Positions 1 to 53,270 of a stretch of 53,270 nucleotides of DNA are shown one piece after another. Position 1 is the first letter of the stretch; each line of letters begins with the position of its first letter. Location of the stretch: the NCBI GenBank assembly GCA_027459745.1, contig DAIDHL010000008.1, positions 1 through 53,270 of the forward strand, in the 5' to 3' direction. This DNA is from Candidatus Levyibacteriota bacterium. GTDB taxonomy: Bacteria; Patescibacteriota; Microgenomatia; Levybacterales; UBA12049. Both the position numbers and the translations under genes were made by a program. The notes beneath the pieces are model-generated. The model had not been told where the DNA came from and did not search any database. It saw only the letters and a list, made by a program, of their open reading frames with translations.

Positions 1-894
1 GCTAACTGCCTGATTGGGATTAATTGAAGTCGATACATAAATATCTGTGGCTTGTAAAAAATCTAATAAATCCGGCAAAGAGAGGTATTGATCATAAAAT
101 TTAACGTGTTTTTGCAAACCTAATCTGCGTACTAATTTTGCCAATTCTAACCTGTACATTTCACCCTCATTACGCCTTATAACAGGATGTGTTTCTCCAA
201 TAATCAGATAAATTAATGAAGGATGTTTTTTAATAACCGCGGGAAGTGCTTCTATTACATATTCTATCCCCTTTCCACGACTTAAAAGTCCGAATGTACT
301 TATAACTAATCTGTTTTTCAGTTCTAATTTTATTTTAAATTCTTTTTGCAGAGAGAAATTTACAGGGTGTATTCCGTGAGGAATAATAAAGATTTTGCCT
401 TTCGATTCAGGATATAATTTCTCAATTACTTTTTTAGAACTTTTTGTAAGGACTACCAGATTACTTGCTAATTCAATAATCTTTTTAGTAACCATTTGCA
501 TCTTTTCATCAGGGGAAGGTAGTGCTGTATGTAGAGTTACTAACATTGGTTTTTGGCAATTTTGCATGAAATGTAGTAATTTATCTCCTTGTACTCCACC
601 AAAGATTCCATATTCGTGTTGAATAATTACTCCCGAGATAAATTTATCTTCATTTAATTCTTTGGCTAAATCCAGATAGTCCGATTTGCTGTTTTGATCT
701 ATTTCCCAAGTGACTTCCGGTGGATATTTATAGCTGTCCAAGGGTGAGACATTAAGGGCAGCAATCTTAAATTTAAAGCCTATTCCTAAATTTTTTTTAC
801 AATACCGGAACAAATCTTGTGTAAAGGTTGCTATTCCGCATTCACGAGGTGGGTATGTACTGAGAAAGACTATGGTGGGTTTGTTTTCTGACAC
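1..894 (-). CDS. Glycosyltransferase family 4 (runs off the window start; C-terminus missing)
   Basis: Not in the ORF track. The minus strand from GTG at 894 reads VSENKPTIVFLSTYPPRECGIATFTQDL..., a typical GT4 N-terminus; IQHEYGIFGG, IPHG and FGLLSRGKGIE follow in the same frame. Confidence 0.85.
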   Translation of the reverse strand, partial: MSENKPTIVFLSTYPPRECGIATFTQDLFRYCKKNLGIGFKFKIAALNVSPLDSYKYPPEVTWEIDQNSKSDYLDLAKELNEDKFISGVIIQHEYGIFGGVQGDKLLHFMQNCQKPMLVTLHTALPSPDEKMQMVTKKIIELASNLVVLTKSSKKVIEKLYPESKGKIFIIPHGIHPVNFSLQKEFKIKLELKNRLVISTFGLLSRGKGIEYVIEALPAVIKKHPSLIYLIIGETHPVIRRNEGEMYRLELAKLVRRLGLQKHVKFYDQYLSLPDLLDFLQATDIYVSTSINPNQAVS

Positions 895-997
895 CTAAGT
901 CCATTATACTCTTTATGGAAGCAAATAAGGGTATCAATCTATTAAACCTTCAAGCCTGCAAAGATTTGTTTGTCAGAAATACCTATTTCTAAATTTA

Positions 998-1026
998 TTG
1001 ATTGCTTTAATCCAATCCGGTATAAT
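998..1026 (+). promoter_or_regulatory. Sigma70-type promoter upstream of tRNA-Gln
   Basis: TTGATT-N17-TATAAT. Confidence 0.5.
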
Positions 1027-1121
1027 TATAAGATACATTTTAATACATCTTCTTGGACATAAAGAAATATTCACAGAAGATAATTATATGTAATCTTGTT
1101 TTAAGAAAAATATTTTTATAT

Positions 1122-1192
1122 TGTCGAGTCGTCTAATGGTAGGACAACAGACTTTGGATCTGTTTATTCTGGTTCGAATCCAGGCTCGACAG
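1122..1192 (+). tRNA. tRNA-Gln(TTG), CCA not encoded
   Basis: Acceptor stem TGTCGAG/CTCGACA, D arm GTCTAATGGTAGGAC, anticodon arm ACAGA-CTTTGGA-TCTGT, T arm CTGG-TTCGAAT-CCAG, discriminator G. Confidence 0.95.
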
Positions 1193-2861
1193 CTAACATA
1201 CCTTGACCAGACATAAAATCATCGTTTAGCTTGATACACTGGGCTAATTTAGGTGTTCCAGAAAGTATTTCCGCATAGGTTGGGGCTTCATCGAATAAAA
1301 CCCCAAAATAGGCTGCTTTTTGTACAGAATCCGTGCCTAAAATGAGTAATTCTTCTAAGTGTTCCAGAAAATATTTGATGTAGACCATAACTACCTTCAT
1401 ATCTATTGGCTGTGCGTCAACTGCTTTCTGTTTCTCACCTAAAAGATCAGTGAGCTGCTGTTCTGTTGTTATCAATTCCTGCTCCATATACTTAATCGCA
1501 ACTTCAGAGGTTAAAAACTTTATCTTATCAATTGTCTGCTTTGTCTGTGTTTTTAATTGCGTAATCCTGTCATCAATAGTAACTTCATCTTTTACGACTT
1601 CTATATTTCGCTTTTCCCACTCAGTATTTACATTATTAACCAGTGCGTCAATATATCCATCTGCAAGTCGAATGTTCTTCACAAACTTAAATATTGCATC
1701 TTCAAAATCTTTCTTCGGTACACGTAAATAATGCCCCCGCTTATTACAGTGATAGGCTGGATAGTATTTGCCCAGACGTCCTTTTGAGGCACTGCCAAAA
1801 AACGGTTTTTCACAGTGCGGGCACAATACATATTTTCTATATGGAAAATCAGGATTTCTTACGCCTTTCTTTAGTAGCCATTCGGGAGTTGGCTTTTTGT
1901 GTATTGTTACCTCACCGTTTTCTTCAGAAATAATAATTTTGCCATTATTTGCCTTGTTGAACATATCTATTGAGACTAATCCGTCATATTTAGCTTTTAC
2001 ACGCTGATTTGCCGTCCATTTTTCCATGCTTACTCCGGCGTAGATTGGATTTTGGATGAAGCGCCAAAACCCCTTGATATTTAGAGGATTTCCACCGTGT
2101 TCTTTTTTGATTTTGGTTCTATCGTGTGCATCTCTGATGTATTTCACTCTGGTAATAAAACCTAATTTGTTAATCTCCTCAACAATTTGGTGATCGTTGA
2201 GGGTTCCATGACACCGGAGCTCAAACATCTTAATAATAAATTGGGCTTCAGTCGGATGAGGTTTTAAGATGCAACGTTTTCCATTTGGTGTTTCTATTTT
2301 CTCAATGACATAACCGTAAGGAGCTTCCCTGACCCAATAACCCATCCGAGCATAACGAATTTCAGCTCCGATCATTCTTGACATAATATCCCGCATCTCG
2401 TCTTTTGCCCGTTCTGCTTCTAATATTTCGGCTTTTTTCGTAGGAGAATAGACACTCCAGTCAAAGGAGACACCTAAATGCTCTAATGTATTTACTTTTT
2501 GTGAGCTAATGATGCCGTAGATGTCGATAAGTTTAATATTGCAGTGATCAAGCTGCATTTTTAAATAATCGTAAGAGTATGAACCACCTCTAGTAAATCG
2601 GTCAATGGATTTAATAATAAAGAGCTGGATATTATTAGCGGGATGTTTACAGTAATTAACCGCTTCCTGCATAGGCTGCTGCTCTTTGGACGCAGATTCC
2701 ATAAAAACAAAGAACTTTTTAATTGTAATATTGTGAGTTTGAGCAAATCTTTCTAATTGTTCTTTTTGTGCCTCAGGAGAATCACCATCCGTTCCTTGTT
2801 TGGTTGATGATACACGGATAGCTGCGACTGCATTTTCAGGATTTGATAGGATTGTATTCAT
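1164..2861 (-). CDS. Large serine recombinase (integrase)
   Basis: N-terminal IRVSSTKQ catalytic Ser motif, SIDRFTR, APYGY recombinase domain, CPHC...YHC zinc ribbon, coiled coil; the last codons overlap the tRNA. Confidence 0.93.
   Translation of the reverse strand: MNTILSNPENAVAAIRVSSTKQGTDGDSPEAQKEQLERFAQTHNITIKKFFVFMESASKEQQPMQEAVNYCKHPANNIQLFIIKSIDRFTRGGSYSYDYLKMQLDHCNIKLIDIYGIISSQKVNTLEHLGVSFDWSVYSPTKKAEILEAERAKDEMRDIMSRMIGAEIRYARMGYWVREAPYGYVIEKIETPNGKRCILKPHPTEAQFIIKMFELRCHGTLNDHQIVEEINKLGFITRVKYIRDAHDRTKIKKEHGGNPLNIKGFWRFIQNPIYAGVSMEKWTANQRVKAKYDGLVSIDMFNKANNGKIIISEENGEVTIHKKPTPEWLLKKGVRNPDFPYRKYVLCPHCEKPFFGSASKGRLGKYYPAYHCNKRGHYLRVPKKDFEDAIFKFVKNIRLADGYIDALVNNVNTEWEKRNIEVVKDEVTIDDRITQLKTQTKQTIDKIKFLTSEVAIKYMEQELITTEQQLTDLLGEKQKAVDAQPIDMKVVMVYIKYFLEHLEELLILGTDSVQKAAYFGVLFDEAPTYAEILSGTPKLAQCIKLNDDFMSGQGMLAVEPGFEPE
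1181..1193 (+). repeat. attL (CAGGCTCGACAGC)
   Basis: tRNA 3' end; 11/13 identical to 41424-41436. Confidence 0.75.
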
Positions 2862-2862
2862 A

Positions 2863-3033
2863 TTATTTCATCTGAATTTTGGTTTTTAATATTACACTAC
2901 CGTTTCTCTGATCTTCCAGCATTTTATCGATGATAAGGTTGGCCAAAAAACAAATTCTTTCTTCTATTGAGAGAGTTGAAGTAATGGGGCGAGTATATGA
3001 TTTTTTGTTCAAAATACCTTTAATTCTACCCAT
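2863..3033 (-). CDS. 56-aa protein directly upstream of the integrase (candidate directionality factor/DNA-binding protein)
   Basis: Own translation: MGRIKGILNKKSYTRPITSTLSIEERICFLANLIIDKMLEDQRNGSVILKTKIQMK; stop is 1 nt before the integrase ATG; lies just after a promoter. Confidence 0.7.
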   Translation of the reverse strand: MGRIKGILNKKSYTRPITSTLSIEERICFLANLIIDKMLEDQRNGSVILKTKIQMK

Positions 3034-3038
3034 AATTG

Positions 3039-3087
3039 AATTATCCTTACAAGGATAATTGTACTATCCCTACAGGCATAATGTCAA
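3039..3087 (-). promoter_or_regulatory. Integrase-operon promoter with a palindromic operator pair
   Basis: Minus strand TTGACA(3087-3082)-N18-TACAAT(3063-3058); perfect IR AATTATCCTT-AC-AAGGATAATT at 3039-3060; degenerate copy TATCCCTACAGGCATA at 3065-3080. Confidence 0.7.
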
Positions 3088-3188
3088 GTAAGAAAACAGT
3101 TATAATTAACCACTGTTAATTCAATTTAATAGGTCTATATTAAATTAATAATCACATTTAGATCATAATGATATAATTATATATATCT

Positions 3189-5333
3189 ATGGCATTCGCA
3201 AGTGACGCAGCAATCGAATCTAGAAAAGAAGATCGACTTAATCGATATCCTTTTTCAGAGCATTTAGGTAATGCAATTCTTAATTGGACTAATATTGAAA
3301 CTATGGTTCTGGGATTGTATGGTGAATGGGGAGCTGGTAAAAGTTCTATAATAAATTTATCTCTAGAGTATATTATAAAAACAACAGGAAAAGATAATAA
3401 AACATCACCTATAATATTTCGTTTTAATCCTTGGAACTTTACCGAGCAAAATCAATTAGTTACTATTTTCTTTTCTGAGTTATCAAAAGTTATTGGATTT
3501 CAGGGAAATTCAGAACAAGCAACTGAGATAGGAAAAAAACTATTATCTTACAGTAAATTCTTTACACCCCTAACTATCTTAGCACCATTTTTTCCTCAAT
3601 TCGCTGAATTAATGAAATTGCCAGAAAGTACTTTAAAGGAAATGGGTAATGCCACAAAAGAATGGTCTGAACTTAATGATAAAGATTTATCCGCAATTAA
3701 AGCTGAACTCTACAAGCAAATTATAAAACTTCATCGCAAGATAATAATAGTCATAGATGATATTGATAGATTAAATAATCAAGAGATGCGGCAGATCTTT
3801 CAACTAGTTAAAATGAATGCTAATTTCCCAAACACAATATATATTCTTTCTTTGGACGATCAAAAGGTTGCTGCCATGTTAACAGAGGATAAATTCCCAG
3901 GAAAAGATTATTTAGAAAAGATTATACAGGTACCGTTCCATGTACCAACAATTGAGAAAGCTCGACTAGAGAAAATTCTATTTAAAGAATTAGATTCCAT
4001 TATAAAACCACTCTTATCAAAATCCACCCCTTTTGAGAAAAAAAGGTGGCAAGATATATACTTTGAAGGGTTAAGTGGTGTCTTCCCTTCGTTGCGTAGT
4101 GTGAAACGGTATATCAATAGTTTACGTTTTACTATTATGCTTGTCCCAAACGAAATTAATATTGTTGATTTTATGGGTATTGAATCTCTTCGTGTATTTT
4201 TTCCCGAAGTTTACACGCATATTGCAAAAAATAAAACATTATTTGTTGGTGATGTGTACTCTATTGATCGGGATGATAGGAAAGCTAAAGTGGAGAAAAT
4301 TAATAAAATGGTAGAAAGTGTACCTGAATCTGATAGAAAATACGTTTTACACATAATATATAAACTATTCCCACAAATTGCTAATAATTATGGATCTGAG
4401 TGGCAGGATATTTGGGAAGGTCAAAAATTTATCTGTTCTAGATATAGATATGATAGGTACTTTTTCCTTTCAGTTCCAGAAGGACAATTACCACAACAAG
4501 AAATTAATAAACTGATTGTAAAATCTGATAATATAAATGATTTAGAAAACTCATTAATAAAATTAATTAGATTGAAAAGAGTAAGAAAGTTTTTAAGTCG
4601 GTTACCTGATTTTAAAGAATTAATACCACAAAAAAATATAGCAAATTTCATTATTGCTATGTTTAATATTAGCGATAAACTTCCACAAGGCAGAGAACAT
4701 GATTTTGACTTCGGAGCAACAATGGAGGCTACTCGAATTGCGTACCACCTACTAAACAATATCGAAGATCAAAAAACAAGACAAAAGATTGCATTTAAAG
4801 TTATACAAGGTACTTCTGGAATAATCGCACCATTGGAGTTCGTATTTTATGAGGTAGAAAGAATGGAAAAAAATGAACATACCAGACTATTTAAAGATAA
4901 TAAGACTGTCGAAAAGCTTAAAGAAATAATGTGCAAGAAATTAGAAGAACGAGTAAAAGTTGATAATTTAAAATCTGTCCCTAATTTACAAAATATTCTA
5001 TTAATTTGGAAGAATTGGAAGGGTGATGAAAAGGCTAAAATATTAGTAGCATCCCTTCAAACAAGTACTGACGGAATCGGGAGCATTTTAGAAGGATTTA
5101 GCTATCAACGACATTTTGGGAATCCAAAGAATATTAATTTTTGGGATATATCATTTAAAAGTATTGAAATGTTTACGGATATAGAAGAATTTAAAAAGAA
5201 AGTGAAATCCTTATCAAAGGAAGATATAAAGTTATTTTCGCCACAACAAAAAATGGCACTTAAACTTTTTAATAAATTGATTAAATTTCCTAAAGGAAAT
5301 ATAAATGATTCTATAGAAGATAATCATGAATAA
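3189..5333 (+). CDS. KAP family P-loop NTPase
   Basis: D..DRLNR start, Walker A GEWGAGKSS, FNPWNF, Walker B IVIDDIDRL, YLEKIIQVPF, KRYIN. Confidence 0.9.
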   Translation: MAFASDAAIESRKEDRLNRYPFSEHLGNAILNWTNIETMVLGLYGEWGAGKSSIINLSLEYIIKTTGKDNKTSPIIFRFNPWNFTEQNQLVTIFFSELSKVIGFQGNSEQATEIGKKLLSYSKFFTPLTILAPFFPQFAELMKLPESTLKEMGNATKEWSELNDKDLSAIKAELYKQIIKLHRKIIIVIDDIDRLNNQEMRQIFQLVKMNANFPNTIYILSLDDQKVAAMLTEDKFPGKDYLEKIIQVPFHVPTIEKARLEKILFKELDSIIKPLLSKSTPFEKKRWQDIYFEGLSGVFPSLRSVKRYINSLRFTIMLVPNEINIVDFMGIESLRVFFPEVYTHIAKNKTLFVGDVYSIDRDDRKAKVEKINKMVESVPESDRKYVLHIIYKLFPQIANNYGSEWQDIWEGQKFICSRYRYDRYFFLSVPEGQLPQQEINKLIVKSDNINDLENSLIKLIRLKRVRKFLSRLPDFKELIPQKNIANFIIAMFNISDKLPQGREHDFDFGATMEATRIAYHLLNNIEDQKTRQKIAFKVIQGTSGIIAPLEFVFYEVERMEKNEHTRLFKDNKTVEKLKEIMCKKLEERVKVDNLKSVPNLQNILLIWKNWKGDEKAKILVASLQTSTDGIGSILEGFSYQRHFGNPKNINFWDISFKSIEMFTDIEEFKKKVKSLSKEDIKLFSPQQKMALKLFNKLIKFPKGNINDSIEDNHE

Positions 5334-5410
5334 TAGTTAGTGCTAAATTCTCACTTTTTACTTTTCCTTGGATCTGTGCTATAACTCAAGCTAATTCCTG
5401 CCTATGAAAC

Positions 5411-8149
5411 ATGAAAGTGCAGGAAATCATTACTAATCTACAATTCGGCCATATTATTCGTGTGCCATTATTGTATATAGAGCATGAGATACAAGTAATG
5501 ACTACATCACAGCAACAAACGTATATTTTCATCCCTACAATTTATGTTTTTGTTGTAATCGCTCTAATAATTTATTTAGTTCGTAAAATCCTTATACTTC
5601 GAAGAAATTTTTTACAGGAATCTGTATTACTGGAAATAACTCCCCCTGCTTTTACAGAAAAATCCGCTTATACCACTGAACAATTATTCTCTGTTATTCA
5701 TAATGCAAAAAATGGGAACAAATTCATTAATTTGTTACTTGATAAAAAAACAGTATTTTCATTTGAAATTGTTTCAACACGAGAAAAAGGGATTCGGTAT
5801 GTTATACGAACGGATCTAAAACAAAAAGAAAATTTGAAACGGAAAATAACTTCTTATCTTCCAGGAGTTTTAGTTCATGAAGTAAAGGACTATTTGAAAA
5901 ATCCAATAGAGACATATAATTCATCTCGACAAATTATTGAATTAAAACTTAGTAGTCATTTTGCATATCCACTCGAGAAACAGAATATGCTTGATCAGCA
6001 TGATCCTGTGGCATATATAACAGGTATGATGACTCAGTTAAAGAAGGATGAGTTAATTGCCATACAAATTGTTCTTGCACCAATAAAAACAATTGAGGCA
6101 AAGAAGATATCTAATATGATTTTGAGACAGGAAGATGTGCTCTCGTATCTTGATTCAATTCGACCATCTGGTTTTGTAAAGGTATTGCTTGATGCTATAA
6201 AACTAATTGGACTGATTATCAACAAAGTAGGTCAAGAGTTACAATGGGCACTCACTGAAATGATGCATGGCAGTAGCAGTATGAGTTCTGTAAATATGTA
6301 CAGTACAACTGCTTATCAACAGCAATTGAAAGTAACCAAAATTAAACCAATGCGCCAACTCTCTTCTTTTGAAACAGAAATTGTGACTTCAATACAGGCA
6401 AAGATTACACAACCATTATTTGCAACTAGCATTAGAGTACTTGTTTCTGTAAGCTCTCAAGATGAATTACAAGAACGTGTGAATGGATTAATTTCATCAT
6501 TTGAGCCATTTAGTGTTCCACAATATCAGTCGCTTAAAACAAAGTGGAATTTCCCACCAGTTCTTATAAAACAGATTCGTGATCTTGTTTTTCAAAAACG
6601 ATTATTATCTCTTATCAATAACAAAAGCTCTTCTCTTCTCTCAGTTTCAGAAGTGGCAGATTTATATCATTTCCCTTTTTCTAACGTTACCCAAACAGAA
6701 AATATCGCAAAAAGCTATAGCTATGAGTTGCCAGCTCCTGTGTCTCTAAAACAAGGAACAAAATTTGATGTAATTTTTGGAAGAAATATGTATGCGGGCG
6801 TCGAAACACTTATTGGATTAACACCTGATCAACGAGCAAGACATATGGTCATTTTTGGAGGAACTGGAAATGGAAAAACAACGTTGATATCAGAAATGAT
6901 GCAGCAAGATATGCAAAATGGGAAAGGCCTATGTTTTATTGATCCGCATGGAGACGCAGCAGAACGTGCATTACAAATGATTCCCACGGATCGCGAAAAA
7001 GATGTCGTTTGGGTCGATCCGTATGACATAGATCGTCCTCTGGCAATTAATTTAATGGAGTTGACACCCAACTTAAAACAAAATGATGCACTACGCGAGA
7101 AAGAACGTGTTGCTGAAGGTATTGTATCCCTCTTCCGAAGAGTTTGTGCGAGTGATTTTTCTAAAGCTGGGAGTAATGCATTCCGTATTGAGAACACACT
7201 CCTCAACGCAATCTATACAGCATTTTACGTTCCCGATTGCACGCTCTTTACTATTTATGATTTGTTAAATGATCCGGTATTCCTCAGAAAAACAGTTGGA
7301 AGCATAGAGGATAAACGATTAAAAGATTTCTGGAAAAATGAATTTGGCAGGGCAGGAGATTATCAAATAGTAAAAATGGTTGGTGGTGTAACTGCAAGAA
7401 TTGGTAAGTTTCTGCATAGTGAATCAGCGCGAAGAATATTTGAGCAACCAAAATCAACGCTTCTATTTGATCATTTGATGGATAGTAAAAAGATAATCTT
7501 GTGTAATCTTTCAAAAGGAAAATTGAGTGAAGACATATCACAGGTTATCGGCACAGCTATCTTAACAAAAATGCAACTCTCTATTATGGCAAGAGCAACA
7601 ATACATGAATCAGAGCGAATACCTTTTTATCTATATATTGACGAATTCCAAAACTTTGCGAGCGATTATTTTGTCGGGATGTTAGCTGAAGCAAGAAAAT
7701 ATAAGTTACATATTGTTATAGTTGAACAGTCAACGAGTCAGCAACAAGATCAGAGCCTTATCAATATTATTCTTGCCAATGTGGCAATTATCATTTGTTT
7801 TAGAACAGCAAACCCAGCTGATGAGGATTTAATACTGCCACAATTTGCACCTATGGTGAAAAAGGGAGATATCATGAATCTTCCCTGGTTTCATTTTTTT
7901 ATTAAAATATATGCCGCTGTTGCACAAGAACCTTTCACCGGTGAAACAGTACCCCTTAGAGCTGGAGATGACAAAGAGAAAGGTAAAAGAATTATACAGC
8001 TATCTAGTCAAAAATATGGGAATATATATAAGCGTCTACATCCAAAAAGTGATGCACAACAGACACCCAACATTATCGATACAAAGGATAAAAATAATAA
8101 AACTATTACAGATACTACTATAATAAAGGGTTCACCTGATGAAAATTAA
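5411..8149 (+). CDS. Type IV coupling protein-like ATPase (VirD4/TrwB/TraD family) with long N-terminal domain
   Basis: N-terminal TM, RHMVIFGGTGNGKT Walker A, IDPHGD, LYIDEFQNF Walker B, EARKYKL; start uncertain. Confidence 0.85.
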   Translation: MKVQEIITNLQFGHIIRVPLLYIEHEIQVMTTSQQQTYIFIPTIYVFVVIALIIYLVRKILILRRNFLQESVLLEITPPAFTEKSAYTTEQLFSVIHNAKNGNKFINLLLDKKTVFSFEIVSTREKGIRYVIRTDLKQKENLKRKITSYLPGVLVHEVKDYLKNPIETYNSSRQIIELKLSSHFAYPLEKQNMLDQHDPVAYITGMMTQLKKDELIAIQIVLAPIKTIEAKKISNMILRQEDVLSYLDSIRPSGFVKVLLDAIKLIGLIINKVGQELQWALTEMMHGSSSMSSVNMYSTTAYQQQLKVTKIKPMRQLSSFETEIVTSIQAKITQPLFATSIRVLVSVSSQDELQERVNGLISSFEPFSVPQYQSLKTKWNFPPVLIKQIRDLVFQKRLLSLINNKSSSLLSVSEVADLYHFPFSNVTQTENIAKSYSYELPAPVSLKQGTKFDVIFGRNMYAGVETLIGLTPDQRARHMVIFGGTGNGKTTLISEMMQQDMQNGKGLCFIDPHGDAAERALQMIPTDREKDVVWVDPYDIDRPLAINLMELTPNLKQNDALREKERVAEGIVSLFRRVCASDFSKAGSNAFRIENTLLNAIYTAFYVPDCTLFTIYDLLNDPVFLRKTVGSIEDKRLKDFWKNEFGRAGDYQIVKMVGGVTARIGKFLHSESARRIFEQPKSTLLFDHLMDSKKIILCNLSKGKLSEDISQVIGTAILTKMQLSIMARATIHESERIPFYLYIDEFQNFASDYFVGMLAEARKYKLHIVIVEQSTSQQQDQSLINIILANVAIIICFRTANPADEDLILPQFAPMVKKGDIMNLPWFHFFIKIYAAVAQEPFTGETVPLRAGDDKEKGKRIIQLSSQKYGNIYKRLHPKSDAQQTPNIIDTKDKNNKTITDTTIIKGSPDEN

Positions 8150-8318
8150 AGTCAATTTTGTGGGTACGCGTGTCCATAAAATTTCATCTATAGTGAACCT
8201 AAATAAAACAAAACTACATCCTATTCTTTCTTATATATAAGAAGATGTGTTATACTTCACATCTAGTTTACAATACTAACTTACTCCTTGCCCCTGCTCT
8301 CTATTCTCAACTTACACT

Positions 8319-9092
8319 ATGCTCTTACAATCTATCACTCCAAAACAATTACAAATCTTACGCCTTCTTTATACCTTCCGCTTTCTTACTACTACTCATT
8401 TTCAACTACTTATGCATCATAAAAGCCCTAGTCTTATTCAAGAATGGTTGAAAGATTTGGTAGAGAAAGGTTATATAGTCAGTTCATATTCTAGACAAAA
8501 GCGAAATGAAAATACCAAGCCGGCAATCTTTCATCTTGTTTCGCCTGCCAGACATATATTAAAAAAAGAAAAGGATATTGAGATTGAGGCATTACGATTA
8601 ATTTATAAAGAGAAACGAAAAGGGAAAAAGTTTATTGATCATTGTCTTACACTTGCTGATATCTATTTATTCTTTGAGAAAAAATTAAATAAAGATGAGA
8701 CACTTAAATTTTTTACACGAACGATGTTGACAGGATATGACTATTTTATCAAACCAATACCTGACGCATTTATTGCAATAAAAAATACAACTGGAACAAA
8801 GCGTTATTTTTTGGATTTGTTTGATGAATATACACCTCCATTTGTGTACAGAAAAAGAATTAGACAATACCTTGAATATTCCAGACAGGGTGACTGGGGC
8901 TTAAATACAAATCAAAACAAATTACCTGTTGTATATTTTGTCTGTCCTAATGAAACAGCGAAAAAGCATGTGTACTGGTATGGAAAAAGTATTATTGAAA
9001 AATCATTTGAAGAAGTGACTTTATTTGTCACGACCAAGGACACAATAAAATTTGCTAAAGAAACTCTTGATCCTTGGCAAAAAGTAGCATAA
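8319..9092 (+). CDS. Replication-relaxation (Replic_Relax) family protein, putative relaxase
   Basis: N-terminal wHTH (QILRLLYTFRFLTTTHF), HCL, PD...YFLD PD-(D/E)xK-like core; follows the coupling protein. Confidence 0.75.
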   Translation: MLLQSITPKQLQILRLLYTFRFLTTTHFQLLMHHKSPSLIQEWLKDLVEKGYIVSSYSRQKRNENTKPAIFHLVSPARHILKKEKDIEIEALRLIYKEKRKGKKFIDHCLTLADIYLFFEKKLNKDETLKFFTRTMLTGYDYFIKPIPDAFIAIKNTTGTKRYFLDLFDEYTPPFVYRKRIRQYLEYSRQGDWGLNTNQNKLPVVYFVCPNETAKKHVYWYGKSIIEKSFEEVTLFVTTKDTIKFAKETLDPWQKVA

Positions 9093-9117
9093 CTAGGCAG
9101 ATGGGCAGGGATTTAAA

Positions 9118-9450
9118 CTATATATTCTTATCTAGGCATTCAACCGAACAATACCCGTTAAACGTACTAAAATCCTTTTCCTCACTGAGCGCGTTATGCT
9201 GTGTACCTTCATAGCCACATTGTGGACATGTATAGAATTGGACAATATATTGTTCTGACTGATCAAGAACTCCGACGTTATAGTCTTCATCAGATAAGAA
9301 AACATACCCACTACTTGTATTGAAGTTAAGCGTTAAACCACAATTTAAGAATTCTGCACCATGCTCTGCATAAGCTTTCAATAGCAATTGTGCAAATATG
9401 AGTTCTCTAATTCCAAATTGTGAGAAATCAGCTGTTATTACTGTGCTCAT
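9118..9450 (-). CDS. Hypothetical protein with C-terminal CxxC...CxxxC (leading-region/phage-like)
   Basis: ORF with RBS GAAAGGGGTGA; FNTSSGYVFLSDEDYN motif; CPQC and CSVEC. Confidence 0.65.
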   Translation of the reverse strand: MSTVITADFSQFGIRELIFAQLLLKAYAEHGAEFLNCGLTLNFNTSSGYVFLSDEDYNVGVLDQSEQYIVQFYTCPQCGYEGTQHNALSEEKDFSTFNGYCSVECLDKNI

Positions 9451-9495
9451 TAATTTCACCCCTTTCTGGCTGCGTAATTTTTGAAAATATTTTTA

Positions 9496-9629
9496 TAGGA
9501 AGCAGCCTGCCTGCTTCCTAATACGAGAACGAAGTGATAGCAGGGTGAATTTTGCAAGGGCGAGACAACGATCTCGTTTATATACCCTTGCAAAAGAGGG
9601 GCGCAGCCCCTAACTCAGCAGATCGAGTT
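9496..9629. repeat. GC-rich inverted-repeat cluster (candidate oriT / single-strand origin / ssDNA promoter)
   Basis: TAGGAAGCAG/CTGCTTCCTA (9496-9520); TTTTGCAAGGG/CCCTTGCAAAA (9550-9595) enclosing CGAGA/TCTCG; AGGGGC/GCCCCT (9597-9611); AACTC/GAGTT. Confidence 0.6.
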
Positions 9630-9734
9630 GATTATGTAATACGTTATTACTTACATAGAAAGAGAAGATGAGCAATTTTCAACAACTTCTAGCAATTTCT
9701 ATACCATTTACTATAATAGTGAGAGCCATTTAAT

Positions 9735-10910
9735 ATGATACAGAAATTCCTTATTTTTATTTCTTTTATTTTTCTTTTTTTCTTCTTATCATTAAATAAT
9801 CAGACATTTGCACAAAGTACAAATAATTTACCTGAACTTGTTCCCGATGTATATGTGAAGGGACAAGTCACAAAGATTATCACATCAAGATTTACAAACT
9901 CCTCAGGATCAAAAAACTATTATGAGAAACTACAAGTACAATTACTTGAAGGGAAAGACAAGGGGAAGGATATTCCACTAGACATTCAAGGTGCGCCTAT
10001 GTTTGGTGATATACAAAAACTATCTTCAGGTGATCAGGTAGTTGTTAATGAAAAATTAGATCCATCCGGAAAAGTAACATATAGTCTTTACGAGGCATAT
10101 CGTTTGGGGAATTTTTGGTGGGTGCTCGCCGCATTTTGTCTTTTTATTGTTTTTGTTGCAGGAAGAAAAGGCGTTGGTGCACTCATCGGACTTTCCATTA
10201 GTATTGCAGTGATCACTCTTTATATTATCCCTCAAATTGTCAACGGTGTTGACCCATTAAGTGTTTGTGTCAATGGTGCGCTTATTATTCTTATCTTTAC
10301 CACATATATTGCACATGGTGTCTCGGTAAAAACAACAATTGCCATTATTGGCACAGGTATATCGCTTCTCATTGCAGTCAATCTTTCATCAATACTTATG
10401 CCATTTCTCCATTTAATTGGGTTAGGAAATATGGATGTGTATGATCTGCAACTTGGTACAAACAATAAAATTAATCCGGAAAGCCTACTCCTAGGTGGTA
10501 TTCTTATTGGTACACTCGGTGCGTTAAATGATATAACTACTACTCAGTCGCTGACTATTTTTACTTTTGTTCGAGAAAATCCAACTCAGAAATTTTATCC
10601 TTTATTTAAAAAAAGCATGGAGATAGGAAAAGAACACATTGCATCACTTATCAATACACTTATTCTTGCGTATGTTGGATCAACATTTGGTGCATTTATT
10701 TATATTGCAATCAATCCTACCAAAGTGCCTTTATGGGTGATTCTTAATAATGAGACTACAGTCGAAGACATGTTTCGTGCGCTCATGAGTAGCAGTGCAC
10801 TCGTTCTTGCTGTTCCAATCACTACTATACTTGCTTGTCTTGTTGCACTTCATGGAAAAAAGTATTTTACTTCGGCATATTCTTTTGTTCAAGCAGTAAT
10901 CCATTCATAA
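9735..10910 (+). CDS. YibE/F family membrane protein
   Basis: Extracellular N-domain, multiple TMs, GILIGTLGALNDIT..Q, NTLILAYVG. Confidence 0.85.
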   Translation: MIQKFLIFISFIFLFFFLSLNNQTFAQSTNNLPELVPDVYVKGQVTKIITSRFTNSSGSKNYYEKLQVQLLEGKDKGKDIPLDIQGAPMFGDIQKLSSGDQVVVNEKLDPSGKVTYSLYEAYRLGNFWWVLAAFCLFIVFVAGRKGVGALIGLSISIAVITLYIIPQIVNGVDPLSVCVNGALIILIFTTYIAHGVSVKTTIAIIGTGISLLIAVNLSSILMPFLHLIGLGNMDVYDLQLGTNNKINPESLLLGGILIGTLGALNDITTTQSLTIFTFVRENPTQKFYPLFKKSMEIGKEHIASLINTLILAYVGSTFGAFIYIAINPTKVPLWVILNNETTVEDMFRALMSSSALVLAVPITTILACLVALHGKKYFTSAYSFVQAVIHS

Positions 10911-11034
10911 TTTAGCCATACAGAACTAACTAAATATTCAAAAAAAGCCATAATATATTTGTCAGCGTCTTTTAAGTGTCATATATAAGCTAACACGAAG
11001 CTATGCTATAATTTCAACTTATGTATAGTACGAA

Positions 11035-12000
11035 ATGAAAATAAAATATCATAAAAAGAAAAATCAACAAACGAAGAGAACAATTATCCATTCATCATCA
11101 TATTTTTATAACAAGCAATTATTTGCGTTCTTGATTGTTTTTATAATAGCAGTTATATACCTAAGTGCTTTTTTCATTTATTATACTCCGTTCTCTCCTA
11201 ATAGCGTGATTCCTGAAACAGAAAAAAACTCAATGAAAAAAATACCTGCAGATGTAAAAATTATGCTTAAAAAGCAAACACCTATAGCAAGTTTGTCTGC
11301 AACTCTTCATGTCCCTATTCTTATGTACCATTATGTTGAATATTTGCAAAATAGGACAGATACAGAACGACAGCTGCTGAATGTAAATCCTGATATATTT
11401 GAGAAACAAATTGAGACGCTTTTAGCGGACGGGTATACATTTATTACCGCAAAAGATTTAGGAGATATTTTTGACGGAAAAATACCACTTCCTACTAAAC
11501 CAGTACTATTAACTTTTGACGACGGCCATTGGGATCTAGATACGGTTGTATTGCCAATTCTTAAAAAATATCATATCAAAGCTACTGCATACATCGTACC
11601 TGGTTTTATAGATACAAACTCTGACTCATTGACAACAAAAGAGCTACAGAATCTTATTGACAGTGGGCTAATTGATGTCGGAGCGCATACAGTCATGCAC
11701 GTATCTTTAAAAGGAGAATCCCTATCAAAAGCAAAATATGAAGTTAATACCAGTAAAACAATGCTTGAGCAAAAATATCATATCCATGTCTATTCTTTTG
11801 CCTATCCATATGGCTCATTCGATCAACAAACAATTACATTGGTAAAACAAGTAGGATTTACCACAGCTGCGTCAACCATACCTGGTAATAACCAAAGTCC
11901 ACAAAACAGATACTTTCTTTTTAGAGTACGACCTGGGTATATGACAGGAAAAGCACTTTTACATTACCTTAATCAAGTATGGCCTATCTATAAACGTTAA
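11035..12000 (+). CDS. Polysaccharide deacetylase (CE4), membrane anchored
   Basis: PILMYH, LTFDDG, HTVMH, FAYPYG. Confidence 0.9.
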   Translation: MKIKYHKKKNQQTKRTIIHSSSYFYNKQLFAFLIVFIIAVIYLSAFFIYYTPFSPNSVIPETEKNSMKKIPADVKIMLKKQTPIASLSATLHVPILMYHYVEYLQNRTDTERQLLNVNPDIFEKQIETLLADGYTFITAKDLGDIFDGKIPLPTKPVLLTFDDGHWDLDTVVLPILKKYHIKATAYIVPGFIDTNSDSLTTKELQNLIDSGLIDVGAHTVMHVSLKGESLSKAKYEVNTSKTMLEQKYHIHVYSFAYPYGSFDQQTITLVKQVGFTTAASTIPGNNQSPQNRYFLFRVRPGYMTGKALLHYLNQVWPIYKR

Positions 12001-12035
12001 TAACCAACATAGTACGATACATTCAAAGACACTGA

Positions 12036-12437
12036 CTATTGCACATTAATATCAAAATCCTTGTTCTCATTCGTGCCATCTGGCATTGTGACTTGCGTTG
12101 AAATCTTCCAGGGTCCGCCCATTGAGAAATTTCCATCAGCTGCATATTGTCCATTACCTTGAGAAGTAGCACTTCCTTGCTGTGTACCCATATTCATACT
12201 TGTCATATTTAAGGTAAAATTAACCTTAGCATTATCGACTGACTTTCCGTCTTTATCTTTTACAGAAACGATCAGAGTTGTTTTGCCTGTACGTGCAGGA
12301 TTAGGATTGGTCAATAAACTTATATCACCATTTCCACTACCCGCTGTTCCAGAAGGATTTGTATTCACAACAAATACTAAAACAAATAAAATAATAACAA
12401 TTCCGGCTACGATTCCAAATAATACTTTGCTATTCAT
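12036..12437 (-). CDS. YtkA/FixH-like protein
   Basis: TM anchor, MTSMNMG, GQY...FSMGGPW. Confidence 0.75.
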   Translation of the reverse strand: MNSKVLFGIVAGIVIILFVLVFVVNTNPSGTAGSGNGDISLLTNPNPARTGKTTLIVSVKDKDGKSVDNAKVNFTLNMTSMNMGTQQGSATSQGNGQYAADGNFSMGGPWKISTQVTMPDGTNENKDFDINVQ

Positions 12438-12457
12438 ATCATCACCTCCTTTAAAAA

Positions 12458-13504
12458 TTAAGTTACATTAATAATCATCATCAGCCCACCCGGATCTTTA
12501 TGATCATTTGTTGTGTGATGTGAAATGTGACAATGTAGTAACCATTTCCCTGGTCGATCGGGTGTAAACTGAACGTCATAGCGCTCTCCAGGTCCTACTT
12601 CCACTGTATCTTTCATAATCTGAGCACTTTGTGGTACATCATTTCCATCTGTTGCAACAATTGTAAAAGGGAAACCGTGCAAATGCATTGGATGAATCAT
12701 TTGTCCTGTGCCAATGAATCGAAGTCTTACCAATTGTCCAACTTTTACATTCAGTTGTTGCGTCTCAGGATATGATTTCCCATTGATCGTAAAGAAATTC
12801 CCATCCATTCCTGTTGCTGGCATTGCAGCATACGTTTGCCCGTCGATAATTCGCCATTCATTAAGCATCAATACTTGATCAACATCTGGTTTTGGATTGA
12901 GTCCTCCTGGCGGATCAATTATAAAAGCACCTGATAGTCCAACAGACACCTGTTTATCAGGATTGAAATGGGAATGATACCAATACGTTCCTGCTGGTTT
13001 TGCCACAAACTCGTAGGTAAAAGATTGTCCAGGTTGAATTGGTTTTTGTGTTATGTCTGGTATGCCATCCATATTATTTGGAACTTGAATTCCATGCCAA
13101 TGAATAGTGGTTGGTTCTGGTAGTTCATTTTTTACAATAATGCGAACGTTATCACCCTCTGTAACGTGAATAAGTGGTCCTGGGACAGTTCCGTTATATG
13201 TCCAAGCAGTTGCTATTGTTCCTTTCACTATTTCCCAACGTATTGGTTCTGCGGTCAAATGAAATACTTTGGTAGTTCCATCCATAGTATATGGAAGTGG
13301 TTGTAGCCCTTGGGTTTGTGTTGCCATTGGAACTCCTTTTGCAGGAATTGCTTCCATTGCTTTTGCAGCATCAGAATTTTCATTTACTGTCGTTAATTGT
13401 GCGGGGGCTCCAGCTGTTCGATATTTGTTATATAACATGCCTGCTAAGACTACTCCAATAATAACGAAAAGAATAATAAATTTGTTGTAGAATTTTTGTT
13501 TCAT
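12458..13504 (-). CDS. Two-domain multicopper oxidase
   Basis: TIHWHG, WYHSH, HPMHLHG, HCHISHH...M; 348 aa. Confidence 0.9.
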   Translation of the reverse strand: MKQKFYNKFIILFVIIGVVLAGMLYNKYRTAGAPAQLTTVNENSDAAKAMEAIPAKGVPMATQTQGLQPLPYTMDGTTKVFHLTAEPIRWEIVKGTIATAWTYNGTVPGPLIHVTEGDNVRIIVKNELPEPTTIHWHGIQVPNNMDGIPDITQKPIQPGQSFTYEFVAKPAGTYWYHSHFNPDKQVSVGLSGAFIIDPPGGLNPKPDVDQVLMLNEWRIIDGQTYAAMPATGMDGNFFTINGKSYPETQQLNVKVGQLVRLRFIGTGQMIHPMHLHGFPFTIVATDGNDVPQSAQIMKDTVEVGPGERYDVQFTPDRPGKWLLHCHISHHTTNDHKDPGGLMMIINVT

Positions 13505-14205
13505 ATTGTTTGTAGATCTAAATCAATGATTGTCTTATAGACGTCAAATGGTTGATCACTACTGACTAATTTTGTATTGCCTCTACTATCAATTATAAAG
13601 GTTGCTGGCAATGCACTTGCTCCTGCATTTTGAGCATCATTTGCTTGATCTTGGATTGCTTGTACAAATTTCCCCGAGTCAAGACACTTCTGAAATGATG
13701 TATTGTATATTCCTAATTCTGCTGCCAATGGTGTTAACTTGGTTAACGCAAATCCAGTGCCACCTGAGTAACTTCTCCTAAAGATTATATCAGTATATTT
13801 CCAATACGTCGTATTTCCACCCAGAGAAGCAGCGCATTCTGACGCTTCTGCTTCTTTTTCAGCGTTTGCGTGTTGGAGTAACGGATAATTTCTTGTCACA
13901 AAACGAATTTTATCTCCGTAGGTTTGCATAATTTGTTTGATCGTTGGTTGGAACTGTTGACAGGAAGGACATTCCAGATCAGTATATTCAACCAAAGTTA
14001 TTTTTCCATTTAGGTTTCCTTTTATATGATCATTTTTTGAAATTGCCATAATTTTCCCAGCAGCTGCTTGCACTTTTCCTTGCAATTGCAGTTGTGCTTG
14101 TAATAGTGTAATTGATTGTGTTTTATCCATTGTTTGCACTTTCATATATAAAAACAGCAGTAACACCACAGAAAAAATGACGGCTATGAGCAATAATCGT
14201 TGCAT
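13501..14205 (-). CDS. DsbA/BdbD family thioredoxin-fold protein
   Basis: EYTDLECPSC, RNYPL, cis-Pro LP; N-terminal TM. Confidence 0.88.
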   Translation of the reverse strand: MQRLLLIAVIFSVVLLLFLYMKVQTMDKTQSITLLQAQLQLQGKVQAAAGKIMAISKNDHIKGNLNGKITLVEYTDLECPSCQQFQPTIKQIMQTYGDKIRFVTRNYPLLQHANAEKEAEASECAASLGGNTTYWKYTDIIFRRSYSGGTGFALTKLTPLAAELGIYNTSFQKCLDSGKFVQAIQDQANDAQNAGASALPATFIIDSRGNTKLVSSDQPFDVYKTIIDLDLQTI

Positions 14206-14213
14206 AATAAATT

Positions 14214-14738
14214 TTATTCTAAACTATCTTGTTTGCTAGCTAATGGTAATGCACATGCTTGTGTCGATTTTTGCTTGAGTAAATAGAAAAGAGAGCCACT
14301 AAGCATAATAATTGATATATACGGTAATTCTGCACCTTTAAATGGAAGAAAAGCGACACTGCCACTTAATCCAAGAAGGGAAAGCACTGGCAGCCCACAT
14401 GATGCACATCCTCCTCCTGCGATACTGAGTAGTGAGCTTCCACCAGCAACAATGCGAACTTTTCCCGATTGCTTGATTTGCTTCATTCTCGATCTGACAA
14501 CGGCAAAATTAATACCAATGAGCATGCCAGTAATAACCATGGTAATAAAACCAACTGCTCCCATCGTCGTCCAAAGTCCAATTGTTAAGGCAAAAAACAG
14601 TTGTAATTTATATTGTATCGGTGATTGTTCAAATATGGTCTCATTAATAATCACAATATTTCGAGCATAGGCGAGGACTAATAAGTAACTAAGGGTTATA
14701 AGGAAAATAAATAGCAAGGTTTGACGAGTAATGCGCAT
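14214..14738 (-). CDS. Membrane protein with GCASCG motif
   Basis: About 4 TMs, intramembrane CxxC, C-terminal Cys; lies between two dsbA genes. Confidence 0.75.
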   Translation of the reverse strand: MRITRQTLLFIFLITLSYLLVLAYARNIVIINETIFEQSPIQYKLQLFFALTIGLWTTMGAVGFITMVITGMLIGINFAVVRSRMKQIKQSGKVRIVAGGSSLLSIAGGGCASCGLPVLSLLGLSGSVAFLPFKGAELPYISIIMLSGSLFYLLKQKSTQACALPLASKQDSLE

Positions 14739-14743
14739 AGTAA

Positions 14744-15526
14744 TTATTTGCTCAACTCCTGATTCACAACAGTTTCTATTGCACTTAATGGTTGTGCACC
14801 AACTAGTTGTTTACCATTAATATAAAACGTTGGTGTGCCACTTACTCCTGCTTTTTGTCCTGCTGCAATATCATCTTGCATCTTTTTATCATCTGTTTTG
14901 TTATCCATACAACCTTTAAACTGAGTTGCATCCATGCCGAGTGTTCCGGCAATCTGTGAGAGATTGTCTGATGTATACATCGATGTATCGGTCTCTGAAG
15001 GTTGGTTTTTATACAAATAATCATGCATCTCCCAGAATTTGTTTTGGTCATTTGCACATTCAATTGCATTCCCAGCAACGAGAGATGCTGGACCTAAAAA
15101 TTCATATTGACGGAAGGCAAATGTCGCTTTTCCAGAATCGACATATTCTTTTATGAGTTGCGATTCAGTGTTATCAAAGAATTGTTTACAAAACGGACAT
15201 CGCATATCTTCAAATGCAACTATTTGGACTTTTGCGCCCGTAGTTCCCTTTATAGGAAAATGTCCATTATCCACTTGAACAATTGGAGGAATACCCGCTG
15301 GTGCGCCAGCTTGTGCACCTGCAACATTTTGTGTTGGAGCTGTTGCTGCCAAAGCTTTTGTATCAGATTGTAATTGTACTTTGGTTATAAACATACCAAG
15401 AAGAAATGAGGTGATAATAAGAGCAACAACGAGAAGTGGTGTATAGATATTCTGTTTCACTATTTCAGTAGTGGTTGTGACATCTGAATCTTGACTCTTT
15501 AGGTTTATTGAATGAAATTTTTTCAT
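14744..15526 (-). CDS. DsbA family protein
   Basis: FEDMRCPFC, GVSGTPTFYING. Confidence 0.9.
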   Translation of the reverse strand: MKKFHSINLKSQDSDVTTTTEIVKQNIYTPLLVVALIITSFLLGMFITKVQLQSDTKALAATAPTQNVAGAQAGAPAGIPPIVQVDNGHFPIKGTTGAKVQIVAFEDMRCPFCKQFFDNTESQLIKEYVDSGKATFAFRQYEFLGPASLVAGNAIECANDQNKFWEMHDYLYKNQPSETDTSMYTSDNLSQIAGTLGMDATQFKGCMDNKTDDKKMQDDIAAGQKAGVSGTPTFYINGKQLVGAQPLSAIETVVNQELSK

Positions 15527-15550
15527 ATCTCCTACATAGTGTAGGAGATA
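15526..15550. promoter_or_regulatory. BlaI-type operator over the dsbA RBS
   Basis: TATCTCCTACA-TAG-TGTAGGAGATA, 11-bp perfect IR. Confidence 0.75.
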
Positions 15551-15563
15551 ATTATTCTCTCTG

Positions 15564-16565
15564 TCAATATGTCACTTTATGCAATGGAGAAAATGGACGG
15601 GATACATTATCCGTTGAGTATGGAATCACATAAGGTTTGGCAATCGTGATATTTGTACACGAGTTAAGACATCCCTGTCCTTGCAAGCATACCATCATGA
15701 CGTCTTGGGTATGGCTATGGACTTCCATTGCATGAACTGGAATTATAAGTAAGAAGGTTAACACAACACTACTTGCAGTACTGATAAGAATTTTATTTAA
15801 ACTAAATCGATTATTGTAATGCTTTCCTGCTAATGCATAGATTCTTGGGAGAAGTGTATGTGCATCTCCAATTGACGTTGCTGTAGATAGTTGTAGAGAA
15901 GGAACAAGTAATAATTTTTTGAGTATAGTTGCAATAAATACATCTGTACCCATTGTCTTGATAGCTTGTCTATCAGCTGCTATTTCCCTTTGAATTTTAT
16001 ATGAGCGCGTATACTCATTAAGTATGGGAAAAAAAGGAAAAAGAAATGAAAGTGTATTAGCAATAAGCATAATACTACTATCTCGATGCTCAATATGATA
16101 TTTTTCATGGAGTACGATGGCTTCAAGTTCTCTTTTTGTCATCTGTTTTACAAGCGTTGAGGAAAGATAAATATTTGGTTTGATTATTCCAAAGCAAAAA
16201 GCAAATGTTTTACTACTTTGCACGATATAAGTACGGTTCCTTACCCCATATTTCTCAATAGATAGCAACATTCGATTTGTTGGAATTGCGTATCGTTTAA
16301 ATTCTTGTTTTAACTGGTGACTATGCCAAAGATACATGATAAATCGGATCAAACTATATCCACTAAAAGCTGACAACGTAATAAAAAGGATGATACTTAC
16401 CATATGGGGAAATTCCACTGTTGAAAAACCAAATACACGCTGACAGTAATAAACTGTATGTTCTAAAAAGAGAGGAAAATACTTTACTATGATTCTCCCT
16501 ACGGACAAGCTAAATACTATAAACAAGAGAGAAAATATGAGCAGATTTTTATTGATGTTTTTCAT
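15564..16565 (-). CDS. M56 family metallopeptidase (BlaR1-like, no penicillin-binding domain)
   Basis: AFCFG..KP.IY, HEKYH (HExxH), REIAAD; adjacent to blaI; start likely 16565 (track gives 16601). Confidence 0.88.
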   Translation of the reverse strand: MKNINKNLLIFSLLFIVFSLSVGRIIVKYFPLFLEHTVYYCQRVFGFSTVEFPHMVSIILFITLSAFSGYSLIRFIMYLWHSHQLKQEFKRYAIPTNRMLLSIEKYGVRNRTYIVQSSKTFAFCFGIIKPNIYLSSTLVKQMTKRELEAIVLHEKYHIEHRDSSIMLIANTLSFLFPFFPILNEYTRSYKIQREIAADRQAIKTMGTDVFIATILKKLLLVPSLQLSTATSIGDAHTLLPRIYALAGKHYNNRFSLNKILISTASSVVLTFLLIIPVHAMEVHSHTQDVMMVCLQGQGCLNSCTNITIAKPYVIPYSTDNVSRPFSPLHKVTY

Positions 16566-16929
16566 GTTTTTCAAGTATGTGCAACAATTCCTGTTTTTCA
16601 AGCTGGGGTAAGTTTTCTATACTTTCTGCAAACGATGCCATACCAGATGTTCCAAAAGATTCAAGATATTTTTTTAAAAATCCATCAACGACATTTCTCC
16701 CATAGGAGGCTTTCGTTATCTTTGCAGTAAACGTATGAGGAAATTTTATTATTTTTTTCTTTACAAATCCTTTTTGTTCGAGTCTTTGTAGAATTGTCCC
16801 AATCGTATTATATGCTAGTAACTTTTTTGAAGATTGTTTTTCCAACACATCACGAATTGAGACTTCGCCCTCCTCCCAGACGATATCCATGATTTCTAGT
16901 TCTAAATTACTAATTTCTTTATATGCCAT
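16549..16929 (-). CDS. BlaI/MecI/CopY family transcriptional repressor
   Basis: ISNLELEIMDIVW, LAYNTIGTILQRL..KG. Confidence 0.92.
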   Translation of the reverse strand: MAYKEISNLELEIMDIVWEEGEVSIRDVLEKQSSKKLLAYNTIGTILQRLEQKGFVKKKIIKFPHTFTAKITKASYGRNVVDGFLKKYLESFGTSGMASFAESIENLPQLEKQELLHILEKHEKHQ

Positions 16930-16947
16930 TCCTACATAGTGTAGGAA
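16929..16947. promoter_or_regulatory. BlaI-type operator (autoregulatory)
   Basis: TTCCTACA-TAG-TGTAGGAA abutting the blaI start codon. Confidence 0.78.
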
Positions 16948-16982
16948 AATACAATCAAAAGTGCAATAATGAATATACAGTT

Positions 16983-17474
16983 ATGAAACGTCATTGGGTC
17001 TTCCTATTAGTATTGTTTTGTCTTCTTGCAGTAATAACGATCTACTTTTCTTTTAAGATATCAAATCAGCAACTTTCGACAAAGGAAAATTCTCACATAC
17101 AAGTTCTTTCTCAATGTGTAACTGACGACCAAGCAAAAGAACATTATCATGTTAACCTGACACTTACTATCTTAGGAAAACCTGCTTTGCTACCCAATAA
17201 TTTAGGTATTGAAGATGGATGTCTGCATCCGATACAAGTCCACGATAATACTGACGGAACAGTCCATATCCACTACACAAAACCTTTTCCTTTTACCCTC
17301 GGAGACATTTTTTCGATCTGGGGAATGACCTTCTCAAAAAATCAATTCTCAGGATTTTTCTTTCCAGATAGATATCATATCAATCTTGTTATCAATGGGA
17401 AAGAAAATACACAATTTGAAAACTATATTCTCAAGCCTGATGATACGATTGCACTCACGATAACAAAAAAATGA
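16983..17474 (+). CDS. Membrane-anchored His-motif protein
   Basis: TM, HYH, CLHPIQVHD, HIH, FTLGDIF..WG; start likely ATG 16983. Confidence 0.7.
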   Translation: MKRHWVFLLVLFCLLAVITIYFSFKISNQQLSTKENSHIQVLSQCVTDDQAKEHYHVNLTLTILGKPALLPNNLGIEDGCLHPIQVHDNTDGTVHIHYTKPFPFTLGDIFSIWGMTFSKNQFSGFFFPDRYHINLVINGKENTQFENYILKPDDTIALTITKK

Positions 17475-17493
17475 GGTAATTTGATACAATACA

Positions 17494-18138
17494 ATGATGA
17501 ACGAGGCAGTAAAGCAAAAGTTAGAAATATTTTTTTCCGAATTCAAACATCTTACTTTTAAAAAAGGAGAGATACTTATTCGTGCCGATGATGATCCTGC
17601 GGGAATTTTTTATCTCAAACAAGGCACTGTTCGCCAGTATGCAATTTCCAAAGACGGTGAAGAGCAAACGTTAACCTTGTATAAACCAATTGCATATTTT
17701 CCGATGATGTGGGCAATGAACGATATCCATAACACCTATTATTTTGAGGCTCTCACCGATGTTGAAGTCTACAGAGCTCCGAGAGATGTTGTTTTAGAAT
17801 TTGTTAAAAAAGAACCTGATGTTTTGTATGATCTGACAAGCAGAATATATAGCGGAATGCATGGATTATTAACCAGAATGGAATATTTGTTATTTAGTAG
17901 TGCATATAACAAAATACTTTTTACAATTATGAATAATGCAACCAGATTTGGAACACAAGAATATGGTGAAGTTCATTTACATATGACGCATAAGGATATT
18001 GCAGCTTTCTCAGGACTCACAAAAGAAACAATCAGCCGTGAAATAAAAAAATTGGAAGAAAAAGGATTGGTGAAAAATCAAAATCAACTCATAATTATTA
18101 AAGATATAAAAATAATAGAGCAGGAGCTTTTAAGTTAA
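17494..18138 (+). CDS. Crp/Fnr family transcriptional regulator
   Basis: cNMP-binding fold plus HTH THKDIA...TKETISR; no Cys. Confidence 0.92.
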   Translation: MMNEAVKQKLEIFFSEFKHLTFKKGEILIRADDDPAGIFYLKQGTVRQYAISKDGEEQTLTLYKPIAYFPMMWAMNDIHNTYYFEALTDVEVYRAPRDVVLEFVKKEPDVLYDLTSRIYSGMHGLLTRMEYLLFSSAYNKILFTIMNNATRFGTQEYGEVHLHMTHKDIAAFSGLTKETISREIKKLEEKGLVKNQNQLIIIKDIKIIEQELLS

Positions 18139-18512
18139 CAACCACATTTACATTCAGAACAATTATTTGTTTTTGTAATAACTTCTTTTGTTGAGATAAT
18201 ACGATTCCTCTTTTTCTCATCATCTGGTAATCCGTTTGGCAATATATATCCTTGCCAATTACCATATCCGACAGACAATTCTAAATGAGGCTGATCAGTA
18301 AAATTTGGTTCTTTTTCTACATCATATAACCTGTATTTTCCCATTGATAACGTCGAATCAGCGTCATGAATTTTATGAGAAGTAACAAGAAGTTCGCCAA
18401 TATCTTTTGCATTTACCCATGAAAAGGTACTCTTATCGTCAAGTGTAAGAATTTTTGCTTGTCCCTTTGTTTCAATGAGTTTATAGTCTCCACGCTGCAC
18501 TACTTGTAGCAT
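18135..18512 (-). CDS. Hypothetical protein with Cys-rich C-terminus
   Basis: 125-aa ORF ending CSECKCGC. Confidence 0.65.
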   Translation of the reverse strand: MLQVVQRGDYKLIETKGQAKILTLDDKSTFSWVNAKDIGELLVTSHKIHDADSTLSMGKYRLYDVEKEPNFTDQPHLELSVGYGNWQGYILPNGLPDDEKKRNRIISTKEVITKTNNCSECKCGC

Positions 18513-18547
18513 ATAAACACATTACTATACCCGCAAATATTTTAATA

Positions 18548-18612
18548 ATGATCTACATCAACTCGATATGTTGATTTTCATCATTAGTAATCATCTTTTA
18601 ATTTCGGATAAT
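18548..18612 (+). promoter_or_regulatory. Tandem FNR-like boxes plus -10
   Basis: ATGATctacATCAA (18548), TTGATtttcATCAT (18571), -10 GATAAT (18607). Confidence 0.72.
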
Positions 18613-18626
18613 GGGCAAAGTTAATT

Positions 18627-19130
18627 ATGGAAGGGAAAAAGTTTATTATTTTAATCGCTGCAGCTACAATCCTTATTCTTTTTGGAGCAGTAATAGGACT
18701 ATCTGCATCATCTCAATCGCAGTCTCAAACGTCTGTATCTAAAAACGTAAAAGCAACGGTAAATGACCCGACGAGCTATGATTGGGGCACTATTCCTTAC
18801 AGTGGTGGAGTTGTAAGTAAAGACTTTACTATTAAAAACACCGGAACAGAGACCTTGAAACTCTTTAACATAAAAACATCTTGCCATTGCACAAAAGCGC
18901 ATCTCGCTATTGACGGGACAGCAAGTCCTGACTTTGGCATGGATAGTATGTCTGACTGGACTGGACTTGTACCTGCGGGAAAGGAAGCAAGATTAACAGT
19001 TGTTTTCGATCCAGCATTTCATGGACCATCAGGTATCGGACCAATAAATCGTTTCGTATCTGTTCAAACTAATTCTGCAGCTGATACTCAGCTGACATTT
19101 ACTTTAACTGGAACTGTTGTAAATAAATGA
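18627..19130 (+). CDS. DUF1573 domain protein
   Basis: YDWG.I, FTIKNTG..L, TSCHCT, FDPAFHG. Confidence 0.8.
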   Translation: MEGKKFIILIAAATILILFGAVIGLSASSQSQSQTSVSKNVKATVNDPTSYDWGTIPYSGGVVSKDFTIKNTGTETLKLFNIKTSCHCTKAHLAIDGTASPDFGMDSMSDWTGLVPAGKEARLTVVFDPAFHGPSGIGPINRFVSVQTNSAADTQLTFTLTGTVVNK

Positions 19131-19131
19131 C

Positions 19132-19971
19132 ATGGAAAACGTCTTATTTCAAACATCATTAATTGCTGCTTTTGTGGCAGGAGTTGTAGCGTTATTTGCT
19201 CCTTGCTGCATTTCTTTTCTTTTACCTGCGTACTTAGGTAATGTCTTCAAAGAAAAAGAGAAGGTGCTATTAATGACGCTCATTTTTGGTCTTGGCATCT
19301 TTATCGTTATGATGCCAGCAGTTCTGGGAGTGGCACTTCTTTCAAAAGCACTGTTTATCTACCACGACACGCTTTATACGATTGGCGGATTTGTCATGCT
19401 GGCAATTGCTGCTATTACATTCTTAGGACTGAAACTGCCTATGGTTTCTTTACCTGGGAGAGCAACACAAAAAACTGACCCTCTTTCAGTATTTATACTC
19501 GGTATTTTTTCAGGTATTACCAGTGCGTGTTGCGCACCAGTCCTGATTGGTATCCTCGCGCTGACTTTTCTTTCTCCAAACTTCTTTGGGGCACTTGGAA
19601 TTGGTGCAGTCTATGTTTTGGGTATGGTAACGCCACTTTTGGTTATTTCTGTCTTTTTATCAGGCAAGGCTGGAAAATTTGTTTTATTAAAGAAACCTAT
19701 TTTGCAATTTCACTTTTTAGGCAAAGAGAGAGTCCTCATTCTGAGTAATCTTATTGCAAGTATAATCTTTTTCATCACGGGTATTTTTATTCTCTATCTC
19801 AAGGCAATTGGTAGACTTGGCATGGGAGATGTCAATGGGTTTACCAAAGTTATCACAGGAGTTGAAAGCTATATGAATCATCTCGTAGGTAACAATCCTC
19901 TTCTCAATATTGCCTTTGTAGCACTATTAGCTTTTGTTATATACAAAATTGTAAAAAAAGGGATAAAATAA
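19132..19971 (+). CDS. CcdA/DsbD-type transmembrane thiol-disulfide transporter
   Basis: AFVAG...FAPCC...LPAYL and SACCAPVL. Confidence 0.85.
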   Translation: MENVLFQTSLIAAFVAGVVALFAPCCISFLLPAYLGNVFKEKEKVLLMTLIFGLGIFIVMMPAVLGVALLSKALFIYHDTLYTIGGFVMLAIAAITFLGLKLPMVSLPGRATQKTDPLSVFILGIFSGITSACCAPVLIGILALTFLSPNFFGALGIGAVYVLGMVTPLLVISVFLSGKAGKFVLLKKPILQFHFLGKERVLILSNLIASIIFFITGIFILYLKAIGRLGMGDVNGFTKVITGVESYMNHLVGNNPLLNIAFVALLAFVIYKIVKKGIK

Positions 19972-19973
19972 AT

Positions 19974-20516
19974 ATGAAAATGAAATTTATTCTTGCACTC
20001 ATTAGCCTAACAATACTATTTCTTTTATCGCCTCAAACAACTCGAGCACAAATGATGAGAAATGTTACCCCTATGACGGCGCAAGTAAGTGTAACGCCTT
20101 CTGCTCAAGACCTTTCCGATATTCAGACTGGACAAGAACTCTATACAAAATTCCAAAACAAGGAGATTTCTTGCACAACTCTCCAAGATGCTGATTTTGA
20201 AAAAATTGGTGAATATTTGATGAATCAGAGCTTTGGTGGGAATGCTAATGTGCATATTCAAATGAACAACACAATGAAACAAATGATGGGAGAAAATGGT
20301 GAAGAACAAATGCACATTCGGCTTGCCAAAAACGCGACAGGATGCAACATAAATGGACAAGGAGGTGGGAATACTATGATGGGCTGGGGTGGATACGGAA
20401 ACATGATGAATGGAGCATGGGGAATTGGACTATTGGGTTTTATCTTTTGGATAGTACTATTTGTTGATCTTATTCTTTTAGGAATGTGGCTTTGGAAACA
20501 ATTACAAAAGAAATAA
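19974..20516 (+). CDS. Met-rich exported/membrane protein
   Basis: Signal peptide, HIQM...MMG, MMGWGG, C-terminal TM. Confidence 0.7.
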   Translation: MKMKFILALISLTILFLLSPQTTRAQMMRNVTPMTAQVSVTPSAQDLSDIQTGQELYTKFQNKEISCTTLQDADFEKIGEYLMNQSFGGNANVHIQMNNTMKQMMGENGEEQMHIRLAKNATGCNINGQGGGNTMMGWGGYGNMMNGAWGIGLLGFIFWIVLFVDLILLGMWLWKQLQKK

Positions 20517-20523
20517 AGACACT

Positions 20524-20910
20524 ATGGTAAAGTATGGAATACAAAAAAAGATTACGGGATCTTTTGCAAGTGTTATTGAACGTGTAAAACATGCACTCAA
20601 GCTTGAAGGATTTGGTGTTCTTACAGAAGTCAATGTTACAGAAACATTTAAGAACAAATTACAGATAGATTATCCCAATTATATAATCCTCGGAGTATGT
20701 CACCCTCAATCAGCATATAAAGCGTTGGAAATCGAAAAAGAATTGGGACTACTCCTTCCGTGTAATGTTATTGTCTATGAAGAAAATGAGACAATCATCG
20801 TTGCAGCAATTCGTCCAACAGTAGCAATGCAAATGGTTCAGAGTAAATTGATAGTTCCAATTGCCATAGCAGTTGAAGAAAAGCTCAAAAAAGTCATTGA
20901 TCAGATATAA
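20524..20910 (+). CDS. DUF302 domain protein
   Basis: GFGVLTE, YIILGVCHP, GLLLPCNVIVYE. Confidence 0.88.
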   Translation: MVKYGIQKKITGSFASVIERVKHALKLEGFGVLTEVNVTETFKNKLQIDYPNYIILGVCHPQSAYKALEIEKELGLLLPCNVIVYEENETIIVAAIRPTVAMQMVQSKLIVPIAIAVEEKLKKVIDQI

Positions 20911-20934
20911 AGTAAATAGTCCACATTTAGAATG

Positions 20935-20999
20935 ATGATATGTATCAACTTCCAATATTGACATATGTCATTAGTAAAGTTGTAAATTCTCTGCATAAT
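20935..20999 (+). promoter_or_regulatory. Tandem FNR-like boxes plus -10
   Basis: ATGATatgtATCAA (20935), TTGACatatGTCAT (20958), -10 CATAAT (20994). Confidence 0.72.
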
Positions 21000-21013
21000 G
21001 GATATTAAGAACT

Positions 21014-21682
21014 ATGAACGAACAAGGATACAATCTATGGCCATTAGTAATACTCAATTCAGCAGTTTTTATTATCTTTGCGTTTAGTTTTACTAAACCA
21101 AAAACTGCACGAGACTGGCGATCATTTGGCGCATTTTCTGCATTTATTGTTGCTCTCTTTACTGAAATGTATGGATTTCCATTGACAATCTACCTGCTAT
21201 CAGGGTGGCTCTCTAGTAAATTTCCAGGTCTTAATCTCTATACACATAATGCAGGACATCTTCCCGAGACACTTTTGGGATGGAGAGGTGACCCACATTT
21301 CAGTCCGTTACATATTGCAAGCTACATATTTTTAGCTTTCGGGTTTATCCTAATTTCTTCAGCTTGGGAGAAATTATATAACGCACAGAAAAAACATACA
21401 CTTGCAACATCTGGACTCTATGCAAAGATCAGACATCCACAATATGATGGATTTGTTTTGATGCTTTTAGGTTTTTTGCTCCAATGGCCTACCATTTTGA
21501 CACTCCTTATGTTTCCAATTCTTGTTACGATGTATACAAGGCTTGCGATTATAGAGGAAAAGGAAATGGTAAAAGAGTTTGGAGAAAAGTACTGTGCTTA
21601 TGCAAAAGTTACACCGCGTTTTATTCCAAAGCTATCATTTTTTCACAAAAGTCAAACTAGGGAGGTGCTAAAACATGCATAA
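21014..21682 (+). CDS. Isoprenylcysteine carboxylmethyltransferase family protein
   Basis: ALFTEMYGFPLTIY, GLYAKIRHPQY, EE...FG..Y..Y...PRF. Confidence 0.88.
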   Translation: MNEQGYNLWPLVILNSAVFIIFAFSFTKPKTARDWRSFGAFSAFIVALFTEMYGFPLTIYLLSGWLSSKFPGLNLYTHNAGHLPETLLGWRGDPHFSPLHIASYIFLAFGFILISSAWEKLYNAQKKHTLATSGLYAKIRHPQYDGFVLMLLGFLLQWPTILTLLMFPILVTMYTRLAIIEEKEMVKEFGEKYCAYAKVTPRFIPKLSFFHKSQTREVLKHA

Positions 21683-21857
21683 TAAATCAGGAATGAAACA
21701 ATATTTGACCTCATGGCATTTGTGGGTAATGGTCGCAATTATTGGTGGTGCACTTTTATTCCAAAATGTTATAGGTGGATCAACTATTCTCTTTTTAGCA
21801 CTATTGTTGGTTTGCCCAATTATGATGATGTTTATGATGGGTGGGCATAAACACTAG
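21675..21857 (+). CDS. DUF2933-like small membrane protein
   Basis: LLLVCPIMMMFMMGGHKH. Confidence 0.72.
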   Translation: MHNKSGMKQYLTSWHLWVMVAIIGGALLFQNVIGGSTILFLALLLVCPIMMMFMMGGHKH

Positions 21858-21891
21858 TAATTCACATATGAAAAAAGGAGGTGATTTACAT

Positions 21892-22158
21892 ATGATAAAA
21901 CCAACAGTATTAGCAAACGCAGTAACAACAGTATGGGTAGTAGCATATATATTGTGTGCTCTGTTTGTTGTTTTGTTTCCTGATCTCTCATTCTCTATTA
22001 CCCAAACATGGTTTCATTTTATAAATGTTGCCTCAGTACATGCAATTGCAACATCAATCAGTTTTGGCTCTGTCGTTATCGGAGTAATAACCTTGGGTGC
22101 GACCGTTTGGATTTTGACCTATTGTTCAGCAACGTTATATAACAAGTGGGTGAAATAA
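21892..22158 (+). CDS. DUF5676-like 2-TM protein
   Basis: RBS AAGGAGGTGA; YILC...P, WFH, LYN. Confidence 0.7.
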   Translation: MIKPTVLANAVTTVWVVAYILCALFVVLFPDLSFSITQTWFHFINVASVHAIATSISFGSVVIGVITLGATVWILTYCSATLYNKWVK

Positions 22159-22685
22159 TGGAACTTTATAATAGGAAAATTGAACTAAAAGGTCATGAAG
22201 ATGGATCATGTAAGCATGTGTCGATGAGGGGAAGCATAATTGTTTTTATTATGAAATTACTCACATTGCTTCTCCTTTTTGAACTCACTTATCTAGGGGT
22301 ATATTATATTTTTACACTAGGAATTCCTCTCCCCCTTGATTTGCATCATCATGCAATGCTTTCGTTATTTTTTTTAGCGATACTCAAAATACTGACACAA
22401 GCTTACATCATTTTACATGTTACTCTTGATTGGGCAAATAACGCGTACTATATAGAAGGCAAACATTTGATAAAAAATAGTGGGATAATCAATATTGAGG
22501 AAGAATCCTATGATCTGACGACTGTACGATCAGTAATTGTTAATCAATCTTGGCTAGGAAGAATTTTTCACTATGGTGATGTCACCTTAAAGACCAGTGC
22601 ATCAGGAGGTTATCAGGTGATTGTGACCATGGGTGGGATACAGAATCCTCAAGACCATGAAAGAATGATAAAACAATGTCTGTAA
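22158..22685 (+). CDS. Bacterial PH (YdbS-like) domain membrane protein
   Basis: 2 TMs, QSWLGRIFHYGDV...TS; TAATG coupling to the upstream gene. Confidence 0.78.
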   Translation: MELYNRKIELKGHEDGSCKHVSMRGSIIVFIMKLLTLLLLFELTYLGVYYIFTLGIPLPLDLHHHAMLSLFFLAILKILTQAYIILHVTLDWANNAYYIEGKHLIKNSGIINIEEESYDLTTVRSVIVNQSWLGRIFHYGDVTLKTSASGGYQVIVTMGGIQNPQDHERMIKQCL

Positions 22686-22688
22686 CCT

Positions 22689-23126
22689 ATGAATGAAAAT
22701 ATATATAAATCAATAACAAACGGCAGCGTAGCTGTCCTTATTCTTTTAGGAGTCTATATCGTTATCGTTTCTCTTGTCAGTGGATGGAATTTTATGCTGT
22801 TACAATTTTCTAAGTATTGGTACTACATTGGCTCATTGGCTGTGGGATTTGGCATCCAAATGGGATTATACACGTATCTTAAAAATGCTATGAGGAAGAA
22901 CGCTTCGCCTCATGTCTTGGCTGTTTCAGGGACAACGTCGACTGCTGCTATGATTTCATGCTGCGCTCATTATCTGGTTAATCTCCTGCCTATTTTGGGC
23001 ACGGTTGGTATTGTTACCGTTATATCTCAATACCAAATACAGTTTTTCTGGGTAGGAATACTATTTAATCTTGCCGGAATTTTATATATGATAAACAGAG
23101 TTTACAAATATACTCGCCAAATATGA
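22689..23126 (+). CDS. Membrane protein with SCCAH motif
   Basis: 4 TMs, GFGIQMGLY, AMISCCAHY. Confidence 0.75.
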   Translation: MNENIYKSITNGSVAVLILLGVYIVIVSLVSGWNFMLLQFSKYWYYIGSLAVGFGIQMGLYTYLKNAMRKNASPHVLAVSGTTSTAAMISCCAHYLVNLLPILGTVGIVTVISQYQIQFFWVGILFNLAGILYMINRVYKYTRQI

Positions 23127-23572
23127 AAACAAACAGACTCATTGTTCTTTGTATAGTTGTTGTCATAGCAGCTTTTCTTATCGTGGCAAAAGTTGGTAAT
23201 AATTCTCAAAACTCACAGAACAATAAACCATTACAAACAGCGGGAAACATGTTATCTCCACAAACAAACTCGGAAGGATCGGTCAGTATTACAGTAACTC
23301 CACAAATCTTAGGGAAAGGAAAATCAGCACAATTTGATGTCACATTTACGACACATATGGGCTCCCTTGATTTTGATCTCTTACAGATAACAAAGCTTGT
23401 GGATGATAAAGGTACTCTGTATAAACCTCTATCGTGGAGTGGAGGAAAAGGAGGACATCACCTGTCTGGAACATTATTATTCCCTTCTCTTTCGGAAAAA
23501 GCCAACAAAGTGACGCTTACTCTCTCCAGTATTGATAATATGGACAGAGTTTTCAACTGGGATTTGAAATAA
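23123..23572 (+). CDS. Membrane-anchored exported protein (TH...GGHH)
   Basis: TM, FTTHMGSL, GGHHLSG. Confidence 0.7.
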   Translation: MKTNRLIVLCIVVVIAAFLIVAKVGNNSQNSQNNKPLQTAGNMLSPQTNSEGSVSITVTPQILGKGKSAQFDVTFTTHMGSLDFDLLQITKLVDDKGTLYKPLSWSGGKGGHHLSGTLLFPSLSEKANKVTLTLSSIDNMDRVFNWDLK

Positions 23573-23578
23573 TCACAT

Positions 23579-24079
23579 ATGGAGATAAAAAGAAAATACA
23601 GCAAGCATTATGAAGAAAGTACTGTAATTAATGCTACTCCAGAGAATATATTTTCCTTTGCAAATGATCATAATAATTTTTCTTCCCATATGAATAAATC
23701 TTCGTGGATGATGGGTGGCGGAAAGATGGAGACTCAAGTTGACGATGGGAAAGGACAAAAGGTAGATTCACACATTCGAATGCATGGTAATGTATTTGGA
23801 CTAACCTTATTTCTTGATGAGATTGTTATCAAACATGAACCACCATACCGCAAAGAGTGGCAAACGATAGGGAAAATAAATCTCCTCGTTATTGATCATT
23901 ACAACCTCGGTTTTGAAATCGAACCAAAAGATAGTAATTCCCGACTGAGAGTATACATTGATTATAATCTTCCACAATCCGACGGAACTTATTTATTGGG
24001 TTATTTGTTGGGAGGAATGTACGCAAAATGGTGCGTTCATCAAATGATATATGGAGTAAAAGAGCATTTCAAGGTATAA
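23579..24079 (+). CDS. SRPBCC family protein
   Basis: INATPE.IF, HM..SSWMMGG. Confidence 0.7.
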   Translation: MEIKRKYSKHYEESTVINATPENIFSFANDHNNFSSHMNKSSWMMGGGKMETQVDDGKGQKVDSHIRMHGNVFGLTLFLDEIVIKHEPPYRKEWQTIGKINLLVIDHYNLGFEIEPKDSNSRLRVYIDYNLPQSDGTYLLGYLLGGMYAKWCVHQMIYGVKEHFKV

Positions 24080-24137
24080 ATCCAGCAAAGAAACTATCCT
24101 AAGAATAGCCGTAAATTACTAAATACTGACACTTCCT

Positions 24138-25034
24138 ATGAAAAAACCTGTTCTGTTTGCCACCATGCTGCTTCTCACCCTTATTTATGCATTCTGTTTT
24201 ACTGCAATTAAAGCTGGTCTTCCATTTCTCCCTCCATTACTGTTTGGTGGACTACGTGCGCTTCTTGGGGGCATAGTGCTTCTTCTGGTCGTAGGTTTTC
24301 TCAAGCAGTCGTTATTGCCGAAAAACCATGAGTGGAAATGGATCTTTTGGATTGGAGTAACCAGTACCATAACATACGTTGGCATGTTCTTAAGCCCGGG
24401 AAGAACGGGTGCTGGTATAGCCTCAATTCTTGGCAATTTATCACCGCTTTTTACCGTGCTCCTAGCGGCAATTGTATTACATGAAAAACTTTCTCATCGT
24501 TCTCTATTAGCACTTCTTTCAGGAATATTAGGCATACTCTTTATCTCTTACCCTGATTTATTTGGAGAAAATGTTTTTGGCATAACTGGGCTTTTTCTCG
24601 CACTTGCAGCATCAGGAGGAGCAGCAGCAAGTAATATTCTCGTGAAATATATGGGTAAGACGAATGCAATTATCCGAATCAGCGCATGGCAGCTTATTAT
24701 CGGCAGTTTTCCACTTCTGGCAATGTCTTTTTTTACCGAACAAGGAAAACCACTTGTCTGGAACAGCACAGCATTTGGTATTTTGCTGTTTTTGGGAGTA
24801 ATCGGGACAGCGTTTACTACGGCAGTTTGGTATCTTTTAATTCAATACTATAAAGTTGGCAAATTATCATTATTTCTTTTTCTTATTCCAGTTTTTGGTC
24901 TTGGCATAGCAGGAGTTGTATTCAGAGAGCCTTTGCACGGAAATGAATTGTTGGGAATCGGGGTAATCCTTTTTGCCACCCTACTTCTTGTGATTGATTC
25001 CTTAAAAATACGCCCTAGCCCTAGAGACAAATAA
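24138..25034 (+). CDS. DMT/EamA family transporter
   Basis: 10 TMs, duplicated EamA domains. Confidence 0.88.
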   Translation: MKKPVLFATMLLLTLIYAFCFTAIKAGLPFLPPLLFGGLRALLGGIVLLLVVGFLKQSLLPKNHEWKWIFWIGVTSTITYVGMFLSPGRTGAGIASILGNLSPLFTVLLAAIVLHEKLSHRSLLALLSGILGILFISYPDLFGENVFGITGLFLALAASGGAAASNILVKYMGKTNAIIRISAWQLIIGSFPLLAMSFFTEQGKPLVWNSTAFGILLFLGVIGTAFTTAVWYLLIQYYKVGKLSLFLFLIPVFGLGIAGVVFREPLHGNELLGIGVILFATLLLVIDSLKIRPSPRDK

Positions 25035-25048
25035 AAATTTCAATAGAG

Positions 25049-25113
25049 TTGATATACCTCAATAAAGGCGGATAACATACATCAACGTATTTTTCATCCA
25101 TACGGAGTACTAT
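25049..25113 (+). promoter_or_regulatory. Tandem FNR-like boxes plus -10
   Basis: TTGATatacCTCAA (25049), ATAACatacATCAA (25072), -10 TACTAT (25108). Confidence 0.65.
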
Positions 25114-25139
25114 CAGACTAGTTAGGAGGTGAGAGATAT

Positions 25140-25322
25140 ATGACAAATATTCTATTTGCGGTAGTAATTGCCCTTGCCTTTTATGGACTGTTGGTAAGTC
25201 TTGCTCATATGCCATTTTTCGCAACATTTTTGCTCATACCTTTACTGCTTTGTGGAGTAATGATGATGTTTATGATGGGGCATGGGGAAGATAAAAAAGA
25301 ACATACAGCCCATAAGCATTAA
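25140..25322 (+). CDS. DUF2933-like small membrane protein (second copy)
   Basis: RBS AGGAGGTG; LLLCGVMMMFMMGHG...HTAHKH. Confidence 0.7.
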   Translation: MTNILFAVVIALAFYGLLVSLAHMPFFATFLLIPLLLCGVMMMFMMGHGEDKKEHTAHKH

Positions 25323-25339
25323 TGTTACTTACAACTATT

Positions 25340-25353
25340 CCTACACTCTGTAG
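25340..25353. promoter_or_regulatory. BlaI-type operator upstream of a P-type ATPase
   Basis: CCTACA-CTC-TGTAG. Confidence 0.55.
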
Positions 25354-25385
25354 TAAAGAGTAATCGTATTGTGTTACAGTAAATT

Positions 25386-27614
25386 ATGGACGATAAATCT
25401 ATGACAATGAAAATGTATACCTGTTCCATGCACCCTGAAGTGCAACAAGAAAATCCTGGCTCATGTCCAAAATGTGGGATGAAGCTTGTTGAGACTGAAA
25501 TGAAAATGGATCACAATACAATGAAACATGGTGATCATGTCATGAAGCCAATGTCTCAAATGTCATTCTGGGATAAATTCAAATTGAGTATGACCATGAG
25601 CATGGGTATGGATCATACAGGCCTTGCTGGACGAGAAATGGCAAAACTGATGGAGACTGATATTAGAAACAAATTCTTTTTCTCACTCATTCTCACTATT
25701 CCAATCATTCTTTATTCTCCTCTTGGACAATTTATAGGAATCCATCTTCCCACTCCTCTTCCAGTTCAATTGATTCTTTTTCTCTTAACAACGCCTGTCT
25801 ATTTCTATGGTGGTTGGCTTTTTTTGTATTCTTCAATCCTAGAATTAAAACATCACAAATTGGGAATGTCTGTGCTTATCGCTGTCGGGATATCAACCGC
25901 ATATATTTTTAGTATTATTTTTAATTTCTTGGGAGGTTCTGATTCATTTTATGATGCTGCTGCAATGCTTATTACCTTTGTCTTGTTTGGACACTGGATG
26001 GAAATGAAATCTCGGCGTGGGACGACCGATGCGCTGCAAGCATTGTTTAATCTTGTTCCTCCACAAGCTAGACTCCTTAAAGACGGAAATGAAATACTTG
26101 TCTCGACAAGTGAAGTAACCATTGGGAATATTCTTATCCTTAAGCCGGGGGATAAAGTCCCGGTTGATGGAGAAATTGTCGAAGGCATAACAACCATTGA
26201 TGAATCACTCGTCACGGGCGAGTCTCTTCCTGTACAAAAGACAATTGGTGACAGCGTTATTGGAGGATCAATTAATCAGTCTGGATCAGTACGATTCAAA
26301 GCAATAAAAGTAGGAAGTGATACAGCCCTGGCACAAATTGTCAAAATGGTTGAGACAGCACAAAATTCAAAAGCTCCCGGACAGCGGCTTGCTGACCGCT
26401 TCGCAACCTATCTTGTCATTATTGCCGTTGGAAGTGGTCTCCTCACTTTTGGTGTATGGTTTCTTATACTTGGGCAACCATTGCTTATGGCATTAACGTT
26501 TGCGATATCCGCTGTTGTTATTGCCTGTCCTGATGCGTTAGGACTCGCAACACCTACCGCAGTTGCTGTTGGCACAGGACTTGGAGCAAAACACAATATT
26601 TTGATTAAAGATGCTGCAACTCTTGAACAAGTATCAAAAGTACAAGCAGTTGTTATGGATAAGACAGGGACGCTTACGGAAGGAAAACCGAAGATTACTG
26701 AAATAAAAACAATTACAGGCATATCGGAAAACGAGGCACTTCAGTTTATTGGCGCAGCAGAATCAAAATCATCACATCCCTTAAGTACCGCAGTACTCAC
26801 TGCACTTAAAGAGAAAAATTTATCAGTCCCAACACAGATTGAGAAATTTGAAAATTTAGCTGGACTGGGCGTAAAAGCAATAATAACTGGAAAAGTAGTA
26901 CTTGTTGGAACTGTTAAACTATTAGAAAAAGAACATATTGATGTTACACCACTTAGTGATCAGATAAATCTGTTTCTTATGAAAGGTGAAACCGTCATGG
27001 TACTTGCTGTGGATGGGAAAATTGCAGCAGTAGTTGGTGCAGCAGATCCAATAAAACCAACTGCTAAACAAGCAATTAATCGGATGAATGAGCTTGGTAT
27101 TGAGACTGCCATGATAACTGGTGATAATGAGAAAACAGCACAGGCAGTTGCTAAACAATTGGGTATTAAACGAGTTTTTGCAGACGTATTACCTGCTGAC
27201 AAGGCAAATTATGTTAAACAATTGCAGGATGAAGGAAGGTTTGTGGCAATGGTTGGCGATGGTGTGAATGATGCACCAGCCTTAGCACAAGCAAATATTG
27301 GTATAGCCATCGGAGCAGGAACTGATGTTGCCATAGAAACTGCAAAAGTGGTGTTAATGAAATCTGATCCAGCTGATATTTTGCGAGCGATAAAACTTTC
27401 TAAAGCTACTGTTCGAAAAATGAAGCAGAATCTTTTCTGGGCATCAATTTATAATGTGCTCGCTATTCCAATTGCAGCTGGCATTCTCTATCCTTCTTTC
27501 CATATCCTTCTTCAGCCAGAAATAGCAGCACTAATGATGAGTATTTCATCAATTATTGTTGCGACAAATGCGGTACTGTTAAATAGGGCGGAGAAGAGTT
27601 TAATCACCATATGA
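25386..27614 (+). CDS. Copper-translocating P1B-type ATPase (CPD variant)
   Basis: YTCSMHP...CPKCGM domain, TGES, IACPDALGLATP, DKTGT, HP, GDGVNDAP, YN, MSISS. Confidence 0.92.
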   Translation: MDDKSMTMKMYTCSMHPEVQQENPGSCPKCGMKLVETEMKMDHNTMKHGDHVMKPMSQMSFWDKFKLSMTMSMGMDHTGLAGREMAKLMETDIRNKFFFSLILTIPIILYSPLGQFIGIHLPTPLPVQLILFLLTTPVYFYGGWLFLYSSILELKHHKLGMSVLIAVGISTAYIFSIIFNFLGGSDSFYDAAAMLITFVLFGHWMEMKSRRGTTDALQALFNLVPPQARLLKDGNEILVSTSEVTIGNILILKPGDKVPVDGEIVEGITTIDESLVTGESLPVQKTIGDSVIGGSINQSGSVRFKAIKVGSDTALAQIVKMVETAQNSKAPGQRLADRFATYLVIIAVGSGLLTFGVWFLILGQPLLMALTFAISAVVIACPDALGLATPTAVAVGTGLGAKHNILIKDAATLEQVSKVQAVVMDKTGTLTEGKPKITEIKTITGISENEALQFIGAAESKSSHPLSTAVLTALKEKNLSVPTQIEKFENLAGLGVKAIITGKVVLVGTVKLLEKEHIDVTPLSDQINLFLMKGETVMVLAVDGKIAAVVGAADPIKPTAKQAINRMNELGIETAMITGDNEKTAQAVAKQLGIKRVFADVLPADKANYVKQLQDEGRFVAMVGDGVNDAPALAQANIGIAIGAGTDVAIETAKVVLMKSDPADILRAIKLSKATVRKMKQNLFWASIYNVLAIPIAAGILYPSFHILLQPEIAALMMSISSIIVATNAVLLNRAEKSLITI

Positions 27615-27775
27615 TTATACATAAATAGAGTAATTTTTTTAGGCTACAGTAGTAATAAATCAAGGACGTATTTATGTATACCTTCCTCTGGAGAGTATTA
27701 ATGGCAGGCCTGTTTTGAGAATCCTGAAACCTACAAAATAGCCGTTTATACCATTTTGAACTCGTCTTTTACTTA

Positions 27776-27823
27776 TTGACAAAATAATTTCATCTGCGTA
27801 CTATCTGAATAGATGCTCAAATA
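27776..27823 (+). promoter_or_regulatory. Promoter plus SmtB/ArsR-type operator
   Basis: TTGACA-N17-TACTAT; imperfect IR TATCTGAATA-GA-TGCTCAAATA overlapping the -10. Confidence 0.68.
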
Positions 27824-27828
27824 GATAA

Positions 27829-28200
27829 ATGCATAAAGATGTATTAGAACCAATCAACAAAGCTGCTGTTCAAAATGTACAGTTGCCACAAAAGGCAGTA
27901 TTTGATCATGTTGTGGAATGTTTTAAAGCATTGGGAGAAGGTACACGGGCAAAAATCCTGTATGCTCTGCAAGAGGAACCATTGTGCGTACGAGATTTAG
28001 CAATTGTTGTAGGTATTTCAGAATCAGGTATTTCCCATCAGTTGAGTGAATTAAAAGACAAACACTTAGTAAAAGTAGAAAGACAAGGAAACGTTATGTA
28101 TTACGCAATTGCTTATGAGCATCTATACAACCTTCTGAAAGAAGCAGAGTACTATGCGGATCATATAATCAGTGGTCATCCAGACCATCCAAAGAAATAA
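27829..28200 (+). CDS. ArsR/SmtB family metalloregulator
   Basis: FKALG..TRAKIL, LCVRDLA, SGISHQL, C-terminal His residues. Confidence 0.9.
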   Translation: MHKDVLEPINKAAVQNVQLPQKAVFDHVVECFKALGEGTRAKILYALQEEPLCVRDLAIVVGISESGISHQLSELKDKHLVKVERQGNVMYYAIAYEHLYNLLKEAEYYADHIISGHPDHPKK

Positions 28201-28202
28201 AT

Positions 28203-29123
28203 ATGAATAAAGCTATACCTAATGAACAAGAACATGGACATTCCCATGGGACAATAGATGCAACACTTTTTACTTCTCAAAAAGGTCTTCGCGCTGTAAT
28301 GTCTTCTTCAGTTATCCTTTTTGTTGGATCACTCTTTCAACTCGTTGTCGTATTGCTATCGGGGAGTGTGTCACTTCTCTCTGATACAATCCATAATTTT
28401 GGTGATGGTGCAACAGCAATACCGCTAAGTATTGCATTTCTTTTAGGACGTAAAAAACCAACAGTCCGTTTTAATTATGGCTATGGTAAAGCAGAAGATC
28501 TTGCTGGAGTTACCATTCTTATCTTCATGTTAGCAAGTGCTGCTTATGTAGCATATGTATCAATTGATCGTTTATTTCATCCATACACTCCAACCCATCT
28601 TTGGGTAGTAGCAATTGCATCTCTTGTTGGGTTTGGAATTAACGAAGGAGCTGCATGGTTTCGTATCAGGGTAGGAAAAGAAATTAAAAGCGAAGCGTTA
28701 ATTGCTGACGGGAAACATGCTCGTATAGATGGCATTACGAGTCTTTCTGTACTTATTGGTGCTTTAGGAACATATTTAGGGTATCCGATCGTTGATCCAA
28801 TTGTTGGACTCTGCATCACTGCTCTTATTCTTCATACAGTTTGGGAATCCGCAGGTCCTGTATTTACCAGATTATTAGATGGTGTAGATCCAGAAATAGC
28901 GCATCAAGTCAAACACGCAGTTGAAGAAGTAAAAGAGGTTAAAGAAATCGAATCTATTCATATACGTTGGTTAGGACATACGCTCTCAATAGAAGTAACG
29001 ATTTGTGTGGATGCAACATTAACTGTTGCACAGGGACATGCAATTGCTGAAGAGGTACATGGTGAATTACATGAACACTTCCCTCATTTAACCCATTTAT
29101 CTGTACATGTTGATCCGCACTAA
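28203..29123 (+). CDS. Cation diffusion facilitator (CDF) transporter
   Basis: HGHSHG, SDTIHNFGD, ADGKHARID, VHVDP. Confidence 0.92.
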   Translation: MNKAIPNEQEHGHSHGTIDATLFTSQKGLRAVMSSSVILFVGSLFQLVVVLLSGSVSLLSDTIHNFGDGATAIPLSIAFLLGRKKPTVRFNYGYGKAEDLAGVTILIFMLASAAYVAYVSIDRLFHPYTPTHLWVVAIASLVGFGINEGAAWFRIRVGKEIKSEALIADGKHARIDGITSLSVLIGALGTYLGYPIVDPIVGLCITALILHTVWESAGPVFTRLLDGVDPEIAHQVKHAVEEVKEVKEIESIHIRWLGHTLSIEVTICVDATLTVAQGHAIAEEVHGELHEHFPHLTHLSVHVDPH

Positions 29124-29148
29124 ATATACGAGTTCTGTTTGAAGAGAT

Positions 29149-29367
29149 TTAGTTATTTACTGGCACTGCATCATACCCTGCCTTTTTAATTGTTGCAATA
29201 ATTTCTTCTTCTGATATCTTTTGTGGATCAAATTCTACTTCTGTCTCTTGCTTTGCATAACTTGTTTTAGCTTCTTTTACTTTTTCTGTATCTTCCAATT
29301 CTCCATCTATATTCATGGCGCAACTTGTACAATGCATCCCTGTTATTTTAAATTTTTTCTTATTCAT
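29149..29367 (-). CDS. copZ: HMA-domain copper chaperone (CopZ-like)
   Basis: GMHCTSC, 72 aa, AGY. Confidence 0.85.
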   Translation of the reverse strand: MNKKKFKITGMHCTSCAMNIDGELEDTEKVKEAKTSYAKQETEVEFDPQKISEEEIIATIKKAGYDAVPVNN

Positions 29368-29374
29368 ATTAACA

Positions 29375-30535
29375 TCACCCCCTAATTACGTGTATCTCCC
29401 CCCGATACATTCCCATACTACACATAAATGAAATATCGCCAGGTTGACTCGGAGCAGTAAATGCAATCGTACCAGATGTTCCCATAGGTACACTTTTTTG
29501 TATACCCAAGCTTGGAATTGTGAACGTTTGTGTACATCCTTGTCCCCCTGTATTTGTTAAATGAAGAGTAATTGGAGTACCAGCTTTTACCGTTAAGTTA
29601 TTTGGGTTGTATCCACTTGCAGTAATTTCAACTTTTGCATCACTCACAGCATTTGCTACCGCAACTACCCCTGTATTACCGTTACATGTACTCACTATAC
29701 ACCAAACGGAAGTAAAAAAATTATCTAAGGTATACTTACTTCCCGTGAGTGCAAGCGCATTATTTGCATTATAGACAGCTAAAAGAATAATGGCATATGC
29801 TGCGAAACGCATAAATTTTTGGTTTAAAGAATCTCCTAATCTGGTCGCAAAATACCCAAGAAGGAAAAAAACAGGAGAAGTACCAAGAATAAAAGCAAAA
29901 AGAATTAATGCTCCAGTAATAGGCTTACCACTCGCAATAGCCAGTGCCATCATGGCTTGTGTAGTGCCACAGGGAATAAAGACAGTGAATGCGCCAAGAA
30001 GACCAGGAGCAAACATATCCTTACTTTTTGATTGTTTTCGAACGAGACGAGTCAAAAATCTTGGCGGCTGGATAACAAAATAACGAAAAATAGGATGGAC
30101 ATTTAAAATATTCAAGGCTGTTCCAACCATAAATATTGCTACAGCGAATTGGAGAATCGTTCGCAAAGTTAAAGATAACTGGAACGCTGAACCGAGAAAT
30201 CCTAGTAGTAAGCCAAGTAGTGTATAGGCAATAAGTTTTGCACCAAGAAATGTCAAAATTGGCATTGCAGAACCTGTTTTTACTTTGTCAGATAAACGCT
30301 CTTCTTCACGCTGTGCAATCGTTGCTGCAAGCAATCCTCCTTGTACTGCCATGCACGTGAGTCCTCCTGTGATAAGTCCTGTTAGGAAAATCGCCCAAAG
30401 ACTGGTGCTTCCGGTTGTTCCTCCGACTGATCCTGCAAATTGATTTAAAACTAATAACAATGCAATGACTCCAATAGAAGTAGCAACCGTTATTTTTAGA
30501 GTAGATTTTTTTATGCGTATTGTCGTTGTTTGCAT
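29375..30535 (-). CDS. DsbD_2/TauE-like membrane protein fused to a C-terminal cupredoxin domain
   Basis: GGLTCMAVQGG, FIPCG; C-terminal GY.PN, GC, FMCSMGMYRG. Confidence 0.8.
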   Translation of the reverse strand: MQTTTIRIKKSTLKITVATSIGVIALLLVLNQFAGSVGGTTGSTSLWAIFLTGLITGGLTCMAVQGGLLAATIAQREEERLSDKVKTGSAMPILTFLGAKLIAYTLLGLLLGFLGSAFQLSLTLRTILQFAVAIFMVGTALNILNVHPIFRYFVIQPPRFLTRLVRKQSKSKDMFAPGLLGAFTVFIPCGTTQAMMALAIASGKPITGALILFAFILGTSPVFFLLGYFATRLGDSLNQKFMRFAAYAIILLAVYNANNALALTGSKYTLDNFFTSVWCIVSTCNGNTGVVAVANAVSDAKVEITASGYNPNNLTVKAGTPITLHLTNTGGQGCTQTFTIPSLGIQKSVPMGTSGTIAFTAPSQPGDISFMCSMGMYRGEIHVIRG

Positions 30536-30542
30536 AGTGTCT

Positions 30543-30556
30543 CCTACATAGTGTAG
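30543..30556. promoter_or_regulatory. BlaI-type operator over the RBS
   Basis: CCTACA-TAG-TGTAG just upstream of the start at 30535. Confidence 0.7.
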
Positions 30557-30590
30557 TATTTAAAATTAGATTTTACAATATCGTAAATAA

Positions 30591-31313
30591 TTAGCCTACA
30601 CTAATAATAGTAAAGGCTTCGCCATATTCTAAATTTGCTCTTTTACCAGTATCCTGTGACATATTTTTCCAGCTTTTTCGCAATTGTTCTCGATCAGTCA
30701 TTTGGCTCTTATGTTCTAATCGTGCGTTTACTTTTCGTTCAAAACCCTCTTCAATATCGATATAATTCGTAGCGTTCGCACTTGCAAACATCCAGATTGT
30801 TTTAACGATGTGGGGTTGTACGCTATCTTTTAATTGTTCAGGAAACATATTTTTATCTCTTGCTAAAGGATAGACGCTATCAAGTGTTGCTCTTCCAACT
30901 GCTCTATGATCTGGATGACTGATGTAGAGCGGTAAACTAAATTCAGGGTCATATGTAAAGACTACTGATGGTTTCCATTGTCGTACATACCATACTATTT
31001 TCTCTCGTAATTCTTTTGTATTTTCGACTTCTCCATCTGGTACACGAAGAAACACTACTTCTTCAACTCCAAAAATTTTACTTGCAGCAATTGCTTCGTT
31101 TTCTCTCAAAGAGTTTTTTCGTGTTCCATTATCTCCCGATGTGACAAGTAATAATCTCACTGAACAGTTATTATCTTTTGCTAAAGCAATAGTTCCTGCA
31201 CATTCGCTCTCAATATCATCAGGATGAGCGGAGACTACCATAATCATTTCGTTTTGTGGTGGTTTTATGATTTTATTCTCTGTTTCCAGCCAATATTGTA
31301 ACCCTGTTTTCAT
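30591..31313 (-). CDS. PIG-L/LmbE family deacetylase
   Basis: AHPDDIE, VTSGD.G, HPDHR, HKSQ. Confidence 0.88.
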   Translation of the reverse strand: MKTGLQYWLETENKIIKPPQNEMIMVVSAHPDDIESECAGTIALAKDNNCSVRLLLVTSGDNGTRKNSLRENEAIAASKIFGVEEVVFLRVPDGEVENTKELREKIVWYVRQWKPSVVFTYDPEFSLPLYISHPDHRAVGRATLDSVYPLARDKNMFPEQLKDSVQPHIVKTIWMFASANATNYIDIEEGFERKVNARLEHKSQMTDREQLRKSWKNMSQDTGKRANLEYGEAFTIISVG

Positions 31314-31314
31314 A

Positions 31315-33543
31315 TTAGATTTTCGCCCTTTTTAATAATAATGAATTTGACACAACTGAAATACTGGACATTGCCATCGCAGCTGAAGCGAGAACTGGTG
31401 GGAGGAGTAAGTGAAAGAATGGATAAAGAACTCCTGCTGCAACAGGAATAAGAAGAATATTATAACCAAAAGCCCAAACCAGATTTATTTTAATTGTTCT
31501 CATTGTTTTTTTTGAAAGTGTGATAGCAGATGAAACAGAGCCTAAATTTTTATTCACTAGGGTTATGTCTGCTGCTTCAATTGCAACGTCTGTGCCTGAT
31601 CCCATTGCAATTCCCAAGTCAGCTGCTGCGAGAGCTGGTGCATCATTGATGCCGTCCCCGACCATTGCAACTTTTTTGCCTTCTGCCTGAATTTTTTTGA
31701 GCTCTGCCTCTTTTTGCTCTGGTAATACTTCGGCAAGAACTCTGGTGATACCTACTTGTTGTGCAATCGCTTCAGCCGTTCGTTTATTATCACCAGTTAT
31801 CATAACAACCTCAATTCCCATCTTCTGTAATCTCTCAACACCCTCTTTTGCTGATGCTTTGACAGTATCCGCAACAGCAATAAGCGCAGACAGTCTGCCA
31901 TCAATCGTGAGAAACATTGTTGTTTTCCCTTCAGTTTCCAATTTACTCACAAGCTCATTTACGTGTGCAACTCCGACGTGTTTTGTTTCCATAAGGCGTT
32001 TATTGCCAAAATGCAGCACTTTCCCATCAACTTTTCCTTCAACTCCGTGGCCTGGGATTGCTTGAAAGTTTTCAACAGGGAGAAAATTAATTTGTTGCTT
32101 TTCAGCTTCTTTGACAATCGCTTCTGCCAAAGCGTGCTCTGAGCCTTTTTCAAGGGATGCAACGAGACTTAATATCTTATCTTTATCTTCATTCTGCCCA
32201 GTAATAATATCAGTAACGACAGGTTTGCCATTGGTAAGTGTTCCTGTTTTATCAAAAATAATGGTATTTATTTTATGGGCTGTTTCCAAACTTTCGGCAT
32301 CTTTAATTAATATCCCATTTTCTGCCCCTTTGCCGGTGCCAACCATGATAGCAGTAGGAGTTGCAAGTCCCATTGCGCACGGACAGGCAATAATAAGAAC
32401 AGCTACCATATTCAGAAGAGCGAAAAGTAATGCCGGAGTTTGACCAAAATCGTACCAGATTGCAAAAGTAGCCAACGCTAGCATTAAGACAATTGGGACA
32501 AAGTATGAAGAAATCAAATCTGCAATACGCTGAATTGGTGCTTTACTTCCTTGCGCTTCCGAAACTAGTTTAATAATTTGCGAAAGCATCGTATCAGAAC
32601 CTATTTTTGTCGCTTTATATAAAAATGTACCTGATTTATTCAGTGTTGCTCCAACAACTGTGTCGCCAATTGTTTTTTCAACAGGAATTGATTCACCCGT
32701 TATCATTGATTCATCGAGCGACGAGTCTCCTTCTGAAATTTGCCCATCGGTTGGTACTTTTTCACCAGGTCTGACTCGAATACTATCGCCAATTTCGACT
32801 TTGTCTATCGGTATATCAATTTCATTTCCATCACGAACGACTCGTGCAGTTTTTGCTTGGAGTCCGGCAAGTTTTCTTATTGCATCTGACGTTTGACTTT
32901 TTGCACGGGATTCAAAATAACGACCTAAAAGAATTAATCCAATGATAATAGTTGACGTATCAAAAAATGGCATAGGACTAATACCTAAACCATGAAAGAT
33001 TTGTGGAAAGAAAGTAACTACAACAGAATAGAAATATGCGACACTTGTACCAATGGCAACTAGAGTGTCCATATTCGCACTTCTATGTCTTAGAGAATTA
33101 AATGTTGAACGATAAAATTCCCATCCTGCCCATAATTGTACAGGTGTGGCAAAGAAAAATTGAAGCAAGGGATTTTGTAGAAAACTTGGAGCAGTATTCA
33201 TAATTCCTGGAAAACTACCCCATAAAATAAGTCCACCAAACAGGAGACTAAAAATAACTTTGTTTCGAAGTAGAGTGAGCTCTTTTTGTTTCTCTTTTTT
33301 CTGTTCTTCTTCTGACTTTATTTCTTCATCAACTAATGCTCTGTATCCAACGTTTTTAACCGCTGAGGCAATGTGATCTTTTGTTACCTTCGTTTTGTCA
33401 TAGGTAACTGTTGCCTGTTCAGTTGCCAAATTCACAGCACAATCTGTAACTCCATCAACTTTTTTCACTGCGCGTTCAATCACTCGAACACATGATGCAC
33501 AGTGCATGCCTTTAATAGGATATATTTTTTTCGTTTCTTCCAT
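31315..33543 (-). CDS. copA: Copper-exporting P1B-1 ATPase
   Basis: [33 protein letters not shown]. Confidence 0.93.
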
Positions 33544-33544
33544 A

Positions 33545-33904
33545 TTATTTAATGATGATTTTCCCGTGATACATATTCATTCCACATGCATACGTAAACT
33601 CTCCTGCTTCAGTTGGTTTTAGTTCAATAGTTACCTTTTTATTCATTGGTAAATATCTTCTCGTTTTTAAATCACCAAGTACCACTTCTTCTAAACAATT
33701 GCTTGAGTCTTTGCGGATAAAGTTAATTTTTGTTGTTTTACCTTTTTTAATTGCAATTGTAGCGGGGGAATATCCTCCATCTACGATAATATCGACTGAA
33801 TCAGAAACCTCTGTAGCTTTTTCATTCTTCATCAAGAAAAACCAATAGACAAAGAAAATTGCAAAAATATCAGTAAAAGTAACAAGTAATTTATCTATTG
33901 GCAT
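33545..33904 (-). CDS. Cupredoxin-domain protein (CupA-like)
   Basis: [20 protein letters not shown]. Confidence 0.85.
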
Positions 33905-33907
33905 ATA

Positions 33908-34426
33908 TTAGTCTCCACATGTCGTGCTTTTCTTCGCCATTTTTGTCATATAGTCTTTTGTAACCGCTTGAGAGAGAAGAGCAGCATCGTTACTGCCAAT
34001 AAAGACAACTAAACTTTCATCTGGTTGAATAGGCTGAGATTGAAAGTTAGCAATTTGTTTTCCGTTTATATACCCAGTTGTTTTTGTATAGTCAATTGGA
34101 AAGCTGATGTTGGTGAACAAATCTCTCCACGTCGCTCCATCCCGTTCAACATGTACCAAATCACCAACATTCTCATGTAAATGAGCTTTTTCCATTTGTA
34201 TCGTCTTACTATTTTCATTTTTATTCGTTTCATTTATCGCACAAGGTTCTATGTACATATATTTAATATCTGAAAAGTCTATTTTTTTATTATTTTGGAA
34301 AACGACAAATCCAGCATGGTAATGGACTTTTTTAGGAGTAAAAAAATTATTTGAAGCGAAGATGAGTGATGTGCCTAACAAGATAAATACAATGATTACT
34401 ACGATGTAAAAAAACTTTTTTTGCAT
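33908..34426 (-). CDS. Membrane-anchored His-motif protein
   Basis: VHYHAG, AHLHE, VHVE, Cys pair. Confidence 0.7.
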   Translation of the reverse strand: MQKKFFYIVVIIVFILLGTSLIFASNNFFTPKKVHYHAGFVVFQNNKKIDFSDIKYMYIEPCAINETNKNENSKTIQMEKAHLHENVGDLVHVERDGATWRDLFTNISFPIDYTKTTGYINGKQIANFQSQPIQPDESLVVFIGSNDAALLSQAVTKDYMTKMAKKSTTCGD

Positions 34427-34431
34427 AAAGA

Positions 34432-34704
34432 TTACGACTTTTTGTTAAAGACTTGCATAATTTCAGCTATCGCTTCTTTATCTTTCCCTTTTCTGATTGC
34501 ATCTGAAACACAAGTTTGTAAATGATTTTCGAGGACAACATTGCTCGTTTGTTTCAGCGCACTTTCCACTGCCTGCATTTGATGCAATACATCAATGCAA
34601 TAGGCATCTTCTTGTACCATCTTCATAATTTTCTCCAAATGTCCTTTTGTAATTCGTAAACGATGATAGATTCTCTCTTGTGTGTCTTTTGGTCTATACG
34701 CCAT
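34432..34704 (-). CDS. csoR: CsoR family copper-sensing repressor
   Basis: YC.DVL.Q..AV, HLQTCV; ATG start at 34704. Confidence 0.9.
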   Translation of the reverse strand: MAYRPKDTQERIYHRLRITKGHLEKIMKMVQEDAYCIDVLHQMQAVESALKQTSNVVLENHLQTCVSDAIRKGKDKEAIAEIMQVFNKKS

Positions 34705-34753
34705 ATATCCCCCCAATAGAGATATTGTCTAACAGAATGTAATAACTTGTCAA
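34705..34753 (-). promoter_or_regulatory. csoR promoter and C/G-tract operator
   Basis: ATATCCCCCC-A-ATAGAGATAT pseudo-palindrome at 34705-34725; minus-strand TTGACA at ~34753-34748. Confidence 0.6.
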
Positions 34754-34825
34754 GAGTCAATCGGTTTAGTTAAAAAATGGAAGGGGAAGAAAAATCTTTT
34801 TAGTATCTAAGCCAAAAATGGATTA

Positions 34826-35026
34826 CTACAGATCACTAGTCTTAATTGCTTCAATCATCTTTTTATTTCTCTCCTCAGCATAGTGATTATTCACAATAAA
34901 TAATGCAAGAATAACCGAGGGAAACCAGAAAAAGAAAAGCAAAATGATACTTACAAAAAATAATCCAATTCTCCCGCAAAGAAGGATTGCTAATGGTGGA
35001 AAAATAATTGCAAGTAAATAAAGCAT
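34826..35026 (-). CDS. YqaE/Pmp3 family small membrane protein
   Basis: YLLAIIFPPLAILLCG...WFPSVILA. Confidence 0.75.
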   Translation of the reverse strand: MLYLLAIIFPPLAILLCGRIGLFFVSIILLFFFWFPSVILALFIVNNHYAEERNKKMIEAIKTSDL

Positions 35027-35161
35027 ATTTACTGATATAGTTTAATACATTGTTGAGGCTATTGCAATTCGTGAATTTTTCTGGTATACCTTTCTTACAA
35101 TTTTCTGTTGCCCAATTGAGCAGCTTTTTTTGTCTAAAAATATTAAGGAAAGGAGGCATAT

Positions 35162-35503
35162 ATGAAAAAACTTATTTATCTCTCATCACTGTTATTAACA
35201 ATGCTTATTGCAGTCACACCAGTCTATGCGGCTTCAGCAGATGTTACAAAAATCCAAACCTTTATCGAAAGTATTACAGGTATTCTTACAACGTTAGCTA
35301 GTGCTGTTGCAATAGGATTTTTTGTCTGGGGTGGATTTGGATATATCACAAGTTCAGGTAACCCAGAACATTTAGATCGGTCTAAAAAAACACTGCTTTA
35401 TTCAGCCATTGGTCTAGCAATCGTTCTTGGTGCCTTTATGTTATCGAACATTGTGACACAAGTAGCAACTAGTGCTTTTGGAGCAGCTCCTACAGGGCAA
35501 TAA
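35162..35503 (+). CDS. TrbC/VirB2-like pilin
   Basis: Signal peptide, two hydrophobic helices around GGFGYITSSGNPE; strong RBS. Confidence 0.8.
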   Translation: MKKLIYLSSLLLTMLIAVTPVYAASADVTKIQTFIESITGILTTLASAVAIGFFVWGGFGYITSSGNPEHLDRSKKTLLYSAIGLAIVLGAFMLSNIVTQVATSAFGAAPTGQ

Positions 35504-35518
35504 GTTGATACTCACATT

Positions 35519-36820
35519 ATGAAAAAGATATTTAACAGTCTAGCCATACTGATTGGTTTTTTTATGTATGCTCCACCTGTTTTTGCAGTTGGTTCGGATA
35601 TACAAAATTACACATCCGATACATTACAAAGTATCATCCTCATCGCGTCCGCTTTAGCGGGCTTTTTTTTAGTTAAGGGAGGGTATTTCTATATTACCTC
35701 CTCTGGTAATCCTGAGAATTTAGAGAGCGCAAAACGAACGATTCGGAATGCGGTCATAGGTCTTCTATTGGTGTTAAGCGCAGGATTTATCGTGACACTC
35801 CTTCAAAATACATTTACTGGTCAAATAACGCTGAACAGTCCATCTTCCGTCTCACTTACTCCTATTGCCCCACAACTACCAACGGATGGCGTCGGTACAG
35901 TAATGATCAATGGCATTAATGCAATCATGCAAAATATTATTCAGAGTGCAACCAAACCACTCCTTGATGCGATCATTGGGTACTTAACAACTACTCCCAG
36001 TTTATTAAGTAATGCTGTTGTGTTTAACTTTTGGCTAGTCACCCTAGGCATTGCTGACGCGTTATTTGTTCTAGTCGTTGCAGTCTTGGGACTTCAAGTC
36101 ATGTCTGCGAGTAGCTTTGGATTTGAAGAGATAGAATTAAAACATTTACTCCCACGAATTAGCTTAGCATTCTTAGGAGCCAATGTTTCATTATTTTTAT
36201 GTGACTATGTGATTACTACCTGTAACGCACTTGTGTCAGAAGTACTTCATACGACCGGAGGATTAGATCACGCGTGGGTAGTCAATGCGGCAACGTACCA
36301 AGCAATTGGGAGTAACCAAGCTCCTATGATTACGCTTATTTTTTTACTCCTCTTTATTATTATCGCAATTATTCTTCTGTTTATGTATGTAGTACGCCTT
36401 ATTGTGATTGCATTATCTGGAGTACTTGCACCATTTATCTTCTTACTTTGGGCAATACCAAAATTCTCTGATTTTGCAGAAGCTGGCGTTCGAGGATATT
36501 TAGCCACTGTCTTTATAATATTTGTGCATGTCATAGTTATTCAACTTGCTGCTTCATTTCTTTCCCTTCCAGATCATGCAAATAACTCCATTTTAGCTGT
36601 CGTTATTGCCATAGGGTTATTTTTAACACTTTTAAAGATCCCAACCTGGTTATTCCAAATGATGTTTTATACAAGCCGAGTTGGCTCACTCAAACGCATG
36701 GGTGCACAGATGCTTAACGCCATGACAACACATAAAACAGAAGATAATACTATTGGTTCTCAACCCTCATATGGAGTAGATGCTGAGATACAAAAAAGAA
36801 GGAGATATATAAACGCATGA
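35519..36820 (+). CDS. Pilin domain fused to a VirB6/TrbL-like polytopic protein
   Basis: N-terminal pilin repeat, then about 6 TMs with R...L...AP...W..P. Confidence 0.72.
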   Translation: MKKIFNSLAILIGFFMYAPPVFAVGSDIQNYTSDTLQSIILIASALAGFFLVKGGYFYITSSGNPENLESAKRTIRNAVIGLLLVLSAGFIVTLLQNTFTGQITLNSPSSVSLTPIAPQLPTDGVGTVMINGINAIMQNIIQSATKPLLDAIIGYLTTTPSLLSNAVVFNFWLVTLGIADALFVLVVAVLGLQVMSASSFGFEEIELKHLLPRISLAFLGANVSLFLCDYVITTCNALVSEVLHTTGGLDHAWVVNAATYQAIGSNQAPMITLIFLLLFIIIAIILLFMYVVRLIVIALSGVLAPFIFLLWAIPKFSDFAEAGVRGYLATVFIIFVHVIVIQLAASFLSLPDHANNSILAVVIAIGLFLTLLKIPTWLFQMMFYTSRVGSLKRMGAQMLNAMTTHKTEDNTIGSQPSYGVDAEIQKRRRYINA

Positions 36821-37329
36821 GAACAAGAATAATTCCAGCACAAATTACAACCGTTGAAGATAAAATTGCTGGCAATATAAGTGTGACACAATTACTTATC
36901 CTGATGATCCCAGTTATATTTACGACCAGTGTATTTATTTTGTTGCCACCGCACATGCAGATTAATGCATATAAGCTGGTATTTTCGTCTATAGTTCTGA
37001 TTGTCAATCTTATACTCGCATTTAGATTTAAAGGGAAGGTTATCGCCCACTGGCTCATTATCCTTCTTCGTTACAATATGCGTCCACGATGGTATGTTTT
37101 AGATAAGAATGAATCATACCTTCGAACAATGCATGTACCAACACTAAAGAAATTACATAAACATGCGGCACAATCATCAAAGATTCAAGATGCCAAACCA
37201 GTTGTAAAAGATATTTCTTTTCCAGGACTTGTGCAACTTGAGCAATTAATCAAAGACCCAGCATATACCTTTTCATTAAAACTTAAGAAGAGAGGAGGAC
37301 TGCAAGTTGCTCTTAAACAAATCTCATAA
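36817..37329 (+). CDS. PrgI/VirB3-like protein
   Basis: IPAQITTVEDKIAG.IS..QL, 2 TMs; ATGA coupling. Confidence 0.78.
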   Translation: MRTRIIPAQITTVEDKIAGNISVTQLLILMIPVIFTTSVFILLPPHMQINAYKLVFSSIVLIVNLILAFRFKGKVIAHWLIILLRYNMRPRWYVLDKNESYLRTMHVPTLKKLHKHAAQSSKIQDAKPVVKDISFPGLVQLEQLIKDPAYTFSLKLKKRGGLQVALKQIS

Positions 37330-37921
37330 AGCGTCAAGTAGACGACAAATTCAAATCAAAGAAGTAAAAGATAACATATTGGTACTACCTGATAACCAAT
37401 ATCGGTTAATACTGGAAACAAGTAGTATTAATTTTGAATTAAAAAGTGAGGAAGAACAAGATGTCTTGATTGATAGTTTCCAAAGCTTTTTGAATGCCCT
37501 TCCCTGTCCTCTCCAAATGCTTATTCGTGTTCGAGAAATAGATATAGAAGCATATATCGAACAAATAACACATAACAAAAATACAGAGAAAGAAGAAGTG
37601 TATAGAGAACAAATTGACAGCTACGCTGCTTTTATTAGAAAAGTTGTTTCTGGAAATAAAATTCTATCCCGTCGTTTCTATGTGGTGATTCCATATCACT
37701 CAATTGATCGAAAACACGACTTTTCAATCATTAGCGAGCATCTTAATTTGTCACGAGATATTGTTATGCGAGGTATTGAAAAATTAGGAATGAAAGCACG
37801 TCAGCTTAACAGTATCGAACTTCTCGATTTATTTTATTCGTTCTATAACCAAACAGCGAGCAAGACTCAGGAACTAAAAGGACAAACAATCGAAACAATT
37901 CTACAAAATACCTATGCTTAA
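37307..37921 (+). CDS. TraC/VirB4 N-terminal-like protein
   Basis: SSINFELKSEEEQ...FLNAL..P.Q, RRFYVVIP. Confidence 0.72.
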   Translation: MLLNKSHKASSRRQIQIKEVKDNILVLPDNQYRLILETSSINFELKSEEEQDVLIDSFQSFLNALPCPLQMLIRVREIDIEAYIEQITHNKNTEKEEVYREQIDSYAAFIRKVVSGNKILSRRFYVVIPYHSIDRKHDFSIISEHLNLSRDIVMRGIEKLGMKARQLNSIELLDLFYSFYNQTASKTQELKGQTIETILQNTYA

Positions 37922-39749
37922 CTTACCACAATTACCAATTGCACAGTTACAAAGAATTGATTTGCAAAAGATGCAAAAGCAATTAAGAAGGAAAATAAAA
38001 AAGTATTTGAGCAAAAAAGAGAAACTCAAACAATCATTCCAGTTTAACTTTGGAGAGCAAGATCAGATTGATCTACTTTCGTACTCAGGGCTTGAGGAGA
38101 ACTCGTCATATCTGCAAATGGATGATAAATTTGTTCGAACACTTTTTATCTCAGGCTATCCATACGTCGCAACAACGGGCTGGCTCAATATGCTGATTAA
38201 CTTTAATTACAATAGTGATATCTCTTATCACATAGAGCAAATTGATCCGCTCCTCGCACTTCCAAAACTAACAAGAAAAATAACAGAGCTTGAAGCAACA
38301 AAACGAGCAATGATCAAAAGTGGAAAAATAATAGGATCAGAAATTACAGATCCTTTAGATTCAGCTATTACACTAAAAGATAAGATTCTGAGAGGACAGG
38401 AAAAACTGTTTCAAATTTCAATATATATAACTCTCACGTCAGATAGCTTGAATGAACTCAATAAAGTATCGACAATTCTGCAAACCGTGATGTCCAGTCG
38501 TTTGTTCTACATTAAGTCTGCAACATTTCAGCAGCTCGAAGGATTACAATCAACACTTCCTCGTGGAGAAAATATATTATTACAGAGACGGAATTTAGAT
38601 AGTTCAAGTGCAGCCTTAACATTTCCATTTATCTCAAGTGAGTTAGTCCAGGAATCAGGGATTTTATATGGGATTAATCGATCAAATAACTCTTTAGTTA
38701 TTATTGATAGGTATTCACTCAATAATGCTAATGCAATTGTCTTTGCACAGTCAGGTAGTGGAAAAAGTTACACAGCTAAAGTGGAAATTCTTCGTCATTT
38801 AATGCAAGGAACCAAAGTGATTGTCATTGATCCTGAGCGGGAATATAAACAGTTGGCTCAGTCAGTCAACGGTACATATATTAAATTATCGAGTACCTCA
38901 AAAGAAAAAATAAACCCATTTGACTTTTCTCTCCACTCTCATGCCAATGAAGCAACGCTTGCTGAACATGTCCAGGATCTAACAGAGATCATTGCGCTTA
39001 TGGTCGGTAGTTTATCGCCAGAAGAGAGAGCAATTGTTGATAAGGCAATACTTCAGACATATAAAAATTTTGGCTTCACACTTACTGGGAAGCGAAAACT
39101 AAAAAGTAAAAAAGAAGAATTCCCATTACTTATCGATCTATATACAGTTCTTAAGCATATGAAGCAAAAAGATTTATGTGCACGTCTTGAGCGGTTCGTC
39201 AAAGGATCTTTGGCAAGTGTGTTTAATGAGCAAACGAATATAGAGCTAGATAATCGATTGGTTATTTTTGATATCAAAGATCTTCATGAATCGTTACGCC
39301 AAATTATGATGATAGCAATTGCTAATTTTGTGAATACACAAGTGAAATCTTTTCCACAAAAGAGAATGTTGGTGATTGATGAAGGTTGGATGCTATTAGA
39401 ACACGTTGAATCAGCAAGATTTATCGCAGGACTTGTCAGAAGAGCAAGAAAATATTATTTGGGAGTGACTATTATTTCCCAACAAGCCAATGATTTCTTA
39501 AGCCAAGATTATGGTCGAGCAATTGCCAGTCAATCCAGTCTTCGAGTTCTGATGCGACAAGACACAACAACTATTAAAAAAGTTGCTCAAGAATTTCATC
39601 TTAGTGAATATGAACAACAGTTCCTTCTTACCTGTGATCGCGGAGAAGCATTAATTATTGCAGATCAGAATCATGTCGCCGTCAAAGTCGTCGCTAGTGA
39701 GAAAGAACATCCATTGCTGACAACTGATCCTAAGGAGATTTATCTTTAG
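37914..39749 (+). CDS. virB4: VirB4-like conjugative ATPase
   Basis: AQSGSGKS, IDPEREY, INPF, IDEGW, RRARKY, ISQ. Confidence 0.88.
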   Translation: MLNLPQLPIAQLQRIDLQKMQKQLRRKIKKYLSKKEKLKQSFQFNFGEQDQIDLLSYSGLEENSSYLQMDDKFVRTLFISGYPYVATTGWLNMLINFNYNSDISYHIEQIDPLLALPKLTRKITELEATKRAMIKSGKIIGSEITDPLDSAITLKDKILRGQEKLFQISIYITLTSDSLNELNKVSTILQTVMSSRLFYIKSATFQQLEGLQSTLPRGENILLQRRNLDSSSAALTFPFISSELVQESGILYGINRSNNSLVIIDRYSLNNANAIVFAQSGSGKSYTAKVEILRHLMQGTKVIVIDPEREYKQLAQSVNGTYIKLSSTSKEKINPFDFSLHSHANEATLAEHVQDLTEIIALMVGSLSPEERAIVDKAILQTYKNFGFTLTGKRKLKSKKEEFPLLIDLYTVLKHMKQKDLCARLERFVKGSLASVFNEQTNIELDNRLVIFDIKDLHESLRQIMMIAIANFVNTQVKSFPQKRMLVIDEGWMLLEHVESARFIAGLVRRARKYYLGVTIISQQANDFLSQDYGRAIASQSSLRVLMRQDTTTIKKVAQEFHLSEYEQQFLLTCDRGEALIIADQNHVAVKVVASEKEHPLLTTDPKEIYL

Positions 39750-39752
39750 ACC

Positions 39753-40352
39753 ATGTCCACTGTCTTATCATTTTGGCTTGAACTTCGATTATTACTCATA
39801 ACATTCTTTATCGTTCTTATCGTACTTCCGATACTCGCGATGCTGACGCTCACTAACTTTGGTTTCCAGGATGTGTCCGATAAATTAGTTACTGTTAACG
39901 CTAAAAATCATACGGTTGAAATTCATGATTTAGATGGAACAACTACAACAATTACTGAAACAATGATTTGGCCAGTAAATGGTGTCGTCACACTTGAATT
40001 TGGTCAACCTGATCCTCCATATCAACCACTACATACTGGGATTGATATAGCCAATCCTGAGGGCAAACAAGGTGATTCTATTCACCCTTTCATGAAAGGT
40101 ACCGTGATCTATGCAGGTGAGGACTTATCTGGTTATGGCAAGCATGTGATTATTAATAATGGTAATAACATAACGAGTCTTTATGGACATATGAGCGCAA
40201 TCAATTCAAAAGTAGGTGCAACAGTGAATACGAGTGAAGTTATCGGCTATGAAGGTCAAACCGGCTGGGCAACCGGTCCCCACGTGCATTTTCAAATCAA
40301 TGTATACGGTATTCCTGTTAACCCGAGAACGTTTTTAATGGGAAATCCATAA
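39753..40352 (+). CDS. M23 family peptidase
   Basis: HTGID, YGH, TGPHVHF. Confidence 0.9.
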   Translation: MSTVLSFWLELRLLLITFFIVLIVLPILAMLTLTNFGFQDVSDKLVTVNAKNHTVEIHDLDGTTTTITETMIWPVNGVVTLEFGQPDPPYQPLHTGIDIANPEGKQGDSIHPFMKGTVIYAGEDLSGYGKHVIINNGNNITSLYGHMSAINSKVGATVNTSEVIGYEGQTGWATGPHVHFQINVYGIPVNPRTFLMGNP

Positions 40353-40407
40353 TATTGTTCAGAAATACAAAAAACAATTCAAAGTTGTATAATTATGAGA
40401 CTCATCT

Positions 40408-40620
40408 ATGAATAATAACTATGCAATTAAACTTGGTCAGAAACTGAAGGATTTCCGACTTAAAAAGAATTTGACTCAAATTGAGATTGCTGAAAAAGCT
40501 GAAATAAACAGTAATTACTATGCTAAAGTTGAGCGTGGTGAAGTTAAGGTAAGTATGGAGTTAGCATCTAAAATTGCAAAAGTATTAGGCGTGAAACTTG
40601 AAGATATAAAACCCTCCTGA
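40408..40620 (+). CDS. XRE family HTH regulator
   Basis: LTQ.EIAEKA.I..NYYAKVERG. Confidence 0.9.
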   Translation: MNNNYAIKLGQKLKDFRLKKNLTQIEIAEKAEINSNYYAKVERGEVKVSMELASKIAKVLGVKLEDIKPS

Positions 40621-40627
40621 AGCTGTT

Positions 40628-40837
40628 TTAATTTATACTTTTCTTTTCATTCTGTAATTTTTTATACATATCTACCAATTTTTCAAAGTCAGTATGTGCA
40701 AGTAGATGAATATTCGCTTGAAGATACTCCAAAATTTGTATTGCCATTTCCGGTGTAGCATGTTCGGGGTCTGTACGTTTTAAAATTCCAAGTACAATAT
40801 CAATATCCTTTTCATTTATCTCGTATTTTTCAGCCAT
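40628..40837 (-). CDS. Hypothetical 69-aa protein
   Basis: ORF track; DPEHATPEMA; co-oriented with the PLD gene. Confidence 0.65.
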   Translation of the reverse strand: MAEKYEINEKDIDIVLGILKRTDPEHATPEMAIQILEYLQANIHLLAHTDFEKLVDMYKKLQNEKKSIN

Positions 40838-40859
40838 ATTGCCTGTAGTATATCAGTAA

Positions 40860-41300
40860 TTATAGAAATTTTTCAAATTTTAAGAAATCAAACATTTCTT
40901 GAGCTGATTGTTTCCCTTCAGTTCTTCTCATAATTTCCCTGCTATATGTTTGAGAAAGGATATTTAAGCTTCCTTCCCAAAGAATAGTTCTATCAATGAT
41001 TGCAAGTTTTCGATGATGATTGCCTAAACAGAGAAACGTTTGTACTCCCATTACTTCAAATTTTCGAATTATCGTTTCTGATTGTATCTCCATTCCCTCA
41101 AAATGTTCTTTTGGGTCTCTGGTAAAGATGTAAATTTCAACTCCTTTATTCAACAACTCTTGAAAAATTGGGAGAAATATATGTGCTCTTTCATACGTTA
41201 CAAACGGACTTTCGATAATTATCTCTTTTTTGCAATTTCTCACATCTTTTAGAAATGCATCGTAGAAGGTTTTCTCATCAAAAAGAGCGGAGTTAAACAT
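40860..41300 (-). CDS. Single-domain phospholipase D family (Nuc-like) protein
   Basis: IESPFV, HRKLAIID...GSLN (HxKxxxxD); RBS AAGGAGG. Confidence 0.87.
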   Translation of the reverse strand: MFNSALFDEKTFYDAFLKDVRNCKKEIIIESPFVTYERAHIFLPIFQELLNKGVEIYIFTRDPKEHFEGMEIQSETIIRKFEVMGVQTFLCLGNHHRKLAIIDRTILWEGSLNILSQTYSREIMRRTEGKQSAQEMFDFLKFEKFL

Positions 41301-41436
41301 GACCGTCCTCCTTTTCTAATAAAGAAATAATAGATACCTTTCCGTTATAATATGTAAACCCTAATTTCCTCAGTTTTTCAAAGGTATTGAGTAAGCTAGG
41401 CACGATTTGGTTCCACCTACGGGCAAGCTCGCCAGC
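41293..41436 (-). other. Orphan 3' segment of the integrase gene (46 codons), joined on excision
   Basis: Frame A-GELARRWNQIVPSLL...EDGHV* is in register with integrase Ala557 across the att repeat; its stop overlaps the PLD start. Confidence 0.7.
41424..41436 (+). repeat. attR (CAAGCTCGCCAGC)
   Basis: 11/13 match to attL, at the end of the element backbone. Confidence 0.72.
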
Positions 41437-41548
41437 AGCCTCACCCCAGTCGCCTCTTATTATAACTTCTAGCTGTATAAACCTTTTTACCTGTTGATTA
41501 AATTTGTAGCGAAATAAAGAAGTAAATTTTCCACAAGACAAAATATTC

Positions 41549-42184
41549 CTAGATATACTGTTCCTTTTTTAAAAAATCCATGACCACATTATATATGAGT
41601 TCATGACCACGTGAATTTGGATGTAAACCGTCAAACATGAGTCTTTCAAGGATTGTGTCATTAAATTCTTTGTATATATCAATGAAATCTAGGTTGTACT
41701 GAATAGTCATTGCTCGAATTACCTCATCATACTTTTTAATTTCTCGATTTAAGAAAACGTGAGTTTTTGGCCAAGGCATACTCTTCAACTTATCTTCGTC
41801 TACGGGTGTGAGTCCTAAGCATAGAACATTTTTTGAATAATTTTTTGATTGCTTAATAAAGAATTCAAGATTAGCTTGATAGTTCTTAATTGGAATTCGA
41901 TTTGTTTGATTCGCTACTTCTAGTAAAGAGTCGTTGACTCCGACAGAGAAAATAATAAGTTTAATGTCATCTCCGCCACTTCTGGCTTTCATTTCGTTAT
42001 CAAACCTGATTCGTACATCCTGGGAGGTATCGCCCGCTATGCCAAGGGAATAGATTTCGAAACTAGGAGCAGAGCCATGAAGTATCTTTCTGTCGGAATT
42101 CTTTCTAAGACGTGACGTCCAGCCACCTTCTTCGTCATAGGCTCCCCACACAATACTGTCACCAAAAATAATGATCTTACTCAT
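41549..42184 (-). CDS. SGNH/GDSL hydrolase
   Basis: FGDSI, G..GD, G.ND, DGLHP; start likely 42184. Confidence 0.88.
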   Translation of the reverse strand: MSKIIIFGDSIVWGAYDEEGGWTSRLRKNSDRKILHGSAPSFEIYSLGIAGDTSQDVRIRFDNEMKARSGGDDIKLIIFSVGVNDSLLEVANQTNRIPIKNYQANLEFFIKQSKNYSKNVLCLGLTPVDEDKLKSMPWPKTHVFLNREIKKYDEVIRAMTIQYNLDFIDIYKEFNDTILERLMFDGLHPNSRGHELIYNVVMDFLKKEQYI

Positions 42185-44876
42185 ATACAAAATTATCAGC
42201 TGCTGTATGTTTTTGTGGCAAATTGTATATCTGGTTAAATATCGTTGCCCAAACGTCCCGTTCATCTACCTGAACAGTTGTCCAGTTATGGGAATCTTTA
42301 CTCGGTGTTATTGTCCCTGTCATCTCGGGTAAATTTAACTCATTGCTTAAAATTACCATACCTCCACCTTGTCCGTGGTCTGTACCATTACTGCCATTAA
42401 TTTTGTCAGTTCTACCAAACTCTGAGAAAAAAACTATAGTAAGTTTTGTCTTTGATTTCTCAGTGTTATAAAAATTGGTGAAGTTAGTAAATAAATCACT
42501 TACTTGTTTATTTAAAAGCAAGTCTTCATGTGCATGATGATCATAGGTGCCATCTGCATATAGATAATAAGTATTGCCGATATTATTTGTGATAAGTTTT
42601 TCCAAAAACGGAGTTTGTGTAGCATTTGTTCCTCCCGGTGTTCCCTTTCCTCCTTGGGATATGTCTTCTTTAGCTAGTTTATCAAGCAGTAGCGCTTGAG
42701 TATAATATACTGCCAATGTTTTGGGGAAAGATCTACTGTTTAATATCTGCTTAAGATAATTTTCTCTAACAGTGATATCCTGACTGTAAATACTTTTTCT
42801 TTTAACTACCGGGTAGAGTGTTAAATTAGCTGATCCAATTTGTAAACTTGGTGCGCCATTGGTCATCACGGGCGCAGTATTAGTCAGTGTAATAAGACTG
42901 GTGGCAGGTTCTGCTTTGGTCAGTTGGCCTAAGATTCCAGTCTGGTTTTGATTATCACCTGTTTCCATTTGAATACCTGCGATATCATGGGCTCGTGAAT
43001 GGTTTGGGAGTCCAACAGATGAAACTAAAAATGCTTCTTTGGATTTAAGCAGTGGTAAAATACTTGATGCAGCGTTGTTGAGCATATATCCATTTCCAAG
43101 AGAGGTAGCGTTTGATGAATTAAGAGCCATTTGTTTTCTGTTTGAATTATATGCAGGGTCAGTCGTATTTGCCCAAATTCCTTGAAAATCCCAACCTCCC
43201 CTCACCCTCACAACAATAAGTTTAGATTGTGTTCCGCCATTAATTTGTGTAATCGGTACAAAAGCTATTGCTTGTGTATCACCAGATTGGGCAAGAAATT
43301 CCGGTTGGATAAACATCAAACTTAATAGTCCGGGAAGTTTTGATTGAAGATATTTAGGATCGTTTATATTAAAAGTAACAGGCTTATTGGCATCACTGGT
43401 TGTCAGGTATTTTTGAAGTGACTGTTGTACGCTTGGGGGAAGTGTTTTTCCTAAATATAGCTGCATAGAAAGAACGTTTATAAGATCGGATGGGGTATGA
43501 ATCGAATTGGGATTGGAAATAAGATGGGAAAACACTGCGGAAATATCAGCTGAGGACATTTTATGCAAAAGTGCGTCTGTGTCGGCAATCCATCTGTTCA
43601 TAATAGTGCCTGAATAGAAGAGAATATTTGTATTAAATCCGGGTCTGCCGAAAATACTTCCGGGACTGTAAGGCCGGAAATCTAAATCTGTCAGTTCTTG
43701 AGAATTTGGAATAACATTGTAATTATTCATTCCCCATAATAGCGTATAGTACGAACTGACAAGATCCATAGGTGTTTTGAATCTGTCAGCTGACATGTAT
43801 TGTGGTTCATACATAATATTGGATGCAAACAGCCATTTTATAGAAGGTAAAAGTTCAAAATTGTTCTGTATAATCACATTGGAAAAGGCTGTAATATCGG
43901 CATCTGTTGGATTATCTGTTACGTAATAATGCAAAAGTTTATTAGCCAAAAATTCACCTGCTTGAGTTTTCCGTTGTTGCACAATAAAATCAATGGCGCC
44001 CTGTGGATTATTGTATTCCTGGCCTAAAAAGGGTTTGTCCGGGACAAAGTGTCTTTTCCCGTTGTATGAAACTATATGATTAAGCTTATCAGCTGTGAAC
44101 CCGGTAAGGATATAAGCAAGACTGTTTACATCCTGATCTGAATAGTTTGGAGTTGTTTTGTTATGGTCAAGTGGAGTGTATTGTCCTATTAAAAAAAGTT
44201 GCATGAGCTCTCTTGCGAAATTCTCATTGGGATTTTTGGCTGTTGAAGCAGTTAAATCCAAATACTGTGCCATGGCATAATTATTCTCTACATTTTTTAC
44301 AATATCTATATAATTTCCCAAAGCATTGTCATAAAGCATCTGGTGGAGTATTTTTGCATCATCAAGAGTTATCATTTTGCCTTTTTCAGGTGCATCAACA
44401 GAGAAAACATTTTCCCATAAATAATAAAGCTTGCATTGTACCCGATTTGGATCATGTACCATTTGATACGCATATAGTGTATCTTCATAAGCTACTTGAG
44501 TTTTATAACTATTCTTTTTGCTTTCAAGTGATTGTAGTCCCTGGTTATATTGCTCCTGTTCCTGTTGACTAGGGGTAGTAAAGATAAGATTTACTGCATT
44601 TTGTGCCGAGCCTGCTTGAGTAAGTGCCTGGATATCGCTGTTTGTGGGGTTAAGGTATACCCGACTTGCTAAGTATGAAGCCTTGGTACTTGTCCAGCTT
44701 GTGTTTGTTGCAAAAGGAACATTTGAGAGAATTTGTAATCCCTTCAAGAGAAAATATAGAGCAAAAATAATTACGATTGAAGGTAAAATAACTTTTGTTA
44801 TCTTTAATACTTTCTCGGGTAAGAAACTTTTAGAATTGTTTAATATACCCTGATAAGAAGCTTTTATTTTATCCAT
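42177..44876 (-). CDS. DUF1800-DUF1501 fusion protein, membrane anchored
   Basis: PNENFARELMQLF (DUF1800); RGGWD, HSRAH, YDHH, SEFGRT...GTDHG (DUF1501). Confidence 0.8.
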   Translation of the reverse strand: MDKIKASYQGILNNSKSFLPEKVLKITKVILPSIVIIFALYFLLKGLQILSNVPFATNTSWTSTKASYLASRVYLNPTNSDIQALTQAGSAQNAVNLIFTTPSQQEQEQYNQGLQSLESKKNSYKTQVAYEDTLYAYQMVHDPNRVQCKLYYLWENVFSVDAPEKGKMITLDDAKILHQMLYDNALGNYIDIVKNVENNYAMAQYLDLTASTAKNPNENFARELMQLFLIGQYTPLDHNKTTPNYSDQDVNSLAYILTGFTADKLNHIVSYNGKRHFVPDKPFLGQEYNNPQGAIDFIVQQRKTQAGEFLANKLLHYYVTDNPTDADITAFSNVIIQNNFELLPSIKWLFASNIMYEPQYMSADRFKTPMDLVSSYYTLLWGMNNYNVIPNSQELTDLDFRPYSPGSIFGRPGFNTNILFYSGTIMNRWIADTDALLHKMSSADISAVFSHLISNPNSIHTPSDLINVLSMQLYLGKTLPPSVQQSLQKYLTTSDANKPVTFNINDPKYLQSKLPGLLSLMFIQPEFLAQSGDTQAIAFVPITQINGGTQSKLIVVRVRGGWDFQGIWANTTDPAYNSNRKQMALNSSNATSLGNGYMLNNAASSILPLLKSKEAFLVSSVGLPNHSRAHDIAGIQMETGDNQNQTGILGQLTKAEPATSLITLTNTAPVMTNGAPSLQIGSANLTLYPVVKRKSIYSQDITVRENYLKQILNSRSFPKTLAVYYTQALLLDKLAKEDISQGGKGTPGGTNATQTPFLEKLITNNIGNTYYLYADGTYDHHAHEDLLLNKQVSDLFTNFTNFYNTEKSKTKLTIVFFSEFGRTDKINGSNGTDHGQGGGMVILSNELNLPEMTGTITPSKDSHNWTTVQVDERDVWATIFNQIYNLPQKHTAADNFVYE

Positions 44877-45024
44877 AGCCCTTTTTTAGCAGAGTAATCT
44901 GAACCGGAAATGACAAAAATATTCTTGTAACTAAATTAAATTGAAAACATTATGAAGCAATTAGTGTAACTGTATATACATTGGATATGATATTTTAAAG
45001 GCATACTTATGTATAATAATATAT

Positions 45025-45141
45025 ATGAAGCATATATTGATTCTTGGTGCTAGCGGACATCTTGGTAAAGTTGTTCTAAATACTTTACTTAAAAGAAATT
45101 ATGAAGTTAGTGCCTTAATCAGAAATCCGGGAAAGATATAA
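45025..45141 (+). pseudogene. Truncated NAD(P)-binding (Rossmann) protein
   Basis: MKHILILGASGHLGKVVLNTLLKRNYEVSALIRNPGKI*, only 38 aa. Confidence 0.7.
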
Positions 45142-45382
45142 CAAGCAGCTAAAAATTTGGGACCAAAATTAGATGATTTGTTTAATAAATTGAATAAAGC
45201 AGAATATAAAACTGCTCCTTGTTATTTTTGTCATATATGTAATTTTGTCTATGTCTGACAGCCATAATTAGAGCTTCAACTTAACCCCAACACTCTCCTC
45301 TATTCTTACGAACACGAATTTGAATTCTAATTTCACTATACTTTTATATTAAGAATAAGTCTTCTAATACTTTATTATAGGT

Positions 45383-46249
45383 TTAAGCAGGTTCTGAGTG
45401 GATAACAACATCAGTATTGGGAATTAAAGTGGTAATTTTCTTTTCAATTTCATCACAAATCTTATGTGCTTTCTCAACAGATAAAGTCTTATTAACCGTG
45501 ATGGTCATATCAATAAAATTAATATTTCCGACTGCCCTTGCCCGAATTCGTTTCACAGACATGACACCCTTTACTTGAGTTGTAACATTGGATACTTTCT
45601 CTGATAAGCCTACTGGCGTTGTATCAACCAACGTATCTATAGTTCTACGTCCTAGACTATAACCAGCGTGCAATACGAAGAAGGAAACACCAATTGCAGC
45701 AATCGCATCCGCTTTCGCATATCCTAAAGAAACAAAAATTAATCCAGCTATAACCGTCAGTGAACTTAAAATATCAGAACTAAAATGAAGTGCGTCTGCC
45801 TCCAATGCCTGGCTATTTGTTTCCTTTGCCACTTTTTTTAAAGCTCGTGAACGAGAATAATCAATAACTATAGAAAATATCATTACCGCAAATGCATACC
45901 AGGTCACTTCGATTTCTGATTTGCTGGTCCATAAACGATTAATCGCTTCGTAAATAATCCAGGCACTGGTTAGAAAGAGTAAGCCTGTTTCAATAAAAGC
46001 AGAAACACTCTCTATTTTTTGATGTCCATAATGATGATGATCATCAGCTTCTTTATCACCAACTTTTACCGCGAAATACGTAAGAAGTGCTGCTCCTAAA
46101 TCCAAAAGTGAGTGAGCTGCCTCAGAAAGAATTCCCATACTGCCTGTTGCCAGCCCGACAATAAGCTTAAAAACCGTCAGAGCTATACTTGCCAAAACCG
46201 AACTTAAAGCAACAGATTGTTTTTTATTCATATATTCTACCTCAAACAT
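45383..46249 (-). CDS. CDF transporter (FieF-like)
   Basis: SEAAHSLLD, H.YGHQKIE, ADALHFSSD, IHSEP. Confidence 0.9.
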   Translation of the reverse strand: MFEVEYMNKKQSVALSSVLASIALTVFKLIVGLATGSMGILSEAAHSLLDLGAALLTYFAVKVGDKEADDHHHYGHQKIESVSAFIETGLLFLTSAWIIYEAINRLWTSKSEIEVTWYAFAVMIFSIVIDYSRSRALKKVAKETNSQALEADALHFSSDILSSLTVIAGLIFVSLGYAKADAIAAIGVSFFVLHAGYSLGRRTIDTLVDTTPVGLSEKVSNVTTQVKGVMSVKRIRARAVGNINFIDMTITVNKTLSVEKAHKICDEIEKKITTLIPNTDVVIHSEPA

Positions 46250-46403
46250 TGTATCACTTTGAAATTATAGCACTACAGTATAATTTGATGTTTTTGAAGA
46301 ACAAAAACCATGAACAGGATGGAATACAAAAAATATGATATAAACTAATCCCCTAGGTTCGAAGCTAGTCAACTCCGGGAACAACCTTTGATATAATCTA
46401 GTG

Positions 46404-46865
46404 ATGAATTACGTTATCCCACAGGTTGGGCAACTTAAGCTTCATACCTTAATTTTAGATCTTAATGGAACCCTAACGATTGGCGGTATACTTGTTGAAG
46501 GAATAAAAGAAAGATTACAAAAATTAAAATCTCTAGGATTTAAAATAATTTTCTTTTCGGGTGATACCAGAGGTAATGCCTCACACATCGCACAAGAGTT
46601 AGGAATAGAATTTATTAAAGCTTCAACAGGCGAACAGAAAAGAGAAGAGACAGAAAAGCTTGACCCTAAATATTGTGTTTCAATAGGTAATGGTCTAATA
46701 GATTTAGAAATGATGAAAATTGTAAAGTTGGGTATTGTAACATTGCAGGGAGAGGGTGCTCATGTTAAAACACTTTTAGCTGCTGATATTGTTGTGACAT
46801 CGATAAATGATGCATTAGATGTATTAATAGATAGCGATCGGCTAGTAGCTACTTTAAGAAAGTAA
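46404..46865 (+). CDS. HAD family hydrolase (soluble P-type ATPase-like)
   Basis: LDLNGTL, SGDTRG, IGNG..D..M, ATLR. Confidence 0.85.
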   Translation: MNYVIPQVGQLKLHTLILDLNGTLTIGGILVEGIKERLQKLKSLGFKIIFFSGDTRGNASHIAQELGIEFIKASTGEQKREETEKLDPKYCVSIGNGLIDLEMMKIVKLGIVTLQGEGAHVKTLLAADIVVTSINDALDVLIDSDRLVATLRK

Positions 46866-46926
46866 ATATAATTTGGTTTGGTTACAAAATTTGCTGAGTT
46901 TATAAACAAGTGTGTATAATAAATAA

Positions 46927-47349
46927 ATGTCCTGGTTTGTTTACGCACTACTCTCAGCATTCTTTGGTGCACTGACTGCTATTCTTGCCAAAATTGGTAT
47001 CAAGGATGTGGATTCCAACCTGGCAACTGCAATCAGAACAATTGTTATCCTTGTTTTTGCCTGGGGAATTGTGTGGTTTCAGGGAACTGCAAAGCAATTG
47101 GGTGGAATTTCCCGTTTTTCACTAATTTTTCTTATTTTATCAGGCATAGCAACTGGTCTTTCCTGGTTATTTTACTTTCGTGCATTACAACTTGGAAAGG
47201 CTGCACAGGTTTCCCCTATTGATAAACTAAGTTTAGTGATAACAATTATTCTGGCCGTTATTATTTTAAAAGAAAAAGTAACAGTTTCTATTATTATTGG
47301 AGCTATCCTAATGTCTGTTGGTGCAATATTAGTCGGGTTTGGCAAATAA
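46927..47349 (+). CDS. Single-domain EamA family transporter
   Basis: AILAKIG..VDSNLATAIRT, PIDKLS. Confidence 0.88.
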   Translation: MSWFVYALLSAFFGALTAILAKIGIKDVDSNLATAIRTIVILVFAWGIVWFQGTAKQLGGISRFSLIFLILSGIATGLSWLFYFRALQLGKAAQVSPIDKLSLVITIILAVIILKEKVTVSIIIGAILMSVGAILVGFGK

Positions 47350-47389
47350 ATTTAGTATTTAAGTATTTGCATGCTATTATTTTAATAAA

Positions 47390-47863
47390 ATGTTTAACTA
47401 TATAATCATTTTAACTGCAGAGTATGTATTTCTTTTAAGTATTCTTATTTATGTTATCTATTTTCTGCGAGCAGATAAAAAAATCAAAATAAGTCTTGTG
47501 AGATTAAGTATCATCTCTTTTCCTCTTGCCTATCTGATGGCAAAAGTATCTTCGTTATTTATTAATGACCCTCGTCCGTTCGTATCAGATCATGTTAAGC
47601 CGCTTATTACACATATTGCAGACAACGGATTTCCCTCTGATCATACGCTGCTTACTATGGCAATTGCTGCAGTTATCTTTGTATATAATCGTAAGTTAGG
47701 CATAATACTTACCATAATTGCCATGACGATTGGAATAGCTCGGGTTTTAGCAGGCATTCATCATTTGGAAGATATTATCGCAAGTGCTTTTATCGCTATA
47801 GTTGCTACATATATTTCTGTGGTACTGTTGCGAAGGCTGATTAAACAGAAAAAGAGAAAATAG
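47390..47863 (+). CDS. PAP2 phosphatase (BcrC-like undecaprenyl-diphosphatase)
   Basis: K.....RPF, FPSDH, ARV.AGIH...DI. Confidence 0.87.
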   Translation: MFNYIIILTAEYVFLLSILIYVIYFLRADKKIKISLVRLSIISFPLAYLMAKVSSLFINDPRPFVSDHVKPLITHIADNGFPSDHTLLTMAIAAVIFVYNRKLGIILTIIAMTIGIARVLAGIHHLEDIIASAFIAIVATYISVVLLRRLIKQKKRK

Positions 47864-48004
47864 TTATATTTGCGACTTATTCATTAAGTTGAGTATACTC
47901 AAATATGAAGGAATAGACACGATTTTTGACTTAACGTTTTAATACTTCTTCTCATTTCCTTCCCATATTGGAGATAGTAAAATAAATATTTGTAGAGTTT
48001 TATT

Positions 48005-49123
48005 ATGAAAAAAATATATATATTTGCTGGAGTTTGTCTAATAACTAGTATCTTCTCTTATGTCTATATGCAATTTAATCCCGCAGCAGCAGCACAAGCG
48101 GCAGATAATATTCTCCGTCCACTTCTGGGTAGTAAAAAAACACTTGCATTGGAAGGAACATATTTCACATTTAACGATCAGATAAATAAACTGGTATATA
48201 CATATAAAAAGCCTAACTCTGATATTTTTACATCACCACTGAGTACAGATATGCTCCCTATCAAAACAGCAAGCAGTGAGGCAATGGATTTAAGTTCGAT
48301 TACTTTGACCAACACTTTCCCCCCGTTGCCAGGTGAGGGTGTTTGGCAACAAATTCCCAGTACCCTTTTTCAAAACATGACTGTTTTAGCCAAAACTTTT
48401 GTTCGCCCTGATCCAACTAGAGATTATGCCATTGTATCTCTGGTGAAAATGGATATGCATAAACTTGGTATTGGCGTCCAGGCTGGCACTTACTATCCAG
48501 GAGGGACACATGGGATATTTGGATTGGGAATTGTTCCCAAAACAATACAACAATCCAACAACCTGGTGGCGGTTTTTAATGGAGGCTTTATGGAGAAAGA
48601 TGGAGAATATGGTATGGTAGTTGGCAATAAAGTATATGTCCCTTTGCGAAAAGATCTGGCAACCCTACTTATGTATACTAACGGCACGGCACAATTTATT
48701 GATTACCAGGGACAAGTACTGGGAAATGATGTCATAGCAGCAAGACAAAATGGAGCATTTCTTGTAAGAGATGGTATTGTTACCCCATTTGTCGAAACCA
48801 GTCAGGATACATGGGGACGAACAACTACTAATTCTATGTATACATGGCGCTCAGGTATTGGGCTAACTAAAGACGGGAATATCATATATGCAGTTGGTAA
48901 TTCATTACTTCCCCAAACTCTAGCCCTGGCATTGCAAAAAGCCGGTGCAGTTGATGCTATGCAGCTTGATATCAATCCTTATTGGGTGCGTTTTATTCTT
49001 TATAACTCACTTGGCAATGGCTTGTATAGTTATTACCCGTTACTAAAAGAGATGCATAATGGTGGATACGCATATCTGCATGGATATAATAAAGATTTTT
49101 TTTACATTTATAAAAAATCTTAG
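48005..49123 (+). CDS. Phosphodiester glycosidase (NAGPA-like) family protein
   Basis: FNGGF, WRSGIG, AMQLDIN. Confidence 0.72.
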   Translation: MKKIYIFAGVCLITSIFSYVYMQFNPAAAAQAADNILRPLLGSKKTLALEGTYFTFNDQINKLVYTYKKPNSDIFTSPLSTDMLPIKTASSEAMDLSSITLTNTFPPLPGEGVWQQIPSTLFQNMTVLAKTFVRPDPTRDYAIVSLVKMDMHKLGIGVQAGTYYPGGTHGIFGLGIVPKTIQQSNNLVAVFNGGFMEKDGEYGMVVGNKVYVPLRKDLATLLMYTNGTAQFIDYQGQVLGNDVIAARQNGAFLVRDGIVTPFVETSQDTWGRTTTNSMYTWRSGIGLTKDGNIIYAVGNSLLPQTLALALQKAGAVDAMQLDINPYWVRFILYNSLGNGLYSYYPLLKEMHNGGYAYLHGYNKDFFYIYKKS

Positions 49124-49250
49124 TTATTATATTAAGTATTTTCCCAGCATTCAGAATTAAAATCTATATACTTTGATTTATCTAAAATCTGAAATTAAAC
49201 TTTTTTGTTTTGAGAGGATTTACTCTTTTCCCAAAATATAAAATGGAGGC

Positions 49251-49802
49251 TTAGTGGTTAGTACTCAAAAGTACCCAATTGTGTGAGACATATGGCTCAG
49301 AACACATATTACGATTAAAACAGCATGGTCTTCTCATTCCCTTATGTAATTTATCAAGCATAACTTCAAGATGTTTTTGGCGAGTTTCTTGTGTCTTTAC
49401 TGCTCTTACCCAACGAACCCAATCCCAGTGGGCTAAGGGGGTTGTGTCATTCCATAGTTGATATGCTTTTGGAGAAGACTCCAGTGCTTTTTTTATATCT
49501 TCTGGTAGTTCAGGTTCTATCCATTCTTTAGTTGATTCCAGTTCAACCTGCACGGTGTCGCCAGCTGACGCGTGAGCTTTACGCAGTAATGATTCGTCTG
49601 GGCGAAACCAATGACTCGGTTTTTTCCCTGGAGTATAATTCCCATCAGGTTCTAGTAATGTTTTAAAAGGTACACCGTTGAGGGTGCCTTTCACCATGGT
49701 CATTCCTCGTGAGGGAAGCATCGCGCTGGCATCTTCTGGTAAGTGCAAAATAGTCCAGTCGTGAATTTTATATAATTTGGTTGAGAAATGGATTTGTGAC
49801 AT
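49251..49802 (-). CDS. DUF1905 plus YdeI/OmpD-associated domain protein
   Basis: LPSRG...V.G.LNG, P.D...AL, W..W...K...TR, RRPCCF. Confidence 0.8.
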   Translation of the reverse strand: MSQIHFSTKLYKIHDWTILHLPEDASAMLPSRGMTMVKGTLNGVPFKTLLEPDGNYTPGKKPSHWFRPDESLLRKAHASAGDTVQVELESTKEWIEPELPEDIKKALESSPKAYQLWNDTTPLAHWDWVRWVRAVKTQETRQKHLEVMLDKLHKGMRRPCCFNRNMCSEPYVSHNWVLLSTNH

Positions 49803-49917
49803 AGGATAATTTCAACTTATTTTCTTATTCTAACAAATATTAAAATTAAAATATATTATTACTTTATTCTTACTGGAGTATGAATATATTGCTGATGGAT
49901 TAAGGATATATTGATGA

Positions 49918-50292
49918 GTGATGCAGGAACAAATCGAAAGAGTATATGATTTTGTATCACAAGAGCAGGATTATTATGCCGTTAAAACGCAAAACGAAGG
50001 TATAGTTAAAATTGCAAAACCTGCTCTCAAAAAATTAGAGCCATATCCATTTAAAAAAAACGGTTTTCATGACAACTGGGCAAAAATAGCGGCTATAGGA
50101 ATATTTATTGGAGGAGTATTAGCTGTTGTTTTTTCACCTCTAATTATTCGGGAGAATATAAGATTATTATCAACACATAGTTTATCTCCATCTGAAAGAG
50201 TACATGCCAAAAATCTAATTGTTATTTCTATTTTCTTTTTTTGGTTGGGACTTTTTTTTCTTGCACTTTTGATAATGCACTTAATTTACTAA
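49918..50292 (+). CDS. Hypothetical 2-TM protein
   Basis: ORF ends 1 nt before the GT2 start. Confidence 0.6.
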   Translation: MMQEQIERVYDFVSQEQDYYAVKTQNEGIVKIAKPALKKLEPYPFKKNGFHDNWAKIAAIGIFIGGVLAVVFSPLIIRENIRLLSTHSLSPSERVHAKNLIVISIFFFWLGLFFLALLIMHLIY

Positions 50293-50293
50293 T

Positions 50294-52537
50294 ATGATTA
50301 CTCAAGCTTTATATCTGTCAACTTTCTGGTTTATTATTAGTTTTATAGCTTTAATGTTGTTTGGTAGAGGAGGCAGGACTACCAGTTATTTTATCAGTCT
50401 GTTTTGGTTTGGCATAATTATTGCCATTAGTAATCACTTCTTTCCCCAACTTATTTATTTGCAAATTGGTGGATTATTAATTGGGGCGGTGCTTTTCATC
50501 TTTCTTCCCGACTGGAATTTTTGGGCTAAGGTTTCATGGGTTACTGTTCTTATGGTATCCTTTACTTATCTCGCCTATTCTTTTGGCATTACTGCTTTTG
50601 CGACTGCTAATGTGGTTGGATTTATACTCGCATCACTATTTTTCTTTGTCGAGGTAACTGCCATCTTTTTATCACTTACCTATGCCTTTGAAGCGTTGGA
50701 TATTTTGTGTAGAGTAAAATGGCACCGCAGAATCAGTGAGTGGAAAATTACTGATTATCAGCCAAAAGTATCTTTGCATATTCCTACATATAATGAACCT
50801 CCTGAGGTAGTCATTAAAACTTTAGAAAATCTTACCCAGATGAACTATAACAATTTTGAGGTTTTGGTAATTGATAATAACACACCGGAGGAAAAGTCTT
50901 GGCGATTAATAGAATCTGCCTGCAAACGTCTTGGACCGCGCTTTAAATTTATACATCTTGGACATTGGCCTGGATATAAATCAGGTGCTTTAAATTTTGC
51001 CCTAACAGCTAGCGCAGCGGACACTGAGTTAATCAGTATCATTGATGCCGATTATAAAGTTGATCATAATTTTTTACGGGAGTTAGTACCCTTTTTTCAA
51101 GATAAAAAAATTGCTTTTGTGCAAACTCCCCAGGATTATCGTGGAAGTGAAACAAATTCATTTTTTAAAGCTGCATATTTAGGGTACAAATATTTTTTTG
51201 CCGTTTCCATGCCTTCTCGTAATGAAAGAAATGCTATTATTTTTGCCGGTACGATGGGACTTTTGAGAAAATCTGCTTTAGAAGAGGTTGGCGGATGGGA
51301 TGAATGGTGCATTACCGAAGATGCAGAGGCGAGTTTACGAATCCTAAAAAAAGGTTATGATTCTATCTACATCGATAAAAGTTATGGACAGGGTTTAATG
51401 CCTTTAACCTTCGATGGATTTAAAAAACAACGTTTTCGTTGGTGTTTTGGAGGAATACAAATATTAAAAAAACACTGGGATTGTTTGATGCCTTGGTCAG
51501 GTTGGTTGGATAAGGAAAATAAACTGACAGCCGCTCAAAGATATTATTATTTGGTAGGTGGTCTACAGTGGTATAACGATTTGCTCAATTTATTTTTCGT
51601 TTTCTTCTTAATACTGGGTGGAGTTTTAAGTTTATTTCCTCAAATACAGGGATTTCGACCCTTTACATTGCCGTTGTTAATTATCCCTGCTATATTTTTA
51701 ATAACGGGTTTATGGAGATTTTTGTGGGTACTGCGTAATGCCTTGGCTCTTAATACTAGTGAAGCGATTGAAGCAATGTTTAATTTTTTTAGTTTGGGAT
51801 GGGCAGTAACTTTGGGTAGTGTTCAAGGACTGATTCAAAAACAAGGTGTATTTTTGCGGACTCCCAAAATCACTTCCAAATTGAAGTTTTTAAGTGCACT
51901 TGGTGCTGCCCAGTCTGAATTATGGATTGGATTAATTTGTTTTTTGGCAGCAGTGGGCCTTATCTTTTTGCGTCAGAATTTATTAATGTTTGCTCTGGGG
52001 GGTATGTTAGTGTGGGAAGGGATGCTGTTTATGTCAGCGCCTGTATTTAGCTTAATAAGTACTTCAGAGTCGAATAAGTATGAAACAGAAGTTATAGGTG
52101 AAGGGGAAGTCAGTGAAAATTACGCCGCACTTTGGATCGTGGTGATAATGGCAATAATTACGGTTGGTTTTTTAGCCCTTAAATTTATTCCTACCAAACC
52201 TTCAGCACCATATAATAAGTTTCAGCCTAAGGAAGTATCAGTACCGGCTGTGGCACCTGCGAGTATATCAGTTACTCCAACTCCCACTCCTAGCCTCACT
52301 CCAACACCCAAGCTGTCACCATCTGTTACGCCATCTATAAGTGTGAGTCCGACTGTGCAAGCTAAAAGTCCCAAAAAATCCCCAACGCCAACCGTTTCTA
52401 AGAACAACTCAAAAAGTAATTCTTCTCCTACGCCTTCAGTAAATCCTTCACAATCTGTTATAACACCAACTATTTCTATCTCCCCTGGCAATGCAAATAT
52501 AACCCCTTCCTCCAGTTCATCAGCAAAAAATAAATGA
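50294..52537 (+). CDS. Processive GT2 glycosyltransferase (cellulose synthase/NdvB-like) with Ser/Pro/Thr tail
   Basis: PTYNEP, KSGALN, DAD, QTPQ, TED, QRFRW; TMs on both sides. Confidence 0.88.
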   Translation: MITQALYLSTFWFIISFIALMLFGRGGRTTSYFISLFWFGIIIAISNHFFPQLIYLQIGGLLIGAVLFIFLPDWNFWAKVSWVTVLMVSFTYLAYSFGITAFATANVVGFILASLFFFVEVTAIFLSLTYAFEALDILCRVKWHRRISEWKITDYQPKVSLHIPTYNEPPEVVIKTLENLTQMNYNNFEVLVIDNNTPEEKSWRLIESACKRLGPRFKFIHLGHWPGYKSGALNFALTASAADTELISIIDADYKVDHNFLRELVPFFQDKKIAFVQTPQDYRGSETNSFFKAAYLGYKYFFAVSMPSRNERNAIIFAGTMGLLRKSALEEVGGWDEWCITEDAEASLRILKKGYDSIYIDKSYGQGLMPLTFDGFKKQRFRWCFGGIQILKKHWDCLMPWSGWLDKENKLTAAQRYYYLVGGLQWYNDLLNLFFVFFLILGGVLSLFPQIQGFRPFTLPLLIIPAIFLITGLWRFLWVLRNALALNTSEAIEAMFNFFSLGWAVTLGSVQGLIQKQGVFLRTPKITSKLKFLSALGAAQSELWIGLICFLAAVGLIFLRQNLLMFALGGMLVWEGMLFMSAPVFSLISTSESNKYETEVIGEGEVSENYAALWIVVIMAIITVGFLALKFIPTKPSAPYNKFQPKEVSVPAVAPASISVTPTPTPSLTPTPKLSPSVTPSISVSPTVQAKSPKKSPTPTVSKNNSKSNSSPTPSVNPSQSVITPTISISPGNANITPSSSSSAKNK

Positions 52538-52649
52538 TTAGTAAGCTAAAAAAGCAAATTATTTAAGTAGTTGTTAAGAAGTTATAAATTCTTTTATTAT
52601 CCACTACTAAGCACTCATATCTTATTGATTTAAATTTTAAAATAAATCA

Positions 52650-53270
52650 TTAATTGATGATCCACCAGCTTAAAGTTATGTCTTTAGTCTGTGGGGATAT
52701 AATCTTTATGATAAATTTACCATTTCCAATTTTGGAGACAGCCGTAGTGACAGGAGTGTCCAGCGGTTCAATAAAGATTTGAGAATTTGGTGAGAGTGAG
52801 CTTGTTGTTACTGTTTCTTCTGTTTTTCCAGCTGGAATAGTTACTTGACCGATTGAGGCATTGGCAGGGTTAGTAGTATCAACATTAAATTTCTGGGCAG
52901 TAACTGAAGCATTAACAATCATATTTCCATTAGTATCTATAGTTATGGCTCCGCCTTCGATATCGATTCCAGCACTAGCTAAACTTTGTAATTTTAGAGG
53001 CTGACCCAGACTGTCAATTGTCCCGTTAAGTCCATCAACTGTTAATAGACCATTAGTAATCTTACCTGTAACTGTCAAATCTGTAAGTGAGGTTCGTCCC
53101 AATACATTCAATTGTCCGGATATAGTCGCATTACCCATATTGTCAACAGTTAGGGAAGCATTACCCAGTTGTGCACTCAAACTGGCAGAGAATTGTGGAA
53201 GAGAAGCAGAAGTTATAAGAGTGTTTAGACTTGCCTCAGAAGATGCTACTTGATTTACTTGAGCGGAGAG
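52650..53270 (-). CDS. C-terminal part of a large Ser/Thr/Gly/Asn-rich surface protein (starts beyond the window)
   Basis: Frame is open from 53270 to the stop at 52650; ends LSWWIIN. Confidence 0.7.
   Translation of the reverse strand, partial: LSAQVNQVASSEASLNTLITSASLPQFSASLSAQLGNASLTVDNMGNATISGQLNVLGRTSLTDLTVTGKITNGLLTVDGLNGTIDSLGQPLKLQSLASAGIDIEGGAITIDTNGNMIVNASVTAQKFNVDTTNPANASIGQVTIPAGKTEETVTTSSLSPNSQIFIEPLDTPVTTAVSKIGNGKFIIKIISPQTKDITLSWWIIN

Follow-up and report, generated by a model that had tools for sequence, protein, structure and literature searches.

Serine integrases are prized for genome engineering because they are strictly directional, and how that direction is set and reset is a central question. 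The canonical large serine recombinases (LSRs) typically have attP outside coding sequence and insert into protein-coding genes. The integrases of SSV1-type archaeal viruses are tyrosine recombinases that carry attP within their ORF, and integration at a tRNA target cuts the gene into two large parts. In the mycobacteriophages BPs and Brujita, which use a tyrosine integrase, attP reportedly lies in the 3' end of the repressor gene, where integration is said to remove a C-terminal degradation tag. It has also been described, in a section of PMC6511857 that cites Olorunniji et al. 2017, that a C-terminal addition sets the direction of a serine integrase in engineered integrase-RDF fusions, and that the state of the DNA can decide which form is present. 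No att-split serine integrase is described in the full-text literature that we searched, which comprised main texts, largely from journals without subscription.

The window analysed here is a stretch of 53,270 nucleotides from a Candidatus Levyibacteriota bacterium. Very probably, it holds an integrative conjugative element at the 3' end of a tRNA-Gln(TTG) gene, whose own LSR gene is split by the att core; with this go a proposed mode of site recognition and an effect of the lost tail on the enzyme that we infer. The integrase shares an N-terminal resolvase domain with phiC31, Bxb1 and A118/LI, and by predicted fold it also agrees with them in its recombinase, zinc-ribbon and coiled-coil parts. 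As for canonical LSRs, the att sites are short, few crossover bases are shared and an outer motif is shifted by 5 bp between attB and attP. Unlike canonical LSRs, this enzyme has the core inside its own ORF, a tRNA 3' end as target and a protein that would differ between the two states, and its sequence similarity to the solved LSRs is too low for a PDB profile match, of which the integrase sequence gave none. The cutting of an integrase gene at a tRNA target recalls the SSV1 type, but here the enzyme is a serine recombinase (resolvase domain, LSR fold) that gives up no more than its last 46 codons, and its ORF stays open and conserved after integration. As in BPs and Brujita, attP would lie inside the 3' end of a gene and the C-terminus would differ between integrated and free forms; here, however, the gene is that of the recombinase itself, and the end of the tail is acidic. 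In contrast to the synthetic fusions as that section of PMC6511857 presents them, the swap is natural and the added part only 46 aa long.

The two ends of the element

The features are collected in Table 1. The TTG isoacceptor of tRNA-Gln is single-copy in the assembly (genome tRNA list). The 565-aa integrase ends in ...GMLAVEPGFEPE and a stop codon; the codon of Ala-557 occupies 1193-1191, residues 558-565 are encoded by the tRNA antisense strand, and the last nine codons plus stop are the antisense of the variable loop, T arm and acceptor stem. The tRNA itself is left intact, because the exchange would fall at or just past the discriminator base. At the far end, a minus-strand ORF (41293..41541) includes an Ala codon at 41436-41434 followed by GELARRWNQIVPSLLNTFEKLRKLGFTYYNGKVSIISLLEKEDGHV and a stop, and the stranded 46-residue peptide is encoded at 41296-41436.

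Table 1. Positions of the features discussed (window coordinates)
Feature	Position	Strand	Basis and remarks
tRNA-Gln(TTG)	1122..1193	+	ARAGORN; Rfam tRNA 62 bits (1122-1192); B arm of attL
Large serine recombinase, integrated form, 565 aa	1164..2861	-	ORF; Pfam PF00239 Resolvase 32.2 bits against a cut-off of 23.3, residues 12-101
T-loop GTTC (GAAC in integrase sense), B arm	1172..1175		nt 19-22 from core start
attL core CAGC (GCTG in integrase sense)	1190..1193		shared with attR; crossover dinucleotide inside
Body of putative integrative conjugative element, ~40.2 kb	1194..41436		Pfam scans
Conserved 56-aa ORF, directly upstream of integrase gene	2863..3033	-	tblastn
PLD-like nuclease gene	40860..41300	-	Pfam; ATG overlaps stop of tail ORF (ATGnnTAA)
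Orphaned integrase tail, 47 codons including junction Ala, plus stop	41293..41436	-	ORF, conservation
GTTC (GAAC in integrase sense), P' arm	41410..41413		nt 24-27 from core start; 5 bp further out
attR core CAGC	41433..41436		comparison of both ends
B' flank, outside element	41437..41468		28/32 identical to an intergenic stretch of sister genome G001

An earlier sequence-only reading had placed an att site inside the integrase gene, and its particulars hold. The integrase ORF, set against the ARAGORN and Rfam calls, does end in tRNA-Gln antisense; the register is the same at both ends, each Ala codon beginning at the junction base; and the recombined length comes to 556 + 47 = 603 aa in place of 565 aa. 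The 13-nt near-copy that it saw at 41424-41436 is present, with two mismatches, but taken alone is near chance (0.20 matches expected; two or more matches in 2/100 shuffles). We nevertheless take 41424-41436 to be the true junction on comparative grounds, because similarity to the sister genome G001 has its boundary at 41436 and because many genomes carry the tail as an in-frame coding module. Three copies in G001 share ~77 nt with window 41361-41436, the similarity starting exactly at 41436, and on the outer side the similarity of a G001 intergenic stretch to the B' flank begins exactly at 41437. The conjugation genes and the PLD gene stop at 41300, beyond which lie ordinary chromosomal-type genes.

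Related elements have the same layout. All five long-contig genomes (5/5) carry one copy of the tail, on the integrase strand and ~16-32 kb upstream, one match being weak (E = 9e-4). The codon phase of the junction is the same in 6/6 elements with both ends on one contig (4/4 pairs inspected, the window and G087), where junctions in the paired ends were set by in-frame reading, a longest-common-substring search having misplaced 4/5 pairs.

The empty site of this element was not found in G001, where the sequence after an unoccupied tRNA-Gln(TTG) bears no relation to the window from 41437 onwards; window 41.4-52.6 kb has no synteny in that genome, and a DUF1800 gene is the sole gene shared between its contig C5 and the window. 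Nor did any of 121 genomes of the family, searched with window 41437-42300, show a tRNA and this flank as a syntenic pair. Two public read runs, containing just 5-7% of the sampled words, gave no informative joint on window 1-3200 for a circle junction or empty site, and the contigs built from reads (80% likeness) are fragments of relatives. The assembly itself has no alternative junction contig, and no small contig in it matches the window.

Attachment sites and tRNA targets

The core common to both ends measures 4 nt in the window, against 8 nt for each of G087 and G245, and long direct repeats are absent; GCTG is invariant in 5/5 aligned attL sites of the Gln subfamily. In the integrase sense, GAAC stands at nt 19-22 in the B arm against 24-27 in the P' arm not only in the window but also in G087, L151 and L159, and in the Glu subfamily at 20-23 against 25-28. 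The shift of 5 bp is exact in 6/7 elements, L149 being a 1-nt variant. For serine integrases, PMC3783163 states in its account of att sites that the outer, zinc-ribbon motif lies 5 bp nearer the centre in attB than in attP. By this rule the tail-coding arm would be an attP-like half-site, because its T-loop motif lies 5 bp further out, and we propose GTTC at 1172..1175 as the zinc-ribbon-domain motif of the B arm. The shift is seen in the B and P' arms only, and inspection by eye of the P and B' arms gave no convincing symmetric motifs.

Of 160 family loci, 128 have an integrase ORF that runs into a tRNA gene in antisense (69/80 metagenome, 59/80 species-representative), and tRNA overlap is lacking in 15 of the 143 loci in which the ORF ends inside the contig. 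At least 13 tRNA species are hit. Being read from tRNA antisense, the tails of the integrated forms are arbitrary peptides that differ greatly in length, and the integrase ORF in this state stays open and conserved. In six loci of 97-99% identity (by eye), the sequences part at a single nucleotide, beyond which stand tRNA-Lys (2), tRNA-Glu(CTC) (2), tRNA-Glu(TTC) (1) and a non-tRNA sequence (1), and in G003 an integrase of 95.6% identity adjoins tRNA-Gln(CTG) with the same junction. What the family appears to read in tRNA genes is the conserved T-loop and acceptor end, and the variety of tRNAs used by close relatives would be explained by this. The comparisons also support the view that split integrases characterise a large recombinase clade hitting many tRNAs, beyond the copy in the window. 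Scans of viral contigs, with the single protein and with an alignment, gave no relatives.

The tail as a coding module

A tail of 46-47 aa is present in 39/245 genomes of the order. We examined 30 loci and removed two with tails shorter than 38 aa. In 27 of the remaining 28 the tail is orphaned, preceded by just 0-54 unrelated in-frame codons. Across the 28 loci, the entropy at the three codon positions is 0.88/0.71/1.38, pN is 0.315 against a pS of 0.709, and the tail frame lacks stops in 28/28, compared with 1/28 and 2/28 for the other two frames. Coding conservation of the tail beside the distal ends of relatives, whose absence the sequence-only reading had named among the grounds for refuting it, was therefore found. 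So was what its suggested search of the tail against integrase homologues might bring to light, namely natural fusions to integrase C-termini. In G127, where the integrase copy is split over two frames, a 459-aa ORF fuses the integrase (from ~residue 147) to the tail, followed by a PLD gene; three short metagenomic fragments (P0185, P0204 and P0209) have integrase C-terminus and tail in one ORF. The last residues of P0007 are tail residues 1-11. Within the window's own (AGE...) subfamily, no fused integrase came up that was both intact and full-length, and a word-index search gave no long tail-bearing proteins.

For the tail, prediction gives a helix and a beta-hairpin, with an acidic end; in the alignment, tails end Glu-rich and then in a few variable residues. 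In the AF2 model of a natural fused form, the helix and hairpin reach a pLDDT of 81-86. The tail has no Pfam family, and Foldseek with the C-terminal domain plus tail (C-terminal 125 aa, pLDDT 74) returned 0 PDB fold matches at E <= 0.001. A winged-helix identity was considered and rejected, as HTH-fragment scores in the Atlas feature search (0.79-0.87) stay under the 0.9 level and Foldseek gave no PDB match.

The enzyme and a candidate partner

Besides the resolvase domain, R16, S18 and Q22 are invariant across 45 family members (we infer which serine is the nucleophile), and the window integrase scores 19 bits with Zn_ribbon_recom, under the cut-off of 25.3. An AF2 model of the G127 homologue (pLDDT 87) has a beta-rich, Cys-containing domain and then two long helices, and in a Foldseek search with this model ranks 1-27 among the matches listed are serine-integrase structures (9y66, 4kis, Bxb1, phiC31; best E = 3e-8). 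By the predicted fold of this homologue, the integrase has the domain architecture of an LSR, with recombinase, zinc ribbon and coiled coil.

The 56-aa ORF has tblastn matches in 116/160 family loci. Its product and the integrase gave a predicted complex score of 0.70, compared with 0.02 for the best control. The predicted site on the integrase comprises residues 486-543, adjoining the junction at 557, and places the small protein beside the zinc ribbon, the base of the coiled coil and the C-terminal domain. On these models, it is a candidate directionality factor or regulator.

Proposed mechanism and alternatives

We propose that an element of ~40.2 kb was inserted by its own LSR at the very 3' end of tRNA-Gln(TTG). 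For the enzyme, the acceptor and T arm of the tRNA would serve as the attB half-site and the tail-coding DNA as the matching attP half-site, the core-proximal bases being common to both. Since the integrated gene has the core GCTG nine codons ahead of its stop, the enzyme encoded by the free circle would be 603 aa long. Integration would strand its last 46 residues at the far end of the element and put eight arbitrary tRNA-antisense residues in their place, and excision would restore the 46-residue C-terminus. In the free form, the 56-aa ORF, the tailed integrase and the PLD nuclease would make up one translationally coupled unit, which integration would cut. The split-gene structure, with the core nine codons before the stop and a free form of 603 aa, is strongly supported by sequence comparison: conservation, codon phase and natural fusions all agree with the earlier proposal that integration swaps a 46-aa C-terminus for a short tRNA-antisense peptide.

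Two rival readings concern this structure. It is extremely unlikely that only chance lies behind the match at 41424-41436 and that the element really ends at another place, such as near 52.6 kb, or that the crossover lies deeper in the tRNA and leaves the integrase unsplit. In favour of another end are the near-chance 13-mer and the sister genome, in which ~1.9 kb separate the unoccupied tRNA-Gln from the homologue of window 52650-53270 and synteny with the window resumes near 52.6 kb. Yet conservation has its boundaries at 41436/41437 from both sides, the conjugation and PLD genes finish before the chromosomal-type genes begin, and the window holds no displaced 3' fragment of the tRNA, the 23-mer with up to three mismatches matching itself alone. 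As for a deeper crossover, near-identical integrases diverge at the core and not farther into the tRNA. It is very unlikely that the tail is a small independent gene, or only a conserved DNA site, whose in-frame placement is incidental. Such a gene could start at the GTG that is the first tail codon in one subfamily (read as M in 11 alignment rows), but in the AGE subfamily a start codon is lacking both at the tail and close to it, and the upstream flank is unrelated in every locus, which makes a conserved ribosome site impossible. The first ~10 codons do overlap the proposed attP half-site, and TGGAAC is read in two frames in different subfamilies, which points to a constraint at the DNA level; protein-level conservation, however, reaches far past any att site, the codon phase is that of the integrase in all six elements and natural fused ORFs exist.

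If the gene is split, the tail may still have no role in the control of recombination, being simply the natural end of the protein or a carrier of ribosomes into the PLD gene, with the truncated enzyme equally active or tolerated. We regard this as a serious possibility, though somewhat less than probable. The arbitrary antisense endings, of very different lengths, imply that the core enzyme can do with whatever ending it is given; at many loci the stop of the tail and the start of the PLD gene overlap, a PLD gene following in 19/28; and the tail has neither family nor fold match. On the other hand, 9/28 loci keep the tail without a PLD gene after it, the helix and hairpin are modelled with confidence, and tail residues 14-40 are conserved as protein across genera. 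These residues are encoded 40-120 nt from the core, and since whole serine-integrase sites measure 40-50 bp in the description of PMC12286644 that we rely on, their conservation exceeds the att site.

We favour a tail that alters the behaviour of the enzyme between its two states. The likeliest effect would be on directionality or partner use, because the 56-aa partner is predicted to sit beside the zinc ribbon, coiled-coil base and C-terminal domain. A more specific form of this idea, which the models allow but which we consider doubtful, is that tail and partner make up a built-in direction switch. The tail-less form would take the RDF-like partner and excise; excision would rebuild the gene, the tail would fold back beside the partner's predicted site and block or alter its use, and the free element would integrate. 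Aimed at the near-universal T-loop of tRNAs, such a switch would also explain the spread over so many tRNA species.

These elements point to a natural clade in which the recombination event would rewrite the enzyme's own C-terminus. They offer a ready-made experimental system, in which nature supplies two forms of the protein and four sites, along with a single candidate partner, and direction control without separately regulated factors may prove possible. Recognition of the T-loop and acceptor end of tRNAs would be of interest for target-site design.

Gene content of the element

In Pfam scans, the element encodes a KAP NTPase, a coupling protein, a Replic_Relax protein (37.6 bits against a cut-off of 25.3), a T4SS pilin, PrgI, TraC/VirB4, an M23 peptidase and the PLD nuclease. 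Its cargo comprises a multicopper oxidase, two P-type ATPases, a CDF transporter, thiol-disulfide proteins and an M56 sensor. By these genes, its recombinase and its ends, it is classed as an integrative conjugative element, apparently mobile, with metal-resistance cargo. A phage or prophage identity was rejected, since T4SS, coupling-protein and Replic_Relax domains were found instead.

Most T4SS clusters of Patescibacteria are without a relaxase, and non-conjugative roles have been suggested for them, according to the main text of PMC12102498, in which the words integrase, recombinase and tRNA are absent. The cluster in the window resembles those described there in its monoderm-type VirB4, pilin and PrgI-like genes, but differs in being part of a recombinase-bounded element that also encodes a coupling protein and a Replic_Relax protein. 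In Patescibacteria, at least some T4SS clusters would thus lie within recombinase-bounded, apparently mobile elements with metal-resistance cargo. VirB4 in the window is contained in two ORFs, of 204 and 611 aa.

A probable attachment site within the integrase gene

The large serine recombinase at the left end of the element runs into its target at Ala-557 (codon 1193-1191), and all codons downstream of this residue are the antisense of tRNA-Gln(TTG). Its Resolvase domain scored above the Pfam cut-off and a zinc-ribbon match fell below its own cut-off. A profile search of PDB sequences returned no match to the integrase; serine-integrase structures held ranks 1-27 among the Foldseek matches listed for an AF2 model of a fused form from G127, another genome of the order. 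A 23-nt probe for a displaced 3' part of the tRNA matched tRNA-Gln(TTG) alone across the window.

Features of the element and its junctions
Feature	Position	Strand	Details
tRNA-Gln(TTG)	1122-1193	+	sole ARAGORN tRNA in the window; Rfam 62 bits
Integrase ORF	1164..2861	-	565 aa, ending ...GMLAVEPGFEPE*
Distal ORF	41293..41541	-	holds the tail peptide quoted in the sequence-only reading
Conjugation genes	between junctions		KAP NTPase, 912-aa coupling protein, Replic_Relax protein, T4SS pilin, PrgI, TraC/VirB4 (two ORFs), M23 peptidase, PLD nuclease (Pfam)
TraC/VirB4 ATPase	37307-39749		two overlapping ORFs, 204 and 611 aa
Cargo			multicopper oxidase, two heavy-metal P-type ATPases, CDF transporter, DsbA-like and DsbD-like proteins, M56 sensor, Crp-type regulator (Pfam)

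Antisense-tRNA ends of the ...LA-x-x-x-GFEP... type predominate among the best 120 homologues (59-77% identity). The integrase ORF overlapped an antisense tRNA in 69 of 80 metagenome loci (ORF off the contig in four, no tRNA in seven, three of these seven lying 60 nt or less from a contig end) and in 59 of 80 species-representative loci (off the contig in 13, no tRNA in eight), with Gln, Glu, Lys, Ser, Val, Asp, Asn, Ile, Arg, Trp, Leu and Gly tRNAs among the targets of the clade. Six loci whose integrase ends are nearly the same part at a single nucleotide and continue into tRNA-Lys (two), tRNA-Glu(CTC) (two), tRNA-Glu(TTC) and, in one case, a sequence that is not a tRNA; a 95.6% identical integrase in G003, a genome of the same genus, adjoins tRNA-Gln(CTG) with the same junction. 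This divergence of the relatives' ends rules out the tRNA-overlapping part being the element's own.

Many contigs in both sets of loci (L020-L099 and L149-L228) break off where the integrase gene ends or slightly beyond it, which could reflect assembly breaks where integrated and free forms coexist. Just past the far end of a related element in the sister genome G001 (G001:C8; L019, 7774-8010) lies a fragment like integrase residues 504-549 (45% identity), adjoining tRNA-Val; a G003 locus (L105) has a PLD gene and then tRNA-Val.

A conserved coding tail at the distal junction

The sequence-only reading had proposed that the att site lies inside the integrase gene, so that excision swaps the tRNA-derived end for a tail stranded at the far end, giving 603 rather than 565 aa. 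Its register and arithmetic are correct, the Ala codons at 1193-1191 and 41436-41434 being in the same phase. The 13-nt near-copy at 41424-41436 exists but is weak alone, with 0.20 matches expected at two or fewer mismatches; two of 100 shuffles reached two such matches. Three places in G001, which belongs to the same genus, have about 77 nt in common with window 41361-41436; in the alignment all four copies lack similarity outside the base matching 41436 and are conserved from that base inward. Outward, positions 41437-41468 are identical at 28/32 nt to an intergenic stretch of G001, the likeness beginning at 41437. This stretch (L110, 1501-1532) sits between ICMT-like and trpR/trpE-like genes with no tRNA nearby, and a TAGCCTCA word also recurs downstream of the empty tRNA-Gln of G001. 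No excised circle or empty site of the element was seen in sister genomes, contigs of its own assembly or public reads. Its own genome has an unoccupied tRNA-Gln(CTG) (G000:C18:30851-30922) with a CAGC core at its 3' end; tRNA-Gln(CTG) is the occupied site in G003.

By translated search, the tail (47 aa) was recovered from 39 of the order's 245 genomes. We examined 30 tail loci and dropped two (tails of 27 aa and 2 aa). Of the 28 that were kept, 27 had an in-frame stretch of 0-54 unrelated codons ahead of the tail. Codon-position entropy was 0.88/0.71/1.38, highest at the third position, and pN was 0.315 vs a pS of 0.709; the coding frame was open in 28/28 and the other two frames in 1/28 and 2/28. 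The most conserved block, ...LGFTYYNGKV..., lies at 75-105 nt from the junction, far beyond the span of any serine-integrase att site. Among 1.84 billion representative proteins, a profile search gave 345 matches at E <= 1e-3; among the matches listed, 143/150 were proteins of 33-124 aa with the tail C-terminal, which look like gene-caller ORFs starting in random flank.

Two tail relics, each of 77 nt, were seen in G001. At L017 (G001:C19, 4477-5698) an endonuclease III-like gene is broken about 40 codons in by a copy of the tail start, to which it is joined in frame; an HTH ORF, a PIN-domain ORF and then a further segment of the nth-like gene come next. The arrangement resembles what remains of an element that had entered a protein-coding gene. 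Downstream of the other (L016; G001:C4, 3512-4750), at a distance of about 110 nt, is a DDE transposase gene resembling an IS481-type element, the family being named by eye.

Fused forms and the two ends compared

Integrase and tail also occur joined. The tail ends a 459-aa ORF of G127 that corresponds to the integrase from about residue 147, with the N-terminal part in another frame and a PLD gene next. Its AF2 model (pLDDT 87) has the expected domain order, a C-terminal helical region and then the tail, where residues 414-436 are helical, 439-448 make up a hairpin and the acidic end is disordered; when the last 125 aa were folded on their own (pLDDT 74), Foldseek gave no PDB match. Nine of the tail profile-search matches were read individually. 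The integrase C-terminal domain runs into the tail in the metagenomic proteins P0185 (154 aa), P0204 (120 aa) and P0209 (122 aa); P0185's tail recurs behind an unrelated ORF in P0183 and behind a subtilase in P0225, and P0007 (571 aa) ends 11 residues into the tail. For the window's own subfamily no fused protein was found intact and at full length, and a word-index search for one was empty.

All five long-contig genomes, including a complete WWE3 genome, have exactly one tail copy, located about 16-32 kb upstream and on the same strand as the integrase; of the five matches, one is weak (E = 9e-4). When attL was printed in frame with the integrase and attR in frame with the tail, the core (4-13 nt across elements) had the same codon phase at both ends in the four pairs inspected (4/4), in the window and in a 9.3-kb element of G087. 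The site within the gene and the tail swap put forward in the sequence-only reading are supported by tail conservation, fused forms and core phase, and the search of related elements' distal ends that it suggested revealed coding conservation (28 tails; distal copies in 5/5 genomes). Sequence comparison supports extending this putative att-split pattern to the whole recombinase clade. Integration by serine integrases, integrase genes split by att sites and C-termini that depend on integration are each known; we found no description of an att-split serine integrase in the full-text articles searched. The split integrase is of clear interest for the study and engineering of serine integrases.

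Counted from the first core base in the integrase sense, GAAC lies at nt 19-22 of the tRNA arm (T-loop) and at 24-27 of the tail arm in the window, G087 and two relatives (L151, L159); the positions are 20-23 and 25-28 in a Glu-targeting element, and L149 is a 1-nt variant. This spacing matches the LI integrase, whose zinc-ribbon motif is shifted 5 bp inward in attB relative to attP according to Rutherford et al. (PMC3783163). Two subfamilies translate the TGGAAC motif of the tail as W-N-Q and a third reads it in another frame as (L)-E-H, so the constraint on this portion acts on the DNA. No convincing counterpart was found in the other two arms.

Neighbouring genes and element content

In the window, the stop of the tail and the start of the PLD-nuclease gene overlap; 19/28 loci have a PLD gene after the tail. 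At the other end, a 56-aa ORF ends one base ahead of the integrase start, and 116 of the 160 family loci have this ORF upstream of their integrase. Complex prediction for the two proteins scored 0.70 (median of runs of 0.72, 0.05 and 0.70), the best of three control complexes reaching 0.02; the 0.70 mark was attained by 58/80 solved complexes and 2/110 mismatched pairs, counts that are only rough as own alignments were used. The runs agreed in at least 34% of contacts, with a partner pLDDT of at least 45. The modelling supports putative binding of the 56-aa protein to the integrase, at a predicted interface (residues 343-353, 399-418, 486-506, 518-526 and 540-543) comprising the zinc ribbon and coiled-coil base plus the domain ending at the junction. 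We infer that the 56-aa protein may be a directionality factor with which the tail would interfere. An XRE-type HTH gene (70 aa, +) and a 69-aa ORF (-) separate the conjugation genes from the PLD gene (40408-40837), an arrangement also found beside the PLD gene in G111 and G127; the two are candidate regulators of the integrase-PLD unit.

Its gene content marks the element, about 40.2 kb long, as integrative and conjugative and not as a prophage. Beyond 41436 lie a GDSL hydrolase and then a DUF1800/DUF1501 protein (Pfam), the latter with a 73% identical homologue in a different context in G001. The host assembly comprises 22 contigs (1.37 Mb), and integrase relatives occur in records labelled Patescibacteria, Microgenomates, WWE3, Saccharibacteria and similar. 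Elements related to the conjugation and metal genes of the window are present on G001:C8 (L100, 7808-9392) and G001:C14 (L101, 2796-4364); their serine recombinases are only distantly related to the integrase (~22% identity) and lie beside tRNA-Leu and tRNA-Phe. A palindrome with TACATAGTGTA occurs in three copies, at 15528-15551, 16928-16951 and 30540-30563, preceding the DsbA-like, M56-sensor/regulator and DsbD-cupredoxin genes. We take these to resemble CopY/BlaI-type operator boxes, and they may form a shared metal-responsive operator.

Follow-up and report, generated by a model that had tools for sequence, protein, structure and literature searches.

In a tiny, uncultured Candidatus Levyibacteriota bacterium, an envelope regulon for copper and disulfide defence is probably under the control of a proteolytic switch of the BlaI/BlaR1 type that lacks an antibiotic sensor. 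In the window, the whole stretch of 53,270 nucleotides that was analysed, genes for a BlaI-like repressor and an M56 membrane metalloprotease lie among operons that share an inverted repeat (Table 1). A preliminary description of this DNA had proposed a regulon for copper or thiol redox under the control of this pair, and the proposal is supported by operator conservation, gene content, the residues of the M56 protein and a model of the BlaI-M56 complex.

Table 1. Positions of the operators, the genes behind them and neighbouring genes in the window
Feature	Position	Strand	Description
Operon behind operator 1	12036-15526	-	five genes; Pfam, NCBIfam
YtkA-like	12036-12437	-	operon 1
Multicopper oxidase	12458-13504	-	operon 1; two-domain
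DsbA-like (other copy)	13501-14205	-	operon 1
CxxC membrane protein	14214-14738	-	operon 1; 174 aa, no known family
DsbA-like	14744-15526	-	operon 1
Operator 1	15527-15549	.	11-bp arms; between M56 stop and dsbA start
M56 membrane metalloprotease	15564-16565	-	333 aa from ATG 16565; PF05569 64.4 bits
blaI-like repressor	16549-16929	-	126 aa; PF03965 77.1 bits, cut-off 22.6
Operator 2	16930-16946	.	TCCTACA-N3-TGTAGGA within blaI promoter
Divergent orf163	16983-17474	+	163-aa membrane-anchored protein, no known family
Operator 3	25341-25353	.	32 nt upstream of ATPase start
Copper-type P1B ATPase	25386-27614	+	HMBD, Met/His-rich N-terminus; Pfam
Operon behind operator 4	29149-30535	-	two genes; Pfam
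CopZ	29149-29367	-	HMA copper chaperone
DsbD_2::cupredoxin	29375-30535	-	membrane fusion
Operator 4	30544-30556	.	TTGTAA, 17 nt, TACACT on gene strand; core to ATG 8 nt
csoR operon (contrast, outside regulon)	31315-34716	-	csoR-like, orf172, cupredoxin-like, CopA, PIG-L
CopA	31315-33543	-	canonical CPC
csoR-like	34432-34716	-	

Four inverted repeats precede the repressor gene and copper and thiol-redox operons

Exact matches to CTACANNNTGTAG were located at all four places where a palindrome had been described (15532-15544, 16932-16944, 25341-25353 and 30544-30556). The window contains four copies of the pattern CTACA-N3-TGTAG where 0.06 would be expected, none of 100 shuffled windows reached four sites, and permitting up to one mismatch left the total at the same four. 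The 1.37 Mb genome holds eight copies and none of a control pattern read backwards; six of these copies fall within promoters, either of BlaI/M56 modules or of copper genes, and two are intragenic. The 3-nt spacer noted earlier is also the most frequent one genome-wide, with 0, 2, 4, 8, 3, 2, 0 and 0 CTACA/TGTAG pairs at spacers N0 to N7. At operators 1 and 2 the palindrome exceeds the core (ATCTCCTACA-TAG-TGTAGGAGAT and TCCTACA-TAG-TGTAGGA, respectively). Operator 3 is a hybrid, with CC as left and GT as right flank, and in one relative (L040) an HMBD-ATPase gene is preceded by the same 32-nt leader.

Domain scans agree with the gene contents first assigned to the operons at sites 1, 3 and 4. 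The intergenic gaps behind operator 1 are 6, 9, -3 and 21 nt. The boxed ATPase carries CPD in TM6 together with YN..P and MxxSS motifs, and scores 585 bits against the copper P1B-1 profile TIGR01511 (cut-off 397). In relatives the DsbD_2::cupredoxin-copZ pair comes after dsbA; here operators 3 and 4 directly precede the copper ATPase and this pair, distant from any dsbA. An ArsR-CDF gene pair without a box (27829-29123) sits between the boxed operons. Operator 2 lies 38 nt from the divergent orf163, which is possibly co-regulated through it, and paralogues of orf163 are found beside the C11 blaI gene and within the csoR operon.

No CTACA box was found at the csoR operon, and the csoR start bears a degenerate C/G-rich dyad of the CsoR type. 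CsoR-CopA circuits are like the boxed system in the copper-responsive repression of a copper ATPase, but their repressor has an unrelated fold and senses Cu(I) in the cytoplasm, their operator is C/G-rich, and the circuit in the window serves a canonical CPC CopA rather than the boxed genes.

The boxes are embedded in promoters

Promoter elements were tallied in 47 unique boxes, taken from the 28 closest loci and this genome. Read in the direction of the gene, the left half-site forms the -10 box, the hexamer being TACAAT in 25 boxes, TACACT in 19 and another sequence in 3, and 46 boxes have T as their centre base. A TTGnnn at a spacer of 17-18 was present in 41/47 boxes, compared with 5/47 and 4/47 at shifted control spacers, and the start codon usually follows 1-9 nt downstream (at most 9 nt past the box in 34/47). 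Operator 1 accordingly reads TTGACA, 18 nt, TACACT on the gene strand with 5 nt from core to ATG, and operator 2 reads TTGCAC, 17 nt, TACACT with 2 nt. The preliminary description had the boxes mostly overlapping the ribosome-binding site or start; judged from the sequence they are better read as containing the putative -10 hexamer and transcription start of near-leaderless promoters.

A repressor without cysteine and a protease without a sensor domain

The translated repressor holds zero cysteines and thus, as first described, lacks the C-terminal Cys motif of CopY. Its top NCBIfam match is TIGR02698 (residues 5-88; 39 bits, below the cut-off of 122). Phe100 is invariant in 16/16 aligned repressors, and in an alignment of the MecI and BlaI chains it coincides with the Phe of their cleavage sites (LVLNFVEK in MecI, LVLNFAKN in BlaI), the P1 Asn of BlaI/MecI being replaced by Ser, His or Tyr. 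The genome encodes three BlaI paralogues, each with similar boxes.

The M56 gene overlaps blaI by 17 nt; its reading frame continues to a TTG at 16601, and relatives keep the N-terminus. A penicillin-binding domain was looked for by Pfam, in the translation and in the structure model and was not found, and translation and domain scan agree with the earlier account of a protein without this domain that ends in a His/Met/Cys tail. The protein has the zinc motif HEKYH, a loop cysteine (C41) and a tail with H278/H283/H285, M290/M291 and C293/C299/C303, and it ends about 55 residues beyond the last membrane helix. Among 18 sequences HExxH and C41 are invariant and C303 is kept in at least 90%; the loop has a conserved Y-Y-C-Q, and the tail consensus is H-A-x-E-x-H, M-M, C-x5-C-x3-C. 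In the 120 full-length M56 proteins among the best 149 representatives examined, HExxH was found in 120, the Cys triad in 86 and A-x-E-x-H in 37. The AF2 model (pLDDT 79.3) places two membrane helices and a hairpin before the protease domain and shows one beta-hairpin in the loop and another in the tail, the tail being only moderately confident (block means 58-72) with the last 26 residues disordered. Its closest solved fold is the TM and protease domain of S. aureus BlaR1 (8exq_A, E 5.1e-7).

A model of the BlaI-M56 complex scored 0.61, the best of three controls 0.00. The score mark was reached by 116/157 solved complexes and 2/215 mismatched pairs, counts that are only roughly applicable here because the alignments were made for this analysis. 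The runs share at least 75% of contacts with a partner pLDDT of at least 75, and the modelled interface joins BlaI 73-126 with M56 77-92, 115-125, 163-170 and 207-248; Phe100 is not among the confident contacts. The BlaI C-terminal domain is thereby predicted to dock on the M56 protease domain, which is a matter of model confidence and not of binding.

The module recurs in relatives

The arrangement box-blaI-M56-box-dsbA-(DsbD_2::cupredoxin-copZ) is found again in Levy-, Gottesman- and Woesebacteria and WWE3. We compared the neighbourhoods of the 28 closest loci with 52 more distant ones, and found BlaI in 28/28 vs. 41/52, DsbA-like in 27/28 vs. 5/52, DsbD_2::cupredoxin in 24/28 vs. 2/52, CopZ in 18/28 vs. 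2/52 and the ATPase in 15/28 vs. 4/52, tallies that overstate independence because related genomes are kin and in which some named loci duplicate other records. Pfam confirmed the neighbour genes in 18 loci of 15 relatives. Of the close loci, 27/28 have at least one box; in 20/28 a box follows the M56 stop by no more than 120 nt, and in 23/28 one lies upstream of blaI. The genes behind it consistently encode DsbA-like proteins, DsbD_2::cupredoxin, CopZ, multicopper oxidase and copper ATPase. The motif scan near homologues that had been suggested thus found both position and sequence of the operator kept.

Relation to known systems

A literature search found no publications on a BlaI/M56 copper system in CPR bacteria. 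The principle of a BlaI/M56 copper switch is already known, the closest system being PetR/PetP of Synechocystis sp. PCC 6803, where a sensor-less M56 protease degrades a Cys-less BlaI-type factor in a copper-dependent manner and the inverted repeat is GACA-N3-TGTC (Garcia-Canas et al. 2021; PMC7896320; bioRxiv 10.1101/2020.07.31.226407). In both systems the factor is of the BlaI/CopY family and has no CopY cysteine site, and the neighbouring gene, which overlaps its own, encodes an M48/M56 membrane protease without beta-lactam sensor domain. They also share a 3-nt-spaced inverted repeat, a link to copper and, where PetR represses, a site overlapping core promoter elements. They differ in the half-site (TACA here, GACA there) and in the regulon, which here comprises four operons for copper export/oxidation and exported thiol-disulfide oxidoreductases and there a plastocyanin/cytochrome c6 switch of four genes in all. 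The CPR M56 proteins have a conserved loop cysteine and a Cys-triad/His/Met tail after the last helix, whereas PetP is described with two conserved loop methionines and without a C-terminal extracytoplasmic domain; PetR, in addition, activates, and nothing here suggests activation.

The Firmicutes copper repressors CopY/CopR/TcrY, whose operator is given as TACANNTGTA (PMC7253601), belong, by the TIGR02698 match, to the same family, use a TACA/TGTA dyad and control a copper ATPase and chaperone. However, in CopY the repressor is itself the copper sensor, by way of a Cys cluster at its C-terminus, their spacer is N2 instead of N3, and a membrane protease partner is present only here. The pair resembles the staphylococcal and Bacillus systems BlaI/BlaR1 and MecI/MecR1 (PDB 1okr, 1sd4, 8exq) in the fold of the repressor, the Phe that aligns with their cleavage position, the fold of the TM and zinc-protease parts, and an operon of repressor and protease that is autoregulated and has TACA/TGTA dyads. 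Unlike those systems it has neither the penicillin-binding sensor domain nor a beta-lactamase or PBP2a target, its M56 is modelled with two membrane helices and a hairpin before the protease domain, and their NCBIfam cut-offs are not reached.

Alternative explanations

Family membership would fit an ordinary BlaI/BlaR1 system sensing beta-lactams or the cell wall, as would a class A beta-lactamase encoded in L041, four genes downstream from the box (PF13354, 1.7e-46), the only one in 18 relatives' loci. We regard this as very improbable given an M56 protein that lacks the sensor domain and scores 35.5 bits against blaR1_generic (NCBIfam cut-off 400). The window ORFs that were scanned matched no beta-lactamase or PBP family and PF13354 had no match on this contig, in agreement with the initial statement that no beta-lactamase is nearby; genome-wide, its only match above cut-off lies on a different contig (C19:49022, 25.6 bits). 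Equally remote is the idea that the palindrome acts as an RNA hairpin, blocking translation or terminating transcription, and not as a DNA operator. Sites 1 and 2 do fold well (-14.7 kcal/mol, z -5.8, and -10.1, z -2.9) and bury the vicinity of the start codon, but sites 3 and 4 do not outperform shuffled sequences (z +0.84 and -0.53). Conservation is confined to the TACA/TGTA core, which is typical of BlaI-family dyads and here adjoins a BlaI gene. If the -10 lies in the left arm, as the 46/47 orientation bias and the -35 spacing indicate, the transcript would start after this arm and lack it.

Envelope copper and/or thiol stress is the likeliest cue of the proteolytic switch, and gene association cannot separate the two. 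With the same wiring, the cue could be the envelope thiol-disulfide state instead of copper, C41 and the tail Cys triad forming a redox switch, e.g. as a DsbA substrate, in a feedback loop for oxidative protein folding, with the copper genes riding along because copper damages thiols. This is rather unlikely, though a DsbA-like gene is the first behind the box in 3/3 modules of this genome and the most constant neighbour in close loci, thioredoxin-fold or redoxin genes follow M56 in a more distant clade (L043, L044, L046, L049), C41 is invariant, the Cys triad is commoner than A-x-E-x-H, and the C19/L047 subtype has tail cysteines without His/Met and no adjacent copper genes. Against a pure thiol cue, the copper ATPase and DsbD_2::cupredoxin-copZ are boxed far from any dsbA, copper genes are specific to the close clade (24/28 vs. 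2/52), and the sole studied relative, PetR/PetP, answers to copper. The main-clade tail moreover has His and Met. Both are typical copper ligands. That M56 senses another envelope signal (misfolded exported proteins; Ag, Zn or Hg; a host-derived cue) or turns over the repressor constitutively seems improbable: the M56 ligand is putative and the boxed operons have an ArsR-CDF pair between them, but this pair is unboxed and the genes of the regulon are overwhelmingly related to copper and thiols.

A model for envelope copper and disulfide defence

For the favoured switch, in which copper and/or thiol stress acts through proteolysis, the conserved promoter-embedded dyads suggest that a BlaI-like dimer binds (A/C)CTACA-N3-TGTAG(T/G). 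As the left half of the dyad is the -10 hexamer (TACAAT or TACACT), the bound repressor would exclude RNA polymerase and repress four promoters, those of blaI-M56, dsbA/CxxC/dsbA/multicopper-oxidase/ytkA, the HMBD copper ATPase and DsbD_2::cupredoxin-copZ. Topology and conservation place the M56 zinc protease domain presumably in the cytoplasm, with the first loop and a tail of about 30 residues forming a small outward-facing module. Copper and/or copper-caused thiol oxidation may act on its Cys/His/Met residues and activate the protease, which would cut the repressor near the invariant Phe100 in the dimerisation domain, so that it comes off the DNA and the regulon can be expressed. Cu(I) in the cytoplasm would be handled apart, by the adjacent CsoR-CopA circuit, and the two more paralogous modules, located on other contigs, suggest that sensing in this organism is divided or redundant.

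The CTACA-N3-TGTAG palindrome and the genes behind it

The palindrome CTACA-N3-TGTAG occurs in the window at 15532, 16932, 25341 and 30544 (sites 1 to 4), before a dsbA operon, the blaI-M56 pair, a copper ATPase gene and a DsbD_2::cupredoxin-copZ operon, respectively. Only 0.06 sites are expected, none of 100 shuffles of the window reached four, and allowing one mismatch gave no extra site. Sites 1 and 2 extend beyond the core, with 11-bp arms at 15527-15549 and as TCCTACA-TAG-TGTAGGA at 16930-16946. The source genome has 1.37 Mb in 22 contigs, the window being the entire contig C21, and it holds eight sites as compared to 0 for a reversed-pattern control. Six of these are located in promoters (the four of the window, one at a second blaI on contig C11 and one at a dsbA on contig C19), and the remaining two lie within long ORFs on C1 and C22. 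Genome counts for spacers N0 to N7 were 0, 2, 4, 8, 3, 2, 0 and 0. The four palindromes with a 3-nt spacer claimed in the preliminary description were thus recovered as exact matches at all four places, with N3 as the enriched spacer genome-wide.

The gene list that the same description gave for the surroundings of BlaI/M56 and the four boxes was confirmed by Pfam, and its statement that no beta-lactamase is nearby held, as family searches found none on this contig. The ATPase behind site 3 scored above the cut-off of the copper P1B-1 subfamily (585 vs 397 bits). Its TM6 carries CPD rather than CPC or CPH, with YN..P and MxxSS kept, and a small Met/His-rich DUF2933 protein is encoded just upstream, ending 18 nt before the box.

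Features of the window and of contigs C11 and C19 of the same genome
Feature	Position	Strand	Description
BlaI-family repressor	16549-16929		126 aa, no cysteine (Pfam)
M56 protease, from most likely start	15564-16565	-	
Operon behind site 1			in order: DsbA-like; 174-aa CxxC membrane protein; DsbA-like; two-domain multicopper oxidase; YtkA-like (Pfam)
Gene behind site 3	25386-27614	+	P1B ATPase with HMBD and Met/His-rich N-terminus (Pfam)
Operon behind site 4			DsbD_2::cupredoxin fusion, then HMA CopZ (Pfam)
DUF2933 protein	25140-25322		
CxxC membrane protein family	14214-14738	-	copy in the window
	C11:223148-223657		copy on C11
	C19:24126-24692		copy on C19
Paralogous membrane-anchored proteins	16983-17474	+	three paralogues
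	33908-34426	-	
	C11:220400-220882	-	
ArsR/SmtB-type regulator and CDF transporter	27829-29123	+	
Second CDF gene	45383-46249	-	
CsoR circuit	34716 down to 31315		csoR-like, orf172, cupredoxin-like gene, canonical CopA (CPC and HMA domain)
Conjugative-element flanks of the metal island	1164-9092 and 35162-40352		

The box as a probable part of the promoter

To describe the position of the box relative to the promoter we used 47 unique boxes from the 28 closest named loci and this genome, oriented by the downstream gene. The hexamer at the left half-site was TACAAT in 25, TACACT in 19 and another sequence in 3, and the centre base was T in 46 of the 47, a bias that is unexpected for a purely symmetric site. 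A TTGnnn motif was found 17 or 18 nt upstream in 41/47 boxes, as compared to 5/47 and 4/47 with shifted control spacers, and a start codon followed within 9 nt of the box in 34/47. Taken together, the -10 hexamer, the -35 spacing and the close start codons suggest that the predicted repressor site takes in the -10 box, and that transcripts probably start within it with no leader or almost none. The exception is the copper ATPase gene, which has a 32-nt leader, and the same leader is present in a relative (locus L040). Any transcript that reads through from the M56 gene would carry the palindrome of site 1 (15527-15549), which would fold at -14.7 kcal/mol and cover bases adjacent to the start codon; this hairpin is possibly a second layer of control before dsbA, at that site alone.

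The repressor and the protease

BlaI belongs to PF03965, which it matched over residues 6-120 with 77.1 bits (cut-off 22.6), and it matched MecI (1okr) at E 1.1e-7. The NCBIfam BlaI/MecI models gave 28-35 bits against cut-offs of 180-250. The CopY/TcrY model (TIGR02698) gave 39.2 bits vs 121.95 and covered residues 5-88 only, and the absence of the CopY C-terminal Cys motif, noted from the sequence earlier, extends to the whole protein, with no cysteine in 126 residues. Phe100 is invariant in 16/16 aligned repressors and aligns with the Phe of LVLNFVEK in MecI and LVLNFAKN in BlaI. MecI and BlaI are cleaved at this Asn-Phe bond; in the 16 repressors Phe100 follows a Ser, His or Tyr in place of the Asn. 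Dyads to which a PF03965 protein would bind are present and conserved, as predicted sites, at the expected spots in its own and in the target promoters.

M56 matched PF05569 with 64.4 bits (cut-off 31) and contains HEKYH, which together with its BlaR1 fold makes it a BlaR1-type, membrane-embedded M56 zinc protease. The best match among solved folds was the transmembrane and protease part of S. aureus BlaR1 (8exq_A, E 5.1e-7; 8exr_B, TMt 0.50), and a word-indexed homologue search gave 4 matches. The most likely start is the ATG at 16565, whose N-terminus is conserved in relatives; a protein begun there would have 333 aa, and its gene would overlap blaI by 17 nt. For this ORF (15564-16601, minus strand) the public gene call (P0003) gives a protein of 279 aa, which lacks the invariant cysteine of the loop as well as the first membrane helix. 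Pfam found no penicillin-binding sensor domain, blaR1_generic scored 35.5 bits (cut-off 400), and the protein ends about 55 residues past the last helix; the lack of such a domain and the His/Met/Cys tail, both described beforehand, are therefore upheld by Pfam and by translation. In an alignment of 18 proteases H153, E154, H157, C41 and C124 were invariant and C303 was present in at least 90%, with the tail consensus P-V-(H/Q/Y)-A-x-E-x-H, four residues, D-x-x-M-x-C, then C-x3-C. Among 120 full-length proteins of the best 149 representatives, HExxH was present in all 120, the Cys triad in 86 and A-x-E-x-H in 37.

The AF2 model of M56 (pLDDT 79.3, pTM 0.74) places in order a helix (6-34), a beta-hairpin with Y-Y-C-Q (37-51), a helix (54-91), the protease domain, the last helix (256-274), a hairpin (278-293), a short helix (297-304) and a disordered end, the hairpin and short helix of the tail having block means of 58-72. 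From the charge distribution we read the loop and the tail as lying outside the cell. A complex model of BlaI and M56 scored 0.61 and the best of 3 controls 0.00, a mark reached by 116/157 solved complexes and 2/215 mismatched pairs, counts that hold only roughly here because custom alignments were used. The runs shared at least 75% of contacts with a partner pLDDT of at least 75, and in the modelled interface BlaI residues 73-126 meet the protease domain in the cytoplasm; none of the confident contacts involves Phe100. The model thus supports binding of BlaI to M56, the score being a model confidence.

Three modules in one genome and their relatives

Above cut-off the genome has just three PF03965 genes and as many M56 genes, which form three adjacent pairs. 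Downstream of all three pairs is a DsbA-like gene followed by a paralogue of the CxxC membrane protein (about 170-190 aa, with conserved G-x-C-x-x-C-G). The 174-aa copy has no family in Pfam or NCBIfam and matched only unnamed clusters in the Atlas, and we regard the protein as a candidate redox partner of the DsbA-like protein in the membrane. The C21 and C11 proteases share the tail H-A-M-E-x-H...V-M-M-V-C-L-Q-x-x-G-C-x-x-x-C, and the C19 protease keeps the Cys triad with no His or Met in its tail and no copper genes alongside. The recognition helix reads A-Y-N-T-I-G-T in the C21 and C11 repressors and A-Y-T-T-(I/V)-A-T in that of C19 and in relatives; the own boxes of the C21 and C11 repressors have CC/GG flanks, vs AC/GT, and the boxes of the ATPase gene and the DsbD_2-copZ operon are hybrids with one flank of each type. 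We read this as apparent co-variation of repressor helix and box flanks, with a hint of shared control.

A search with the window M56 found matches at E <= 1e-10 in 22 genomes (the source genome counted) out of a sample of 151 from the same order, and one with an M56 profile found matches at E <= 1e-15 in 15 out of a sample of 401 from the phylum. An exhaustive profile search gave 554 representative clusters at E <= 1e-30, among 67,031 M56-like proteins at E <= 0.001. Named records of the M56 clade are from Levybacteria, Gottesmanbacteria, Woesebacteria, Collierbacteria, Daviesbacteria and WWE3. Loci typical of Levybacteria and their kin also occur in many MAG records with the title 'uncultured Gammaproteobacteria bacterium' (L052, L053, L057, L058, L060 and others), and they match genomes of the order of the window; these titles look like mislabels.

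The 28 closest named loci were compared with 52 more distant ones, BlaI and DsbA being searched by tblastn. Since the relatives are kin and some named loci are records also counted under other handles, the following are not counts of independent events: BlaI was present in 28/28 close vs 41/52 distant loci, a DsbA-like protein in 27/28 vs 5/52, DsbD_2::cupredoxin in 24/28 vs 2/52, CopZ in 18/28 vs 2/52, the ATPase in 15/28 vs 4/52 and the multicopper oxidase in 4/28 vs 0/52. The scan near homologues, proposed earlier as a check, found at least one exact box in 27 of the 28 close loci, at most 120 nt past the M56 stop in 20 and upstream of blaI in 23. Pfam searches of 131 ORFs from 18 loci in 15 related genomes confirmed the gene assignments and added small cupredoxins, DUF3105, DsbB, sortases and redoxins. 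One of these 18 loci encodes a class A beta-lactamase (L041:5573-6511 in relative genome G103; PF13354, 1.7e-46), four genes downstream of a box-dsbA start.

The metal island and its flanks

A CsoR-CopA circuit directly adjoins the boxed regulon and contains no CTACA box. A C/G-rich dyad of the CsoR type lies upstream of csoR on C11, with a degenerate copy at the csoR start in the window. As judged from the genes present, cytoplasmic Cu(I) would therefore already have its own sensor, which fits a BlaI/M56 switch that reads something beyond the membrane. A composite element, ATATCCCCC(A/AA)GGGGA followed by CTACA-N1-TGTAG, occurs twice in the genome (C22:2824-2853 and C22:5413-5443) and resembles a CsoR-type dyad adjoining a shortened TACA/TGTA dyad. 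The paralogous membrane-anchored proteins (about 160-170 aa, with conserved His-rich motifs) are encoded twice divergently from a blaI box and once inside the csoR-copA operon; the 163- and 172-aa proteins have no family in Pfam or NCBIfam, and the group may be copper-handling proteins of a new kind. The island also holds a zinc-type circuit: the ArsR/SmtB-type regulator and CDF transporter genes lie between boxed operons and carry no box, and a second CDF gene is found elsewhere in the window.

One flank of the island encodes a serine recombinase, a KAP NTPase, a TrwB/VirD4-like coupling-protein-like ATPase and Replic_Relax, and the other two T4SS pilin-domain proteins, PrgI-like, TraC/VirB4-like and TraG P-loop proteins and an M23 peptidase. 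With conjugative-element genes on both sides, the regulon copy in the window is probably mobile cargo.

Mechanism and alternatives

We propose that occupancy of the dyads by BlaI would keep the four promoters off, and that cutting of the repressor by M56 would turn them on. Repression of the four promoters by a BlaI paralogue through the dyads is very probable, and its relief through cleavage by M56 is likely; for copper itself as the cue we see an even chance. The mechanism as a whole, a proteolytic switch with a copper and/or thiol cue, is the reading we favour, with some reserve. Beta-lactam sensing was rejected and is highly improbable, as M56 has no sensor domain and the contig no beta-lactamase. 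An RNA hairpin as the shared function of the boxes is equally remote and was likewise rejected: of the four window sites only 1 and 2 folded better than shuffles, so that folding cannot be their common function.

The alternatives that keep the switch differ in what M56 senses. In the main one, its four outward cysteines could report the thiol-disulfide state, with copper acting only through it; DsbA as the most constant neighbour of the module and the Cys-only C19 subtype without copper genes speak for this, and we nevertheless judge it rather unlikely. Some other envelope cue is more doubtful still. A broader reading, which we also hold with considerable doubt, makes M56 a dedicated sensor of envelope disulfide status, with paralogues that split the cues and hybrid operators that integrate them. 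DsbA under M56 control would then keep the cysteines of M56 oxidised, copper or reductants would upset them, and the module would control oxidative protein folding through a feedback loop complete in itself, tied to copper defence. Among the three paralogues copper would be the cue for the His/Met tails and the thiol state that for the Cys-only tail, the hybrid operators of the ATPase gene and the DsbD_2-copZ operon would combine both cues, and the window copy would ride as cargo on the conjugative element.

Comparison with known systems

The system falls within two broad families, PF03965 and PF05569, and lacks the defining features of both CopY (no Cys site) and BlaR1 (no sensor domain), with scores below cut-off for each. 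Compared by published descriptions and gene features, the proposed switch may operate like PetR/PetP, the copper-dependent pair of Synechocystis sp. PCC 6803. The PetR/PetP report describes a Cys-less BlaI-type factor whose gene overlaps that of an M48/M56 protease with no sensor domain, and an N3-spaced inverted repeat at core promoter elements, GACA-N3-TGTC for petE (bioRxiv 10.1101/2020.07.31.226407); PetR degradation in Synechocystis is described as requiring both the protease and copper (PMC7896320; bioRxiv 10.1101/2020.07.31.226407). The half-site here is TACA instead of GACA, and the regulon comprises dsbA, multicopper oxidase, ATPase, DsbD_2::cupredoxin and copZ genes, unlike the petE, petJ, slr0601 and slr0602 of PetR/PetP. 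The conserved Cys/His/Met tail and the loop cysteine are further differences, and we saw no sign of activation. Particular to the window are the three paralogous modules in one genome, the parallel CsoR circuit, and boxes directly before the copper ATPase gene and the unlinked DsbD_2-copZ operon. Our literature search, with the PetRP paper supplements outside its scope, found no description of such a system in CPR bacteria.

To our knowledge, almost nothing is known of gene regulation in CPR/Patescibacteria, and we know of none that can yet be grown alone. The BlaI/M56 system offers a complete, conserved and testable candidate circuit in this group, with sensor, repressor, operator, promoters and regulon, and a compact candidate sensor of extracytoplasmic copper or thiols made of about 30 residues and one loop. 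Confirmation would take the protease-based copper switch past the single studied cyanobacterial case, and from cofactor economy to copper and disulfide defence of the envelope. The window also illustrates that two copper circuits are kept side by side in small genomes, and the predicted operator embedded in the promoter may inform on promoter structure and leaderless transcription in CPR bacteria.

Follow-up and report, generated by a model that had tools for sequence, protein, structure and literature searches.

DsiB, a CcrB-like serine recombinase of the Dehalococcoides ssrA islands, is encoded by a gene whose 3' end always overlaps attL and runs into a stable-RNA gene in antisense. The islands occur as tandem arrays, and the authors of that study suggested that the gene is perhaps fully functional only on the circular element (McMurdie et al., 2011; PMC3146451). 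According to the same account, the islands target tmRNA, have a direct repeat of 20 bp and carry a second, small serine recombinase termed DsiA. The Islander database paper states that no serine integrases were known to target tRNA tips (PMC4383910). Attachment sites inside the integrase gene have also been reported for IntP/IntX of Mx8 and for the “suicidal” integrases of the SSV type, in which the protein is changed or split upon integration (PMC4383910; PMC7253208). As characterized there, both are tyrosine recombinases, and of these attP-spanning examples only DsiB shares the serine chemistry of the enzyme discussed here. The integrase of myxophage Mx8, reportedly described by Tojo et al. 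in 1996, also targets a tRNA gene. In Tn916, excision brings the genes of one element end behind a promoter from the opposite end: the transfer genes are said to be expressed only after circularization, by transcripts reading through the joined ends, as reportedly found by Celli and Trieu-Cuot in 1998.

The locus analyzed here lies in the window, i.e., the whole stretch of 53,270 nt under study, in which positions 1190-41436 constitute a 40.2-kb integrative conjugative element (ICE) in the Patescibacteria (CPR) genome of an ultra-small bacterium. Its large serine recombinase (LSR) resembles DsiB in class, in the overlap of the gene's 3' end with attL and in the antisense orientation towards a stable-RNA gene, but its target is the tip of a tRNA, and a 56-amino acid (aa) open reading frame (ORF) without known family is found in place of DsiA. 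Neither a conserved tail nor a tail-coupled gene is described in the DsiB account of McMurdie et al. (PMC3146451), and the sections that introduce the Mx8 and SSV integrases (PMC4383910; PMC7253208) describe no gene coupled to the displaced 3' end, unlike the PLD-family nuclease gene of the window. Tn916 joins whole genes by a transcript, whereas the window element would, judging from its sequence, rebuild one coding sequence with the next gene translationally coupled to it. The best explanation of the locus as a whole, to which a probability of about 0.6 is assigned, is a split LSR operon that is rebuilt in the circle, where the PLD protein would act as an accessory nuclease. The part of this finding that is apparently undescribed is the conserved coupling of integrase and nuclease: in an LSR family that is widespread in ultra-small bacteria, targets tRNA tips and alters its own C-terminus upon integration, a nuclease gene is locked to the stop codon of the recombinase.

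The element ends and the tRNA-Gln(UUG) target

The position of the element is best explained by entry at the 3' tip of tRNA-Gln(UUG) (1122..1193, plus strand; ARAGORN) by means of its own LSR. This is the sole tRNA-Gln with a UUG anticodon in the assembly, which contains 46 tRNAs. As read in the integrated state, the LSR comprises 565 aa (1164..2861, minus strand). The element encodes the body of the gene (2861-1194, minus strand), and the last ~10 codons, up to the stop at 1164, are antisense tRNA-Gln sequence and give the C-terminus LAVEPGFEPE*. The catalytic domain (residues 12-101) is of the resolvase type, matching Pfam PF00239 Resolvase with an E-value of 1.3e-7 and 32.2 bits versus a cut-off of 23.3, and the protein matches PHROG 95 “integrase” with an E-value of 3.4e-37. 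A Zn_ribbon_recom match (E 0.0018, 19 bits) stayed under the cut-off of 25.3, while PF07508, precomputed for several close homologs, was not reported for the window LSR. In 401 genomes of the phylum, 17 of 19 matches to the LSR family read antisense into tRNA-Gln, Ser, Glu, Gly, Phe or Arg, and the motif G[FILV]EP, the antisense reading of the T-loop, was found within the last 60 residues of 87 of the 120 best LSR protein homologs. Directly upstream of the LSR lies the 56-aa ORF (2863..3033, minus strand), whose stop is separated from the LSR ATG by a single nucleotide. The ORF accompanies the LSR family, with tblastn matches (E ≤ 0.007) at 10 of 18 further LSR loci, and matched no family in Pfam, PADLOC or PHROG.

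Comparison of the minus-strand attL core GCTGTCGAGCC (1183..1193) with the attR core GCTGGCGAGCT (41426..41436, minus strand) revealed the same codon phase at both sites. Crossover probably occurred within GCTG (1193-1190), the discriminator/acceptor end of tRNA-Gln: the T at 1189 must be that of the tRNA (U3-A70 pair), and the exchange is therefore placed to the left of this position. The core shared by attL and attR is short here (4 + 5 nt), and no direct repeat was found between the two ends of the element, as expected for a serine recombinase. The att sites are thus of the LSR type in being short, dissimilar and free of a long direct repeat.

The locus is present in contigs of four DNA runs from two studies and in no run recorded as RNA; the region 41440-41743, which these contigs leave uncovered, does not count as evidence. 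The contig of one run (X1) departs from the window sequence at 41439/41440, and for its loose end of 23 letters at 41439 no match was found in the genome or among 74 loci. Neither the excised (attP) nor the empty (attB) form of the 40.2-kb element was seen, and a cognate LSR was contiguous and in frame with the LSR tail in 0 of 65 metagenome loci; both points count against the explanation preferred here. Relatives of the host GDSL protein that borders the element (≤40% identical) were found in 6 of 41 related genomes and in none beside tRNA-Gln, so that these relatives revealed no attB.

Near the LSR, the plus strand encodes a PifA-like KAP NTPase (3189-5333; Pfam; PADLOC PifA, 1.1e-82), a T4SS coupling protein (5411-8149; Pfam) and a Replic_Relax relaxase candidate (8319-9092; Pfam). 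The PLD end carries a T4SS block on the same strand (35162..40352), in which Pfam identified two VirB2-like pilins, PrgI-like and TraC-like proteins, a VirB4-like ATPase (37914-39749) and an M23 peptidase (39753-40352).

The orphan reading frame at attR

At the other end of the element (41293..41436, minus strand), 47 codons (41436-41296) are followed by TAA (41295-41293) and end in ...E-D-G-H-V-TAA. The preliminary description had regarded this frame as a tail without a convincing start, and this view holds: it contains no ATG, and the sole start listed for it, a TTG at 41541, belongs to host-derived DNA. On sequence evidence, this frame represents the genuine 3' end of the LSR gene 2861-1194 (minus strand), severed by integration, as the LSR reading frame extends past the attachment site and into the opposite end of the element, in the manner of attP-spanning integrases. 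The split layout recurs in nine elements of eight genomes, in which the tail and PLD gene and an LSR reading into a tRNA lie on one strand, 11-40 kb apart. In a phase test based on the longest exact attL/attR match in these nine element pairs, tail and distal LSR were in codon phase in all six pairs with a unique longest match (chance (1/3)^6 = 0.0014), and the remaining three, including the window, were tied, each tie containing an in-phase candidate; the compared elements are related and the counts are hence not independent. Phase assignment by best 18-mer identity, which placed six of nine pairs in phase with implausible cores in three of nine, was replaced by this test.

The tail codons are under purifying selection and the tail is a translated sequence, as judged from codon comparison: in 15 of 15 pairs, the central 24 codons showed a pN/pS of 0.11-0.38, with synonymous sites near saturation. 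A profile built from eight tails matches 333 protein clusters. Among the best 150 of these, 144 are no longer than 125 aa, 118 match at their very C-terminus, and five natural proteins (P0142, P0214, P0244, P0251 and P0261), which are fragments of 91-154 aa and not whole integrases, carry an LSR C-terminal domain in frame directly before the tail. The junction in P0251 reads KGMLAGELALRWNQIYPSL, the sequence expected for the window element; another protein, P0006, ends in KLAGELTLSWNQIF. For annotation, these matches serve as a warning that at least 333 clusters of small “hypothetical proteins” are severed integrase tails, as are odd C-terminal extensions of host genes.

Contiguous LSR-tail-PLD loci exist as well, but they are out of frame and, where resolvable, represent tandem arrays. 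One of them, contig C11 of the same genome, was considered as a native LSR-PLD operon and rejected: its tail does not share the frame of the adjacent LSR. By one of two candidates that tie, it is in phase with a third LSR, which runs into tRNA-Glu at a distance of 27.6 kb, and this identifies a tandem array. Such loci bear on the alternative that the tail is no part of the integrase, being instead a small gene of its own or an attP arm that codes for nothing and just happens to be open. This alternative would account for three chromosomal loci (L005, L016 and L022) with an LSR directly upstream of the tail in another frame. Yet in two of these the tail is in phase with a second LSR reading into a tRNA 18-28 kb off, so that they are tandem arrays, and the third runs off its contig. 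It would also fit that a tail search of 5.8 billion proteins retrieved no whole integrase bearing the tail, with three matches that are all ORFs starting in host DNA. In view of the missing start codon, the selection acting on the codons and the five natural ORFs that pass from an LSR C-terminal domain into the tail, this alternative is extremely improbable.

Overlap of the tail with a nuclease gene

The stop of the tail overlaps the start of a gene for a single-HKD PLD-family nuclease of 146 aa (40860..41300, minus strand; Pfam PLDc_2, E 7e-10). The ATG occupies 41300-41298 and 8 nt are shared (ATGTTTAA, 41300-41293). The acidic end of the tail contains the Shine-Dalgarno (SD) sequence AAGGAGG (41307..41313, minus strand), 6 nt before the PLD ATG. 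Overlap and strong ribosome-binding site had both been pointed out beforehand, and conservation of the overlap in homologs had been set as a check, which it passed. With an upstream open frame of at least 30 codons required, and metagenome loci confined to those with at least 200 nt upstream, a stop codon that overlaps or adjoins the PLD start is present at 60 of 65 metagenome and 19 of 31 genome loci. An SD-like GGAG, GAGG or AGGA lies no more than 14 nt from the PLD ATG in 57 of the 60 overlapping metagenome loci, and overlap or abutment extends over at least three unrelated tail types. As far as sequence comparison goes, the tail-PLD overlap is not due to chance and constitutes a conserved trait of the family.

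The modeled fold and the catalytic residues of the PLD protein are intact. Its structure model (pLDDT 90.7) has a PLD fold, and H96, K98, D103, G110, S111 and N113, which make up the HxK(x)4D and GSxN motifs, are invariant in 16 sequences. The closest folds in Foldseek are NucT (E 4e-9), Zucchini and Nuc (1BYR; TM 0.77, rmsd 2.7). Like the window protein, Nuc (pKM101, PDB 1BYR), NucT (H. pylori, 6EHI) and Zucchini/MitoPLD (4GGJ, 4GGK) contain one HxK(x)4D...GSxN in ~150 residues and share its fold (Foldseek E 4e-9 to 1e-7, TM 0.68-0.77), although they are only 13-18% identical to it; a sequence search of the PDB gave only a weak Zucchini match (E 0.26). Nuc and NucT are exported nucleases, and Nuc is likewise carried by a conjugative plasmid; in contrast, no N-terminal signal peptide was seen by eye in the window PLD protein. 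A further difference from all three is the genetic context: the start of its gene overlaps the stop codon of an integrase, and a gene for a 69-aa protein is its partner. In PADLOC, the C-terminus of MkoC (1.2e-10) and DrmC (1.8e-4) were matched, and tblastn at E 1e-8 matched the PLD protein to none of 72,556 plasmids and none of 50,697 phage records. The PLD gene was found in 10 of 17 genomes with the LSR family and had no match in the other seven, so that it is dispensable for the recombinase and accessory to it.

The 69-aa protein (40628..40837, minus strand) is the usual downstream neighbor of the PLD protein. Its homologs are encoded 3-35 nt after the PLD gene in 11 of 16 genome loci, and tblastn, which has low sensitivity for a protein so short, detected one behind 14 of 72 metagenome PLD genes. 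The model (pLDDT 86) predicts three helices. No family was found in Pfam, PADLOC or PHROG, no match in the ESM Atlas and no PDB fold at E ≤ 0.001. A complex prediction with two PLD copies and the 69-aa protein scored 0.02 versus a mark of 0.32, a value that has no bearing on binding either way.

The proposed operon in the circular and integrated states

In the explanation preferred here, the LSR gene would contain the attachment site, 47 codons ahead of the stop. Integration would leave at attL an LSR body ending in ~10 codons read backwards off the tRNA, and at attR, 40 kb from this body, the start-less last 47 codons together with the PLD and 69-aa genes. Only excision would rejoin the split integrase-nuclease operon. 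The circle would then present, in this order, a promoter-like site, the 56-aa ORF, the full-length LSR gene, the PLD gene, translationally coupled to the integrase, and the 69-aa gene, while in the integrated state the last two would be severed from the int promoter and transcribable from host DNA only. Assembly of such a unit upon excision had been proposed in the preliminary description, and the layout agrees with it: all four ORFs lie on the minus strand and would be co-directional and tightly packed, with one promoter-like site in front (TTGACA-18-TACAAT, 11/12; 3058..3087, minus strand), which is a consensus match only. Promoter-like sites around the LSR are no more frequent than in shuffles (13 vs. 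9.9, sd 3.4), and the same null result was obtained for 40300-42400. A consensus scan identified no minus-strand terminator-like site in 1000-3400 or 40300-42400. On these consensus scans, a promoter at one end would, after joining, precede co-directional genes of the other end with no terminator between, an arrangement of the Tn916 type. The anatomy, the continuity of the reading frame, the translated tail and the conserved LSR-tail/PLD overlap are established. The PLD and 69-aa proteins would probably be made mainly together with the full-length integrase, in the extrachromosomal or newly arrived state. Our best guess for the PLD protein is an accessory DNA nuclease with a small partner that serves the element in its free phase, in competition/defense or circle maintenance, and not a required recombination factor. 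A question for mobile elements is whether a nuclease that may be dangerous can be restricted to their free state without a regulator; another is what role PLD nucleases play at the ends of Patescibacteria elements.

Expression in the integrated state was considered from several sides. A TATAAT at 41464-41459 (minus strand), previously put forward as a possible promoter, is present, but the promoter scan pairs no -35 element with it. The host GDSL hydrolase gene (41549..42265, minus strand; Pfam) is co-directional with the tail and the PLD gene and a possible source of read-through. It ends 249 nt upstream of the PLD gene with no predicted terminator between, and its 3' end contains a 10/12 promoter-like site (41615-41588); the PLD gene may therefore be expressed while integrated. 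Moreover, since it has a strong and conserved SD of its own, coupling is not needed for its translation. Defense cargo often sits at element ends, and the PLD protein resembles the nuclease parts of the defense proteins MkoC and DrmC. Together with the absence of PLD from seven of the 17 genomes and a co-directional nearest upstream host ORF at six of 10 attR sites, these points would suit an incidental layout, in which the PLD and 69-aa genes are ordinary cargo that happens to come first after attP. They would be transcribed through host read-through or fortuitous A+T-rich promoters and translated from the SD of the PLD gene when integrated too, and excision would change nothing of weight. 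However, this host ORF faces the opposite way at the other four sites, so that there is no uniform host drive, and a conserved promoter inside the tail is precluded by the saturation of its synonymous sites. Nor would loose cargo be expected to retain a stop/start overlap, which is seen at 60 of 65 loci and with three or more unrelated tail types. Taken together, this interpretation is somewhat unlikely.

The pairing of a nuclease and a small protein in 11 of 16 genome loci also invites comparison with addiction modules. The PLD protein might be a toxin and the 69-aa protein a small, labile antidote, both produced from the circle, and daughter cells in which the excised element is lost would consequently die; transcription from the int promoter in the circle only would follow from the anatomy. 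While MosAT of SXT is controlled by regulators, the window pair would, as read from its sequence, be controlled by the rejoining of the operon. MosAT is a precedent as a two-gene toxin-antitoxin module that stabilizes the excised ICE (PMC2654960); for the window pair, to which it has no sequence relation, such a function is proposed by analogy. No known toxin or antitoxin family of Pfam, PADLOC or PHROGs was matched by either protein, which speaks against a type II system, and the scarcity of the 69-aa homolog after metagenome PLD genes (14 of 72, at low tblastn sensitivity) also weighs against this proposal, which is considered improbable.

Strict translational coupling to the integrase stop across LSR clades may instead point to a function with the integrase itself. 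Directionality factors of LSRs are diverse, being small or enzyme-like proteins, and Tdp1, an enzyme of the PLD superfamily, provides an analogy for the clearing of covalent complexes. The PLD protein and/or the 69-aa protein could accordingly act as a directionality factor, or as a phosphodiesterase that clears dead-end serine-DNA complexes at an essential tRNA gene. An 11-kb element (G358) contains the PLD gene, and no conjugation-gene query matched there, so that PLD follows the LSR and not the transfer genes. Nevertheless, absence from seven of 17 LSR-family genomes is not the pattern of a required partner, and between the two elements of this genome the PLD proteins are 57% identical and the LSRs only 21-25%, unlike a co-evolving factor. 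The closest folds are the plain nucleases NucT, Zucchini and Nuc and not Tdp1, and an excision factor would be badly placed at attR without a promoter. Taken together, a partnership of this kind is quite improbable.

LSRs rank among the major tools of genome engineering, and their choice of direction is under active study. A bolder proposal, unlikely as a joint claim, would have one recombination event both swap the LSR tail and unplug the PLD gene. Integration would replace the conserved 47-residue tail by tRNA-antisense codons and, in the same event, disconnect both the translationally coupled PLD gene and the gene of its partner from the operon of the integrase. The direction of recombination would then be determined by the tail, which would stand in for a directionality factor of the classical kind. 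As for the PLD protein, it would help the full-length LSR, for example by removing dead-end serine-DNA adducts at the essential single-copy tRNA gene, or alternatively be a kill switch for cells losing the circle. The question raised is whether the product of a recombination can itself act as a switch on the recombinase that made it.

Next to the nuclease module, an XRE/C-protein-like HTH gene (40408..40620, plus strand; Pfam HTH_3, 1.8e-14; PADLOC control protein, 1.6e-13) is convergent with the 69-aa gene. It is a conserved neighbor of the module and is found beside the PLD gene in related loci, too.

The integrated element and its boundaries

The large serine recombinase (LSR; 565 aa, 1164-2861, minus strand) reads antisense into the 3' end of tRNA-Gln(UUG) (1122-1193, plus strand) and has its stop there (...LAVEPGFEPE*); this tRNA is the sole carrier of its anticodon among the 46 tRNAs of the assembly. 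Both junctions of the integrated element have a short core in common, which on the minus strand reads GCTGTCGAGCC at the integrase end (attL, 1193-1183) and GCTGGCGAGCT at the opposite end (attR, 41436-41426), and no direct repeat linking the two element ends was found. Because the T at 1189 is needed for the U3-A70 pair of the tRNA, we infer that the exchange takes place within GCTG, at the discriminator end of tRNA-Gln. Given that exchange point, the element is 40.2 kb long.

Read evidence was limited to the contigs of four DNA runs, which belong to two studies (mine-drainage metagenomes and one other). A contig of X1, one of the public runs, is identical to the window over 41231-41439 and continues with 23 letters unlike it; this extension past 41439/41440 had no match in the genome or in any fetched locus. 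The break sits 3 nt beyond the predicted core, so that the same element end adjoins different DNA in that sample.

Between the LSR and PLD, a single-HKD nuclease gene at the attR end, the element encodes a PifA-like KAP NTPase, a T4SS coupling protein, a Replic_Relax protein, VirB2-like pilins, a VirB4-like ATPase and an M23 peptidase, together with approximately 25 kb of copper/heavy-metal resistance cargo. This metal-homeostasis region (9735-34716), the bulk of the cargo, comprises two heavy-metal P-type ATPases, a multicopper oxidase, cupredoxins, a CDF exporter, DsbD/thioredoxin proteins, CsoR-type and ArsR-type repressors and a BlaI/BlaR1-like pair, and it fits the mine-drainage origin of the runs holding the element. 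Three palindromes of the TCTCCTACATAGTGTAGGAGA type (15528-15551, 16928-16951 and 30540-30563), located before the BlaI/BlaR1-like genes and a DsbD-cupredoxin gene, resemble operator sites of a CopY/BlaI-type repressor. The KAP-family NTPase (3189-5333; PADLOC PifA match, E 1.1e-82) would lie just upstream of the integrase promoter region in the circle, on the opposite strand; PifA is a phage-exclusion protein of the F plasmid. A host protein of 899 aa (42177-44876) exhibits DUF1800 (E 1.1e-55) fused to DUF1501, which forms its C-terminal part; the two are usually encoded by adjacent genes.

The tail as the C-terminus of the integrase

Four lines of evidence indicate that the tail, a stretch of 47 codons split off at attR, is the LSR's own end. 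On the minus strand its frame ends ...EKEDGHV-TAA, with the TAA at 41295-41293. The preliminary description saw no convincing start for it; indeed, there is no ATG in frame, and the sole listed start is a TTG at 41541, 8 nt past the stop codon of the host GDSL hydrolase gene. Among 401 genomes of the phylum, 17 of the 19 matches of the LSR family read antisense into a tRNA, and the motif G[FILV]EP, the antisense reading of the tRNA T-loop, is found near the end of 87 of the 120 best protein homologues.

In nine elements of eight genomes, 11-40 kb separate the tail-PLD pair from an LSR that reads into a tRNA, both being on one contig and one strand. With the core defined as the longest exact attL/attR match, it was unique in six of the nine pairs, and in all six the tail and the distal LSR agree in codon phase. 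The remaining three (the window, genome G358 and C11, another contig of the window's genome) are ties, each with an in-phase candidate. Choosing the core by identity, a cruder criterion, placed six of nine in phase; for the remaining three, the cores so chosen were implausible. Elements differ in the phase that their LSR has relative to the core, and the tail tracks it. In the central 24 codons of the tail, pN/pS lies between 0.11 and 0.38 in 15 of 15 pairs with synonymous sites near saturation, which argues that the tail sequence is translated somewhere.

A profile built from eight tails and searched against 1.84 billion representative proteins matched 333 protein clusters. Of the best 150, 144 are no longer than 125 aa and 118 carry the match at the very C-terminus, as would be expected of start-less tails miscalled as small genes. 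In five of the 150 (P0142, P0214, P0244, P0251 and P0261; phmmer E 5e-7 to 6e-17), the tail is preceded directly, and in frame, by the LSR C-terminal domain: P0251 reads KGMLAGELALRWNQIYPSL across the junction, and in the window the LSR body ends ...GQGMLA and the tail starts AGELARRWNQ. All five are fragments (91-154 aa), and neither protein searches nor metagenome loci yielded a whole integrase carrying the tail.

Other database proteins (P0160, P0220 and P0123) are host genes whose calls extend into integrase tails at attR. A subtilase-like protein of 509 aa and a protein of 207 aa, for example, both end in the conserved tail; at least in annotation, integration can add a foreign C-terminal extension to host proteins. 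P0126 (752 aa), in which the repeat motif ...QKLQELGFTW... occurs nine times, matches the tail profile with E 7.7e-17. The tail core EKLKxLGFTYY may resemble a known repeat domain, possibly the helicase-associated domain.

Mx8 and SSV integrases extend across attP according to the Islander paper (PMC4383910); SSV-type "suicidal" integrases (PMC7253208) and MosAT (PMC2654960) serve as further comparisons. McMurdie et al. (2011; PMC3146451) reported that dsiB, which encodes a CcrB-like serine recombinase, overlaps attL without exception, and suggested that its full function may require the circular form. The present arrangement combines two known kinds: attP lies within the integrase gene, and circularisation would assemble an operon. 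For circle-dependent joining, the comparison is Tn916, whose circularisation reportedly switches on its transfer genes. The literature searches turned up no account of a split integrase tail with a gene coupled to it, nor of the window's LSR family in Patescibacteria, and the words recombinase, integrase and tRNA are absent from the main text of the Patescibacteria T4SS paper.

Conservation of the tail-PLD overlap and tandem arrays

The PLD gene (146 aa, 40860-41300, minus strand; Pfam PLDc_2, E 7e-10) starts within the end of the tail. As the preliminary description stated, its ATG (41300-41298) and the TAA of the tail (41295-41293) overlap in ATGTTTAA, and the AAGGAGG ribosome-binding site is present in the tail at 41313-41307. 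The overlap was scored where the stop of an upstream open frame, 30 codons or longer, overlaps or abuts the PLD ATG. In genome loci, 19 of 31 PLD genes have it, although two of the 19 (L018 and L033) look spurious; loci without it mostly carry more distant PLDs (at most 46% identity). A metagenome scan with the PLD alignment returned at least 595 relatives. Upstream sequence of at least 200 nt is available for 65 of the best 80, and 60 of these exhibit the overlap, so that the conservation in homologues proposed earlier as a check was borne out. The overlap takes the form ATGA in 26 cases, the 8-nt ATGNNTAA/ATGNNTAG in 23 and others in 11; an SD-like motif accompanies 57 of the 60, and the frames upstream can be recognised as tails, of at least three types. 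Judged by sequence, the tail/PLD anatomy is real, conserved and well beyond chance. At loci L018 (G070:C4) and L040 (G176:C40), a PLD domain of the same subfamily lies within open frames of 1062 and 1036 residues, perhaps through fusion to larger proteins of a Mokosh-like kind.

On C11 and in genomes G366 and G149, tail-PLD is directly preceded by an LSR in a different frame. A contiguous LSR-tail-PLD unit was rejected in G149 and C11, where this LSR is out of frame and the tail matches a distant one: in G149 it is in phase with a second LSR 18 kb off, reading into tRNA-Gly, and in C11 it follows a third LSR (234212-235894) reading into tRNA-Glu 27.6 kb away (a tied phase case). The G366 locus runs off the contig end. 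The G149 and C11 loci are tandem arrays at one tRNA, like those of Dehalococcoides islands (PMC3146451).

The C11 array at tRNA-Glu (201.6-238.4 kb; locus L005, C11:200000-216000) consists of a 27.6-kb element with the tail-PLD at 208.3 kb and the third LSR at its other end, a remnant of approximately 6 kb that carries an LSR of its own, one relaxase-like gene and one gene of the DUF262 type, and finally the C-terminal piece of a further LSR (201676-201882), whose own tail remains joined to it in frame. Another tRNA, tRNA-Lys (236827-236899), is entered in antisense by a separate LSR (238390-236885).

The predicted circle operon and the nuclease

It had been proposed that excision assembles an operon of a small ORF, the full integrase, PLD and a 69-aa protein, and the sequence supports such a rebuilt operon of integrase and nuclease genes. 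In the circle, a promoter-like site (TTGACA-18-TACAAT, 11 of 12; 3087-3058) would be followed by a 56-aa ORF (2863-3033, minus strand) that ends 1 nt before the LSR start and is kept in 10 of 18 other LSR loci, the LSR with its tail, PLD, and the 69-aa gene (40628-40837, minus strand). All genes of this predicted unit run in one direction at spacings of 1, -8 and 22 nt, and a consensus scan of both element ends revealed no predicted terminator within it. Promoter-like counts are not above those of shuffles, and the promoter is a lead only.

Since the synonymous sites of the tail are saturated, the element provides no conserved promoter for the integrated PLD. At six of 10 attR sites, the host ORF nearest upstream is co-directional, and at four it is opposite. 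In the window, this ORF (GDSL) is co-directional and carries a promoter-like site (10 of 12) in its 3' end, and PLD may be expressed from attR. Excision-dependent PLD expression is hypothesized.

PLD retains the catalytic residues H96, K98, D103, G110, S111 and N113, and its model has a confident fold (pLDDT 90.7), with NucT, Zucchini and Nuc as the closest structures; in PADLOC, PLD matches best the nuclease ends of MkoC and DrmC. Its biological role is a matter of hypothesis. The 69-aa protein, a predicted three-helix protein, has a homologue after PLD in 11 of 16 genome loci, and PADLOC, PHROG, ESM Atlas and PDB fold searches gave no family or fold match for it. Only 10 of the 17 genomes with the window's LSR family have a PLD match, and PLD is therefore accessory. 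In G358, it is found in an 11-kb element with no match to the conjugation-gene queries used. The PLDs of the two elements in the window's genome are 57% identical, whereas their LSRs share 21-25% identity, which argues against PLD as a co-evolving directionality factor.
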